Made by a program: the position numbers and the translations under genes. DNA of 64,000 bases from Eukaryota sp. TZLM1-RC (lineage: Eukaryota > Protista > Metamonada: BaSk clade): positions 3,906,001 to 3,970,000 of the forward strand of contig JAUPSS010000001.1 in the NCBI GenBank assembly GCA_040285825.1. Direction: 5' to 3'. Below are positions 1 to 64,000 of the stretch, piece after piece; positions within the stretch are counted from its first letter, which is position 1; every line of letters starts with the position of its first letter. The notes below the pieces were generated by a model. The model did not search any database and was not told the DNA's origin. It was given only the letters and a program-made list of their open reading frames with translations.

Positions 1-1545
1 GAAATGGCACTTTGGAAGTCCCAAGGAAACTCTTTTGCATCTGGCTCAATCAAGGACGTTTCGGAGCCGTTCGATGAATTCGTCAAAGGTTGAACCAATG
101 ATTCTGATGTCATCTATGTAGATGAGGACACCATTTCCATAGAAGATGTCAGCCATAACGTTTTGGAAAACGGCTGGGACATTCTTGAGGCCAAAAGCAG
201 CTCGTTTGAACATGATGCTTTTGCCAGGATTGCTCAGGGCTGTTTTCTGCCAGTCCTTTTCAGCAATCTTGAGTCGCCAAAAGGCTTTGGGGAGGTCAAG
301 GGTGCCTATGTAATTCGCTTGGGAAAAAAATACCAGCAAATCGGAGATCCTTGGGAGGTTGGGCTTAATAGGAATGGTGTTGGCGTTGACTCCGTCCTTG
401 CCACTATAATCACCAGTAAGACGGGGTTTATGGTGATCTGGGTAGACCACGGGACAGACAGGGGAGCTGAACTCATGGTTCGATGGAACAGCAAATCCTG
501 AGTCTACGAGTCCGTCGAAAATTTGGTTAGCGACCTCTAGCCTGTCTGGATTCAGGGTCCTGGGGGGTCTTTTAACTCTGACGTCTTCATTGTAAAAGTT
601 GATTTCCATGGAAGGGCAATCAATACCTTCAGCGTGAGGCTTGAGGGTAAACACGTCTTCGAACTCTTTCAAAGTTTAAAGTAGGGACTTCTTGAAATGG
701 TCGTTGTCGAGGTTGATGGTACAACCAGATGAGTTGATGTGTTCCAACCAACGTGTGGAAACGTTGACGACTTCTGAAGCTTGTGATATTGGATGATCGA
801 ATTCGGCTTCAGGTAATAGTAATGTGCGACAGGCGTCGTCCATTCTAATGTAAATCAGCCCAAGGTGACTCAACAAGTCAGCACCAATAAGAATGGTCTC
901 ATGTCCAGGAGTGATACTGAACTTGTGTTTCACGTGTATAATCTGGGTGACGCTACCTAGTCTAATGCTAAGATTTCTAGAAGCAGTACCAATGGACGAG
1001 GTAGTTCCATCAGCAATCTTGTAGGATATGGTTTCGTTGGAACGTGCCATGTTACAATTACTGACGACGTCTTCTGTGACTACTGAACATGTTGCACCAG
1101 AGTCAATTATGCCTTTTCCCAAGACATTGTTGATCAAAAAGTTTAATTGTAGGCAGTTGGTTGTGTGATTCATGGGTTGTACCATGAAAATTGTATCAGA
1201 ATCATGTCCAGTTGGTTCGGCTTGGTCTGAGAAGAAGTTAGCCTGACTGTTGGGTATCTTGGTAGGTTCCAAGTTGGAGATTGGATTGATTAGGGAATCT
1301 TTCCATGCTGAGCTTTCTGTGTGTAATTGTGTTGTTGTTGTAGGGGGTATGGTTTCTAAAGTACATAAGTAGTGACGGGAACGTTTATTGTAAGATGAAG
1401 AGCCTCTGCCTCTGCCGCGAGTGCCTCTTCGACTACGGAAACCAAAACCTCTAGAATTTCTGCCTCGAGCTTGCTGTTGAGCTTGTTGCTCTCTCCACTT
1501 CTTGCTTCTTTGGCAGTCCTCGCTAGGACACCTTTCAGTCGGATG
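1..1545 (-). pseudogene. pol: gag C-terminus / protease / reverse transcriptase in a single frame with two in-frame stops
   Basis: ORFs 676..1272 and 46..672 share a frame and are separated by one TAA (676-678). After the TGA at 46-48 the RT continues as ARCKRVSLGLPKCHF. I read the frame as open from 1545 (HPTERC, RG-rich segment) into the protease. Confidence 0.88.
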
Positions 1546-4500
1546 ACGCTTTGCTTACAGAAGTTGCATTGGACATCAGCGGCCTGGGAAGACGATTGCT
1601 GTAGGTTTCCTCCTCTCTTACTTTGTTTGGGGCGTTTACCTGGACCAGAACCTCGTGGTCTGGGAATGTCAGGTGGGTAGGGAACGACCGTAGGAGGTCG
1701 GCGAGAGGCCTGCTGGTGAGTAATTTGGTTCTGATAGGTGAAATCGACATGCTTCAGCTGTTCCATGAACGATCTGGCGTTACAAAAATTATCGTATTCG
1801 ATTTGGAGAACACTGAAGAATATTCCGAGGGTTTGTCCATCGAATGGGTAATGAAAAGGAGAACACCAAATCCTGAGGACTCTGTCTCTGATAAGGACAA
1901 TCCCAATGCTTTCTAGAACGTGAGTAGCGACTACCCAGTCTGGAAGTCTGTCTGCTGGAGTAGTGGAGCTAATGCAGAATGTTTTCACTTGTTGAGAGAT
2001 GCCCCTAAACTCTTGGGTGGCAGTGGAGCGAGTCAGAACTCTGCCAATGTTGACCATGAAGTTAATCCATTTATTACCATAATCTTTTTCAGTCCAGTCC
2101 ATGTTTGTTGCGAGGAGAGCTCGATTTGTCTCATCCAGTCTGCTGAATTGGGTTCTTCTCAAAATTTGAACCCAAATGATGCGTTCGTCTCTAGGTGTGG
2201 GAACCGTAGGAGATGAGATAACCAGGTGGGAATTTTGGTATCTTAACGCATTTAACACCTCTGGGGTGACACATTCAGCGAGCCCTCGGGGGTTGATCCT
2301 CATTGCTTGGCGGAACAAGTCCCATTCATGAACTGGTTCTCCAGTAATGTTACCAAAATACTCATTTGTCAATGGTTGAGAACCTTCTCTAGTTTGTTCA
2401 AGTTCTTCACGTAGTCTGGCAACTTCGTTAGCTAGAGCTATCTGAGCTGGATCCTTAACATTGCCTCTAGTTTCTCTTAGAACTCGATCAGTACGGCTCC
2501 AGAGAATGAATTTGTTGACCAACTTAAGGATTTTATCAGCATCTCTCAAATCAGCAGCTTCGAGGTATGGACGTTTGGGACGGTCCCTACGTCTGTCGTC
2601 TCGATTTCTTGATCCGATCATAGAATAAAGGAGAAGGCTACTCTCGTAAGTGCCCGAGAATGGTGATTGATGAGGAGCTCGACTGACAGGGGTGATGGGG
2701 TGGGAACTGCATCAGTTGATGTGGTAGGAGTAGGTGACTCGCTACTCACAGTGATGACCTCGTTGTCGGCTTGATCCATGGCAGATTGGTTGGAGGTATC
2801 AATAGAAGGAATTTCATCAGTTTCCGTAGGAAGTTGTGATGGTTCAATGGGTTTTGCAGAAGTCTCCATAGGTTGATTGAGGGAAGGTGGAGCTTCTCTT
2901 TGATGAGGTTCAGGGGAAGGTTTAGTTTCTTCAATCTGGGCTGGAACCTGATGTGAAGAGATCGCTGGTTGAACCCAGCGTGACTTTTCAATACGACCTT
3001 CAACCATGGCCCATTTTAACATTCTGGATTCTATGCACCCACATAAGACAATGACGAGCTGGAGAGCTCTTTGAAGATTTCCAGATCTTCTGTGGTCAGG
3101 ACCACAGTATGATACGATATGATCTGGATGTCTATTCAGGGTTATACAGAACGAGTCTTTCTCCGTATGTGGTTTCAATGAACAACTACCCTGTTCTATA
3201 ATCTCTGTTGATAAGGATATCGAGAGATGCATTGTACCCAGGGCTGAACCTAGGGTAGGGACAAGGGTTATAGACGTTGATGAAGAGGTTATCTTCGTCT
3301 CCAGCGAAGCGTCTGAACACTCCCTCTCGTGTTGTTCCCATGAACCTTACTCCGGGTCTAGGGCCATAAGTAGGTTCAGCGTCATTTCTAAAAGATTCTG
3401 GAGTGATCTTTTCATCGGCGAGATATGGATTAATTCTGGGGGAGATCCATAATCCCAACTCGTTTTGGATTTTAGGACCGTAGAAAGGAGGACGTTTGTT
3501 GCTCCGTGGGAGGGATGGCTTCTGGGTCGTCCGGAATGGCCTGTGGGTCCCTATATCTTGCATAAGGATTGTGCTGACGGGAATTACCTTGATGAACGCT
3601 TGAGCTAGCGTGGTAGCTAGTTTGGGTGGGAGTGGATTGAGCAGGTGTAGAGGATGTTCCTCTTCTAGCTTGAATCATCCTGTCAAGTCTTTCTCTGTGT
3701 CTCCAGTTGCGTCCCTCTCGAAAGTGACGCTCTAAATATTCTTTAGAGACCTCGCCAGTAACTTTGTCAATTTCAGATGAAGGTGCCGTAGGAGGGACAT
3801 GAGGTTGAGATAGAAAGGAGAATTCCTTAAAAGGTCCCTCATAATCCACCAAGTCTGAAAAGATCTGTTCGTACCTTTTCCTTTGCTCTTCAGAAAAATA
3901 CGAAGGAAGGTTGGAAGCACTAGGAGCGGAATCTCTAGCCTGGGGAGGGAAAACAGACAGGTTGTTAACTCCACTTACTGCTGTTGAAGTGAGAGGAAAT
4001 CCTGAAGCTGGAACAACAGGATTTTGACTTGAACTTCTTACAGTTGGAGCTGAAGGAAGTTGGTGAGAAAGTGGAACCTCAGATTCAGAGTAAGGAGATG
4101 AAGTTGGAACTTCAGAGTCCTTTTGAGAAGAAGGAGGTTGAACTCCAGTCCCTACTTTAGTAGCATGGAGAGGTTGAACGGACTCTATGCTTTGGGTAGA
4201 AGATGAAGGTGGTACTTCAGAGCTTCTAAGAGGGCGGGGAGAAGGTGGGACTTCAGATTCCCTAAATGAAGAAGGGTGAGGAGCTTCGGAATCCTCAACG
4301 TCCTCGTCGTCATAGGAGACTAATGAGGGACTTCTTCCTTCCGAAGGAACAGAATCCTTAGGAGGGATGTCTCCTTCTACAAAAACAATCTCCTGAGGAG
4401 GGGAGCTTCCTTCCATAGAAGTGGAATCCTATGGAGGAGAGCTATCTTCCTTTGGGGTAAAACGCTCATGAAGAGGATCTTCAGGAAGTGCAGAGGCTTC

Positions 4501-4639
4501 TACTGAAGGAGGGGGCAGGAAAAGCTTGGTCTGCGGTTAGTTGAGAAGAAGAGGGATCAGTCTCTTCTTCTAGGATCCTGCGTTGAGCCTCTGACGACCC
4601 AATACGTATTGATTGTCGTTGCTCGTTAGATTGCGACAT
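1546..4639 (-). pseudogene. gag: long gag with Pro/Ser-rich N-terminal extension, frameshifted
   Basis: ORFs 3472..4416, 3186..3563, 2618..3232 and 1356..2621 chain by single frameshifts. Restoring 1 nt near 1550 gives the zinc knuckle CNFCKQxRHPTERC. Candidate ATG at 4639 (MSQSNEQRQSIRIG) lies inside the LTR. Confidence 0.7.
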
Positions 4640-4757
4640 ACAATGTGAATGTAATGAAATTTATTACGAAGAGGAATTGTATTCTTTCTTCTTCAACTAA
4701 TAGGCGGAATACTAATAAACTATATAATTAAACTATAAATACTATTCAAGACTAACA
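4610..4757 (-). repeat. putative 5' LTR of the gypsy element (~148 bp, TGTT...ATCA)
   Basis: Starts TGTTAG exactly where the flanking non-LTR reading frame (..GMYENDL) breaks, contains TATA-like and AATAAA motifs, and ends ATCA like the small-element LTRs. The partner LTR is outside the window. Confidence 0.65.
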
Positions 4758-5065
4758 AAAGATCATTTTCATACATTCCAGTCAATCGTTTCTGTAGTTT
4801 TCGAAGAGTGTATTTTAAATTTAAATGATTTTTTCCAGGAATATTACCATTGAATGATTGGGGAAAGCATCGATTCCATTTTTCTATGTCGATTTTTAAA
4901 ATTTCTTCATTTAATTCAAAAATAGTAGAACTGTGCGTTGTCATTAATAAATCATCCCAATCTGCAAATCTTTCAGAAAACTCAAAAATTGCATTTCTGC
5001 ATCCACCGATAAAAGCACAGGAAGTAAGAATTGAGGCCTTTGTCCAATGTAACAATATTGCAAAT
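4758..5065 (-). mobile_element. non-LTR retrotransposon fragment (post-RT region)
   Basis: AFIGGCRNAIFEFSERF...LKYTLRKLQKRL aligns by eye with AFIGGGKNFVFEFSRRY...LKFALKKLQRHL of 36365..37723. Confidence 0.8.
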
Positions 5066-5107
5066 TTCTACCAAGTTTTTGAACAGAATCAATTAAGCAT
5101 CTCAGAA

Positions 5108-5178
5108 TCCCGTGTGGCGCAATTGTCAACGCATTCGACTCCATCGAAAGATTGTGGGTTCAAATCCCACTGCGGGAG
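5108..5178 (+). tRNA. degenerate tRNA with 5-nt anticodon loop (Arg CCG/CCT- or Trp CCA-like), probable pseudogene
   Basis: Cloverleaf: acceptor TCCCGTG/TGCGGGA, A-box TGGCGCAATTG, anticodon stem TTCGA/TCGAA with loop CTCCA, T-arm GTGGG-TTCAAAT-CCCAC, G discriminator. Confidence 0.75.
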
Positions 5179-5328
5179 GATTAAGTTTGTCAAGAGGTGA
5201 TGATCCAAACCAACAAAACGTTATGTATCCTCAAGTTTTGGGCAGACAAAATTGTGATTGAGGTTATAGTGAAGATATTCCTGGGGAATTTTCCCTGATT
5301 GAACGAACTCAACACACGTTAAAAATGT

Positions 5329-5757
5329 AATGTTGCAAATGATTCTTTGGTTCACAGAAGAAAACTTAATCCTGTAAGTACTCTTGATTTTAAAGCTAAA
5401 GAAAAACATAGAAAATATGATAAAGATATTGAACAAGCTAATGCTCGTAGAAATACACAGCTAGTTTTTATTGCTTTCCCATTTTCGATAAAAGGAAGAC
5501 TATCAGTAGAAGCAGAAATTTTTTTTGAATGATTTCCAAAAAATGTTCAAGAAAGAATGATTTGATATTTTTTTATAACGTTTTCGGATGCAATTTGCCA
5601 TTATTAATAGATTACCTCGGTTTTTCAATCGAATAAGAGAAGCTTTAGCTAGACAGCAAGCAGATCAAGATTTTGTGGAGGAAATCTTGGTTCATTGATT
5701 TTCGTCCCATTAGTTATGACTTAATTTAATCAAGTGTGCAAGTTTAATAAATAATAA
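5329..5757 (+). mobile_element. RLE non-LTR retrotransposon 3' fragment (EILVQ-ending family)
   Basis: KEKHRKYD...FIAFPFSIKGRLS; clearly homologous to 38270-38750. Confidence 0.8.
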
Positions 5758-6747
5758 TTTTTTTATGTATAAAATTTTTTTATTAACAACAATTGATCAA
5801 GTCTTTCAACATCCACATCGACTTTCGACCTCTTCTTCAGCCTCCCCAATTCTTCACTTTGCGTCTCCACGACTGACATTAATGTGCAAGTTTAATAAAT
5901 TGTATAAACAAAAATAGGAAATGTAACATCAAATCTGTTTGTTTTACCTTCAATGATTCCAACTATCATTGCGAACATTTGTTTTCTTGCTATCTTTTTT
6001 GCTTATTTAACATAAATATTTAGTGTAATTCTAAAAGATAAGTATGTGTGGTAAAGCTTTGTGTTTTTACGTTGTCAATATTGATGACTTATTTTGTTTA
6101 TCAAATTTAGATAAAGTCTTTTCATCACAACTTTTCTGACTGTGCAAAGGTGATAGGCCATCGTTTTTTCAATGAACTCCTTCTTAGCTGAAGCGGTTTC
6201 CACTTTTTCACCCTCCTGATGCAGAAATTTGTTCTTCGTCTCTTCATACCGAGTTTCTATAATGTAGATCATACCTTCAATAATGGTTCTACAAAAACTA
6301 TTGGCTACTACATGTTGTGCACGTATTTTTTGTTCTAGCATCATTCAAAAAATTATTTGCGGCCAGAGTGATTGCTGGTAAATAGTTTTTTCCTCTTGAT
6401 ATGTGATTTCTGTTACAAGCGCAGTTTCGTTCTATTTGAAGGCATTAAAGGTAAATTTTGCTAATCATTTAGTCACTGCAGCCATAATAGCTCACAGAGA
6501 ACGGATATTTTTACGGTTGATGGAGCAAATAAACAGGAATTGTTTCTAAATAATTTGAACTGTTGGTTTCCACTGCAGTGACCAAAAAATGCTTTATTAA
6601 ATTACAAGTACTAAACATAAACTATCGCCACGTCATCACACGTGATTAGATAACAACATTTTATAACATTTTGTAACATTTTATCCAAAATTTAATAGAA
6701 CAACTTTGTTTCACAATGGGTTTAATCGAAGTTTATTGCTATTCTAT

Positions 6748-7070
6748 TGTTGTTGTTACTGATGAACTAACTTGGTAGACAGATGAGGAATTTACATGAT
6801 GACGTGGCACTTGTTCAAGAACAAGTATTTTTATTAATACAGCTCTCTTTTCTCTCTTTACTTCTTTGGTATTTCTGCCTAACGGCATCAATAATTATTG
6901 GCCCTCATTGCAGATAATATCTACACGCGACCTTGGCGAATCTGACCATGAAGGCTGAGTCAGGCAATTTCAGTCCGGAAGCCCTGCTTTTCGCCTGAAG
7001 AAAACGTCTCAGGAAGCAGGACATACGTTCACGGACGTCGCCCTTACGGACATCAATCTTCAACTCAGAC
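6748..7070 (+). mobile_element. rearranged gag-only LTR element: 143-bp LTR, palindromic junction, inverted gag fragment
   Basis: TGTTGTTG...GGCATCA at 6748-6890, then CAATAATTATTG; 6930-7070 matches the gag of 14667..15380 on the minus strand. Confidence 0.8.
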
Positions 7071-7334
7071 ATGAAATGATAACCAAAGCATTGTTTTAGT
7101 GAGAAGGAAATGATGAAAATCGTCGACTCAAGAGATTTGCTGATTAAATACAAATTTATTTTAATTTAAATTTAATTTGTATTTAATTTGTATTGAAGAT
7201 ATTTAGTTCAAATTTGATTTAGTTTTAACAAAATCGTTTTTCAACAATAGAAAACCGTTTAGGTCTACAGTTCTACCTTTAAAACATACTTAGCCTCAAA
7301 CGTCCACAACATATTCATCTCAACACAGCTCCTC

Positions 7335-9836
7335 ATGGATGTTTCCGACGGCTTCTTAACGACACGAACATTGACGAGCAATCAATTCGAACGCTTTCAT
7401 AGAACTCTTTTGAGAGCATGGAACCAAAACCAGAGAGAAGATGGAAGTGTTCTGTTTGGTGATCTTCTTCATCATTTTCAACAACAGAAACCTGGTGAAG
7501 AAGCTAAGGATTTGTTGCTATTAGCTGTTGCAAGAGGGGTCCACAAAGACATCCCATCACTTTACTCATATGCTGCAGAACCCAAAGAACACATTATACT
7601 CACTTTTCGCACTGATGAGGGGGAACTGCGATTTGAAATGCAGAAAGAAGCACCCTCCACAGCTCCACCAATGAAAGGTACCTCATTCTCCATTATGAAT
7701 GTGCCATATCAGAAGCCCGAGTTCTTTAACGAGTTTCCCACCCTTCTACTGAAGTATTTGGAACAAGAAGCACGTCTATTAGAGAAGTATCATTCAAACG
7801 TCTTACCCTTCATCAATTCAACAGGAACAGGTAAAACACGGTTTATGATTGAATCATGCAAGTCTATTCAGTCCAGAGATGATTTAGAAGCAGTATATTT
7901 CACGTTTCCTAGATTCTCAACGGAAGGTTCTGATTCAGTACTGAGGACAGATCCTCTTGCTACTGCTGATTTCACTGGTTACTTCCGCCAGTTAATGTAC
8001 AATGATTACACTGAAGATAGAAAGCAAAGGGTCCGCCGTATTGTTTTTGCCTGCCAGTGTTTGATGGCTTCTGCCCTGAAACTTGGTCAAAGCTATCAGA
8101 CTATGGAAAGGGAATACTTTGAAACACTACCAACCAGTATGGTGAACAAGGCAGGAGAGCTGTTCACAACATATTATACTTCTTCAGATAATATTGCTCT
8201 CCAAACTACCAATATGTTGAATTCACTATCCCTTTTAAATTCAACCAAATATGTTTTATTTTCAGATGAGGTTAGTTCACTTATTGGTACGAGTTTCGGA
8301 TCTATTCGCACCAAAGCCTACTTTAACGAGGCTAGTGATGGTTTGGATTGTGATTGGAATTTCTTCCGTTGTTGGCGACATGCTGCTAGAAACTTACTCC
8401 TATCAGGAATACAACTAATCGTAATTGTTGCTGGAACTCATACTGCTCTACATCACTTTTGTCATGATGTTGTCAAGTCCTTGTCCTATAGACCGTTTAC
8501 ACCTGGTAAAAATGACTATATGGTGGATGAAGTACGGAGCGGTACTACTTTACCCCCAATCTCTACTGGTTGGGTTCAGATTTTTGATGATTCTCTCCCT
8601 CTAACCCATAGAAGTCCTGATGTATCACCATTACTTTCCCTAGTCAATGCAGCTTCTTGTAGGCCATTGTGGGTTGCGTATGCACGTGATTCGATCAATT
8701 GGGGTTCTTTTGAACGTAAAATAGTTGAAAAAGCACAACACGCTTTCAGTGAAACCGATGTCGACCAGTACATGGCAGCCATACTTTCCGTCATTCTAGA
8801 AGGTACAGCAATCCATGAAACTGTGTTGACAAAGTTTGTACATTGTACATTTGCCATGGTTGATTTTACTTGTGCTCATATCGGAACAGAGCAGAAGTAC
8901 TTTTCGTTTCTGCTCCCAACCGTTGATCCATTGATTGCTCACTGTGGATGGCAGCTTCTCCTCCAGTTAAAGGATAATGAGTGGCAACATGAACTGACGA
9001 AGGTGCTGAGGGAATTGATAAGCACGCATGTTGCACCAACTACCTTTGGAATCTTGGTTGAACCAATTGCAGTAGCATTGCTGCTTTTTTTGTTTCAATT
9101 CCAAAGATCTCAACAACCACCAGAAAAAGTTAAATACTTTGTTAACTTGTATCCAATATTTTTGGAACATTTTTTGGCAGCATTTTGTACATCATATAAC
9201 ATACCCGAAGCACCCAGTGGTTGGACCTCTCCATGGGTTCTCTCAATTGCAGAATCAATGCTACTTCATGATAGGAGTGTTCTCACAGATAGTCGGTCTT
9301 TTTTCCTTTTACTCTTAGGTGCATTCATTTTCAGAACGATCGTCTTATTACCTGATAGAACTGAAGCCGTTGATGCAATCATTCCATTAATTCGTTCTAA
9401 CAATGATTCTTCAATCAGTCTTCCATCGCTGTTTGCAATCCAATCAGCCATTGAAAGTGGTAATGGTCACCAGTATCTTGGATACGTCAAGATTCAAATC
9501 AAAACCTCTACGACAGTTTCAACGAAACGGGTCTTTCAAAGCCTACGTTCAACACATTTTGGGTCACAAGCATGCTATAGTGTATGTTTGCTCTTATCAT
9601 TGGGTAATAGGAATGATCTAACTGCACCAGAGTTAACCTCATATCAATCAAATGAAGATCCTAGGGTTTACGTGGCAGATGAAGCAAAGTTTTCCATTGT
9701 CAAACAGGCAGTGATGACGTTGAAAAATGCCTTGGAGGTTCCTCAACACAAATTTCGAGTCAGAAACAATGGTGAAATTATTGATAAACCTTGGACTAAA
9801 GTAGAGAGCTTATCCCCTGAACATTCACCTAGTTAA
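7335..9836 (+). CDS. P-loop NTPase + restriction-endonuclease-fold protein (Crinkler/RHS-type), copy 1, 833 aa
   Basis: Walker A INSTGTGKTR, Walker B VLFSDE, IVIVAGT sensor-like strand, and C-terminal AVDAIIP...KIQIK (D...QxK nuclease-like motif). Confidence 0.8.
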   Translation: MDVSDGFLTTRTLTSNQFERFHRTLLRAWNQNQREDGSVLFGDLLHHFQQQKPGEEAKDLLLLAVARGVHKDIPSLYSYAAEPKEHIILTFRTDEGELRFEMQKEAPSTAPPMKGTSFSIMNVPYQKPEFFNEFPTLLLKYLEQEARLLEKYHSNVLPFINSTGTGKTRFMIESCKSIQSRDDLEAVYFTFPRFSTEGSDSVLRTDPLATADFTGYFRQLMYNDYTEDRKQRVRRIVFACQCLMASALKLGQSYQTMEREYFETLPTSMVNKAGELFTTYYTSSDNIALQTTNMLNSLSLLNSTKYVLFSDEVSSLIGTSFGSIRTKAYFNEASDGLDCDWNFFRCWRHAARNLLLSGIQLIVIVAGTHTALHHFCHDVVKSLSYRPFTPGKNDYMVDEVRSGTTLPPISTGWVQIFDDSLPLTHRSPDVSPLLSLVNAASCRPLWVAYARDSINWGSFERKIVEKAQHAFSETDVDQYMAAILSVILEGTAIHETVLTKFVHCTFAMVDFTCAHIGTEQKYFSFLLPTVDPLIAHCGWQLLLQLKDNEWQHELTKVLRELISTHVAPTTFGILVEPIAVALLLFLFQFQRSQQPPEKVKYFVNLYPIFLEHFLAAFCTSYNIPEAPSGWTSPWVLSIAESMLLHDRSVLTDSRSFFLLLLGAFIFRTIVLLPDRTEAVDAIIPLIRSNNDSSISLPSLFAIQSAIESGNGHQYLGYVKIQIKTSTTVSTKRVFQSLRSTHFGSQACYSVCLLLSLGNRNDLTAPELTSYQSNEDPRVYVADEAKFSIVKQAVMTLKNALEVPQHKFRVRNNGEIIDKPWTKVESLSPEHSPS

Positions 9837-10769
9837 TTTCAGAAATAAAGCTAAACTTTATCTTTTATTTAACAAACCTACACCAGTTCTATGATGGCAG
9901 GTTCTGAAGACTCGTTTTTGTTACAATAAATTTATATACATCAATTGTTAAACTTGTGTTAAGTTCGCTAAATTGAAGCAGTGCACAAAGGTTACAACTA
10001 GAGTCCATTTGAATTGACACACAATATTCTTTTACAACATTAATAAACCTCAAAGACATAATCCATGTGATGTCATTGATTCATTACAATGCATTGTCTT
10101 GCTGCGGTTGACAACAGAGCACCCGCGAATGGTTTCCTGCTCTTCCAACAAATAGTAATAATTATTCCTTGCTGTACTGCTCACTCGTTCAGGTAGAGGT
10201 CTCTTCTGACTACGATGTCCTTCCACTATGTATCTCTCCCCCTTGTTTGCCTGATCACATCTCCTGAACTTTGAACGAATGGAAGTTTGTGCTGGAGAGA
10301 ACTGCCCACGATTTAAGGAGGAAAACACTGTCATGCATGTTTGTGCATGATTTGTTTATATTAGGGGGTGTTATGTGAAGGATCACGCTTCTAACCAGAA
10401 CCACTCCATGCAGTTGTTTTCAATCGAAATTGAGTCTATTCCATTCATTATGGGCCACCCTTATGCTCTCTTGAATGGCCTTCTTAACATTTGGAATAAT
10501 TTTCCTTGCTTCAACTCTGGTTGATGATTCCCTTAGAAGTTGGCTCAAAAATGATTAATTCAGTTTAAGAATTAACCAAATTTGTTTTCTCACTTGCTGT
10601 TTTCTGTTCTTTAATTGGCTGACTTCGATCGATCGGTCAATTTGTACTTGGTTGTTGTTAACTTTTCCACTGAATTTATATTTATTGTTTGTTTTTATTT
10701 TTATTTTTTGTATTTTTTTGTTAATCTCTATTTAACTGTTATAGTCGTTTTTTCTTAATTTCATCAACA

Positions 10770-11253
10770 GTGGTATTTTTTGGCAACAGTACAATTTTTA
10801 TTTCTTTTAATAACAAACCCACCAAAGTTGAGGGTTTAACTAATATTGTTGTTTATATTTGTGGCCATAACGGTATTTATATTACATTAACACTAATAGT
10901 AAAGTATTTGTTCAAGGATGAGTAGAATAAGTGAATTATTTGGAAGATCAACTGCTCAAAACATTGTGATATTTCATTTTTGATCGAATCAAGGTTGCAG
11001 AAGAGTCAATTTAATCAAATCGAATGATGGCTACTGAAATACCTTCTATATTATGCTTCAATGCATAACTATCTTCGTAAAAATCACTGATTCTGCTCAA
11101 CTTACCCCACACAAAAACTTTACCATTGTTGTCAATGTCAGCATAAATACCATTGTGACCACTAATAGAAACCACATTAGTTAAACCTTGAACTTTGGTG
11201 GGTTTGTTATTAATAGAATTTCCATTCAGTATTCTAAAACTGTTCATTTTCAC
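10770..11253. pseudogene. two oppositely oriented RCC1-repeat-like gene remnants (related copies at ~15730-15990, 20220-20697, 25100-25360, 40624-41110, 46700-46960, 55520-55780)
   Basis: PTKVQGLTNVVSISG...DNNGKVFVWG resembles an RCC1 beta-propeller repeat; all copies are broken by stops or frameshifts. Confidence 0.55.
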
Positions 11254-11899
11254 TTAATCATTGGATGAATTTTTTTGTCAGTAGATTGTTTTGTTTTTCC
11301 TCAATGATTCAAATGTATGATCATTATCTTCAATGTTTTATTGAACGGTATTTTTATTGAGAAAAGAAATTCTATCTAGTATTCGATATAATCTTAATTT
11401 CTTTAATGTTGTTGGTGTAAAGAATTTTTTAAAAACGAAGAACTAAGTTTACTAAGTATGAGCTTATGTATAATTCAATCAGGTTAGTGCGGCATACCTC
11501 TTAATTTCAATTAAGTTTGGTTAAACAAATGAATACCTTTTTGGCTTCATACGACAAAGTAGGGTTTGATCAACACAGTGTCGATCAATCAGTAGATTGA
11601 ATTATATCACCTCTTAACACAATCGCTGCATCATCAATCATGCAACATAAACTTAAAAAAGAAAAAACATTCCTCTGTTGTATATCGTTTGCTTAAATTA
11701 AATTTATAAATTATTAAATAATTCCATTTGTTTTTGAGTGACAGAAATTATAGGAACAACAAACATGTAAACTCATCTACGTTAAAAAACCCATTGGTGA
11801 ATGTACTAGAAACAAGAACAGCTCCACAGAATGAAGTATAAATACCCACAAAGCTAAAACAGACCAAAAAACACTAAAGAATTAAATACAGGGAAACCC

Positions 11900-12210
11900 T
11901 CACCACTCCTCAAAAATCTTTAAAATCTCTGGCGTTGGTGCCTTATTGTGTGAAGAATCAGCTGGATATATCTCAAACAAAGAAGGATCACCTGCATGCT
12001 TTGGTTTTGGCCTAATGGGTGCAGTAACCTCTCTCCTTTTAAGAGAACCCCAATCAATTTCCCTAAAGAACTTGTGCCTCTTCACATCAGCTGCTCCACC
12101 ACGAAAGCATCCCAGTCTTCTGAACCAGTCATGCACAAGCAACCTTTGAATCAAATCACGAGTGATGGCATCGAAATGGGAAGGAATTGCAGTGGATTGT
12201 TCAGTATCAT
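11900..12210 (-). pseudogene. 3' fragment of the PKA-like kinase gene
   Basis: Nearly identical to 39739-40050 (RDLIQRLL...IFEEW); most of the kinase domain is absent. Confidence 0.9.
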
Positions 12211-12498
12211 TAATGGGAAGTTTTTGATTTGAGGTCATTGATTTGAATTGAATCAATGAATCAGGCTTGAAGCCACTAAGACTTGGCTCAATTTTTTTGA
12301 CCATACTCGGTTTCAATGGTTTTTTTTTGTCAAAATCTTCCTAATCTCGATATTCAACATTGTATTCTCAATACAAATTTCTCGGTTCAGTGCTTTTTGT
12401 TGTTTTTTTAGCTTACGCTTTGATGTTTGTTGGTCAAAAATCGCATTTCTAATAATTTTTGATGGATGAGTTAATTTCAAATTAGATCTTCTCTTTCT

Positions 12499-12540
12499 GG
12501 GACCAGGATTTGCTTCAACATCTTCATCTATTGTTAAATC
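12499..12540 (-). other. 2A-like (StopGo) peptide motif DLTIDEDVEANPGP
   Basis: Manual translation: GAT TTA ACA ATA GAT GAA GAT GTT GAA GCA AAT CCT GGT CCC, matching D(V/I)ExNPGP. Confidence 0.75.
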
Positions 12541-14484
12541 AACAGTAAATGGGTTTGTTGATAGAAGATGTTTGCAGCTTCTGGATTAACAACATAAATT
12601 ATAAACATAATAATCAAACTCAACATTATTAAAGTAACAATTTAAGACACAACATTCTGTATCTAAAGTGCAAATACCTAAACCACAAAAAACAACAAAA
12701 TAAAATACATTAAAATAACAATTTAAAACAAAATATAAACAAAGGAAACATCCCGTATCAAAGGTGATCAGCACCATATCTGATGTAACAGCACCCATAT
12801 CATGACTCACATAATGGCTGAAAAAAGTGCAATACTCTACCCCAACGGAAAAATCAGAACAATGATTCCGATAGGAAATCAAGGCTATCCTGTAAAACAG
12901 GATGACTGTTCCCGACTGAGGAGTTCGGGAGGAAGTACTCTGCTGTTCTTTGAAGAACAGGTTGAAGGAGGAGGTGGGAACTGAGTCCGTAACCTCGTCA
13001 TCCTTTTTCTCCTTTCGCTGCATGATGTCAGAAGAATGGGAAGAGTCAAGATAATCTCGCTGTCTGACACGATGCCTGACATGCTGATTGCGATTTCAAA
13101 TTCATTGCTTATTTCCACAATGGTATCAAATGCCTATCCACTGTATCTCTATTAGTGATCATCAACATCAGCTCGATTTACCCTCTAGCTCTTCTGGTCG
13201 TTGTTACTCCGTCTAAACTCTATGTTTTTTTCCAGTTTCCTTCTCCTTCCTTTACCTCTTGTTCTTTTCCCATTCAGCTATCTAAATAATTCTCTCTTCC
13301 AATCTCCCTCTCTATTTGGACGGGACCTAAACAAATGCTTATTTGGCCCAGAATCAACAAAATTCATAAGTGAGTAGATGGTCTATTGATTTCAGACGTC
13401 TCAAATTTACATGGACACAATGATGTTGAGTCCCCACACCTGGACCTAGTTGGATGTTTCACTTACAAAATCAGAGAACACAACAGAGACTGGTCATCTA
13501 TCTGAATGGAGAGACAGTAGGTGAGTAACCCTTTCAATTATCAGCAAAATCTGACAATTTATGTTGAAGCTTTTTACAACAAACCTGCAAATTAAAAAAA
13601 GATCGGTTTGGAATTTCTTGAATTGATTGGGGAAAACATTTGGTCCAGATTTGTGGTGGCAATCTATCGAGTTCACAAGATATCTCATTCAAATATGGAC
13701 TGCAGCTGGGAACTAACAGATGAGAATCTTCAGGAAATCTACGAGAAAATTCATAAATGAAGTTCTTGCCTCCACCCAATAATGCTGATTGACACAAAGT
13801 AGAAGATTTAGTAAATCCAAAATTACCCAAATTTGCTGAAGAAAATAAGTGATTTTTCAACACTTTTGGTTCTACAACCAATAAATCAGCAAGAAATCCG
13901 TTTTTGAATGAAGTTATGGAACGACAAAAAACTAATGCTATGGAAGGAGCGCAAGATCTCAAAACGATTGTTATTCTCCCAGTGTAGCAATTTTTAAGCA
14001 TGAAAATTTGAATATGTTTTTCTAAATCTAAAGAAGAATTTCAATCAAGGTTATTTTTCATTTTTTCCATTATAACTTGTAATTCATTCTAAATTCGAGG
14101 CACATTTTCTAACCCACAACCAAGAAACTTAAGAAAATCACTACTATAGTTAGTAATAGGGACAATTGTATCGTGTATCACAAGATCCTGAGCAGAAGGA
14201 CCATTCAGAAGGCATTTGCTCGCAATATGATGAAGCCCAACATTTTCATATGAATCAGCAATATCTTGTGCAAACAACTGCAGTAAATCAAATGAACCAA
14301 TCAAAAATATATCATCCATATAAGCAACTATTTTTAGGGAAGGGTGATTTTGCTTGATAACAACTAAAGTTTTGTGAATAGCTAAACAGAAGAATAATGG
14401 GCGTAAAGGATCACCTTGTTTTACACCAGAAGATGATTTTAAACCAAATGAATTAAATATTAAATCTGATGCTTTACCACAATA

Positions 14485-15584
14485 TGATGCCGTTAGGCAG
14501 AAATACCAAAGAAGTAAAGAGAGAAAAGAAGGTTTATTAATAGAAATACTTGTTTTTGAACAAGTGCCACGTCATCATGTAAATTCCTCATCTGTCTAGC
14601 AAGTTAGTTAATCAGTAACAACAACACTACTTCTTCCCATTTTCTTTCAACAGTTGCGTGAACCATTTAGCATAATGAAGAATGGGGATTTGTGAGATAC
14701 TGAGGCACGTGGCGTAAATGATTGACTTCGTGCTTAACTTTTGAGGGGCAATCACGAGCTAGATGACCTTTCTGGTGACATTTGAAACATGTCCCTTCAG
14801 TCAAATTGCGAGACCTATGGGATGAACGAGACTTCATACCAGCTTGACGCACAGAGTCGGTATTTTCAGAAACAGTCTTTGAAGACCTGTTCCAAGAAGC
14901 TACTCGCGTGCAATCAAGTAGTTCATCCTCTGCGGTATTTACCAATGTAGGAAAATCGGGGAATAACTCGTCCCGAATTCGAGAAATCAGAAATTTCTGC
15001 AGTCCTAATGGAAGAATACCCTTGGCGAATCTGATCATGAAGGCTGAGTCAGGCAATTTCAGTCCGGAAGTCCTGCTTTTCGCCTGAAAAAAACGTCTCA
15101 GGTAGCAGGACATACGTTCACGGACGTCGCCCTTACGGACATCAACCTTCAACTCAGACATCACCAAGTTGAATTCCTCGTACGAGGAAAACGAAGTGGA
15201 TGATCTTAAATGATCCAGAAACACCTCATCGGATGAATCGACTCTGAGTATTGTGAGAACCAATGATTCTAACAAGAAGGGGTCAACGAGGAGCCTTGCT
15301 GGAACAAGGTCCTTTTTCGGTGTAACAGAAGAGTACACCTTCCACTGTTGTAGGAACAACAGAACATCATCCACTTCCATAGAAGCAAATGACGGATGTA
15401 GTACGTGTGTAGATCACATCTGCAATGAGGGCCAATAATTATTGATGCCGTTAGGCAGAAATACCAAAGAAGTAAAGAGAGAAAAGAAGGTTTATTAATA
15501 GAAATACTTGTTTTTGAACAAATGCCACGTCATCATGTAAATTCCTCATCTGTCTAGCAAGTTAGTTAATCAGTAACAACAACA
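14485..15584 (-). mobile_element. 1.1-kb gag-only LTR element, type A
   Basis: 142-bp LTRs at 14485-14626 and 15443-15584 (1 mismatch); polypurine tract GAAAGAAAATGGGAAGAAGTAG; AATA TSD with the empty site visible near 49255; no pol. Confidence 0.93.
14667..15380 (-). CDS. gag: Gag-like protein with CCHC zinc knuckle, 237 aa
   Basis: CFKCHQKGHLARDC; the only substantial ORF between the LTRs. Confidence 0.85.
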   Translation of the reverse strand: MEVDDVLLFLQQWKVYSSVTPKKDLVPARLLVDPFLLESLVLTILRVDSSDEVFLDHLRSSTSFSSYEEFNLVMSELKVDVRKGDVRERMSCYLRRFFQAKSRTSGLKLPDSAFMIRFAKGILPLGLQKFLISRIRDELFPDFPTLVNTAEDELLDCTRVASWNRSSKTVSENTDSVRQAGMKSRSSHRSRNLTEGTCFKCHQKGHLARDCPSKVKHEVNHLRHVPQYLTNPHSSLC

Positions 15585-16811
15585 AATAGTGGTGGAAAAA
15601 ACTTGGCAGCTCAGGAAAATTAGATTTAATTACCACAAAAATTGCTTTTCGTTTTACAGAAATAAAAGCACTTTTGCAGTCCAGAATAAAAATAAAATTA
15701 TTATCCCCTTCGTAAAATCGTTTCTTCTTAATTGTATCAACAATGGTAATTCTTTGCAATGCTACAGCCATTACCTATTTTACAAACCCACCAAAGTTGA
15801 GGGTTTACCTAATATTGTTGTTTATATTTTTGGTTTTAACGACAACTTTTTTTCATTAACATTAATAGTAAGGTATTTGTTCAAGGATGAGTAGAATAAG
15901 TGATTTTTTTGGAAGATCAAATGCTCAAAACAATGTGACACTTGATTCTTTGATCGAACTAATATTGCAGAAGAGCCAATATATATTTGTTGTGTATCAA
16001 AGGGAACTCAGAATTATTATATTGGTCAAAGCTTCATTTAGTTTTTCAAAACAAGTAATCTGTATTCCACTATGTTGCAGCTTTTGTCAATTGTAGCAAT
16101 AACACCATTGATTGTTTTGAATGTTGATTTTTGGGGCATGTGTTGGTCACGTGTTTTTATTTCAAAAATAGTGGCGAAAACTGAACAAATTTGAAATTAA
16201 AAAGGATACCCTATTTCACTGGTCTGATAGTCGGCGATTTCAAACGCTCTGAAGAGTTTTATTCAATAACATGGCAGTCATCAAAAGAGTCATCAATCAT
16301 ATTCAAGCAGGTTTGAATAAATGATGAAATAAAACGGTTTACAGTCTCTGTGAAAATGTAATAGTTGTCAACCAAATCATTCAATAAACGACATGCACAC
16401 AGACAATTGGTAAGTCCCTTTTACTCAAAAGGAAGATTTAATGCATCACGTGATCAACAATAATAAAGTTCTCAGTATCAGAAGAATTTCTTAAAGTTGA
16501 TTGATTCAAAATTTACCCACTACTTTATTTTTGTTACAACAGAATTCATGAAATGATAACCAAAATACTGTTTTAATGAGGAAGAAATATAAAAGATCGT
16601 CGACTCAAGAGATTTGCTGATTAAATACAAATTTATTTTAATTTAAATTTAATTTGTATTTAATTTGTATTGAGGATATTTAGTTCAAATTTGATTTAGT
16701 TTCAACAAAATCGTTTTTCAACACTAGAAAACCGTTTAGGTCTACAGTTCTACCTTTAAAAGATACTTAGCCTCAAACGTCGACAACATATTCATCTCAA
16801 CACTGCTCCTC

Positions 16812-19319
16812 ATGGATGTTTCTGACGGCTTCTTAACGACACGAACATTGACGATCAATCAATTCGAACGCTTTCATAGAACTCTTTTGAGAGCATGGAA
16901 CCAAAACCAGAGAGTAGATGGAAGTGTTCTGTTTGGTGATCTTCTTCATCATTTTCAACAGCAGAAACTTGGTGAAGAAGCTAAGGATTTGTTGCTATTA
17001 GCTTTTGAAAAAGGAGTTTACGTTCACAAAGACATCCCATCATTTTACTCATATGTTACAGAACCCAAAGAACACATTATACTCACTTTTCGCACTGATG
17101 AGGGGGAACTGCGATTTGAAATTCAGAAAGAAGTACCCTCAACAGCTCAACCAATGAAAGGTACCTCATTCTCCATTATGAATGTGCCATATCAGAAGCC
17201 CAAGTTTTTTTACGAGTTTTCAACCCTTCTACTGAAGTATTTGGAACAAGAAGAACGTCTATTAGATAAGTATCATTCAAACGTTTTACCCTTTATCAAT
17301 TCAACAGGAACAGGTAAAACACGGTTTATGATTGAATCATGTAAGTCTATTCAGTCCAGAGATGATTTAGAAGCAGTATATTTCACGTTTCCTAGATTCT
17401 CAACGGAAGGTTCTGATTCTGTACTGAGGACAGAGCCTCTTGCTACTGCTGATTTCACTGGTTACTTCCGCAAGTTAATGTACAATGATTACACTGAAGA
17501 TAGAAAGCAAAGGGTCCGCCGTATTGTTTTTGCCTGCCAGTGTTTGATGGCTTCTGCCCTGAAACTTGGTCAAAGCTATCAGACTATGGAAAAGGAATAC
17601 TTTGAAACACTACCAACCAGTATGGTGAACAAGGCAGGAGAGCTGTTCACAACATATTATACTTCTTCAGATAATATTGCTCTCCAAACTACCAATATGT
17701 TGAATTCGCTATCCCTTTTAAATTCAACCAAATATGTTTTATTTTCAGATGAGGTTAGTTCACTTATTGGTACGAGTTTCGGATCTATTCGCACCAAAGC
17801 CTACTTTAACGAGGCTAGTGATGGTTTGGATTGTGATTGGAATTTCTTCCGTTGTTGGCGACATGCTGCTAGAAACTTACTCCTATCAGGAATACAACTG
17901 ATCGTAATTGTTGCTGGAACTCATACTGCTCTACATCACTTTTGTCATGATGTTGTCAAGTCCTTGTCTTATAGACCGTTTACACCTGGTAAAAATGACT
18001 ATATGGTGGATGAAGTACGCAGTGGTACTACTTTACCCCCAATCTCTACTGGTTGGGTTCAGATTTTTGATGATTTTCTCCCTCTAACCCGTACAAGTCC
18101 TGATGTTTCGCCATTACTTTCTCTAGTCAATGCAGCTTCTTGTAGGCCATTGTGGGTTGCGTATGCACGTGATTCGATCAATTGGGATTCTTTTGAACGT
18201 AAAATAGTTGAAAAAGCACAACACGCTTTCAGTGAAACCGATGTCGACCAGTACATGGCAGCCATACTTTCCGTCATTCTAGAAGGTACAGCAATCCATG
18301 AAACTGTGTTGACAAAGTTTGTCCATTGTACATTTGCCATGGTTGATTTTACTTGTGCTCATATTGGAACAGAGCAGAAGTACTTTTCGTTTCTGGTCCC
18401 AACTGTTGATCCATTGATTGCTCACTGTGGATGGCAGCTTCTCCTCCAGTTAAAGGATAATGAGTGGCAACATGAACTGACGAAGGTGCTGAGGGAATTG
18501 ATAAGCACGCATGTTGCACCAACTACCTTTGGAATCTTGGTTGAACCAATTGCAGTAGCATTGCTGCTTTTTTTGTTTCAATTCCAAAGATCTCAACAAC
18601 CACCAAATGATGTTAAATACTTTGTTAACTTGTATCCATTATTTTTGGAACATTTTTTGGTAGCATTTTGTACATCATATTACATACCCAAAGCACCCAG
18701 TGGTTGGACCTCTCCATGGGTTCTCTCAATTGCAGAATCAATGCTACTTCATGATAGGAGTGTTCTCACAGATAGCCAGTCTTTTTTCCATTTACTTTTA
18801 GGTGCATTCATTTTCAGAACGATCGTCATATTACCTGATAGAACTGAAGCCGTTGATGCAATCATTCCATTAGTTCGTTCTAACAATGATTCTTCAATCA
18901 GTCTTCCATCGCTCTTTACAATCCAATCAGCCATTGAAAGTGGTAATGGTCACCAGTATCTTGGATACGTCAAGATTCAAATCAAAACCTCTACGACAGT
19001 TTCAACGAAACGGGTCTTTCAAAGCCTACGTTCAACACATTTTGGGTCACAAGCATGCTATAGTGTATGTTTGCTCTTATCATTGGGTAATAGGAATGAT
19101 CTAACTGCACCAGAGTTAACCTCATATCAATCAAATGAAGATCCTAGGGTTTACGTGGCAGATGAAGCAAAGTTTTCCATTGTCAAACAGGCAGTTATGA
19201 CGTTGAAAAATGCCTTGGAGGTTCCTCAACACAAATTTCGAGTCAGAAACAACGGTGAAATTATTGATAAACCTTGGACTAAAGTAGAGAGCTTATCCCC
19301 TGAACATTCACCTAGTTAA
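16812..19319 (+). CDS. NTPase + REase-fold protein, copy 2, 835 aa
   Basis: Intact paralog of 7335..9836. Confidence 0.8.
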   Translation: MDVSDGFLTTRTLTINQFERFHRTLLRAWNQNQRVDGSVLFGDLLHHFQQQKLGEEAKDLLLLAFEKGVYVHKDIPSFYSYVTEPKEHIILTFRTDEGELRFEIQKEVPSTAQPMKGTSFSIMNVPYQKPKFFYEFSTLLLKYLEQEERLLDKYHSNVLPFINSTGTGKTRFMIESCKSIQSRDDLEAVYFTFPRFSTEGSDSVLRTEPLATADFTGYFRKLMYNDYTEDRKQRVRRIVFACQCLMASALKLGQSYQTMEKEYFETLPTSMVNKAGELFTTYYTSSDNIALQTTNMLNSLSLLNSTKYVLFSDEVSSLIGTSFGSIRTKAYFNEASDGLDCDWNFFRCWRHAARNLLLSGIQLIVIVAGTHTALHHFCHDVVKSLSYRPFTPGKNDYMVDEVRSGTTLPPISTGWVQIFDDFLPLTRTSPDVSPLLSLVNAASCRPLWVAYARDSINWDSFERKIVEKAQHAFSETDVDQYMAAILSVILEGTAIHETVLTKFVHCTFAMVDFTCAHIGTEQKYFSFLVPTVDPLIAHCGWQLLLQLKDNEWQHELTKVLRELISTHVAPTTFGILVEPIAVALLLFLFQFQRSQQPPNDVKYFVNLYPLFLEHFLVAFCTSYYIPKAPSGWTSPWVLSIAESMLLHDRSVLTDSQSFFHLLLGAFIFRTIVILPDRTEAVDAIIPLVRSNNDSSISLPSLFTIQSAIESGNGHQYLGYVKIQIKTSTTVSTKRVFQSLRSTHFGSQACYSVCLLLSLGNRNDLTAPELTSYQSNEDPRVYVADEAKFSIVKQAVMTLKNALEVPQHKFRVRNNGEIIDKPWTKVESLSPEHSPS

Positions 19320-21269
19320 TTTCAGGAATAAAGCTAAACTTTATCTTTTATTTAACAAACCCACACCAATTCTATGATGAGTGATTCTGAAGACTTTTTT
19401 TTGGTTACAATCCATTTACATACATCAATTGTTAAACTTGTGTTAAGTTCCCTAAATTGAAGCAGTGCACAAAGGTCACAATAAGAGACAGTCCATTTGA
19501 ATTGTCACACAAAATTCTTGAACAACATTAATAAACCTCAAAGACATCATCCATGTAATGTTATTGATTCACTACAATGCACTGTCTTGCTGCGGTTGAC
19601 AACAGAGCACCTGCGAATAGTTTCCTGCTCTTCCAACAAATAGTAATAGTGATTTCTTGCTGTACTGCTCACTCGTTCAGGTAGAGACCTCTTCTGTCTA
19701 CGATGTCCTTCCACTATGTAGCCCTCCTCCTTGTTTGCCCGATCACATCTCCTGAACTTTGAACGAATAGAAGTTTGTGCTGGAGAGAACTGCCCACGAT
19801 TTAAGGAGGAAAACACGGTCATGCATGATCTGTTTATATCAGGGGGTGTAATGTGAAGGATCACGCTTCTAACCAGAACCACTCCATGCAGTGGTTTTCA
19901 ACCGAAATTGAGTCTGTTCCATCCATTATGGACCACCCTTATGCTCTCTTGAATGGGCCCTTTTAACATTTTGAATAATTTTCCTTGCTTCAACTCTGGT
20001 TGATTCCCTTAGAAGTCGGCTCAAAAATGATTAATTCAGTTTAAGAATTAACCAAATTTGTTTTCTCACTTGCTGTTGTTTATTCTTGAAATGGCTGACT
20101 CCGATCAATCGGTCAATTTGCACTTGGTTGCTGTTAACTTTTCCATTGAATTTCTATTTATTTTTATTTTTATTCTCTATTTAACTGTTTTAATCGTTTT
20201 TTCTTAATTTCATCATCAGTGGTATTTTTTGGCAACAGTACAATTATAATTTTTTTAATAACAAACCCACCAAAGTTGAGGGTTTAACTAATATTGTTGT
20301 TTATATTTGTGGCCATAACGGTATTTATATTACATTAACACTAATGGTAAAGTATTTGTTCAAGGATGAGTAGAATAAGTGAATTACATGGAAGATCAAC
20401 TGCTCAAAACAATGTCATATTTCATTTTTGATCGAATTAATGTTGCAGAAGAGCCAATTAATCAAATCGAATGATGGCTACTGAAATACCTATATTATGC
20501 TTCATTGCATAACTATCTTCGTAAAAATCACTTATTCTGCTCAACTTACCCCACACAAAAACTTTACCATTGTTGTCAATGTCAGCATAAATACCATTGT
20601 GACCACTAATAGAAACCACATTAGTTAAACCTTGAACTTTGATGGGTTTGTTATTAATAGAAGTTGCATTCAGTATTCTAAAACTGTTCATTTTCACATA
20701 CTCATTGGATGAATTTTTTTGTCAGTAGATTGGTTTGTTTTTCTTCAATGATTCAAATGTATGATCATTCTCTTTAATGTTGTTGGTGTAAAGAATTTTT
20801 TAAAAACGAAGAACTAAGTTTACTAAGTATGAGCTTATGTATAATTCGATCAGGTAAGTGCGGTATACCTCTTAATTTTAATTAAGTTTGGTTAAACAAA
20901 TGAATACCTTTTTGGCTTCATACGACAAAGTAGGGTTTATCAACACGTTGTCGATCAATAATTAGATTGAATTATATCACCTCTTAACACAATCGCTGCA
21001 TCATCAATCATGCAACATAAACTTAAAAAAGAAAAAACATTCCTCTGTTGTATATCGTTTGCTTAAATTAAATTTAGAAATTATTAAATAATTCCATTTG
21101 TTTTTGAGTGACAGAAATTATAGGAACAACAAACATGTAAACTCATCTACGTTAAAAAACCCATTGGTGAATGTACTAGAAACAAGAACAGCTCCACAGA
21201 ATGAAGTATAAATACCCACAAAGCTAAAACAGACCAAAAAACACTAAAGAATTAAATACAGGGAAACCC

Positions 21270-21580
21270 TCACCACTCCTCAAAAATCTTTAAAATCTCT
21301 GGCGTTGGTGCCTTATTGTGTGAAGAATCAGCTGGATAAATCTCAAACAAAGAAGGATCACCTGCATGCTTTGGTTTTGGCCTAATGGGTGCAGTAACCT
21401 CTCTCCTTTTAAGAGAACCCCAATCAATTTCCCTAAAGAACTTGTGCCTCTTCACATCAGCTGCTCCACCACGAAAGCATCCCAGTCTTCTGAACCAGTC
21501 ATGCACAAGCAACCTTTGAATCAAATCACGAGTGATGGCATCGAAATGGGAAGGAATTGCAGTGGATTGTTCAGTATCAT
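21270..21580 (-). pseudogene. 3' fragment of the PKA-like kinase gene, copy 2
   Basis: Duplicate of 11900-12210. Confidence 0.9.
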
Positions 21581-21866
21581 TAATGGGAAGTTTTTGATTT
21601 GAGGTCATTGATTTGAATTGAATCAATGAATCAGGCTTGAAGCCACTAAGACTTGGCTCAATTTTTTTGACCATACTCGGTTTCAATGGTTTTTTTTGTC
21701 AAAATCTTCCTAATCTCGATATTCAACATTGTATTCTCAATACAAATTTCTCGGTTCAGTGCTTTTTGTTGTTTTTTAGCTTACGCTTTGATGTTTGTTG
21801 GTCAAAAATCGCATTTCTAATAATTTTTGATGGATGAGTTAATTTCAAATTAGATCTTCTCTTTCT

Positions 21867-21908
21867 GGGACCAGGATTTGCTTCAACATCTTCATCTATT
21901 GTTAAATC
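21867..21908 (-). other. 2A-like motif, duplicate copy
   Basis: Identical to 12499-12540 at offset 9368. Confidence 0.75.
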
Positions 21909-23852
21909 AACAGTAAATGGGTTTGTTGATAGAAGATGTTTGCAGCTTCTGGATTAACAACATAAATTATAAACATAATAATCAAACTCAACATTATTAA
22001 AGTAACAATTTAAGACACAACATTCTGTATCTAAAGTGCAAATACCTAAACCACAAAAAACAACAAAATAAAATACATTAAAATAACAATTTAAAACAAA
22101 ATATAAACAAAGGAAACATCCCGTATCAAAGGTGATCAGCACCATATCTGATGCAACAGCACCCATATCATGACTCACATAATGGCTGAAAAAAGTGCAA
22201 TACTCTACCCCAACGGAAAAATCAGAACAATGATTCCGATAGGAAATCAAGGCTATCCTGTAAAACAAAATGACTGTTCCCGACTGAGGAGTTCGGGAGG
22301 AAGTACTCTGCTGTTCCTTGAAGAACAGGTTGAAGGAGGAGGTGGGAACTGAGTCCGTAACCTCGTCATCCTTTTTCTCCTTTCGCTGCATGATGTCAGA
22401 AGAATGGGAAGAGTCAAGATAATCTCGCTGTCTGACACGATGTCTGACATGCTGATTGCGATTTCAAATTCATTGCTTATTTCCACAATGGTATCAAATG
22501 CCTATCCACTGTATCTCTATTAGTGATCATCAACATCAGCTCGATTTACCCTCTAGCTCTTCTGGTCGTTGTTACTCCGTCTAAACTCTAAGTTTTTTTC
22601 CAGTTTCCTTCTCCTTCCTTTACCTCTTGTTCTTTTCCCATTCAGCTATCTAAATAATTCTCTCTTCCAATCTCCCTCTCTATTTGGACGGGACCTAAAC
22701 AAATGCTTATTTGGCCCAGAATCAACAAAATTCATAAGTGAGTAGATGGTCTATTGATTTCAGACGTCTCAAATTTACATGGACACAATGATGTTGAGTC
22801 CCCACACCTGGACCTAGTTGGATGTTTCACTTACAAAATCAGAGAACACAACAGAGACTGGTCATCTATCTGAATGGAGAGACAGTAGGTGAGTAACCCT
22901 TTCAATTATCAGCAAAATCTGACAATTTTTGTTGAAGCTTTTTACAACAAACCTGCAAATTAAAAAAAGATCGGTTTGGAATTTTTTGAATTGATTGGGG
23001 AAAACATTTGGTCCAGATTTGTGGTGGCAATCTATCGAGTTCACAAGATATCTCATTCAAATATGGACTGCAGCTGGGAACTAACAGATGAGAATCTTCA
23101 GGAAATCTACGAGAAAATTCATAAATGAAATTCTTGCCTCCACCCAATAATGCTGATTGACACAAAGTAGAAGATTTAGTAAATCCAAAATTACCCAAAT
23201 TTGCTGAAGAAAATAAGTGATTTTTCAACATTTTTGGTTCTACAACCAATAAATCTGCATGAAATTCTGTTCTCAATGAAAAACAGGAACGACAAAAAAC
23301 TAATGCTATGGAAGGAGCGCAAGATCTCAAAACGATTGTTATTCTCCCAGTGTAGCAATTTTTAAGCATGAAAATTTGAATATGTTTTTCTAAATCTAAA
23401 GAAGAATTTCAATCAAGGTTATTTTTCATTTTTTCCATTATAACTTGTAATTCATTCTAAATTCGAGGCACATTTTCTAACCCACAACCAAGAAACTTAA
23501 GAAAATCACTACTATAGTTAGTAATAGGGACAATTGTATCGTGTATCACAAGATCCTGAGCAGAAGGACCATTCAGAAGGCATTTGCTCGCAATATGATG
23601 AAGCCCAATATTTTCATATGAATCAGCAATATCTTGTGCAAACAACTGCAGTAAATCAAATGAACCAATCAAAAATATATCATCCATATAAGCAACTATT
23701 TTTAGGGAAGGGTGATTTTGCTTGATAACAACTAAAGTTTTGTGAATAGCTAAACAGAAGAATAATGGGCGTAAAGGATCACCTTGTTTTACACCAGAAG
23801 ATGATTTTAAACCAAATGAATTAAATATTAAATCTGATGCTTTACCACAATA

Positions 23853-24952
23853 TGATGCCGTTAGGCAGAAATACCAAAGAAGTAAAGAGAGAAAAGAAGG
23901 TTTATTAATAGAAATACTTGTTTTTGAACAAGTGCCACGTCATCATGTAAATTCCTCATCTGTCTAGCAAGTTAGTTAATCAGTAACAACAACACTACTT
24001 CTTCCCATTTTCTTTCAACAGTTGCGTGAACCATTTAGCATAATGAAGAAAAGGGATTTGTGAGATACTGAGGCACGTGGCGTAAATGATTGACTTCGTG
24101 CTTAACTTTTGAGGGGCAATCACGAGCTAGATGACCTTTCTGGTGACATTTGAAACATGTCCCTTCAGTCAAATTGCGAGACCTATGGGATGAACGAGAC
24201 TTCATACCAGCTTGACGCACAGAGTCGGTATTTTCAGAAACAGTCTTTGAAGACCTGTTCCAAGAAGCTACTCGCGTGCAATCAAGTAGTTCATCCTCTG
24301 CGGTATTTACCAATGTAGGAAAATCGGGGAATAACTCGTCCCGAATTCGAGAAATCAGAAATTTCTGCAGTCCTAATGGAAGAATACCCTTGGCGAATCT
24401 GATCATGAAGGCTGAGTCAGGCAATTTCAGTCCGGAAGTCCTGCTTTTCGCCTGAAGAAAACGTCTCAGGTAGCAGGACATACGTTCACGGACGTCGCCC
24501 TTACGGACATCAACCTTCAACTCAGACATCACCAAGTTGAATTCCTCGTACGAGGAAAACGAGGTGGATGATCTTAAATGATCCAGAAACACCTCATCGG
24601 ATGAATCGACCCTGAGTATTGTGAGAACCAATGATTCTAACAAGAAGGGGTCAACGAGGAGCCTTGCTGGAACAAGGTCCTTTTTCGGTGTAACAGAAGA
24701 GTACACCTTCCACTGTTGTAGGAACAACAGAACATCATCCACTTCCATAGAAGCAAATGACGGATGTAGTACGTGTGTAGATCACATCTGCAATGAGGGC
24801 CAATAATTATTGATGCCGTTAGGCAGAAATACCAAAGAAGTAAAGAGAGAAAAGAAGGTTTATTAATAGAAATACTTGTTTTTGAACAAATGCCACGTCA
24901 TCATGTAAATTCCTCATCTGTCTAGCAAGTTAGTTAATCAGTAACAACAACA
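23853..24952 (-). mobile_element. gag-only LTR element type A, duplicate
   Basis: Same LTRs and AATA TSD at offset 9368. Confidence 0.93.
24035..24748 (-). CDS. gag: Gag-like CCHC protein, duplicate
   Basis: Near-identical to 14667..15380. Confidence 0.85.
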   Translation of the reverse strand: MEVDDVLLFLQQWKVYSSVTPKKDLVPARLLVDPFLLESLVLTILRVDSSDEVFLDHLRSSTSFSSYEEFNLVMSELKVDVRKGDVRERMSCYLRRFLQAKSRTSGLKLPDSAFMIRFAKGILPLGLQKFLISRIRDELFPDFPTLVNTAEDELLDCTRVASWNRSSKTVSENTDSVRQAGMKSRSSHRSRNLTEGTCFKCHQKGHLARDCPSKVKHEVNHLRHVPQYLTNPFSSLC

Positions 24953-26183
24953 AATAGTGGTGGAAAAAAACTTGGCAGCTCAGGAAAATTAGATTTAATT
25001 ACCACAAAAATTGCTTTTCGTTTTACAGAAATAAAAGCACTTTTGCAGTCCAGAATAAAAATAAAATTATTATCCCCTTCGTAAAATCGTTTCTTCTTAA
25101 TTGTATCAACAATGGTAATTCTTTGCAATGCTACAGCCATTACCTATTTTACAAACCCACCAAAGTTGAGGGTTTACCTAATATTGTTGTTTATATTTTT
25201 GGTTTTAACGACAACTTTTTTTCATTAACATTAATAGTAAGGTATTTGTTCAAGGATGAGTAGAATAAGTGATTTTTTTGGAAGATCAAATGCTCAAAAC
25301 AATGTGACACTTGATTCTTTGATCGAACTAATATTGCAGAAGAGCCAATATATATTTGTTGTGTATCAAAGGGAACTCAGAATTATTATATTGGTCAAAG
25401 CTTCATTTAGTTTTTCAAAACAAGTAATCTGTATTCCACTATGTTGCAGCTTTTGTCAATTGTAGCAATAACACCATTGATTGTTTTGAATGTTGATTTT
25501 TGGGGCATGTGTTGGTCACGTGTTTTTATTTCAAAAATAGTGGCGAAAACTGAACAAATTTGAAATTAAAAAGGATACCCTATTTCACTGGTCTGATAGT
25601 CGGCGATTTCAAACGCTCTGAAGAGTTTTATTCAATAACATGGCAGTCATCAAAAGAGTCATCAATCATATTCAAGCAGGTTTGAACAAATGATGAAATA
25701 AAACGGTTTACAGTCTCTGTGAAAATGTAATAGTTGTCAACCAAATCATTCAATAAACGACATGCACACAGACAATTGGTAAGTCCCTTTTACTCAAAAG
25801 GAAGATTTAATGCATCACGTGATCAACAATAATAAAGTTCTCAGTATCAGAAGAATTTCTTAAAGTTGATTGATTCAAAATTTACCCACTACTTTATTTT
25901 TGTTACAACAGAATTCATGAAATGATAACCAAAAATACTGTTTTTAATGAGGAAGAAATATAAAAAGATCGTCGACTCAAGAGATTTGCTGATTAAATAC
26001 AAATTTATTTTAATTTAAATTTAATTTAAATTTAATTTGTATTGAGGATATTTAGTTCAAATTTGATTTAGTTTCAACAAAATCGTTTTTCAACACTAGA
26101 AAACCGTTTAGGTCTACAGTTCTACCTTTAAAAGATACTTAGCCTCAAACGTCGACAACATATTCATCTCAACACTGCTCCTC

Positions 26184-28691
26184 ATGGATGTTTCTGACGG
26201 CTTCTTAACGACACGAACATTGACGATCAATCAATTCGAACGCTTTCATAGAACTCTTTTGAGAGCATGGAACCAAAACCAGAGAGTAGATGGAAGTGTT
26301 CTGTTTGGTGATCTTCTTCATCATTTTCAACAGTAGAAACTTGGTGAAGAAGCTAAGGATTTGTTGCTATTAGCTTTTGAAAAAGGAGTTTACGTTCACA
26401 AAGACATCCCATCATTTTACTCATATGTTACAGAACCCAAAGAACACATTATACTCACTTTTCGCACTGATGAGGGGGAACTGCGATTTGAAATTCTGAA
26501 AGAAGTACCCTCAACAGCTCAACCAATGAAAGGTACCTCATTCTCCATTATGAATGTGCCATATCAGAAGCCCAAGTTTTTTTACGAGTTTTCAACCCTT
26601 CTACTGAAGTATTTAGAACAAAAAGAACGTCTATTAGATAAGTATCATTCAAACGTTTTACCCTTTATCAATTCAACAGGAACAGGTAAAACACGGTTTA
26701 TGATTGAATCATGTAAGTCTATTCAGTCCAGAGATGATTTAGAAGCAGTATATTTCACGTTTCCTAGATTCTCAACGGAAGGTTCTGATTCTGTACTGAG
26801 GACAGAGCCTCTTGCTACTGCTGATTTCACTGGTTACTTCCGCAAGTTAATGTACAATGATTACACTGAAGATAGAAAGCAAAGGGTCCGCCGTATTGTT
26901 TTTGCCTGCCAGTGTTTGATGGCTTCTGCCCTGAAACTTGGTCAAAGCTATCAGACTATGGAAAGGGAATACTTTGAAATACTACCAACCAGTATGGTGA
27001 ACAAGGCAGGAGAGCTGTTCACAACATATTATACTTCTTCAGATAATATTGCTCTCCAAACTACCAATATGTTGAATTCGCTATCCCTTTTAAATTCAAC
27101 CAAATATGTTTTATTTTCAGATGAGGTTAGTTCACTTATTGGTACGAGTTTCGGATCTATTCGCACCAAAGCCTACTTTAACGAGGCTAGTGATGGTTTG
27201 GATTGTGATTGGAATTTCTTCCGTTGTTGGCGACATGCTGCTAGAAACTTACTACTATCAGGAATACAACTGATCGTAATTGTTGCTGGAACTCATACTG
27301 CTCTACATCACTTTTGTCATGATGTTGTCAAGTCCTTGTCTTATAGACCATTTACACCTGGTAAAAATGACTATATGGTGGATGAAGTACGCAGTGGTAC
27401 TACTTTACCCCCAGTCTCTACTGGTTGGGTTCAGATTTTTGATGATTTTCTCCCTCTAACCCGTAGAAGTCCTGATGTTTCGCCATTACTTTCTCTAGTC
27501 AATGCAGCTTCTTGTAGGCCATTGTGGGTTGCGTATGCACGTGATTCGATCAATTGGGATTCTTTTGAACGTAAAATAGTTGAAAAAGCACAACACGCTT
27601 TCAGTGAAACCGATGTCGACCAGTACATGGCAGCCATACTTTCCGTCATTCTAGAAGGTACAGCAATCCATGAAACTGTGTTGACAAAGTTTGTCCATTG
27701 TACATTTGCCATGGTTGATTTTACTTGTGCTCATATTGGAACAGAGCAGAAGTACTTTTCGTTTCTGGTCCCAACTGTTGATCCATTGATTGCTCACTGT
27801 GGATGGCAGCTTCTCCTCCAGTTAAAGGATAATGAGTGGCAACATGAACTGACGAAGGTGCTGAGGGAATTGATAAGCACGCATGTTGCACCAACTACCT
27901 TTGGAATCTTGGTTGAACCAATTGCAGTAGCATTGCTGCTTTTTTTGTTTCAATTCCAAAGATCTCAACAACCACCAAATGATGTTAAATACTTTGTTAA
28001 CTTGTATCCATTATTTTTGGAACATTTTTTGGCAGCATTTTGTACATCATATAACATACCCAAAGCACCCAGTGGTTGGACCTCTCCATGGGTTCTCTCA
28101 ATTGCAGAATCAATGCTACTTCATGATAGGAGTGTTCTCACAGATAGCCAGTCTTTTTTCCATTTACTTTTAGGTGCATTCATTTTCAGAACGATCGTCA
28201 TATTACCTGATAGAACTGAAGCCGTTGATGCAATCATTCCATTAGTTCGTTCTAACAATGATTCTTCAATCAGTCTTCCATCACTGTTTGCAATCCAATC
28301 AGCCATTGAAAGAGGTAATGGTCACCAGTATCTTGGATACGTCAAGATTCAAATCAAAACCTCTACGACAGTTTCAACGAAACGGGTCTTTCAAAGCCTA
28401 CGTTCAACACATTTTGGGTCACAAGCATGCTATAGTGTATGTTTGCTCTTATCATTGGGTAATAGGAATGATCTAACTGCACCAGAGTTAACCTCATATC
28501 AATCAAATGAAGATCGTAGGGTTTACGTGGCAGATGAAGCAAAGTTTTCCATTGTCAAACAGGCAGTTATGACGTTGAAAAATGCATTGGATGTTCCTCA
28601 ACATAAATTTCGAGTCAGAAACAATGGTGAAATTATTGATAAACCTTGGACTAAAGTAGAGAGCTTTTCCCCTAAACATTCACCTAGTTAA
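26184..28691 (+). pseudogene. NTPase + REase-fold protein, copy 3, nonsense codon at codon 51
   Basis: ATG at 26184; CAG>TAG at 26334-26336; the rest of the frame is open. Confidence 0.8.
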
Positions 28692-31600
28692 TTTCAAAAA
28701 TAGAGCTAAACTCTGTCTTTTACTTAACAAACCCACACTAATTCTATGGTGGCAGGTTCTGAAGACTTGTTTTTGTTGCAATAAATTTATATACATCAAT
28801 TGTTAAACTTGTGTTAAGTTCCCTAAATTGAAGCAGTATCGCAATAAGAGTAATAGTTTAGTTGAATTGACACTCAAAATTCTTCAACAGCATTAATATA
28901 CATTGTAGACATCATCCATAATGCGGTTGACAACAGAGCACCTGTGAATGGTTTTCAGCTCTTCCAACAAATTCTCTTACGGAATCATCAACCTAATTTC
29001 TAAAGGTAAATAAATGTTTGCAATTTAACAAAAGAGTCATTGTACTTTTTCAACATTATTTGCAAATTGAATTATGAACTAAATACTCAAGCCAAATAAA
29101 GGAGCGAAGTCTCTTATTCAGGGTCCAGGCAAACAAGTGCAAGAAGAATTGGTCTGTAGAAACACTCTTTGGAACTCAACAATTTCGAAATGATGTTGTT
29201 CCGTATCTTAATCAAATATTATTCAAGGAAAAGTGCAGAAATTGACATAATGTGGGAAACTAAATCAGTATTTATTGATTTAACTTTCATTAGTTCCGGA
29301 TGGTGGATGATATCAAGTTCATATGATGACAAGCCGTTATGGTAATTTTGAGAAGTAATTAAGATAATACAAATAATCAAATATAATTTTTCCGTGGATC
29401 AGTGTAATGCAAAGTAAAACAACATCAAAGCACAATTGGAAAACCCAGTCGGACAGTATGAATCAATTCAATATCTATTGCAAAAAAAACTAGAAGATAT
29501 CCTTTTGCCGAAAATCTTCTTGAAACTACAAATAGCCTATTCCTCGATAACTTAAGAGAGAAATATCCAGTTTATCTCCCGACTTATGGCAATCATGTTT
29601 CCCCATATCCATTCAAGAAATTCCAGACAGAAGTTTGTATTCATTAAAATTTGCGTTGAAAAAGCTTCAACGACATCTTTTGAAAAAATTTGAAAGCAAG
29701 GATTTTATTGTTCGACTTAGCACGGCTAAGAAAGAAAATCCTGCTTTTGCAAATCTTTTGATTGATTTGAAGGACAGTTCATCTGCAGTTTTGATAAATC
29801 AAATTCCCCAGATTTAGGGCCTATTTTTGAATGACGACCAATGGACCACTGCTATGAGAATGCGTTGTTATTTATGGCCTTGTAATTTGCCCAATGATTT
29901 GTTTTGCAAATGTGGAGCTTGTTTGACATTATCACATTTATTGAATTGTAATAGATTTATTTCCTATCGTTCTACGTTGCATGATGCAGTCAGAGATCAA
30001 ATCCATGCAATGTGTAATTCCTATCATATTGAATCTTTTGTAGAACCTTTGCTGAGGTCTCTTGATATAAATGAAAGCGTAAGAGATTCAGAATATGGAA
30101 AACGACGTGCTGATGTTGTTGTGCCCTCGTTTGATGATGTCATGAATGTTGTTGATGTCGTAACAGTGGATGTTTGCAAGAAAAATACCTTGAAAAATGC
30201 TCAATCCGAAGTATCCCCCCTTGATGACTCCGAATTGTACAAACGGAAAAAAATATGCAAATCCTTTAAAAGAATTGAAACATGTTCGTCATGTAGATTA
30301 CCAAATTTGCCCATTTGCTATATCGTTGTATGGTCGTCTTGGAAATAATGCTATGAATTTTATTGATGATTTTGAAAATCTTGTGAAAAGGAGAGTGAAT
30401 AAGCGTTTTGATCGTCGCTTGTGGCTAAATCGTATTGTTTTTACTATTTTCAAATCAATTCCTAAATTGATTTCGAAAGCTTTGATGTCTGTCAGTGCAC
30501 ATTACGAAGAAATTGCTGTTGTGAGGTTTGATGGTGTGGAAGCTTGTTTTGAAGATATTGATTTTTAGACTGTAGTTTAGTAATAAATTAAATACCTAAA
30601 AAAATGTGGTTACCAAAATGTAAATTAAAATATGTGCAATATGTTGATTGAAAATACGGTATTAATTCCGGCATATATTGCAATAGAGCACCATGGATAC
30701 TGCGACGACTTAGTGAATTGAAAGCATTACTAAAAATCCAATGACATACAAACATTGGATTCATTTTGGCGAAATAAAACATCAGTAGCAAAAATCGCTG
30801 AAGAGACTCCATCTGTAGTATTTATACCATATTGAAAGGGTAATAAAATCTTTTTAGCTTTTTCATTGAACCTGCTTAAGCAACACGCAGAAAAAAATAT
30901 TGTGTAAGCTCTCAGAGACTGCAATAGGACGAACATCCATTTTTGAATTTTTGACAAGTGCAGTCAAACGAGAACTTCTTAATTCTTCTGGGTATTTGAG
31001 TTGACCAGATAATATTTGGTTGAAAAATTTGGTCAATAAACCAAGGCAATCTTCTGAAGAAATAATCGCGGCTTTTACATGATCAATAGTAATACCAGAA
31101 AGTCCGGCAGACTTACCACGTGGTCTCTTTTTGATAACCGAAAAAACTTCTGATGGCATCAATGGATAATTTTCCCAGTATGTGCCGTAAAAATTTTGAT
31201 CCATTATAGGGTCTTCATAAGGATGAAGTATTTTTAATTTATCTATTGTATTTTCATTGTTGGGTGCTTTAACTCCGGGGCTTAAAGCTGACAAAGCCTT
31301 GGACCATTTGTTGTCAAAGCATTTGTCTTCAAAAATTTTACTTAATTTCTCGGAAAAAAGCTGCTACATTATACCAATCCATAGGTCTTGAGTTGAATGT
31401 TCAAAAATGTTTTTGTATTTCTAGGAAAATGTTAAGTTAATAATTAATTCCCTTGAAGTTCCATATATTGATTATACTTCAACTAGTTTCTGCTTTCTTG
31501 GTTGCTATTTAGGTTCCGCCGAAAAAACACTTGATAGCCTTGAAAATTATTTAAATTCAATTAAAAAAGAGCTAGAAGTCATAAAGACTCTTGAATTGGA

Positions 31601-34600
31601 AAAACATCTTAAGTTTTTTCTTTTGAAAATTTGTTATGCTGGAAAATTACTCATTTACTGCGATCATTACCTCCATCCCTAACTTACAATTTTTGTAGAC
31701 AATTTAACAAAATACGTACCCAATTTTTGGCTTATTTAATGTCGGTTGATCCATCAATTTTGAAAAATCATATTTTTTCTGATGTTCAACTTGGCGGTGT
31801 TGGATTCAATTCATCAAAATATTTGACCAAAGCTGCATTTATTGGTGGTGGAAAAAATTTTGTATTTGAATTCTCCAGAAGATATCCTTTGCCGAAAATC
31901 TTCTCGAAACTACAAATAGCCTATTCCTCGATAACTTAAGAGAAGAAATTTCCAGTTTATCTCCCGACTTATGGCAATCATGTTTCCCCATATCCATTCA
32001 AGAAATTCCAGACAGAAGTTTGTATTCATTAAAATTTGCGTTGAAAAAGCTCCAACGACATCTTTTGAAAAAATTTGAAAGCAAGGATTTTATTGTTCGA
32101 CTTAGCACGGCTAAGAAAGAAAATCCTGCTTTTGCCAATTTTTTGATTGATTTGAAGGACAGTTCATCTGCAGTTTTGATAAATCAAATTCCCCAGATTT
32201 ATGGTCTATTTTTGAATGACGACCAATGGACCACTGCTATGAGAATGCGCTGTTATTTATGGCCTTGTAATTTGCCCAATGATTTGTTTTGCAAATGTGG
32301 AGCTTGTTTGACATTATCACATTTATTGAATTGTAATAGATTTATTTCCTATCGTTCTACGTTGCATGATGCAGTCAGAGATCAAATCCATGCAATGTGT
32401 AATTCCTATCATATTGAATCTTTTGTAGAACCTTTGCTGAGGTCTCTTGATATAAATGAAAGCGTAAGAGATTCAGAATATGGAAAACGACGTGCTGATG
32501 TTGTTGTGCCCTCGTTTGATGATGTCATGAATGTTGTTGATGTCGTAACAGTGGATGTTTGCAAGAAAAATACCTTGAAAAATGCTCAATCCGAAGTATC
32601 CCCCCTTGATGACTCCGAATTGTACAAACGGAAAAAATATGCAAATCCTTTAAAAGAATTGAAACATGTTCGTCATGTAGATTACCAAATTTGCCCATTT
32701 GCTATATCGTTGTATGGTCGTCTTGGAAATAATGCTATGAATTTTATTGATGATTTTGAAAATCTTGTGAAAAGGAGAGTGAATAAGCGTTTTGATCGTC
32801 GCTTGTGGCTAAATCGTATTGTTTTTACTATTTTCAAATCAATTCCTAAATTGATTTCGAAAGCTTTGATGTCTGTCAGTGCACATTACGAAGAAATTGC
32901 TGTTGTGAGGTTTGATGGTGTGGAAGCTTGTTTTGAAGATATTGATTTTTAGACTGTAGTTTAGTAATAAATTAAATACCTAAAAAAATGTGGTTACCAA
33001 AATGTAAATTAAAATATGTGCAATATGTTGATTGAAAATACGGTATTAATTCCGGCATATATTGCAATAGAGCACCATGGATACTGCGACGACTTAGTGA
33101 ATTGAAAGCATTACTAAAAATCCAATGACATACAAACATTGGATTCATTTTGGCGAAATAAAACATCAGTAGCAAAAATCGCTGAAGAGACTCCATCTGT
33201 AGTATTTATACCATATTGAAAGGGTAATAAAATCTTTTTAGCTTTTTCATTGAACCTGCTTAAGCAACACGCAGAAAAAATATTGTGTAAGCTCTCAGAG
33301 ACTGCAATAGGACGAACATCCATTTTTGAATTTTTGACAAGTGCAGTCAAACGAGAACTTCTTAATTCTTCTGGGTATTTGAGTTGACCAGATAATATTT
33401 GGTTGAAAAATTTGGTCAATAAACCAAGGCAATCTTCTGAAGAAATAATCGCGGCTTTTACATGATCAATAGTAATACCAGAAAGTCCGGCAGACTTACC
33501 ACGTGGTCTCTTTTTGATAACCGAAAAAACTTCTGATGGCATCAATGGATAATTTTCCCAGTATGTGCCGTAAAAATTTTGATCCATTATAGGGTCTTCA
33601 TAAGGATGAAGTATTTTTAATTTATCTATTGTATTTTCATTGTTGGGTGCTTTAACTCCGGGGCTTAAAGCTGACAAAGCCTTGGACCATTTGTTGTCAA
33701 AGCATTTGTCTTCAAAAATTTTACTTAATTTCTCGGAAAAAAGCTGCTACATTATACCAATCCATAGGTCTTGAGTTGAATGTTCAAAAATGTTTTTGTA
33801 TTTCTAGGAAAAATGTTAAGTTAATAATTAATTCCCTTGAAGTTCCATATATTGATTATACTTCAACTAGTTTCTGCTTTCTTGGTTGCTATTTAGGTTC
33901 CGCCGAAAAAACACTTGATAGCCTTGAAAATTATTTAAATTCAATTAAAAAAGAGCTAGAAGTCATAAAGACTCTTGAATTGGAAAAACATCTTAAGTTT
34001 TTTCTTTTGAAAATTTGTTATGCTGGAAAAATTACTCATTTACTGCGATCATTACCTCCATCCCTAACTTACAATTTTTGTAGACAATTTAACAAAATAC
34101 GTACCCAATTTTTGGCTTATTTAATGTCGGTTGATCCATCAATTTTGAAAAATCATATTTTTTCTGATGTTCAACTTGGCGGTGTTGGATTCAATTCATC
34201 AAAATATTTGACCAAAGCTGCATTTATTGGTGGTGGAAAAAATTTTGTATTTGAATTCTCCAGAAGATATCCTTTGCCGAAAATCTTCTCGAAACTACAA
34301 ATAGCCTATTCCTCGATAACTTAAGAGAAGAAATTTCCAGTTTATCTCCCGACTTATGGCAATCATGTTTCCCCATATCCATTCAAGAAATTCCAGACAG
34401 AAGTTTGTATTCATTAAAATTTGCGTTGAAAAAGCTCCAACGACATCTTTTGAAAAAATTTGAAAGCAAGGATTTTATTGTTCGACTTAGCACGGCTAAG
34501 AAAGAAAATCCTGCTTTTGCCAATTTTTTGATTGATTTGAAGGACAGTTCATCTGCAGTTTTGATAAATCAAATTCCCCAGATTTATGGTCTATTTTTGA

Positions 34601-35356
34601 ATGACGACCAATGGACCACTGCTATGAGAATGCGCTGTTATTTATGGCCTTGTAATTTGCCCAATGATTTGTTTTGCAAATGTGGAGCTGGTTTGACATT
34701 ATCACATTTATTTAATTGTAATAGATTTATTTCCTATCGTTCTACGTTGCATGATGCAGTCAGAGATCAAATCCATGCAATGTGTAATTCCTATCATATT
34801 GAATCTTTTGTAGAACCTTTGTTGAGGTCTCTTGATATAAATGAAAGCGTAAGAGATTCAGAATATGGAAAACGACGTGCTGATGTTGTTGTGCCCTCGT
34901 TTGATGATGTCATGAATGTTGTTGATGTCGTAACAGTGGATGTTTGCAAGAAAAATGCCTTGAAAAATGCTCAATCCGAAGTATCCCCCCTTGATGACTC
35001 CGAATTGTACAAACGGAAAAAATATGCAAATCCTTTAAAAGAATTGAAACATGTTCGTCATGTAGATTACCAAATTTGCCCATTTGCTATATCGTTGTAT
35101 GGTCGTCTTGGAAATACTGCTATGAATTTTATTGATGATTTTGAAAATCTTGTGAAAAGGAGAGTGAATAAGCGTTTTGATCGTCGCTTGTGGCTAAATC
35201 GTATTGTTTTTACTATTTTCAAATCAATTCCTAAATTGATTTCGAAAGCTTTGATGTCTGTCAGTGCACATTACGAAGAAATTGCTGTTGTGAGGTTTGA
35301 TGGTGTGGAAGCTTGTTTTGAAGATATTGATTTTTAGACTGTAGTTTAGTAATAAA

Positions 35357-36061
35357 TTAAATACCTAAAAAAATGTGGTTACCAAAATGTAAATTAAAAT
35401 ATGTGCAATATGTTGATTGAAAATACGGTATTAATTCCGGCATATATTGCAATAGAGCACCATGGATACTGCGACGACTTAGTGAATTGAAAGCATTACT
35501 AAAATCCAATGACATACAAACATTGGATTCATTTTGGCGAAATAAAACATCAGTAGCAAAAATCGCTGAAGAGACTCCATCTGTAGTATTTATACCATAT
35601 TGAAAGGGTAATAAAATCTTTTTAGCTTTTTCATTGAACCTGCTTAAGCAACACGCAGAAAAAATATTGTGTAAGCTCTCAGAGACTGCAATAGGACGAA
35701 CATCCATTTTTGAATTTTTGACAAGTGCAGTCAAACGAGAACTTCTTAATTCTTCTGGGTATTTGAGTTGACCAGATAATATTTGGTTGAAAAATTTGGT
35801 CAATAAACCAAGGCAATCTTCTGAAGAAATAATCGCGGCTTTTACATGATCAATAGTAATACCAGAAAGTCCGGCAGACTTACCACGTGGTCTCTTTTTG
35901 ATAACCGAAAAAACTTCTGATGGCATCAATGGATAATTTTCCCAGTATGTGCCGTAAAAATTTTGATCCATTATAGGGTCTTCATAAGGATGAAGTATTT
36001 TTAATTTATCTATTGTATTTTCATTGTTGGGTGCTTTAACTCCGGGGCTTAAAGCTGACAA
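35357..36061 (-). pseudogene. inverted RT N-terminal segment (paralogs at 30588-31350 and 32972-33735)
   Basis: RT subdomains 0-3; ends before the QGDPL and YxDD motifs. Confidence 0.85.
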
Positions 36062-36364
36062 AGCCTTGGACCATTTGTTGTCAAAGCATTTGTCTTCAAA
36101 AATTTTACTTAATTTCTCGGAAAAAAGCTGCTACATTATACCAATCCATAGGTCTTGAGTTGAATGTTCAAAAATGTTTTTGTATTTCTAGGAAAAATGT
36201 TAAGTTAATAATTAATTCCCTTGAAGTTCCATATATTGATTATACTTCAACTAGTTTCTGCTTTCTTGGTTGCTATTTAGGTTCCGCCGAAAAAACACTT
36301 GATAGCCTTGAAAATTATTTAAATTCAATTAAAAAAAGAGCTAGAAGTCATAAAGACTCTTGAA

Positions 36365-37723
36365 TTGGAAAAACATCTTAAGTTTTTTCTTTTGAAAATT
36401 TGTTATGCTGGAAAAATTACTCATTTACTGCGATCATTACCTCCATCCCTAACTTACAATTTTTGTAGACAATTTAACAAAATACGTACCCAATTTTTGG
36501 CTTATTTAATGTCGGTTGATCCATCAATTTTGAAAAATCATATTTTTTCTGATGTTCAACTTGGCGGTGTTGGATTCAATTCATCAAAATATTTGACCAA
36601 AGCTGCATTTATTGGTGGTGGAAAAAATTTTGTATTTGAATTCTCCAGAAGATATCCTTTTGCCGAAAATCTTCTCGAAACTACAAATAGCCTATTCCTC
36701 GATAACTTAAGAGAAGAAATTTCCAGTTTATCTCCCGACTTATGGCAATCATGTTTCCCCATATCCATTCAAGAAATTCCAGACAGAAGTTTGTATTCAT
36801 TAAAATTTGCGTTGAAAAAGCTCCAACGACATCTTTTGAAAAAATTTGAAAGCAAGGATTTTATTGTTCGACTTAGCACGGCTAAGAAAGAAAATCCTGC
36901 TTTTGCCAATTTTTTGATTGATTTGAAGGACAGTTCATCTGCAGTTTTGATAAATCAAATTCCCCAGATTTATGGTCTATTTTTGAATGACGACCAATGG
37001 ACCACTGCTATGAGAATGCGCTGTTATTTATGGCCTTGTAATTTGCCCAATGATTTGTTTTGCAAATGTGGAGCTGGTTTGACATTATCACATTTATTTA
37101 ATTGTAATAGATTTATTTCCTATCGTTCTACGTTGCATGATGCAGTCAGAGATCAAATCCATGCAATGTGTAATTCCTATCATATTGAATCTTTTGTAGA
37201 ACCTTTGTTGAGGTCTCTTGATATAAATGAAAGCGTAAGAGATTCAGAATATGGAAAACGACGTGCTGATGTTGTTGTGCCCTCGTTTGATGATGTCATG
37301 AATGTTGTTGATGTCGTAACAGTGGATGTTTGCAAGAAAAATGCCTTGAAAAATGCTCAATCCGAAGTATCCCCCCTTGATGACTCCGAATTGTACAAAC
37401 GGAAAAAATATGCAAATCCTTTAAAAGAATTGAAACATGTTCGTCATGTAGATTACCAAATTTGCCCATTTGCTATATCGTTGTATGGTCGTCTTGGAAA
37501 TACTGCTATGAATTTTATTGATGATTTTGAAAATCTTGTGAAAAGGAGAGTGAATAAGCGTTTTGATCGTCGCTTGTGGCTAAATCGTATTGTTTTTACT
37601 ATTTTCAAATCAATTCCTAAATTGATTTCGAAAGCTTTGATGTCTGTCAGTGCACATTACGAAGAAATTGCTGTTGTGAGGTTTGATGGTGTGGAAGCTT
37701 GTTTTGAAGATATTGACTTTTAG
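36365..37723 (+). CDS. RT C-terminal region + restriction-like endonuclease of a non-LTR element (longest intact piece; paralogs at 32020, 34405, 29635-30568)
   Basis: CxC...HxxxC knuckle, HD, E, RAD, D, KxxKY motifs of RLE domains. Confidence 0.8.
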   Translation: MEKHLKFFLLKICYAGKITHLLRSLPPSLTYNFCRQFNKIRTQFLAYLMSVDPSILKNHIFSDVQLGGVGFNSSKYLTKAAFIGGGKNFVFEFSRRYPFAENLLETTNSLFLDNLREEISSLSPDLWQSCFPISIQEIPDRSLYSLKFALKKLQRHLLKKFESKDFIVRLSTAKKENPAFANFLIDLKDSSSAVLINQIPQIYGLFLNDDQWTTAMRMRCYLWPCNLPNDLFCKCGAGLTLSHLFNCNRFISYRSTLHDAVRDQIHAMCNSYHIESFVEPLLRSLDINESVRDSEYGKRRADVVVPSFDDVMNVVDVVTVDVCKKNALKNAQSEVSPLDDSELYKRKKYANPLKELKHVRHVDYQICPFAISLYGRLGNTAMNFIDDFENLVKRRVNKRFDRRLWLNRIVFTIFKSIPKLISKALMSVSAHYEEIAVVRFDGVEACFEDIDF

Positions 37724-37929
37724 ACTGTAGTTTAACAATAAATTAAAATTATCAAAAAAAAATAACTCTTCAAAGTTCTTGGTTACTCTTGAAATTCCCA
37801 TTTCCACAAAAATGTTGCTCGAATTCTCTTTTGACCTGAACAGCAGGAACTTCCAAAGGTCAGAAGCTGCGCTTGTCAGATGTCATTACGATGCATGAAG
37901 ACTCTCCTTCCATCAGTGACTATTATTCA

Positions 37930-38263
37930 TTATCCTGTTTATCTAACAAAGTTACTATATTGATGGTATTCAATATTTGTTATTCTGAAAAAGGCTATGT
38001 ACTGAGCAATTCGATTATCCTTGAATTCAAATAAACCATTACTTTCTCGTTTGGTTGATGAGGACACTTTGAATTCTTTTGGTCGTAGCATAGGTGATTT
38101 AATGCTTGAAGGACTTGATGGCACTACTATCGTTACTGACGTGAGATCAACTGATGTGTGTAAAAATTGTTTCATACCATTAGCTCAGTCAAAACACAAG
38201 AATCCGCTGTCTGTTACCGAAAATTCTAAAATTGTTAAATATAAAGCAAAGTTGGTTTCCTAA
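37930..38263 (+). mobile_element. RLE endonuclease fragment of another non-LTR family
   Basis: PLLSRL...IGDLML...TDVRSTDVC...ENSKIVKY. Confidence 0.7.
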
Positions 38264-38269
38264 TAATAT

Positions 38270-38750
38270 ATTTATTGAACTTGCACACTTAATTATATTA
38301 ACTCATAACTAATGGGACGACTATCATTGAACCAAGATTTCCTCTACAAAATCTTGATCTGCTTGCTGTCTAGCTAAAGCTTCTCGTATTCGATTGAAAA
38401 ACCGAGGTAATCTATTAATAATGGCAAATTGAATTCGTGCACGCCATAAAAAAATATCAAATCTTTTCATTGATTTTTCTTGAGCCATTTTTTGGAAGTC
38501 ATTCAAAAAAGTTTCTGCTTCAACTGATAATCTTCCATTTATCAAAAATGGGAAAGCAATAAATACCAGCTGTGTATTTCTATCAGCATTAGCCTCTTCA
38601 ATATCTTTATCATATTTTCTATGTTTTTCTTTTGCTTTAAAATCCAGAGCAGCCACAGGATTAAGTTTTCTTCTGTGAACCAAAGTATCTTTTGCAACAT
38701 TACATGAGACAAAGTCAACAATAGCTTCAGAACTATCAATCCAATCACAG
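38270..38750 (-). mobile_element. RLE non-LTR 3' fragment (EILVQ family; also 47628-47865 and 56445-56682, minus)
   Basis: KEKHRKYD, FPFLINGRLS and a 3' UTR shared with 5329-5757. Confidence 0.8.
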
Positions 38751-38862
38751 TATTAATTTTAATTTTTTTGTTTAGTTTTTTGAAAGTAATAAATTAAAAA
38801 TTCAAGAAAAAAATTTGGTTCTCCTTTTCATATTACCTCTGCAATAAAGATATCTGCAGAAC

Positions 38863-40050
38863 ATGCCATCAACCCTGTCTCAATTCACATCTCCCATCTC
38901 AATGCTTTCAAGACCACCTCGTCCCACTGATTTCCTTTCTCCTTTTGGTCATTCTGATGTTCGAAAACCTTCACAAGAGCCACATCAAACTGATATGCAA
39001 TCAAGTACTCAACCAGAACAAGAACCTCTCAAGCATCGATTCACTCTTTCTGAATTTGACTTTCATCGTATCGTGGGTACAGGTATGTTCTACATGCTCT
39101 TCTCACCCTACAGGTACATTTGGATCTGTCTATCTCGCCCTACACAAAAAGTCTCAACAATGGTGTGCTGTCAAGGTACTCAACAAAATGCACATCGTCC
39201 AGCTTAAACAAACTGTACATATTATGAATGAAAGGGACATACTAACAAAGATACAGCATCCTTTTATAGTAAACCTACTCGGAACTGCTAATTCTGCTCG
39301 TGACATCTACATTATAATGGAATTTGTCAATGGTGGTGAACTTTTTACCTATTTGCGACGAAAAAGGAGGTTCTCAGTGGAGACGGCAAGATTTTATGCA
39401 GCCCAGATCGTTCTAGCATTGGAGCATTTACATTCAAAGAATATTGTCTATAGAGATTTGAAGCCCGAGAATCTACTTCTTGATTCTAAAGGTAACTTGA
39501 AGATTTGTGATTTTGGTTTTGCAAAGATTGTTGAAGATAGAACGTTTACTATTTGTGGAACTCCCGAATACTTGGCTCCCGAAGTTATTCAGAACAGAGG
39601 CCACGGAAAGGGTGTTGATTGGTGGTATGTTTTTGCTTTATTACTAGGGCTAATTTTAGGGCACTTGGGATTTTGCTGTACGAAATGATGGCTGGATATG
39701 CGCCTTTTTCCAGCGAAAATCCTTACAAAACATACAAGATGATACTGAACAATCCATTGCAATTTCCTTCCCATTTCGATGCCATCACTCGTGATTTGAT
39801 TCAAAGGTTGCTTGTGCATGACCGGTTCAGAAGACTGGGATGCTTTCGTGGTGGAGCAGCTGATGTGAAGAGGCACAAGTTCTTTAGGGAAATTGATTGG
39901 GGTTCCCTTATAAGGAGAGAGGTTACTGCACCCATTAGGCCAAAACCAAAGCATGCAGGTGATCCTTCTTTGTTTGAGATTTATCCAGCTGATTCTTCAC
40001 ACAATAAGGAACCAACGCCAGAGGTTTTAAAGATTTTTGAGGAGTGGTGA
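38863..40050 (+). CDS. cAMP-dependent protein kinase catalytic subunit-like (PKA-C/PRKX), 373 aa; exons 38863-39082, 39114-39624, 39660-40050
   Basis: GTGTFGSV and DWWALG are restored by removing the GTATGT...AG introns of 31 and 35 nt. Also YRDLKPEN, DFGFAK, TICGTPEYLAPE and a terminal FEEW hydrophobic motif. Confidence 0.93.
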
Positions 40051-42010
40051 GGGTTTCCTTGTATTTAATTCTTTAGTGTTTTTTAGTCTGTTTTAGCTTT
40101 GTGGGTATTTATACATCATTCTGTGGAGCTGTTTTTGTTTCTAGTACATTCACCAATGTGTTTTTTAACGTAGATGAGTTTACATGTTTGTTGTTCCTAT
40201 AATTTCTGTCACTCAAAAACAAATGGAATTATTTAATAATTTATAAATTTAATTTAAGCAAACGATATACAACAGAGGAATGTTTTTTCTTTTTTAAGTT
40301 TATTTTGCACGATTGATGATGCAGCGATTGTGTTAAGAGGTGATATAATTCAATCTAATTATTGATCGACACTGTGTTGATCAAACCCTACTTTGTCGTA
40401 TGAAGCCAAAAAGGTATTCATTTGTTTAACCAAACTTAATTGAAATTAAGAGGTATGCCGCACTAACCTGATTGAATTATACATAAGCTCATACTTAGTA
40501 AACTTAGTTCTTCGTTTTTAAAAAATTCTTTACACCAACAACATTAAAGAGAATGATCATACATTTGAATCATTGAAGAAAAACAAAGCAATCTACTGAC
40601 AAGAAAATTCATCCAATGAGTATGTGAAAATGAACAGTTTTAGAATACTGAATGCAACTTCTATTAATAACAAACCCATCAAAGTTCAAGGTTTAACTAA
40701 TGTGGTTTCTATTAGTGGTCACAATGGTATTTATGCTGACATTGACAACAATGGTAAAGTTTTTGTGTGGGGTAAGTTGAGCAGAATAAGTGATTTTTAC
40801 GAAGATAGTTACGCATTGAAGCATAATATAGAAGGTATTTCAGTAGCCATCATTCGATTTGATTAAATTGACTCTTCTGCAACCTTGATTCGATCAAAAA
40901 TGAAATATCACAATGTTTTGAGCAGTTGATCTTCCAAATAATTCACTTATTCTACTCATCCTTGAACAAATACTTTACTATTAGTGTTAATGTAATATAA
41001 ATACCGTTATGGCCACAAATATAAACAACAATATTAGTTAAACCCTCAACTTTGGTGGGTTTGTTATTAAAAGAAATAATAATTGTACTGTTGCCAAAAA
41101 ATACCACTGTTGATGAAATTAAGAAAAAACGATTAAAACAGTTAAATAGAGAATAAAAATAAAAATAAATAGAAATTCAATGGAAAAGTTAACAGCAACC
41201 AAGTGCAAATTGACCGATCGATCGGAGTCAGCCATTTCAAGAATAAACAACAGCAAGTGAGAAAACAAATTTGGTTAATTCTTAAACTGAATTAATCATT
41301 TTTGAGCCAACTTCTAAGGGAATCATCAACCAGAGTTGAAGCAAGGAAAATTATTCCAAATGTTAAGAAGGCCATTCAAGAGAGGATAAGGGTGGCCCAT
41401 AATGAATGGAATAGACTCAATTTCGATTGAAAACAACTGCATGGAGTGGTTCTGGTTAGAAGCGTGATCCTTCACATTACATCCCCTGATATAAACAAAT
41501 CATGCATGACCGTGTTTTCCTCCGTAAATCGTGGGCAGTTCTCTCCAGCACAAACTTCTATTCGTTCAAAGTTCAGGAGATGTGATCGGGCAAACAAGGG
41601 GGAGGGCTACATAGTGGAAGGACATCGTAGACAGAAGAGACCTCTACCTGAACGAGTGAGCAGTACAGCAAGAAATCACTATTACTATTTGTTGGAAGAG
41701 CAGAAAACTATTCGCAGGTGCTCTGTTGTCAACCGCAGCAAGACAGTGCATTGTAGTGAATCAATAACATTACATGGATGATGTCTTTGAGGTTTATTAA
41801 TGTTGTTCAAGAATTTTGTGCGACAATTCAAATGGACTGTTTCTCTTATTGTGACCTTTGTGCACTGCTTCAATTTAGGGAACTTAACACAAGTTTAACA
41901 ATTGATGTATGCAAATGGATTGTAACCAAAAAAAAGTCTTCAGAATCAATCATCATAGAATTGGTGTGGGTTTGTTAAATAAAAGATAAAGTTTAGCTTT
42001 ATTCCTGAAA

Positions 42011-44518
42011 TTAACTAGGTGAATGTTCAGGGGATAAGCTCTCTACTTTAGTCCAAGGTTTATCAATAATTTCACCATTGTTTCTGACTCGAAATTTATG
42101 TTGAGGAACATCCAAGGCATTTTTCAACGTCATAACTGCCTGTTTGACAATGGAAAACTTTGCTTCATCTGCCACGTAAACCCTAGGATCTTCATTTGAT
42201 TGATATGAGGTTAACTCTGGTGCAGTTAGATCATTCCTATTACCCAATGATAAGAGCAAACATACACTATAGCATGCTTGTGACCCAAAATGTGTTGAAC
42301 GTAGGCTTTGAAAGACCCGTTTCGTTGAAACTGTCGTAGAGGTTTTGATTTGAATCTTGACGTATCCAAGATACTGGTGACCATTACCACTTTCAATGGC
42401 TGATTGGATTGCAAACAGTGATGGAAGACTGATTGAAGAATCATTGTTAGAACGAATTAATGGAATGATTGCATCAACGGCTTCAGTTCTATCAGGTAAT
42501 ATGACGACCGTTCTAAAAATGAATGCACCTAAGAGTAAATGGAAAAAAGACTGGCTGTCTGTGAGAACACTCCTATCATGAAGTAGCATTGATTCTGCAA
42601 TTGAGAGAACCCATGGGGAGGTCAAACCACTAGGTGCTTCGGGTATGTAATATGATGTACAAAATGCTACCAAAAAATGTTCCAAAAATAATGGATACAA
42701 GTTAACAAAGTATTTAACATCATTTGGTGGTTGTTGAGATCTTTGGAATTGAAACAAAAAAAGCAGCAATGCTACTGCAATTGGTTCAACCAAGATTCCA
42801 AAGGTAGTTGGTGCAACATGCGTGCTTATCAATTCCCTCAGCACCTTCGTCAGTTCATGTTGCCACTCATTATCCTTTAACTGGAGGAGAAGCTGCCATC
42901 CACAGTGAGCAATCAATGGATCAACAGTTGGGAGCAGAAAGGAAAAGAACTTCTGCTCTGTTCCAATATGAGCACAAGTAAAATCAACCATGGCAAATGT
43001 ACAATGGACAAACTTTGTCAACACAGTTTCATGGATTGCTGTACCTTCTAGAATGACAGAAAGTATGGCTGCCATGTACTGGTCGACATCGGTTTCACTG
43101 AAAGCGTGTTGTGCTTTTTCAACTATTTTACGTTCAAAAGAATCCCAATTGATCGAATCACGTGCATACGCAACCCACAATGGCCTACAAGAAGCTGCAT
43201 TAACTAGAGAGAGTAGTGGCGAAACATCAGGACTTCTACGGGTTAGAGGGAGAAAATCATCAAAAATCTGAACCCAACCAGTAGAGACTGGGGGTAAAGT
43301 AGTACCACTGCGTACTTCATCCACCATATAGTCATTTTCACCAGGTATATACGGTCTATAAGACAAGGACTTGACAACATCATGACAAAAGTGATGTAGA
43401 GCAGTATGAGTTCCAGCAACAATTACGATCAGTTGTATTCCTGATAGGAGTAAGTTTCTAGCAGCATGTCGCCAACAACGGAAGAAATTCCAATCACAAT
43501 CCAAACCATCACTAGCCTCGTTAAAGTAGGCTTTGGTGCGAATAGATCCGAAACTCGTACCAATAAGTGAACTAACCTCATCTGAAAATAAAACATATTT
43601 GGTTGAATTTAAAAGGGATAGCGAATTCAACATATTGGTAGTTTGGAGAGCAATATTATCTGAAGAAGTATAATATGTTGTGAACATCTCTCCTGCCTTG
43701 TTCACCATACTGGTTGGTAGTGTTTCAAAGTATTCCCTTTCCATAGTCTGATAGCTTTGACCAAGTTTCAGGGCAGAAGCCATCAAACACTGGCAGGCAA
43801 AAACAATACGGCGGACCCTTTGCTTTCTATCTTCAGTGTAATCATTGTACATTAACTTGCGGAAGTAACCAGTGAAATCAGCAGTAGCAAGAGGCTCTGT
43901 CCTCAGTACAGAATCAGAACCTTCCGTTGAGAATCTAGGAAACGTGAAATATACTGCTTCTAAATCATCTCTGGACTGAATAGACTTACATGATTCAATC
44001 ATAAACCGTGTTTTACCTGTTCCTGTTGAATTGATAAAGGGTAAAACGTTTGAATGATACTTATCTAATAGACGTTCTTCTTGTTCCAAATACTTCAGTA
44101 GAAGGGTGGGAAACTCGTTAAAGAACTCGGGCTTCTGATATGGCACATTCATAATGGAGAATGAGATACCTTTCATTGGTGGAGCTATGGAGGGTGCTTC
44201 TTTCTGCATTTCAAATCGCAGTTCCCCCTCATCAGTGCGAAAAGTGAGTATAATGTGTTCTTTTGGTTCTGTAACATATGAGTAAAGTGATGGGGTGTCT
44301 TTGCGAACGTAAACTCCTCTTTCAAAAGCTAATAGCAACAAATCCTTAGCTTCTTCACCAAGTTTCTGCTGCTGAAAATGATCAAGAAGATCACCAAACA
44401 GAACACTTCCATCTTCTCTCTGGTTTTGGTTCCATGCTCTCAAAAGAGTTCTATGAAAGCGTTCGAATTGATTGCTCGTCAATGTTCGGGTCGTTAAGAG
44501 ACCGTCAGAAACATCCAT
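42011..44518 (-). CDS. NTPase + REase-fold protein, copy 4, 835 aa
   Basis: Intact inverted paralog. Confidence 0.8.
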   Translation of the reverse strand: MDVSDGLLTTRTLTSNQFERFHRTLLRAWNQNQREDGSVLFGDLLDHFQQQKLGEEAKDLLLLAFERGVYVRKDTPSLYSYVTEPKEHIILTFRTDEGELRFEMQKEAPSIAPPMKGISFSIMNVPYQKPEFFNEFPTLLLKYLEQEERLLDKYHSNVLPFINSTGTGKTRFMIESCKSIQSRDDLEAVYFTFPRFSTEGSDSVLRTEPLATADFTGYFRKLMYNDYTEDRKQRVRRIVFACQCLMASALKLGQSYQTMEREYFETLPTSMVNKAGEMFTTYYTSSDNIALQTTNMLNSLSLLNSTKYVLFSDEVSSLIGTSFGSIRTKAYFNEASDGLDCDWNFFRCWRHAARNLLLSGIQLIVIVAGTHTALHHFCHDVVKSLSYRPYIPGENDYMVDEVRSGTTLPPVSTGWVQIFDDFLPLTRRSPDVSPLLSLVNAASCRPLWVAYARDSINWDSFERKIVEKAQHAFSETDVDQYMAAILSVILEGTAIHETVLTKFVHCTFAMVDFTCAHIGTEQKFFSFLLPTVDPLIAHCGWQLLLQLKDNEWQHELTKVLRELISTHVAPTTFGILVEPIAVALLLFLFQFQRSQQPPNDVKYFVNLYPLFLEHFLVAFCTSYYIPEAPSGLTSPWVLSIAESMLLHDRSVLTDSQSFFHLLLGAFIFRTVVILPDRTEAVDAIIPLIRSNNDSSISLPSLFAIQSAIESGNGHQYLGYVKIQIKTSTTVSTKRVFQSLRSTHFGSQACYSVCLLLSLGNRNDLTAPELTSYQSNEDPRVYVADEAKFSIVKQAVMTLKNALDVPQHKFRVRNNGEIIDKPWTKVESLSPEHSPS

Positions 44519-44987
44519 GAGGAGCTGTGTTGAGATGAATATGTTGTCGACGTTTGAGGCTAAGTATCTTTTAAAGGTTGAACTGTAAACCTAAACGGTT
44601 TTCTAGTGTTGAAAAACGATTTTGTTGAAACTAAATCAAATTTGAACTAAATATCCTCAATACAAATTAAATACAAATTAAATTTAAATTAAATTAAATT
44701 TGTATTTAATCAGCAAATCTCTTGAGTCGACGATCTTTTATATTTCTTCCTCATTAAAACAGTATTTTCGTTATCATTTCATGAATTCTGTTGTAACAGA
44801 AATAAAGTAGTGGGTAAATTTTGTATCAATCAACTTTAAGAAATTCTTCTGATATTGAACACTTTATTATTGTTGATCACGTGATGCATTAAATCTTCCT
44901 TTTGTGTAAAAGGGACTTACCAATTGTCTGTGTGCATGTCCTTTATTGAATGATTTGGTCAGCAACTATTACATTTTCACACAAACT

Positions 44988-45500
44988 TTTTTTTAAAACA
45001 CCTGGATTTTTATTCAACAACAAATATGAAATACACAATTACAACTCCACATCCTCAAAACCTGCCTCCCCTACATCAAAGCAATTAATTGCTAAACATT
45101 CAGAAAATTTCGCAAAAGAAGATAGTGAATCAGAAATTAGTTTTACCATTCCCTTAAAAATAGAAAATACAATAATGTTTTGCCAGTAAACACGATTGAA
45201 AATTCTTCCAGTTCTTTCCTTTACAACTACAACAAAATCCTCGAGGAAAGCCATAGCAGCCTTACCTAGAGATCCAAGCAAAGAAAAAACAAATGGACAT
45301 AAATTATATTGGGCATGAGAATTTTCATTAACCGAGGAAATGGGTTTCGCATATTTAGCAATTTTATATTTTTCGCCTGCAAGAAGAGGATTATTTACAT
45401 CCGAGTTAATTAGATGTTCGTTAGAGGAATTACAAGGGTCAATAGACATGGCATCCAAAATAGTAAAACTACCATTTAAACCAGGAACAAAAGAACTGTA
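44988..45500 (-). mobile_element. 5'-truncated RLE non-LTR insertion with A tail and 13-bp TSD (duplicate at 53803-54315)
   Basis: TTTCACACAAACT at 44975-44987 and 45501-45513; RLE motifs EKYKIAKY and PFVFSLLGSLG. Confidence 0.9.
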
Positions 45501-45518
45501 TTTCACACAAACTGTATA

Positions 45519-46350
45519 TGTTGTTGTCGAACTTAAATTGAATTAGTAGGTTTCTATGTATTTTGACTGATGACGTGATACTCGTTTATGAATCAGTTTT
45601 ATTAATAAACTTAGATTTCTCTCTCTCCCCTTCGTGTGTTCATCTGCCTAACGGCATCAATAATTATTGGCCCTTCTTATTTCAGATGACTGTTCCCTCT
45701 GTTAACCTGACGTCTCTTTCTTCCATGGAAGTTGAAAGTGTTCTTCTGTTCCTATAGAAGTAAAAGATTTATTCTTCGGTGACTCCTAAGAAAGAGCTTG
45801 TTCCAGCAAGACTCTTAGTCGATTCTTTTCTGTTAGAGTCCCTATCTCTCCAGAAATCCGACGTCTCATCCAGTGACGATGTTCTTCTCAAACATCTACA
45901 ATCTGTCGTATCGTTCGTCACGTACGAAGATTGTAGTCTGGCTATGTCAGAACTGAAGCTTGATGTCCGTATTGGTGACGTCCGAGAACGCATGTCCTGT
46001 TACCTGCGATGTTTCCTCCAGGTAAAAAGTAGGGCTTTCGGACTGAAGTTGCCAGACATAGCTTTTCTGAACCGATTTGCCAGAGGAATTCTTCCCGTAG
46101 GTCTCCAACGTTCTCATACCAACGATGCACCGGAGAATTTAACAAACATCATATCTTCCCTCTATTGAGCCAGTACTGTATTTGTCCTCAGAAAAATGGA
46201 AAAAAGTAGTGTTGTTGTCGAACTTAAATTGAATTAGTAGGTTTCTATGTATTTTGACTGATGACGTGATACTCGTTTATGAATCAGTTTTATTAATAAA
46301 CTTAGATTTCTCTCTCTCCCCTTCTTGTGTTCATCTGCCTAACGGCATCA
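45519..46350 (+). mobile_element. 832-bp gag-only LTR element, type B, decayed gag
   Basis: 141-bp LTRs at 45519-45659 and 46210-46350; PPT; TSD TATA/TAAA against the empty paralogous site CTG-TAAA-CCG; gag with stops and no knuckle. Confidence 0.9.
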
Positions 46351-47248
46351 TAAACCGTTTTATTTCATCATTTGTTCAAACCTGCTTGAATATGATTGAT
46401 GACTCTTTTGATGACTGCCATGTTATTGAATAAAACCCTTCAGAGCGTTTGAAATCTCCGACTATCAGACCAGTGAAATAGGGTATCCTTTTTAATTTCA
46501 AATTTGCTCAGTTTTCGCCACTATTTTTGAAATAAAAACACGTGACCAACACATGCTCCAAAAATCAACATTCAAAACAATCAATGATGTTATTGCTACA
46601 ATTGACAAAAGCTGCAACATAGTGGAATACAGAATACTTGTTTTGAAAAACTAAATGAAGTTTTGACCAATATAATAATTCTGGGTTCCCTTTGATACAC
46701 AACAAATATATATTGGCTCTTCTGCAATATTAGTTCGATCAAAGAATCAAGTGTCACATTGTTTTGAGCAGTTGATCTTCCAAAAAAATCACTTATTCTA
46801 CTCATGCTTGAACAAATACCTTACTATTAATGTTAATGAAAAAAAGTTGTCGTTAAGGCCAAAAATATAAACAACAATATTAGGTAAATCCTCAATTTTG
46901 GTGGGTTTGTAAAATAGGTAATGGCTGTAGCATTGCCAAGAATTACCATTGTTGATACAATTAAGAAGAAACGATTTTAAGAGGTAAACACAAAATTTAC
47001 AAAGAAAATCAACACTTAGATTTTATAAATACATCACTTCTTGAAAAGTTGAGCTTCGCCCAAATTTTTGTTAAAGAGTTTTTATGAACAATTAAGTTAT
47101 TACTTAATTGTTCAGTTGTATTATATCTAAACTTTAATCAAGAAGATTTTTTTGTACAGAAAAGTTTAAATTTTGAAATGAATGACATTTTTTTAATAAA
47201 GATATAGAAAAATTGTGTCGGATGTTAATATAATAAAATAAGTCAATT

Positions 47249-47390
47249 TGTTATAGTTACTGATAAATAAGGTTAGCAGTTATCTCAGGATTTCACTTGA
47301 TGACGTGGCACTCGTTGAAAAATGGGTTTCTTTATTAATAAACGCTCTTTTCTCTCTTTACTTCTTGGGTATTTCTGCCTAACGGCATCA
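47249..47390 (+). mobile_element. solo LTR (142 bp) with AATT TSD; duplicate at 56066-56207
   Basis: TGTT...CCTAACGGCATCA flanked by AATT on both sides. Confidence 0.9.
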
Positions 47391-47865
47391 AATTATGTCG
47401 ATTCTTCCTTGAATTTCACTATCTCTGCATTTTATTGATTGTAAATAATTGAACTTCCACAACTAACAAAATTACCAGAACCACCGTTTGGTCAAGGTAT
47501 GCTTTGATAGGAAGAGTGACACTGTTCATATCAGCTTGGATATCCTTGGAGGAGTCTTGTGATTGTTGGTTGTCCATTTTGCTTGAGAGATAAAGTTGTT
47601 AAAGATTTTCTTCAAACAATTCACAATTGTTGAACTTGCACACTTGATAAACTTATAACTAATGGGACGAAATTCATTGAATCAGGATTTCCTCTACAAT
47701 ATCTGGATCTGCTTGCTGTCTAGCTAAAGCTTCTCTAATTCGAGTCAAAAACCGAAACAATCTACTATTAATGGCAAATGGAATTCAAAAGCGCCAGAAA
47801 AAGATATCAAATCTTTTCATTGTTTATTCTTGAACCATTTTTTGGAAATCATTCAAAAAAGTTTC

Positions 47866-50213
47866 ATTTTGTGAAAGTCATTTTATCAGTATTTGAAAGG
47901 TTCTACAAAATGTTCGATTTGTGGTATCAGTGGACATAATTGGAGAACATGTCTTGAAAATCAAAACAAGAGAAATTGAATTAAAATCTGCTCAAAATAT
48001 TCTCCGATGTTCCGTTCCAGTCGTTGTCGATTTCAGTTGTACCGAATTCTGACGATTTTCATTCAAATGCTTTCAGTGCTCACTCTCCTTCCCCTTTTGA
48101 AAGCAATAATCTTTGTTGTCCATTCTGCAGAAAAGCCGTTACAGATTCAAGAAATGGTCAAAAACTTTTGTTTGTACCAATTGTAAAAGTGCTGTTACTG
48201 TTAGACCAGCAATTCAGATTCCAGTGGAAGTTGGTCCCGCCGGTACAATTCCTTTTTGAATGGAAATGTGAACTTTCACATCTAAATTATACAACATTTG
48301 TGGTTTTTTGTATAAACAGAAACTACGAAACAGAGAGGCGGTAATAATCACAGAAAAGTAGTTTTCTGTCAAGTTACACTTGTGATTACGTGGCATCACG
48401 TGATACTGTAACTACTAATCTAAATACTAATAATATCTATCTGAATTGGCTCTAAGCCTGCACATTGAGTGGAGTATTTCATCCTTTTGAAACTATTTTG
48501 CAAGAAAAACCAAAAAATGTTTTACGAATATTTTGGAATGAAAAAATTGGAAAATCAAAAGTTATCCGAAAGTTGTGCTTACGTGGTCGTTGTGGAGCTG
48601 CAACACAGGTCTTGTTTTCCTCTTCATTGCCTGATGGAAATTCTGAAACTCTTGAAAAACTTCAAAAATTGCATCCTCAAAAAAAATTTAAGTGTAGCAA
48701 GCCTGATGTTTGTTTTTTTGGATTGAAGTCCAATTTCTACAATTGAAATTTCCAACGCATTTAAAGAAAACCAAAAGGAAAAGCTGCAGGTTCATCTGGA
48801 ATTTCTTTTGATATTTTGAAAATAGCGGGCTCCAGTGCTCCTGAAATTGCTGAAAATCTTTTTAATTATTTTCAACAATTATTTGTTTTGAGAATTGACC
48901 CTCCTTTTGAATTATTAGCTGCACGTTTGATTGTTTTAGTAAAGCCAGGTAATCGAATTAAACCTGATGGTGTACGCCCCATTGCCGTTGGTGAATCTTT
49001 ATCTCGTTTGTTGGTATCGATTGTATTTGATCGAGTCAAAGACAAAGCTTCTAAATTTTTGAATCCTCATCAATTTGGAATTAAAACAAATGATGGTGCT
49101 TCTGTTATTGCTCTTGCATCTGATATTTTTTTAATCCAGGGGATAATAATTCAATTTTTAATCTGGACTGCAAAAATGCTTTTAATTCTGTAAAAGGAAA
49201 AGCAATTTTTGTGGTAATTAAATCTAATTTTCCTGAGCTGTCAAGTTTTTTCCACCACTATTGTGGTAAAGCATCAGATTTAATATTTAATTCATTTGGT
49301 TCACAATCATCTTCTGGTGTAAAACAAGGTGATCCTCTACGCCCATTATTCTTTTGTTTAGCTATTCACAAAACTTTAGTTGTCATCAAGCAAAATCATT
49401 CTTCCCTAACAATAGTTGCTCATATGGATGATATATTTTTGATTGGTTCATTTGATTTACTGCAGTTGTTTGCACAAGATATTGCTGATTCATATGAAAA
49501 TATTGGGCTTCATCATATTGCGAGCAAATGCCTTCTGAATGGTTCTGCTGCTCAGGATCTTGTGATACACGATACAGTTGTTTCTATTACTAACTATAGT
49601 GGTGATTTTCTTAAGTTTCTTGGTTGTTGGTTAGAAAATGTGCGTTGAATTTAGAATGAATTACAAGTTATAATGGAAAAAATGAAGAATGACCTTGATT
49701 TAAATTCTTCTTTATATTTAGAAAAACATATTAAATGTTTCACCCTTAAAATTGCTACACTGGGAGAATAACAATCGTTTTGAGATCTTGCGCTCCTTCC
49801 ATAGCATTAGTTTTTTGTCGTTCCTTAACTTCATTGAAAACAGAATTTCTTGCTGATTTATTGGTTGTAGAACCAAAAGTGTTGAAAAATCACTTATTTT
49901 TTTCAGCAAATTTGGGTAATTTTGGATTTACTAAATCTTCTATTTTGTGTCAATCAGCATTATTGGGTGGAGGCAAGAATTTCATTTATGAATTTTCTCG
50001 TAGATTCCCTCCGATTGCTCATCTGTTAATTCCCAGCTGCAGTCCATATTTGAATGAGATATCTTGTGAACTCGATAGATCGCCACCACAAATTTGGACC
50101 AAATGTTTTCCCCAATCAATTCAAGAAATTCCAAACCGATCTTTTTTAATTTGCAGGTTTGTTGTAAAAAGCTTTAACAATAATTGTCAAAGATTTTGGA
50201 AAGCTTGGATTTT
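47866..50213 (+). mobile_element. decayed CRE-like non-LTR element: N-terminal zinc motifs + RT
   Basis: CSICGISGHNWRTC (47911-47952), CPFC..CTNC, KLHP, GKAAGSSG, GVRPIAVGE, QFGI, GVKQGDPL, HMDD; many frameshifts. Confidence 0.88.
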
Positions 50214-51189
50214 TTTTTCAGAATTTTATTTTTATTCATCAACAAATATGAAATACACAATTAAAACTCCACATCGTCAAAACCTGCCTCCCCTACATCA
50301 AAACAATTAATTGCTAAAGATTCGGAAAATTTCCCAAAAGAAGATAGTGAATCAGAAATTAGTTTTACCATTCCCTTAAAAATAGAAAATACAATCCTGT
50401 TTTGCCAGTAAACACGATTGAAAATACTTCCAGTTCTTTCCTTTACAACTACAACAAAATCCTCAAGGAAAGCCATAGCAGCCTTACCTAGAGATCCAAG
50501 CAAAGAAAAAACAAAGGGACATAAATTATATTGGGCATGAGAATTTTCATTAACCGAGGAAATGGGTTTCGCATATTTAGCAATTTTATATTTTTCGCCT
50601 GCAAAAAGAGGATTATTTACATCCGAGTTAATGAGATGTTCGTTAGAAGAATTACAAGGGTCAATAGACATGGCGTCTAAAATAGTAAAACTACCATTTA
50701 AACCAGGAACAACTAGATCACCTCTAGTCAGACCCATAGAAGCTCTGTTGTAATGCGTACTATCAATATTGGGATCATCAAGAATTAATTTTGATAACAG
50801 CGGTTCTAAAAAGGAATCTACTCGATATAATTTGCACATTACATAAATGTGGTCCCTGACGTTATTATGCACTTTGCTTCTAAACGTAATGAAATGTTTA
50901 CAGTTCAAAAGATGAGTAAACAAAAGAGGTTTACCACATTTACAAGTTAAATGATTGGGCAAATTGTTTAGCCACAGAAAACAACGAAAACGCATGTTTA
51001 GAAGCCATTCATTGTTTTTTAACAAAAGTCCATAAACAGAGGGAACTTGAGTTACTAAAGCAGCAGCAGAACTATCACGAATATCCTTTAAAAAATTACC
51101 GAAAGCGGGATTTTTAGTTTTGGCCAAGCCAAGTATTACTTCATAATCCAAGCCTTCATATAATTTAACCAGATGGTGCTGAAGCTTTT
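50214..51189 (-). mobile_element. 5'-truncated RLE non-LTR insertion with open RLE frame
   Basis: CKCG..HLLNC, RSKVHN, EP, RGDL, EKYKIAKY; T9 (A tail) at 50210-50218. Confidence 0.9.
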
Positions 51190-53333
51190 TGGTGACCATT
51201 ACCTCTTTCAATGGCTGATTGGATTGCAAACAGTGATGGAAGACTGATTGAAGAATCATTGTTAGAACGAACTAATGGAATGATTGCATCAACGGCTTCA
51301 GTTCTATCAGGTAATATGACGATCGTTCTGAAAATGAATGCACCTAAAAGTAAATGGAAAAAAGACTGGCTATCTGTGAGAACACTCCTATCATGAAGTA
51401 GCATTGATTCTGCAATTGAGAGAACCCATGGGGAGGTCAAACCACTAGGTGCTTCGGGTATGTAATATGATGTACAAAATGCTGCCAAAAAATGTTCCAA
51501 AAATAATGGATACAAGTTAACAAAGTATTTAACATCATTTGGTGGTTGTTGAGATCTTTGGAATTGAAACAAAAAAAGCAGCAATGCTACTGCAATTGGT
51601 TCAACCAAGATTCCAAAGGTAGTTGGTGCAACATGCGTGCTTATCAATTCCCTCAGCACCTTCGTCAGTTCATGTTGCCACTCATTATCCTTTAACTGGA
51701 GGAGAAGCTGCCATCCACAGTGAGCAATCAATGGATCAACAGTTGGGACCAGAAACGAAAAGTACTTCTGCTCTGTTCCAATATGAGCACAAGTAAAATC
51801 AACCATGGCAAATGTACAATGGACAAACTTTGTCAACACAGTTTCATGGATTGCTGTACCTTCTAGAATGACAGAAAGTATGGCTGCCATGTACTGGTCG
51901 ACATCGGTTTCACTGAAAGCGTGTTGTGCTTTTTCAACTATTTTACGTTCAAAAGAATCCCAATTGATCGAATCACGTGCATACGCAACCCACAATGGCC
52001 TACAAGAAGCTGCATTGACTAGGGAAAGTAGTGGCGAAACATCAGGACTTCTACGGGTTAGAGGGAGAAAATCATCAAAAATCTGAACCCAACCAGTAGA
52101 GACTGGGGGTAAAGTAGTACCACTGCGTACTTCATCCACCATATAGTCATTTTTACCAGGTGTAAACGGTCTATAAGACAAGGACTTGACAACATCATGA
52201 CAAAAGTGATGTAGAGCAGTATGAGTTCCAGCAACAATTACGATCAGTTGTATTCCTGATAGGAGTAAGTTTCTAGCAGCATGTCGCCAACAACGGAAGA
52301 AATTCCAATCACAATCCAAACCATCACTAGCCTCGTTAAAGTAGGCTTTGGTGCGAATAGATCCGAAACTCGTACCAATAAGTGAACTAACCTCATCTGA
52401 AAATAAAACATATTTGGTTGAATTTAAAAGGGATAGCGAATTCAACATATTGGTAGTTTGGAGAGCAATATTATCTGAAGAAGTATAATATGTTGTGAAC
52501 ATCTCTCCTGCCTTGTTCACCATACTGGTTGGTAGTGTTTCAAAGTATTCCCTTTCCATAGTCTGATAGCTTTGACCAAGTTTCAGGGCAGAAGCCATCA
52601 AACACTGGCAGGCAAAAACAATACGGCGGACCCTTTGCTTTCTATCTTCAGTGTAATCATTGTACATTAACTTGCGGAAGTAACCAGTGAAATCAGCAGT
52701 AGCAAGAGGCTCTGTCCTCAGTACAGAATCAGAACCTTCCGTTGAGAATCTAGGAAACGTGAAATATACTGCTTCTAAATCATCTCTGGACTGAATAGAC
52801 TTACATGATTCAATCATAAACCGTGTTTTACCTGTTCCTGTTGAATTGATAAATGGTAAAACGTTTGAATGATACTTATCTAATAGACGTTCTTCTTGTT
52901 CCAAATACTTCAGTAGAAGGGTGGGAAACTCGTTAAAGAACTCGGGCTTCTGATATGGCACATTCATAATGGAGAATGAGATACCTTTCATTGGTGGAGC
53001 TATGGAGGGTGCTTCTTTCTGCATTTCAAATCGCAGTTCCCCCTCATCAGTGCGAAAAGTGAGTATAATGTGTTCTTTTGGTTCTGTAACATATGAGTAA
53101 AGTGATGGGGTGTCTTTGCGAACGTAAACTCCTCTTTCAAAAGCTAATAGCAACAAATCCTTAGCTTCTTCACCAAGTTTCTGCTGTTGAAAATGATCAA
53201 GAAGATCACCAAACAGAACACTTCCATCTTCTCTCTGGTTTTGGTTCCATGCTCTCAAAAGAGTTCTATGAAAGCGTTCGAATTGATTGCTCGTCAATGT
53301 TCGGGTCGTTAAGAGACCGTCAGAAACATCCAT
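51165..53333 (-). pseudogene. NTPase + REase-fold protein, copy 5, C-terminally truncated by a non-LTR insertion
   Basis: Homology stops at GNGHQ (51190), just before KIQIK; retroposon sequence follows. Confidence 0.85.
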
Positions 53334-54333
53334 GAGGAGCTGTGTTGAGATGAATATGTTGTCGACGTTTGAGGCTAAGTATCTTTTAAAGGTTGAACTG
53401 TAAACCTAAACGGTTTTCTAGTGTTGAAAAACGATTTTGTTGAAACTAAATCAAATTTGAACTAAATATCTTCAATACAAATTAAATACAAATTAAATTT
53501 AAATTAAATTAAATTTGTATTTAATCAGCAAATCTCTTGAGTCGACGATCTTTTATATTTCTTCCTCATTAAAACAGTATTTTCGTTATCATTTCATGAA
53601 TTCTGTTGTAACAGAAATAAAGTAGTGGGTAAATTTTGTATCAATCAACTTTAAGAAATTCTTCTGATATTGAACACTTTATTATTGTTGATCACGTGAT
53701 GCATTAAATCTTCCTTTTGAGTAAAAGGGACTTACCAATTGTCTGTGTGCATGTCCTTTATTGAATGATTTGGTCAGCAACTATTACATTTTCACACAAA
53801 CTTTTTTTTAAAACACCTGGATTTTTATTCAACAACAAATATGAAATACACAATTACAACTCCACATCCTCAAAACCTGCCTCCCCTACATCAAAGCAAT
53901 TAATTGCTAAACATTCAGAAAATTTCGCAAAAGAAGATAGTGAATCAGAAATTAGTTTTACCATTCCCTTAAAAATAGAAAATACAATAATGTTTTGCCA
54001 GTAAACACGATTGAAAATTCTTCCAGTTCTTTCCTTTACAACTACAACAAAATCCTCGAGGAAAGCCATAGCAGCCTTACCTAGAGATCCAAGCAAAGAA
54101 AAAACAAATGGAAATAAATTATATTGGGCATGAGAATTTTCATTAACCGAGGAAATGGGTTTCGCATATTTAGCAATTTTATATTTTTCGCCTGCAAGAA
54201 GAGGATTATTTACATCCGAGTTAATGAGATGTTCGTTAGAGGAATTACAAGGGTCAATAGACATGGCATCCAAAATAGTAAAACTACCATTTAAACCAGG
54301 AACAAAAGAACTGTATTTCACACAAACTGTATA

Positions 54334-55165
54334 TGTTGTTGTCGAACTTAAATTGAATTAGTAGGTTTCTATGTATTTTGACTGATGACGTGATACTCGT
54401 TTATGAATCAGTTTTATTAATAAACTTAGATTTCTCTCTCTCCCCTTCGTGTGTTCATCTGCCTAACGGCATCAATAATTATTGGCCCTTCTTATTTCAG
54501 ATGACTGTTCCCTCTGTTAACCTGACGTCTCTTTCTTCCATGGAAGTTGAAAGTGTTCTTCTGTTCCTATAGAAGTAAAAGATTTATTCTTCGGTGACTC
54601 CTAAGAAAGAGCTTGTTCCAGCAAGACTCTTAGTCGATTCTTTTCTGTTAGAGTCCCTATCTCTCCAGAAATCCGACGTCTCATCCAGTGACGATGTTCT
54701 TCTCAAACATCTACAATCTGTCGTATCGTTCGTCACGTACGAAGATTGTAGTCTGGCTATGTCAGAACTGAAGCTTGATGTCCGTATTGGTGACGTCCGA
54801 GAACGCATGTCCTGTTACCTGCGATGTTTCCTCCAGGTAAAAAGTAGGGCTTTCGGACTGAAGTTGCCAGACATAGCTTTTCTGAACCGATTTGCCAGAG
54901 GAATTCTTCCCGTAGGTCTCCAACGTTCTCATACCAACGATGCACCGGAGAATTTAACAAACATCATATCTTCCCTCTATTGAGCCAGTACTGTATTTGT
55001 CCTCAGAAAAATGGAAAAAAGTAGTGTTGTTGTCGAACTTAAATTGAATTAGTAGGTTTCTATGTATTTTGACTGATGACGTGATACTCGTTTATGAATC
55101 AGTTTTATTAATAAACTTAGATTTCTCTCTCTCCCCTTCGTGTGTTCATCTGCCTAACGGCATCA
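54334..55165 (+). mobile_element. gag-only LTR element type B, duplicate
   Basis: Copy at offset 8815. Confidence 0.9.
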
Positions 55166-56682
55166 TAAACCGTTTTATTTCATCATTTGTTCAAACCTGC
55201 TTGAATATGATTGATGACTCTTTTGAAGACTGCCATGTTATTGAATAAAACCCTTCAGAGCGTTTGAAATCTCCGACTATCAGACCAGTGAAATAGGGTA
55301 TCCTTTTTAATTTCAAATTTGCTCAGTTTTCGCCACTATTTTTGAAATAAAAACACGTGACCAACACATGCTCCAAAAATCAACATTCAAAACAATCAAT
55401 GATGTTATTGCTACAATTGACAAAAGCTGCAACATAGTGGAATACAGAATACTTGTTTTGAAAAACTAAATGAAGTTTTGACCAATATAATAATTCTGGG
55501 TTCCCTTTGATACACAACAAATATATATTGGCTCTTCTGCAATATTAGTTCGATCAAAGAATCAAGTGTCACATTGTTTTGAGCAGTTGATCTTCCAAAA
55601 AAATCACTTATTCTACTCATGCTTGAACAAATACCTTACTATTAATGTTAATGAAAAAAAGTTGTCGTTAAGGCCAAAAATATAAACAACAATATTAGGT
55701 AAATCCTCAACTTTGGTGGGTTTGTAAAATAGGTAATGGCTGTAGCATTGCCAAGAATTACCATTGTTGATACAATTAAGAAGAAACGATTTTAAGAGGT
55801 AAACACAAAATTTACAAAGAAAATCAACACTTAGATTTTATAAATACATCACTTCTTGAAAAGTTGAGCTTCGCCCAAATTTTTGTTAAAAGGTTTTTTA
55901 TGAACAATTAAGTTATTACTTAATTGTTCAGTTGTATTATATCTAAACTTTAATCAAGAAGATTTTTTTTTGTACAGAAAAGTTTAAATTTTGAAATGAA
56001 TGACATTTTTTAATAAAGATATAGAAAAATTGTGTCGGATGTTAATATAATAAAATAAGTCAATTTGTTATAGTTACTGATAAATAAGGTTAGCAGTTAT
56101 CTCAGGATTTCACTTGATGACGTGGCACTCGTTGAAAAATGGGTTTCTTTATTAATAAACGCTCTTTTCTCTCTTTACTTCTTGGGTATTTCTGCCTAAC
56201 GGCATCAAATTATGTCGATTCTTCCTTGAATTTCACTATCTCTGCATTTTATTGATTGTAAATAATTGAACTTCCACAACTAACAAAATTACCAGAACCA
56301 CCGTTTGGTCAAGGTATGCTTTGATAGGAAGAGTGACACTGTTCATATCAGCTTGGATATCCTTGGAGGAGTCTTGTGATTGTTGGTTGTCCATTTTGCT
56401 TGAGAGATAAAGTTGTTAAAGATTTTCTTCAAACAATTCACAATTGTTGAACTTGCACACTTGATAAACTTATAACTAATGGGACGAAATTCATTGAATC
56501 AGGATTTCCTCTACAATATCTGGATCTGCTTGCTGTCTAGCTAAAGCTTCTCTAATTCGAGTCAAAAACCGAAACAATCTACTATTAATGGCAAATGGAA
56601 TTCAAAAGCGCCAGAAAAAGATATCAAATCTTTTCATTGTTTATTCTTGAACCATTTTTTGGAAATCATTCAAAAAAGTTTC

Positions 56683-59240
56683 ATTTTGTGAAAGTCATTT
56701 TATCAAAACATTGTTTCCAGATCAGTATTTGAAAGGTTCTACAAAATGTTCGATTTGTGGTATCAGTGGACATAATTGGAGAACATGTCTTGAAAATCAA
56801 AACAAGAGAAATTGAATTAAAATCTGCTCAAAATATTCTCCAATGTTCCGTTCCAGTCGTTGTCGATTTCAGTTGTACCGAATTCTGACGATTTTCATTC
56901 AAATGCTTTCAGTGCTCACTCTCCTTCCCCTTTTGAAAGCAATAATCTTTGTTGTCCATTCTGCAGAAAAGCCGTTACAGATTCAAGAAATGGTCAAAAA
57001 CTTTTGTTTGTACCAATTGTAAAGCTGCTGTTACTGTTAGACCAGCAATTCAGATTCCAGTGGAAGTTGGTCCCGCCGGTACAATTCCTTTTTGAATGGA
57101 AATGTGAACTTTCACATCTAAATTATACAACATTTGTGGTTTTTTGTATAAACAGAAACTACGAAACAGAGAGGCGGTAATAATCACAGAAAAGTAGTCC
57201 TCTGTCAAGTTACACTTGTGATTACGTGGCATCACGTGATACTGTAACTACTAATCTAAATACTAATAATATCTATCTGAATTGGCTCTAAGCCTGCACA
57301 TTGAGTGGAGTATTTCATCCTTTTGAAACTATTTTGCAAAAAAAACCAAAAAATGTTTTACGAATATTTTGGAATGAAAAAATTGGAAAATCAAAAGTTA
57401 TCCGAAAGTTGTGCTTACGTGGTCGTTGTGGAGCTGCAACACAGGTCTTGTTTTCCTCTTCATTGCCTGATGGAAATTCTGAAACTCTTGAAAAACTTCA
57501 AAAATTGCATCCTCAAAAAAAATTTAAGTGTAGCAAGCCTGATGTTTGTTTTTTTGGATTGAAGTCCAATTTCTACAATTGAAATTTCCAACGCATTTAA
57601 AGAAAACCAAAAGGAAAAGCTGCAGGTTCATCTGGAATTTCTTTTGATATTTTGAAAATAGCGGGCTCCAGTGCTCCTGAAATTGCTGAAAATCTTTTTA
57701 ATTATTTTCAACAATTATTTGTTTTGAGAATTGACCCTCCTTTTGAATTATTAGCTGCACGTTTGATTGTTTTAGTAAAGCCAGGTAATCGAATTAAACC
57801 TGATGGTGTACGCCCCATTGCCGTTGGTGAATCTTTATCTCGTTTGTTGGTATCGATTGTATTTGATCGAGTCAAAGACAAAGCTTCTAAATTTTTGAAT
57901 CCTCATCAATTTGGAATTAAAACAAATGATGGTGCTTCTGTTATTGCTCTTGCATCTGATATTTTTTTAATCCAGGGGATAATAATTCAATTTTTAATCT
58001 GGACTGCAAAAATGCTTTTAATTCTGTAAAAGGAAAAGCAATTTTTGTGGTAATTAAATCTAATTTTCCTGAGCTGTCAAGTTTTTTCCACCACTATTGT
58101 GGTAAAGCATCAGATTTAATATTTAATTCATTTGGTTCAAAATCATCTTCTGGTGTAAAACAAGGTGATCCTCTACGCCCATTATTCTTCTGTTTAGCTA
58201 TTCACAAAACTTTAGTTGTCATCAAGCAAAATCATTCTTCCTTAACAATAGTTGCTCATATGGATGATATATTTTTGATTGGTTCATTTGATTTACTGCA
58301 GTTGGTTGCACAAGATATTGCTGATTCATATGAAAATATTGGGCTTCATCATATTGCGAGCAAATGCCTTCTGAATGGTTCTGCTGCTCAGGATCTTGTG
58401 ATACACGATACAGTTGTCCCTATTACTAACTATAGTAGTGATTTTTTTAAGTTTCTTGGTTGTTGGTTAGAAAATGTGCGTTGAATTTAGAATGAATTAC
58501 AAGTTATAATGGAAAAAATGAAGAATGACCTTGATTTAAATTCTTCTTTATATTGAGAAAAACATATTAAATGTTTCACCCTTAAAATTGCTACACTGGG
58601 AGAATAGCCCACGTTTTGAGATCTTGCGCTATTTCCATAGCATTAGTTTTTTGTCGTTCCTTAACTTCATTGAAAACAGAATTTCTTGCTGATTTATTGG
58701 TTGTAGAACCAAAAATGTTGAAAAATCACTTATTTTCTTCAGCAAATTTGGGTAATTTTGGATTTACTAAATCTTCTATTTTGTGTCAATCAGCATTATT
58801 GGGTGGAGGCAAGAATTTCATTTATGAATTTTCTCGTAGATTCCCTCCGATTGCACATCTGTTAGTTCCCAGCTGCAGTCCATATTTGAATGACATATCT
58901 TGTGAACTCGATAGATTGCCACCACAAATCTGGACCAAAGGTTTTCCCCAATCAATTCAAGAAATTCCAAACCGATCTTTTTTAATTTGCAGGTTTGTTG
59001 TACAAAGCTTCAACAAAAATTGTCAAAGATTTTGGAAAGCTTGGATTTTGTTGTTAGAATTGGCCTGACCAAGACGAAGACTCCCGCTTTTGCAAATCTT
59101 TTACAAGATATGTGTGAAAGTACTTCTTCTGCCTTAGTAACAACAATTTCGCAAGTTTATGGCACTCTCACAACTGACTCAGCTTGGACTTTGAATATGA
59201 GAATTTGTTTTTTTATCTGACTTGATAATTTACAAATTCA
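56683..59240 (+). mobile_element. duplicate decayed CRE-like element, extends further 3'
   Basis: Copy of 47866-50213 continuing to PAFANLLQD...W.LNMR. Confidence 0.88.
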
Positions 59241-59555
59241 CAGTTTTTAGGAGGCATGTCCTGACAAATTAATACATGAACAAATCCTATCAGCATTTGC
59301 CAATTTCAGTGTAATTTTCAAATTGTTTATTCGAAGCATAAAATTATGTGTAACTTTAAACAATCAGCAATCGATGTCAAAGATAGATGGAACTTTGTGA
59401 TGCATTTATTTAAACCAAGAGAATTGAGGATACATGAAGGATACACCTAAAATGGAAAACAAACTGCCAACGTCATCAATTTCTCTTTCAGTTCATTTAC
59501 CTTGGTATTAACGATCGCCAACCCAACCTACACTTAAGTAAATCAACCTCCTCTT

Positions 59556-62500
59556 ATGCCTCCTCAGCCTCGCCCTCCTATAGGTAGAGGTGCTGCTCGA
59601 GGAGCTCCACGGACACTTCCTGGCACCACTTCACGAGGTCGCGGTGCCGCTTCTGGTCCTCCTAGAGGATCTCCTCGTACACTCAATCGTCCTTCTTCCA
59701 ATTCTTCTGCACCGGGGTCTCCTAAACCAGCACAACGCCCTGCTCCTTCTCCCCGAGGTACTCCCTCCCGTGGCCGAGCTCAACGTGGCAGAGGTGTAAG
59801 GAGAGGGGGAACTCGCGATCCTCCAGCCCAAAAAACCCCTGTCATTCCCCCGGGTTATGTCAAGTTTGAAGATACAAAGAATGGAAAGACGTATTATCAT
59901 CCAGAAGGAGAATCTATACGGAACCTTGCAGTAGTGTACCAACAACATGTAGACCCTAAAACTGGGAGGAAATTCTTTATCAATGTTGAATCTAAAAAGA
60001 CTTCCTGGAGACTACCGGTGTTAAAGGAAACTAGTCCAGAAAAGTCAAGTGAAGGTCAAAAACCTGCTCAAAAAGAAGATATAATTGAACCCACAGAAAA
60101 ACCGGAAACTAGTCCAGAAAAGTCAAGTGAAGGTCAAAAACCTGCTCAAAAAGAAGATATAATTGAACCCACACAAAAACCGGAAACTAGTCCAGAAAAG
60201 TCAAGTGAAGGTCAAAAACCTGCTCAAAAAGAAGATATAATTGAACCCACAGAAAAACCGGAAACTAGTCCAGAAAAGTCAAGTGAAGGTCAAAAACCTG
60301 CTCAAAAAGAAGATATAATTGAACCCACAGAAAAACCGGAAACTAGTCCAGAAAAGTCAAGTGAAGGTCAAAAACCTGCTCAAAAAGAAGATATAATTGA
60401 ACCCACAGAAAAACCGGAAACTAGTCCAGAAAAAGTCAAGTGAAGGTCAAAAACCTGCTCAAAAAGAAGATATAATTGAACCCACAGAAAAACCGGAAAC
60501 TAGTCCAGAAAAAGTCAAGTGAAGGTCAAAAACCTGCTCAAAAAGAAGATATAATTGAACCCACAGAAAAACCGGAAACTAGTCCAGAAAAGTCAAGTGA
60601 AGGTCAAAAACCTGCTCAAAAAGAAGATATAATTGAACCCACAGAAAAACCGGAAACTAGTCCAGAAAAGTCAAGTGAAGGTCAAAAACCTGATCAAAAA
60701 TCAGAATCTGGTAATACTTCGGAAACCAATCAAAGTCCTAGTCAGGAATTCATCAATCACGACGTTGTTTTTGAACCATTGCCACTTTCAGACCTTTGCT
60801 ATTTCTTGACTACCAAATTTTTAACTAAACCTGGAATTTTTAATCTAACCACTATTTTTGCTATTAAAAGTGAAATTGAATTTGACAATAGTTATTTTAT
60901 CGGAATTTTTTCACTGGTTAGAGACTGGGTAGGCTGTTGGTTTTGTGTGATCTACAAGTGTGAAAATTTGGACGTGACAAGTTGTCATGGAGAAGAGATC
61001 ACTTTTTTCAAATCATTTTATTTTGACTCTCAACCAAGTATCACCACGAAGGAAATCAAAAATTTTGACAATTTACCCGCTGTTATGAACTTTGATAATT
61101 TTTCCCTTAGTTTTAATTTAAACCTTCCCACACTAGGACAAATTTCTCAAGTTTTAGATACAATATCAGTCGAAATGTTCAAGAAGAATTCGAATTTATT
61201 AGTTGAAAGATCCATTCAGTGGTCTGATAACATTAATTTTTCCAATTTAAATATATCACCTTGTTGGGAATTTTTAAAAACTGAATTAGAAGTGAAACAA
61301 CCTGATTCAGATATCAAAAGTTTAGTAGATCAACATTCTGAATATCTAGAATCAATTTGTAAAGAAAAATGTAACGAATGTGGAATTAATTTTCCTCCCA
61401 ATTCTGTAATACTATCAGCTTTTGTGTTTAACAAAAATTCATCAGGTGGTTACGAAATTTTGGTAAATAATGATGGAAATTTGCCATTTTTGGCAATTGA
61501 AAAGAAGTTGAGTGTTGATGATTCAAATATTAAATTCCTTTATGATAATTTTATTTCAAATAATGGTGATTTAACTGAAGTTTTCCCGAATAATTTAACT
61601 AACTCAGAATTAATTGATGCAAGTATTGATTTTTTTACCAAATCTGGACTCAACATTTCCCCTATTCCTTACTCCTTTGAACTTGGTTCGATTTCGAGTA
61701 AGTTTGTTGTTTTCGTGGGTACTGCAGGAAATCAGAACAGCAAAGTTTTGAAAAAATTTAAATTTTTAAATTTTGACGAATTCGAACATAGATTCTATCT
61801 AAATTTTGATCTTTTGAGCTATTTCGATCCCTGCACGTCACTATCACGTGACTTTTTAACCGGATCACGTCATTTGTCAATCATTCTTGACTGTTTCCTT
61901 AACCATCCTGTAATCAATCAACCCCAACCAGGTTTTTACCTTGGCTTATCATCATTGTCTTCTGATTTGGATTCAACAAAAGTTTTTTTAGATCCTACCA
62001 ATCAATCTCTTTTGCCAAATGTCTTTGTTTCAGAAACAATTCCTTCAATAGAAGAAGTTTCTTCAGCAGCTATTGACTTTAGCGAAGGTAAATTGGATGA
62101 TGGTTTGTGTACTAAATTGGGGGACGCAATTAATGAGTTGAAGGAAAAGTACAAAATTGATGGAGTTGGTGCGCTTTATGACTGGGAACTCGTCAACATG
62201 ACGGCATCTGGACGCTCAAAAATGATGATTTTGATTTTTTTTAACCCTGTCGATTCATTATTACCGGTCACTGAATCTGATTTTGCCCTTAATTACCTAT
62301 ACCTCATTCGTTCTTTTCCACCCAATTCCACAAACCCAAATTTCCAATGGTTTTACCGTGCAATTTCTTGGTTCTTCGATGGTAAAGTTCCCTACAATGA
62401 TAGTAAAAACAACCACTATTTTGGAGGTACTAGCCGAACCAATGTTTTCGATGCTTCTTATTGGGAAGAGCTGCAAGATCAACAGTGGGTATTGAAGCAG

Positions 62501-64000
62501 AATGATTTACCCGTGATTGAGGAAATTTATTCTGCGTTCGATTTAGAAAGTTTGCCTGATTTCGCTCCTGTTAATTCCAGTGTAAGTTTATTTTGTGAAG
62601 AAATTGTTGATACAATATTAGATAATGTTGAAATTGAGGTCCATAGAGTTCCAGAAATTATATTTTTAAAGGACTATTTGAATGACTTGATTGAAATAAT
62701 TGATGTTGTCGATATCGTCTGTGAAGAAGCGTCTTGGATTACGATTCAAGAGGAGTTTAGTGAAAATTTGGTGCGTCAAGATGTCGAGGCTGAATATTTG
62801 AAATTTTCAGAAGATTATCAAGCTGAGACAAGTCTTGATTTACACCAACTTGATCTCTATTTACCATTTATTTCACAAATGACTGAACAATTTAATGAAT
62901 TATATTCATTTTCTTTTGAATTTTTGAATGTGTTGGATGAGCTGGAGACTATGAACACTATTATGGAACTACAATGCTCTGCTCAACGCGACTTGGAAGC
63001 TCAAGTTGATTATGAGCGGTCAAAAATACCAATCAAATCGTTTAATCAGACAAATGCTCCTATAGAACCAGTGGTTAAATTAACCAATGTACCTAGCTCA
63101 GTCAATATCAGTCTTGATGACCTCATTCGCTCAAAATCAGACGAGAATTCAGTTGACCAATGTGATGTAACACCTATAAAAAGTGCAAATTCTAGAAAAC
63201 ACTCGAGTCCTCGAAAATTCGGCAATATTTCAACTAAATCTACTTTATCTTCACCTTTAAAGTCAATCAAAGTCAGCCAACAGTTGTCAAGAGAAGCTAG
63301 ATCTACAGTTTCCGTGGTTAGGAGGTTAAATCGACATTATTCCGTTCCCAGTTTGATTGAATCAAATTTGATTGGCTCAGATGATGTGATTGTGTTGGAG
63401 ATTGAAAATTCTGAGTTTGAAGTACCCATGGATTTACTCTCCTCAAGTTTATTAGTAAAAGAGTATTCACCAAAAGACAAAATTTTGCTACCGACACTTG
63501 ACAAGGTGTCAGTTGAGCTCCTTTTGCAATATTTAATGAAGACAAAAGATCAACCCAGCTTGATGAATTTTTCAATCGACGATTCTCATGTTTTGGAAAT
63601 TTTGACGGCTTCCGAAATTTTGAGAGTTCCTGAATTATTGATCCTTTCTCTAGATGGTCTTTTCAGCCTGTCGGTCAACATTGATTCAATAATTTCAACT
63701 TGTCTGGGTTCCTTTTTCATGAGTTTGACTGTAGAAGACTGGCTACGTTATCAGAAGATTATTATTTCTCCTGTTTTTGACATTTTCTGGTATCTCCGTT
63801 GGCGTAAAGAATCTAATTCTGAATATCATTACCACGAAAATCTTCATCGATGGGTTTATGTCTATTCTAGTTTTCGAATAGAATCAATATTAAAGTCCAA
63901 AAATGCCAATCAAATTGATCGATCTGAACTTCATTTATGGTCTCTTCTAAGCCAGTTTGTCACTTCACTCAATCTTGATTGTGAAAATATAACTGACGCT
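59556..64000 (+). CDS. large protein (>1480 aa, 3' incomplete): Pro/Arg/Gly-rich N-terminus, two WW-like modules, 26-aa repeats, Skp1/BTB-like domain
   Basis: WW-like segments PPGY..DTKNGKTYY and DPKTGRKFFIN..TSWRLP. Removing two extra A's in repeat homopolymers joins this ORF to a frame I read as stop-free from 60653 to 64000. Confidence 0.8.
60027..60700 (+). repeat. 78-bp coding minisatellite, ~8.6 copies (ETSPEKSSEGQKPAQKEDIIEPTEKP)
   Basis: Unit starts at 60027, 60105, 60183, 60261, 60339, 60417, 60496, 60575 and 60653. Confidence 0.97.

What the first reader, a model, noticed from the sequence alone, without database searches (positions are those of the whole stretch)
7335..53333. Five-copy expansion of a Crinkler/RHS-type NTPase-nuclease gene embedded in retroelements
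Seen: five near-identical intronless paralogs (3 intact, 1 nonsense, 1 truncated) with Walker A/B and a C-terminal D...QxK motif. It is the only long intact ORF inside the amplified units. Known: header + NTPase + REase is the architecture of CR (Crinkler/RHS) effectors, linked to toxin, counter-invader or transposon-like roles; trypanosome RHS genes are retrotransposon insertion hot spots. Inference: a birth-and-death conflict/defence locus, or a selfish nuclease unit that promotes local rearrangement.
Basis: partly seen in the sequence, partly recalled or inferred. Interest (0 to 1): 0.72.

Follow-up and report, generated by a model that had tools for sequence, protein, structure and literature searches.

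The report
Chromosome-bound ATPase-nuclease gene family expansion
A free-living protist carries five nearly identical copies of a gene predicted to encode an ATP-switched DNA-cutting protein of the Crinkler/RHS type; the copies were likely multiplied passively by retrotransposon-bounded duplications, and in related genomes close copies of this family nearly always sit on the same contig, unlike the retrotransposons.

Summary
The five copies are real: three intact, one with an early stop, one cut at codon 715 (97.0-99.2% nt identity). Copy-private alleles of A, B and C appear in short-read contigs. The NTPase part is under purifying selection (omega 0.23-0.29). The model gives an ORC/STAND/TnsC-like AAA+ domain (Z up to 10) and a C-terminal domain whose best matches are PD-(D/E)xK nucleases (Z 4-5, weak), with E...D...QxK conserved. 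This is the CR (Crinkler-RHS) architecture, but no Crinkler or RHS Pfam family matches, so membership stays unproven. Sequence relatives were found only in skoliomonads, Dysnectes and Kipferlia. The copies are not a clean transposon: their ends differ, fall at retroelement debris, inside a neighbouring kinase exon, or inside the gene itself. Copy E arose at a retrotransposon insertion flanked by a 7.9-kb duplication. The unexpected result lies outside the window: close paralogs are dispersed yet confined to one contig (11 of 12 extra loci, 1.4 expected), while retroelement controls spread over 5-7 contigs. Verdict: new member of a known kind, likely passively amplified; the contig confinement deserves a whole-genome test.

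The parts
7335..9836 (+). Copy A, intact, 833 aa; upstream region cut at 7072 by an LTR/gag fragment
16812..19319 (+). Copy B, intact, 835 aa (reference for residue numbers)
16812..17261 (+). N-terminal header (residues 1-150), fastest-changing part, model confidence under 50, no signal peptide-like hydrophobic stretch
17298..17321 (+). Walker A, NSTGTGKT (B 163-170)
   Evidence: G166, G168, K169 in 22 of 22 rows with a residue
17748..17753 (+). Walker B, D313-E314
   Evidence: D in 24 of 24, E in 21 of 24
18489..19286 (+). Predicted PD-(D/E)xK nuclease domain (B 560-825) with E578, D682, Q723, K725
26184..28691 (+). Copy C, stop at codon 51; 721-aa frame from 26526; homology ends at 28972 beside a weak non-LTR fragment
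42011..44518 (-). Copy D, intact, 835 aa; lies tail to tail with the complete kinase gene, likely the parent locus
51190..53333 (-). Copy E, cut at codon 715, lacks QxK
50228..51189 (-). 5'-truncated non-LTR (RLE-type) retrotransposon piece with poly(A), sitting between two 7.87-kb direct repeats
42375..50225 (.). 7.87-kb block duplicated at 51190-59061 (98.9%)
11400..19641 (.). 8.2-kb block duplicated at 20771-28972 (98.2%); tandem period about 9.37 kb
38957..40050 (+). PKA-like protein kinase gene (kinase ORF to last exon); its 3' part from 39739 is copied, inverted, into units A and B
11900..12210 (-). Orphan 3' exon piece of the kinase in unit A (second copy 21270-21580)
14485..15584 (-). 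gag-only mini LTR element, 142-bp LTRs, 4-bp target duplication AATA (second copy 23853-24952)
45006..45490 (-). Non-LTR insertion with poly(A) and about 13-bp target duplication, 470 bp upstream of D (copy 53821-54305 upstream of E); absent from B and C
45519..46350 (+). Second mini LTR element, 141-bp LTRs (copy 54334-55165)
6747..7072 (-). LTR plus gag fragment forming the 5' breakpoint of unit A; high depth in short-read contigs
29492..37761 (.). Tandem array (2385-bp period) of non-LTR retrotransposon pieces between the inverted arrays

Best explanation
The gene is predicted to encode an intracellular CR-type (Crinkler-RHS-type) protein in which an AAA+/STAND-like ATPase likely switches on a C-terminal PD-(D/E)xK nuclease, probably against invading DNA, and its five copies were likely made passively by retroelement-bounded segmental duplication. 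Order of events, inferred: the parent copy D lay beside the kinase gene; a block from inside the last kinase exon to a non-LTR piece upstream was copied in inverted orientation, then amplified in tandem (A, B, C; 9.37-kb period); later a non-LTR insertion resolved 7.87 kb from its priming site and left the broken copy E. Copies exchange sequence in their 3' halves; selection keeps the ATPase while the header drifts or diversifies. Shown: copies, breakpoints, motif conservation, purifying selection. Predicted: the two folds. Inferred: nuclease activity, ATP control, nuclear action, defence role.
For: Breakpoints: no two units share both ends; ends lie at an LTR/gag piece (7072), in a kinase exon (39739), at a weak non-LTR fragment (28972) and inside the gene (51190). 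The piece at 50228-51189 has poly(A) at an A-rich target, is high-copy, and continues differently past 51190 in runs X2 and X3, so 51190 is its 5' truncation point. L1-mediated duplications are described in PMC10760644 (passages). Selection: residues 151-460 carry 14 non-synonymous and 18 synonymous changes, omega 0.23-0.29, p 4e-5 to 6e-4. Fold: ORC3 Z 10.0 (rmsd 4.8, 220 aligned), BrxC 9.6, Cdc6/Orc1 9.5, Avs3 9.0, TnsC 8.9; C-terminal domain alone (pLDDT 78): 21 of 23 rows with 85 or more aligned residues are PD-(D/E)xK nucleases, top MspJI Z 5.2 (rmsd 4.9, 133 aligned) (fold assignment of the titles partly from recall). E578 17 of 18, D682 17 of 17, Q723 14 of 17, K725 15 of 17. No hydrophobic N-terminus. 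Header 81-83% versus rest 97% identical to the sixth paralog P0029; 85-87% versus 95-97% in the P0003 cluster. Informative sites: first 23 of 23 fit one tree, only 6 of the last 15 do.
Against: Nuclease Z-scores of 4-5 are within the range the tool calls common, and Foldseek gave no match under E 0.001. No Crinkler, RHS or nuclease Pfam hit. Purifying selection may date from before the duplications, so it does not show that extra copies are useful. Header versus rest difference in N/S ratio is not significant (p 0.11), and three of seven pairs in other clusters show no faster header. A permutation test for clustering of site patterns was negative (p 0.21). Passive duplication explains tandem copies but not by itself paralogs hundreds of genes apart on one contig. 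The defence role has no direct evidence.
Confidence: 0.6

Rival explanations
1. The gene is the engine of a mobile element that hops locally: the TnsC/MuB-like ATPase and the nuclease cut and relocate or copy the locus along its own chromosome.
For: Close paralogs are dispersed yet contig-confined: 11 of 12 extra loci on the same contig against 1.4 expected (p 3e-10; one event per cluster 5 of 6, p 6e-5), while three retroelement clusters lie on 5, 6 and 7 contigs. TnsC and MuB are among the fold matches. CR NTPase+REase modules are linked to transposons in PMC5289972 (passages). An old repeat flanks D on both sides, direct 81% over 304 bp and inverted 69% over 132 bp.
Against: In the window the copied units have no common ends, include kinase exon and retro debris, and one cuts the gene. 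The flanking repeat is far more diverged than the copies and is not used as a breakpoint. TnsC/MuB scores are tied with ORC and STAND proteins. Repeated inversions scattering tandem arrays would give the same confinement (mesosynteny, recalled; search listing only). The control comes from one genome, most confined clusters from two others.
Confidence: 0.15
2. Neutral passenger: a working single-copy gene sits in a retroelement-rich, unstable region and is copied and decays without any benefit from extra copies.
For: 2 of 5 copies are broken; the kinase 3' exon and retro debris are carried along at similar identity (97.7-98.1% for the exon piece); the related genomes are 28-55% repetitive (PMC11316075, section 6).
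Against: Separate subfamilies expanded independently in all three skoliomonad genomes and on many contigs; only 1 inactivating point change among 108 changes in the five copies.
Confidence: 0.12
3. Selfish toxin or drive gene like Medea1 or Spok: the nuclease kills progeny or sister cells that lack the chromosome's own subfamily, which would favour chromosome-specific lineages.
For: Medea1 combines CR-NTPase8 and CR-REase7 (PMC11342252, passages); Spok killing needs a nuclease domain (PMC12693581, passages); chromosome-specific subfamilies and variable headers.
Against: No antidote gene or domain seen; no sequence link to the Medea-type families; no genetics or sex known to me for these protists.
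Confidence: 0.08
4. Assembly artefact: haplotypes or repeats were laid out in tandem.
For: B-C and D-E differ by under 1%; the E junction is not bridged in low-depth contigs.
Against: Synonymous-enriched differences; private alleles of A, B, C and D/E in short-read contigs; the B/C-type empty insertion site is present in run X2; junctions carry poly(A) and target duplications. Run X1 may be from the material the window was built from.
Confidence: 0.05

Closest known systems
CR (Crinkler-RHS-type) NTPase + REase proteins (Zhang et al. 2016; paper not held, seen only through passages of PMC5289972)
   Same: Variable header, P-loop NTPase, helical linker, REase-fold domain; occurrence in free-living eukaryotes; expansion among transposons. 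Atlas neighbours include a Mucoromycota cluster with Crinkler N-terminal domain in 87% of members (score 0.92) and Basidiomycota hypothetical proteins (0.97).
Trypanosome RHS (retrotransposon hot spot) proteins
   Same: P-loop protein family, many pseudogenes, retroelement insertions, unequal crossing-over and gene conversion (PMC7563717, passages).
   Different: RHS has a conserved N-terminus, variable C-terminus and one insertion site five codons behind the ATP/GTP motif; here the N-terminus is the variable part and the one coding insertion is at codon 715. Pfam RHSP not matched; Atlas lead only 0.83.
Oomycete/fungal CRN effectors
   Same: NTPase + REase is a common CRN C-terminal layout (PMC5289972 passages).
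   Different: No LxLFLAK or HVLV motif, no PF20147 hit, no signal peptide-like stretch; relatives are from free-living bacterivores.
Tribolium Medea1 and CifB-related CR-NTPase8 + CR-REase7 elements
   Same: NTPase + REase on a mobile, selfish locus (PMC11342252 passages).
   Different: No sequence match; no enclosing DNA transposon found; no drive phenotype known.
Retrotransposition-mediated duplication (L1 in human genomes)
   Same: 5'-truncated, poly(A)-tailed insert at the junction of a rearrangement, without a short target duplication (PMC10760644 passages).
   Different: Here the element is an RLE-type retrotransposon (assigned from motifs) in a protist genome.

Membership tests
CR (Crinkler-RHS-type) NTPase+REase | P-loop NTPase with Walker A and B | tested here: met
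CR (Crinkler-RHS-type) NTPase+REase | C-terminal REase fold with catalytic E, D and QxK | tested here: met
   Motifs conserved, placed on helix and strands as expected; 21 of 23 long matches are such nucleases, but Z only 4-5
CR (Crinkler-RHS-type) NTPase+REase | Variable N-terminal header | tested here: met
   fold of the header not resolved (pLDDT under 50)
CR (Crinkler-RHS-type) NTPase+REase | Sequence kinship with a defined CR-NTPase or CR-REase family | tested here: inconclusive
   Atlas features point to CR clusters; Pfam gives only generic AAA hits, best E 0.001; the defining profiles of Zhang 2016 were not available
CRN (Crinkler) effector | Ubiquitin-like header with LxLFLAK/HVLV motifs (PF20147) | tested here: not met
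CRN (Crinkler) effector | Delivery into a host cell | not testable with these tools
   No signal peptide-like stretch; relatives free-living
Trypanosome RHS | Fixed retrotransposon insertion site just behind the ATP/GTP motif | tested here: not met
   None of 5 copies has an insertion there; one insertion at codon 715
Trypanosome RHS | RHS domain (PF07999) | tested here: not met
   No hit in 25 members at E up to 1 among the 25 of 30 families shown; none for the query
DNA transposon | Shared precise ends, terminal inverted repeats, target duplication | tested here: not met
   (window copies only; distant loci could not be fetched)
DNA transposon | Dispersed near-identical copies | tested here: met
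   but confined to one contig
Medea/Spok-type drive gene | Biased transmission with killing and rescue | not testable with these tools
   needs crosses or knockouts

The most novel reading that the evidence does not exclude
The metamonad NTPase-nuclease family is a self-propagating, chromosome-bound element: each chromosome lineage carries its own subfamily that spreads in cis along that chromosome, by local hopping or by breaks it induces, and rarely crosses to another. It would be a living link between transposon ATPase/nuclease modules and Crinkler/RHS effectors.
Probability: 0.18. Interest if true: 0.8.

Novelty: new member of a known kind. Interest (0 to 1): 0.42.

Why it matters
It extends CR-type NTPase-nuclease genes to free-living metamonads, with intact catalytic residues and repeated lineage-specific expansion; none of the 15 papers listed (of 120 matching) in a search pairing 'Crinkler' with metamonad names contained 'Crinkler'. 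Intact, intronless copies make the long-proposed nuclease and mobility roles of CR modules easy to test. The window also shows a clear retrotransposon-made 7.9-kb tandem duplication. If contig confinement is special to this family, it points to a cis-acting way of spreading.

Tried and rejected
No whole genome is held, so flanks of the sixth paralog and control gene families could not be read. Zhang 2016 is not held. Word-based homolog searches reached only skoliomonad proteins. PDB sequence search gave nothing under E 0.37. A metagenome scan found 149 pattern matches and no relative. PADLOC gave no hit for the query. Viral fold search gave three low-TM matches to giant-virus ATPase-like proteins, not used. 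No RNA holder listed. Contig depth was too low to count copies, and the E junction had no cover. The gene's nuclease shows no profile similarity to the retrotransposon nuclease ORF, and E is out of frame with it, so a nuclease swap was rejected. The 416-bp inverted repeat at 10802-11218 first looked like a MITE, but similarity runs beyond its arms and its depth is low, so that label was dropped. The Fisher test printed was post hoc and mis-entered and is not used. The first tree run timed out; the FastTree result has long branches and is used only for the tight subfamilies. Two look-ups of earlier findings returned nothing.
Full report
Observation. The window holds five copies of one intronless gene: A 7335-9836, B 16812-19319 and C 26184-28691 on the plus strand, D 44518-42011 and E 53333-51190 on the minus strand. 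A, B and D are intact. C has a stop at codon 51 but keeps a 721-aa frame from 26526. E is cut at codon 715. Identity is 97.0-99.2%. Short-read contigs of coded runs carry letters private to A, B, C and to D/E: 35 of 35 in-gene variant letters shown match another copy (70 further rows were not shown). The empty insertion site typical of B and C is also present in run X2. Depth was too low to count copies and the E junction was not bridged.

The protein. Relatives named by their sources come from Eukaryota sp. TZLM1-RC, TZLM3-RCL and GEM-RC1 (skoliomonad metamonads, PMC11316075, section 6 and passages), Dysnectes and Kipferlia. A full scan of 1.84 billion representatives gave 26 hits, eight of which stayed unnamed. 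In the 25-row alignment Walker A G-x-G-K is invariant in 22 of 22 rows with a residue, Walker B D in 24 of 24, and E578, D682, Q723 and K725 hold in 17 of 18, 17 of 17, 14 of 17 and 15 of 17. The model (pLDDT 74.7) matches ORC/Cdc6, BrxC, STAND and TnsC/MuB ATPases over residues 118-540 at Z 8-10, with these groups tied. The C-terminal domain folded alone puts E578 on a helix, D682 at the start of one strand and QxK at the end of the next. Its long matches are PD-(D/E)xK nucleases in 21 of 23 rows, though only at Z 4-5, and Foldseek's best row, MspJI, is not significant. The header is unresolved and has no hydrophobic leader. The Atlas places the protein near Basidiomycota hypothetical proteins and a Crinkler-header cluster. 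Pfam finds no Crinkler or RHS domain. It therefore has the CR layout described in PMC5289972 (passages) and likely works like a CR protein; family membership is open.

Selection. Among the five copies the NTPase part has 14 non-synonymous and 18 synonymous changes (omega 0.23-0.29, p at most 6e-4). The nuclease part is weaker (0.39-0.51, p 0.02-0.09). The header is near neutral (0.57-0.77) and changes 2.4 times as often per codon, but the N/S contrast is not significant (p 0.11). The sixth paralog P0029 differs by 17-19% in the header and 3% elsewhere; the same pattern holds in the P0003 cluster and in one P0006 pair, not in three other pairs. The first 23 informative sites fit one tree, only 6 of the last 15 do, which suggests gene conversion; the clustering test was negative.

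How the copies arose. D lies tail to tail with a complete PKA-like kinase gene. Units A and B carry the kinase's 3' part from 39739, inverted, so the copied block cut through an exon and D is likely the parent. A, B and C form a tandem array of about 9.37-kb period; A ends upstream in an LTR/gag fragment and C ends downstream beside a weak non-LTR fragment. D and E share a non-LTR insertion with poly(A) and a 13-bp target duplication, plus a mini LTR element, upstream of the gene; B and C lack both. E is the clearest event: a 5'-truncated, poly(A)-tailed, high-copy non-LTR piece (50228-51189) sits between 7.87-kb direct repeats, its tail at an A-rich site and its 5' end at codon 715. This fits an insertion that resolved at a distant break, as described for L1 (PMC10760644, passages). 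No two units share both ends, and no near-identical terminal repeats surround the gene. The evidence inside the window favours passive amplification.

The unexplained pattern. Of eight family clusters at 90% identity with two or more members, seven lie on a single contig (contigs told apart by length), often hundreds of locus tags apart, for example RCL1_002766 to 003395. Three retroelement clusters from the window spread over 5, 6 and 7 contigs (15 members listed of 42, 15 and 86). After merging neighbours and dropping one tandem and one dependent cluster, 11 of 12 extra loci share the contig against 1.4 expected; counting one event per cluster gives 5 of 6 (p 6e-5), or 4 of 5 without the window's cluster (p 4e-4). 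Tandem duplication followed by inversions would produce this, and the window itself shows an inverted copy; local hopping would too. The control comes from one genome and consists of retroelements, not ordinary genes, so the question is open.

Mechanism and odds. Most likely (0.6): an intracellular ATP-gated nuclease, probably against invading DNA, multiplied by retroelement-bounded duplication and turned over by birth and death (24 of 50 fetched family proteins are near full length). Rivals: local-hopping element 0.15, neutral passenger 0.12, Medea-like drive 0.08 (PMC11342252 and PMC12693581, passages), artefact 0.05. Activity, target and role are inferred, not shown.

Comparison and verdict. 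It is not a CRN effector (no LxLFLAK header) and not a trypanosome RHS gene (no fixed insertion site behind the P-loop; PMC7563717, passages). A selfish role for a Crinkler-like gene in free-living eukaryotes is already claimed for AACRNL (PMC12957317, abstract only). The finding is a new member of a known kind, interest 0.42, with a 0.18 chance of the bolder reading. Zhang 2016 and its supplements were not seen and may bear on novelty.

Noticed in passing
window 12522 and 21890 (minus strand), in the spacer 12211-13544: A 2A-like ribosome-skip motif (DVExNPGP) in a short broken frame, probably from the 5' part of a non-LTR element; such motifs are reported in trypanosome and animal non-LTR elements (PMC3708506, search listing with abstract start).
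   Followed up: partly
window 14485-15584, 23853-24952, 45519-46350, 54334-55165: Mini LTR elements of 0.8-1.1 kb with 141-142-bp LTRs and only gag; the gag cluster has 42 members. Likely non-autonomous but active.
   Followed up: partly
P0004, P0005, P0043, P0022 and P0008: Four proteins of one subfamily, 67-97% identical where compared, all end at the same residue just before the nuclease domain, and a nuclease-only ORF (P0008) lies on the same contig as three of them: possibly a split two-gene form.
   Followed up: no
window 29492-37761: About 3.5 tandem units of 2385 bp (98-99.5%) made of inverted non-LTR pieces; a similar chimeric ORF (P0077) exists on another contig.
   Followed up: no
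window 40605-41164 and 46709-47008: An old low-copy repeat flanks copy D as both a direct (81%) and an inverted (69%) pair; nature unknown.
   Followed up: partly
P0037 (RCL1_002824) and P0095 (RCL1_002826): Members of two very distant subfamilies lie two locus tags apart on one contig.
   Followed up: no
P0013: A B-box zinc-finger Pfam hit (E 5e-6) occurs in one of the 25 aligned members; by its Cys/His-rich N-terminus it is likely P0013, a header swap.
   Followed up: no
window 1-4416 (minus strand): Degraded Ty3/gypsy-like element with protease and reverse transcriptase pieces.
   Followed up: no
window 5108-5178: tRNA-Gly(TCC) gene among non-LTR fragments.
   Followed up: no
window 59556-60700: WW-domain gene with a 78-bp tandem repeat of about 8.6 units.
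   Followed up: no

Follow-up and report, generated by a model that had tools for sequence, protein, structure and literature searches.

A covarying palindrome at the primer-binding position of Ty3/gypsy and gag-only LTR elements in three protist genomes: a candidate site for priming without tRNA

The start of reverse transcription is a defining step of every retroelement, and the solutions to priming it that we know of are few, namely the 3′ end of a tRNA, a tRNA fragment and the fold-back of Tf1. A 64,000-nt stretch of DNA from Eukaryota sp. TZLM1-RC (GCA_040285825.1 JAUPSS010000001.1:3906001-3970000), referred to here as the window, raises the question of how this step is carried out by LTR elements whose 5′ LTR runs directly into a palindrome at the position of the primer-binding site (PBS). 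A first-pass annotation of the window had read this palindrome as a candidate tRNA-independent priming system shared by two LTR families. What stands after comparison with relatives is a self-complementary element at the primer-binding position that is under selection and independent of a tRNA-type TGG; the two families do have unlike gags, but they are two branches of one lineage with an inherited feature and not unrelated systems. That the palindrome is the PBS of these elements and works without a tRNA is a serious possibility, if one somewhat short of even, and self-pairing of the site in trans is a plausible, and the best available, reading of how it would do so.

In gag-only element A (14485-15584, minus strand), the 5′ LTR of 142 nt (15443-15584, TG..CA) contributes its last two bases, CA, to the 12-nt palindrome CAATAATTATTG (15433-15444), whose core ATAATTAT occupies +1 to +8 after the LTR. 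The element further contains an ORF for a Gag of 237 amino acids with a CCHC zinc knuckle (14667-15380) and a polypurine tract (14627-14647) directly before the 3′ LTR (14485-14626), which ends in CA and is followed by the 4-bp target-site duplication (TSD) TATT; the two LTRs, both of 142 nt, are 99.3% identical. Element B (45519-46350, plus strand) has the same build, with a 5′ LTR of 141 nt (45519-45659), the palindrome CAATAATTATTG at 45658-45669 and a 3′ LTR at 46210-46350. Both elements have a twin, that of A at 23853-24952 (minus strand, palindrome at 24801-24812) and that of B at 54334-55165 (plus strand, palindrome at 54473-54484), and an LTR with palindrome also survives in a rearranged A-type copy (6748-6900, plus strand, palindrome at 6889-6900). 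A gypsy element on the minus strand, whose gag, protease and reverse transcriptase (RT) extend to the left edge of the window, carries the palindrome CAATACGTATTG (4600-4611) at the end of a 5′ LTR of 148 nt (4610-4757).

Searched across the window, CAATAATTATTG has five exact matches, starting at 6889, 15433, 24801, 45658 and 54473 (0.01 expected), CAATACGTATTG has the single match at 4600, and the relaxed pattern CAATANNTATTGG finds the same six sites and none other. All six adjoin short TG..CA LTRs of 141-148 nt and lie at the junction of 5′ LTR and leader, just where the first-pass annotation had placed them. It had, however, counted the five CAATAATTATTG sites as separate cases, and only three independent insertions lie behind them, because 15433/24801 are twins within a 9.37-kb segmental duplication and 45658/54473 twins within one of 8.8 kb. 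The rearranged copy occupies, in the first 9.4-kb repeat unit, the place where units 2 and 3 hold the intact element; at 6748-7072 its 5′ LTR and about 40 nt of leader, in sense orientation, are joined at 6931 to an antisense gag fragment of 142 nt that is 96% identical to 15020-15161. Other features of the window are a tRNA-Gly(TCC) gene (5108-5178), separated from the gypsy 5′ LTR by about 350 nt, four repeats of a 2385-bp unit with 98-100% identity (29500-37760) and a tandem array of about 10 copies of a 78-79-bp unit (59962-60783).

The position of the LTR end is critical to any reading of the site. That the LTR ends in the CA that opens the palindrome follows from the 3′ LTRs with their 4-bp TSDs, from a solo LTR of a third subtype (47249-47390, plus strand, TSD AATT, twin at 56066-56207), which ends in CA and passes directly into its TSD, with no palindrome, and from an empty-site paralogue, present in contigs of public runs, that skips 14480-15589. 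Among the matches listed between such contigs and the window, no variant letters fall within the palindrome. The 3′ LTR of the gypsy element lies outside the window, beyond the left edge, and its boundary at 4610 was therefore read from relatives; it agrees with the earlier placement, the same end being found at L005 (both LTRs, TSD TGAT) and at L007 (a tandem LTR-internal-LTR arrangement). The direct TG..CA LTRs, the short TSDs (4 bp in eight insertions), the polypurine tract before the 3′ LTR and the pol order protease, RT, RNase H, integrase (Pfam; window ORFs and the products of L007, L009 and L010) are those of Ty3/gypsy elements.

How far the feature extends was judged from relatives. 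The gag-only protein has 36 relatives, all annotated in TZLM1-RC, GEM-RC1 and TZLM3-RCL. From the use of the names Skoliomonas sp. GEMRC and RCL in Williams et al. 2024, we take the three assemblies (GCA_040285825.1, GCA_040285855.1 and GCA_040285805.1) to be the Skoliomonas genomes of that study, Skoliomonas being an anaerobic protist of the Metamonada; retrotransposons are not treated there (Williams et al. 2024). The window gypsy gag and the full pol of a relative, used as queries, revealed many further families in the same three genomes, and a metagenome scan with the gag-only alignment yielded no confirmed relative. Twelve loci were fetched from the relatives (named with the prefix L), LTR pairs were defined by self-alignment, and family LTR ends were fixed through the 3′ LTR and 4-bp TSD wherever both LTRs were present. 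The result is ten families in three Skoliomonas species, comprising one Ty3/gypsy clade and its gag-only dependants; the latter lack pol and must be non-autonomous. In the comparison for an autonomous partner, the gag-only Gag resembled that of the P0105 family only distantly (E 1e-7) and was unlike that of the window gypsy element and unlike P0110 beyond the zinc knuckle.

An 8-nt palindrome, ATAATTAT, ATACGTAT, ATGATCAT or TTAATTAA, occupies +1 to +8 after the LTR in all ten families and is usually lengthened to 12 nt by CA and TG on its two sides. After the LTR's CA, the core ATAATTAT is followed by TGGCCCT in the gag-only families A and B of TZLM1-RC and in gag-only L002 of GEM-RC1, by TGTGCC in gag-only L003 and by TGTCC in L012, an autonomous gypsy element with a CCHC gag, the last two also from GEM-RC1. 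Among the gypsy elements, ATACGTAT is followed by TGGGTCGTC in the window element and L007 (TZLM1-RC) and by TGGCCTTC in L010 (TZLM3-RCL), ATGATCAT by TGCTCTG in L009 (GEM-RC1), and TTAATTAA by TGG in the L011 family (TZLM1-RC; full-length copy at L008:17391). Every occurrence of the four 12-mers in about 330 kb lies at an LTR/leader junction.

Several further observations were made on these loci. Tandem LTR-internal-LTR-internal-LTR arrays are present at L001:9835-11902 (gag-only) and at L007:8055-15453 and beyond (gypsy). At L012, the 3′ LTR of the same minus-strand gypsy element, with the same flank, occurs twice inside a plus-strand gypsy element (13123-13231 and 19625-19735), and these two identical insertions of LTR and flank indicate a duplicated nested insertion in GEM-RC1. 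The gag-only LTRs (window 15520-15535 and 45568-45580; L002 and L003) share a CRE/bZIP-like motif, TGACGTGG or TGACGTCA, with an AATAAA-like box about 35-40 nt further downstream. The form in L008 is TGACGTGA and that in L009 just ACGTGG; in the LTRs of the window gypsy element, L007, L010, L011 and L012 the motif is not evident. Motif and box are probably the signals for promoter and poly(A) function, accommodated in LTRs of only 90-150 nt.

What distinguishes the palindrome from a merely conserved sequence is the way in which it varies. An anchored, gap-free alignment of 24 columns over the ten families gives 60 cells for the six palindrome pairs, of which 59 are complementary; the single unpaired cell belongs to a deleted copy at L011. 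Three of the six pairs show double-sided changes (A:U to U:A, A:U to G:C and A:U to C:G), and no one-sided change occurs in any of the six in this alignment, so that the one compensatory change first noticed in the window has grown to three across ten families and three species. None of 500 shuffles matched the observed pairing or covariation score, and sliding the partner by 1 to 3 columns lowers pairing to 22-55%. In the pol tree, the six autonomous families form one clade with 100/100 support, the two families with ACGT cores split off at its base, which leaves the TTAATTAA, GATC and AATT cores as derived; this placement makes the three double changes separate events within one inherited feature. 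That independent compensatory events number only these three counts against the primer-site reading.

Conservation and decay both favour the primer-site reading. Five families, from two species, have the same 12-mer; in comparison with family A, their gags show only 51-64% identity and their LTRs about 72% identity or no alignment at all. Decayed palindromes are found in old copies, CAATACCTATCG at L005 (LTRs 94.6% identical) and CAATACGTATTT at L006. In the autonomous gypsy elements, an ORF seems to start at an ATG in U5 (ATGTC... or ATGGA...) and to read through the palindrome (window 4640-4600; L007:8170-8215; L010:8177-8220; L009:7031-7060; L008:17512), which would give Gag a long low-complexity N-terminal extension; since the frame across the palindrome differs by family, its conservation is not accounted for by protein coding.

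Covariation falls on the pairs 5/8 and 6/7 of the 12-mer. The loop that these would enclose within one strand is of 2 or 0 nt, too short for any hairpin; the pairing would therefore be between two molecules, or else the site is a symmetric double-stranded one. The second option would be a DNA or RNA site for a dimeric element protein, integrase or Gag, with half-sites that co-evolve with the protein. A palindromic form is typical where dimers bind, the outer CAAT/ATTG hardly varies, and the gag-only elements share their core with one autonomous family, L012, all of which would suit such a site. We nevertheless regard it as improbable, as all positions are strictly complementary, including the central two, whereas the centres of protein sites are usually loose, and as the flanking bases also show compensatory pairing, from GG..CC to AC..GT, which fits a helix better. 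A protein site lying half inside an LTR end would, moreover, have no known role.

If the palindrome pairs as RNA, a partner within the element itself would be the simplest arrangement, and none was found. The first-pass annotation had seen no complement inside the LTRs, and the wider search agrees: the longest exact complement to the junction in an LTR is of 5-7 nt, at inconsistent positions, and none reaches 8 nt. A cis fold-back of the Tf1/sushi type was rejected, there being no complement of about 11 nt at the transcript start in the LTRs. No near-copy with up to three mismatches lies 12-41 bp downstream, where fungal GalEa elements carry a second box (CHSeq2), in the ten complete elements searched. 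Among the four intact small gag-only copies, which have the same core, none occurs anywhere in A, B or L003, and L002 has one near-copy with three mismatches, at +434. In the deleted copy at L011, a 12-mer with three mismatches, 11 nt downstream, is the only nearby match, and the other matches with two or three mismatches, in the 6-7-kb gypsy elements, are few and hundreds of nt away. As no second box is present in the Skoliomonas elements, the pairing would have to be intermolecular, and the clean covariation together with the lack of a partner in cis narrows the mechanism to pairing between two molecules.

Ordinary tRNA priming has to be weighed at this point, with a family-specific tRNA annealing to a TGG at +9, behind an 8-nt spacer, and integrase trimming the extra bases. 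TGG is present at +9 in seven of the ten families, where a tRNA may anneal, and families of LTR elements often differ in the tRNA that they use. The TGG 8 nt from the LTR end is thus real in the window, as first described, but it is not conserved: L003, L009 and L012 read TGT or TGC instead and lack any TGG within about 16 nt, and in no family does it fall at the canonical distance of about 0-5 nt from the LTR. Beyond +10 the sequence is family-specific, in line with the divergence after TGG noted earlier. One host tRNA gene, the Gly-TCC gene of the window, was available for comparison and showed no match to the junction by eye; none was found in the 12 further loci (about 265 kb). Priming by tRNA would also leave the covarying palindrome unexplained, and the removal of 8 nt at 3′ processing would be unusual.

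A copy at L011 (9926-9937) also counts against this reading. It is an internal-deletion derivative that lacks about 680 nt present in a full-length relative (compared at L008:17525-17536), and its deletion starts exactly at +9, so that only the 8-nt core is kept; everything from +9 on is lost, yet its LTRs are 100% identical and it is flanked by the TSD GAGG. This copy may have gone through one round of copying with nothing but the core, or its break may have occurred at the cut site proposed below. Taken together, these points make priming by a tRNA at +9 quite unlikely in our view.

Predicted folding is consistent with pairing between two RNAs. For nine of the ten families, the homodimer of the 24-mer is predicted at -15 to -27 kcal/mol and the monomer hairpin at -0.4 to -5.6 kcal/mol; for the deleted L011 copy the two values are -6.8 and 0 kcal/mol. 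In the predicted monomer folds, the palindrome is itself the stem, closed by a 4-nt loop. Single-sequence folds disagree with one another and show no conserved secondary structure across families, and Rfam yielded nothing relevant. A short flanking helix does recur, as GGC-AT-palindrome-GCC and, in the gypsy branch, as GAC(C)..(G)GTC, but it is only 67% paired.

A strong predicted homodimer, self-complementarity and covariation are equally what is predicted for a dimerisation site, and palindromic sites of this kind are well known in retroviruses and Ty1. The palindrome might thus serve solely in dimer linkage or packaging, in the manner of the retroviral DIS or the PAL of Ty1, with something else that anneals nearby acting as primer. 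We hold this to be unlikely, though not to be dismissed lightly. No other conserved candidate for a primer site exists, given the family-specific sequence beyond +10 and the three families without TGG; all families have their palindrome beginning at +1, a constancy that dimerisation alone would not require; and the known DIS palindromes lie in hairpin loops downstream of a separate PBS.

The reading that we favour gives the pairing a direct part in priming. Two genomic RNAs would pair through the palindrome, and one strand would be cut between +8 and +9, presumably by the RNase H of the element, as in Tf1. The resulting 3′ end (...CAAUAAUUAU, -2 to +8) would stay paired to +1 to +10 of the partner and would then be extended, the first added bases being the complement of the LTR's CA, so that the minus strand would begin at -1, joined to RNA ending in ...AUAAUUAU. 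The model predicts cleavage at +8/+9 and cDNA that is attached to element RNA. The LTR end and the cut site would then mirror each other, which would account for a centre of symmetry that is always 4 nt beyond the LTR and for new copies that end exactly at CA. Such trans self-priming, in which RNAs pair via an 8-12-nt palindrome at the U5 border, are cut 4 nt past its centre and use the 5′ fragments as primers on the partner, is put forward as a tentative model that may well be wrong.

Two considerations concern the origin of the primer. In the established scheme for LTR elements, U5 ends where the minus-strand primer has its 3′ end. As all 3′ LTRs stop at CA, the primer must pair from +1, that is, with the palindrome, unless integrase trims 8 nt; and as the four cores cannot match one host RNA, the primer should, on the same assumption about the U5 end, be encoded by the element. 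This need would also be answered by a separate small element RNA, an antisense or degradation product that carries the palindrome, in place of cleaved genomic RNA, since any transcript across the site, from either strand, contains the same self-complementary sequence. A defined 3′ end at +8 would be needed all the same, and we give this variant little credence. Against the model of cleaved genomic RNA it must be said that nothing obvious in it halts plus-strand copying far into the long RNA primer.

One family departs from the pattern and also counts against the primer-site reading. In the P0105 family, which is basal, the single copy seen (L008:9859-9945 and 17012-17096) has no palindrome at its 5′ junction; its LTR ends disagree, the LTRs being identical for 72 nt and different in the last 9 nt. 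Its 3′ end, GGCAACA-TTAGTT-TGTTGCC-AACA, repeats the end of the LTR in inverted form over 7 nt and is followed by the TSD ATTC, and CAGTAATTACTG lies about 100 nt downstream of the 5′ junction, inside gag. As the TSD ATTC sets the right end after ...TTGCCAACA, the 5′ junction of this one copy may be rearranged.

The matter has some practical bearing. Standard LTR annotation tools, which seek a tRNA PBS within 5 nt, will miss or misjudge families of this kind, and the 1.1-kb gag-only elements offer a compact natural substrate for work in vitro. Should trans self-priming be true, it would add another way of priming the minus strand to those known from LTR retroelements, a prospect that we regard as possible but doubtful.

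Among known systems, one for comparison is Tf1 of S. pombe, whose transcript folds its first 11 nt back onto the PBS and whose self-primer is freed by an RNase H cut. Like the Skoliomonas elements, those of the Tf1/sushi type belong to Ty3/gypsy; they have no tRNA PBS, as is proposed for the Skoliomonas elements too, and the Tf1 primer is the element's own RNA at the U5 border, in a duplex of about 10-11 bp. The two differ in that the Skoliomonas site is self-complementary and has no complementary sequence in the LTR. The retroviral DIS (GCGCGC or GUGCAC in HIV-1) and the PAL of Ty1 are short 5′ palindromes through which two genomic RNAs pair, and here too palindromy is kept by symmetric changes between lineages. 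These, however, lie in a hairpin loop or in the leader and are accompanied by a tRNA PBS, whereas the Skoliomonas palindrome takes the position of the PBS and straddles the LTR end; nor do its predicted folds offer a kissing loop, the palindrome being stem, and no separate PBS was found. In Skipper of Dictyostelium, a polypyrimidine tract replaces the PBS and unconventional priming has been proposed (PMC5006619). Skipper shares with our elements a chromovirus-type gypsy lineage, the loss of the TGG PBS and the lack of an LTR complement, but has a polypyrimidine run and not a palindrome.

The closest precedent is the 'Conserved Hairpin Site' of the fungal GalEa copia elements, which have no PBS and carry this palindromic site after the 5′ LTR (Donnart et al. 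2017, PMC5445492); a paper on bivalve TRIM elements notes similar repeats (PMC6934838). The novelty first claimed for the Skoliomonas site was to that extent overstated, as a palindrome at the same place was already known, although a palindrome in place of a PBS had been reported only this once, and with the mechanism left open (PMC5445492), and we found no description in the literature of such a site in gypsy elements or metamonads. The GalEa box is of 9 bp, CTGATCAGT or CTAATTAGT, variants that differ by a compensatory change, and is palindromic together with the last A of the LTR; a further complementary box, CHSeq2, lies 12-41 bp downstream, so that a hairpin can form in cis (PMC5445492). 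A palindrome directly after the LTR, inclusion of the base or bases at the LTR end and compensatory variants are thus all found in both, and in the same coordinates both have an 8-nt palindrome at +1 to +8, with its centre 4 nt past the LTR. They differ in that the Skoliomonas carriers are, by domain order and homology, Ty3/gypsy elements of a distant protist lineage, the metamonads, and GalEa is Ty1/copia and fungal; in that CHSeq2 has no counterpart at 12-41 bp in Skoliomonas; and in that the Skoliomonas palindrome takes in two LTR bases (12 nt) and that of GalEa one (10 nt). As judged from the sequences compared, the geometry of the palindrome is common to two superfamilies and two eukaryotic supergroups, and if the model set out above is true, the geometry of GalEa would imply that trans self-priming arose at least twice or is ancient.
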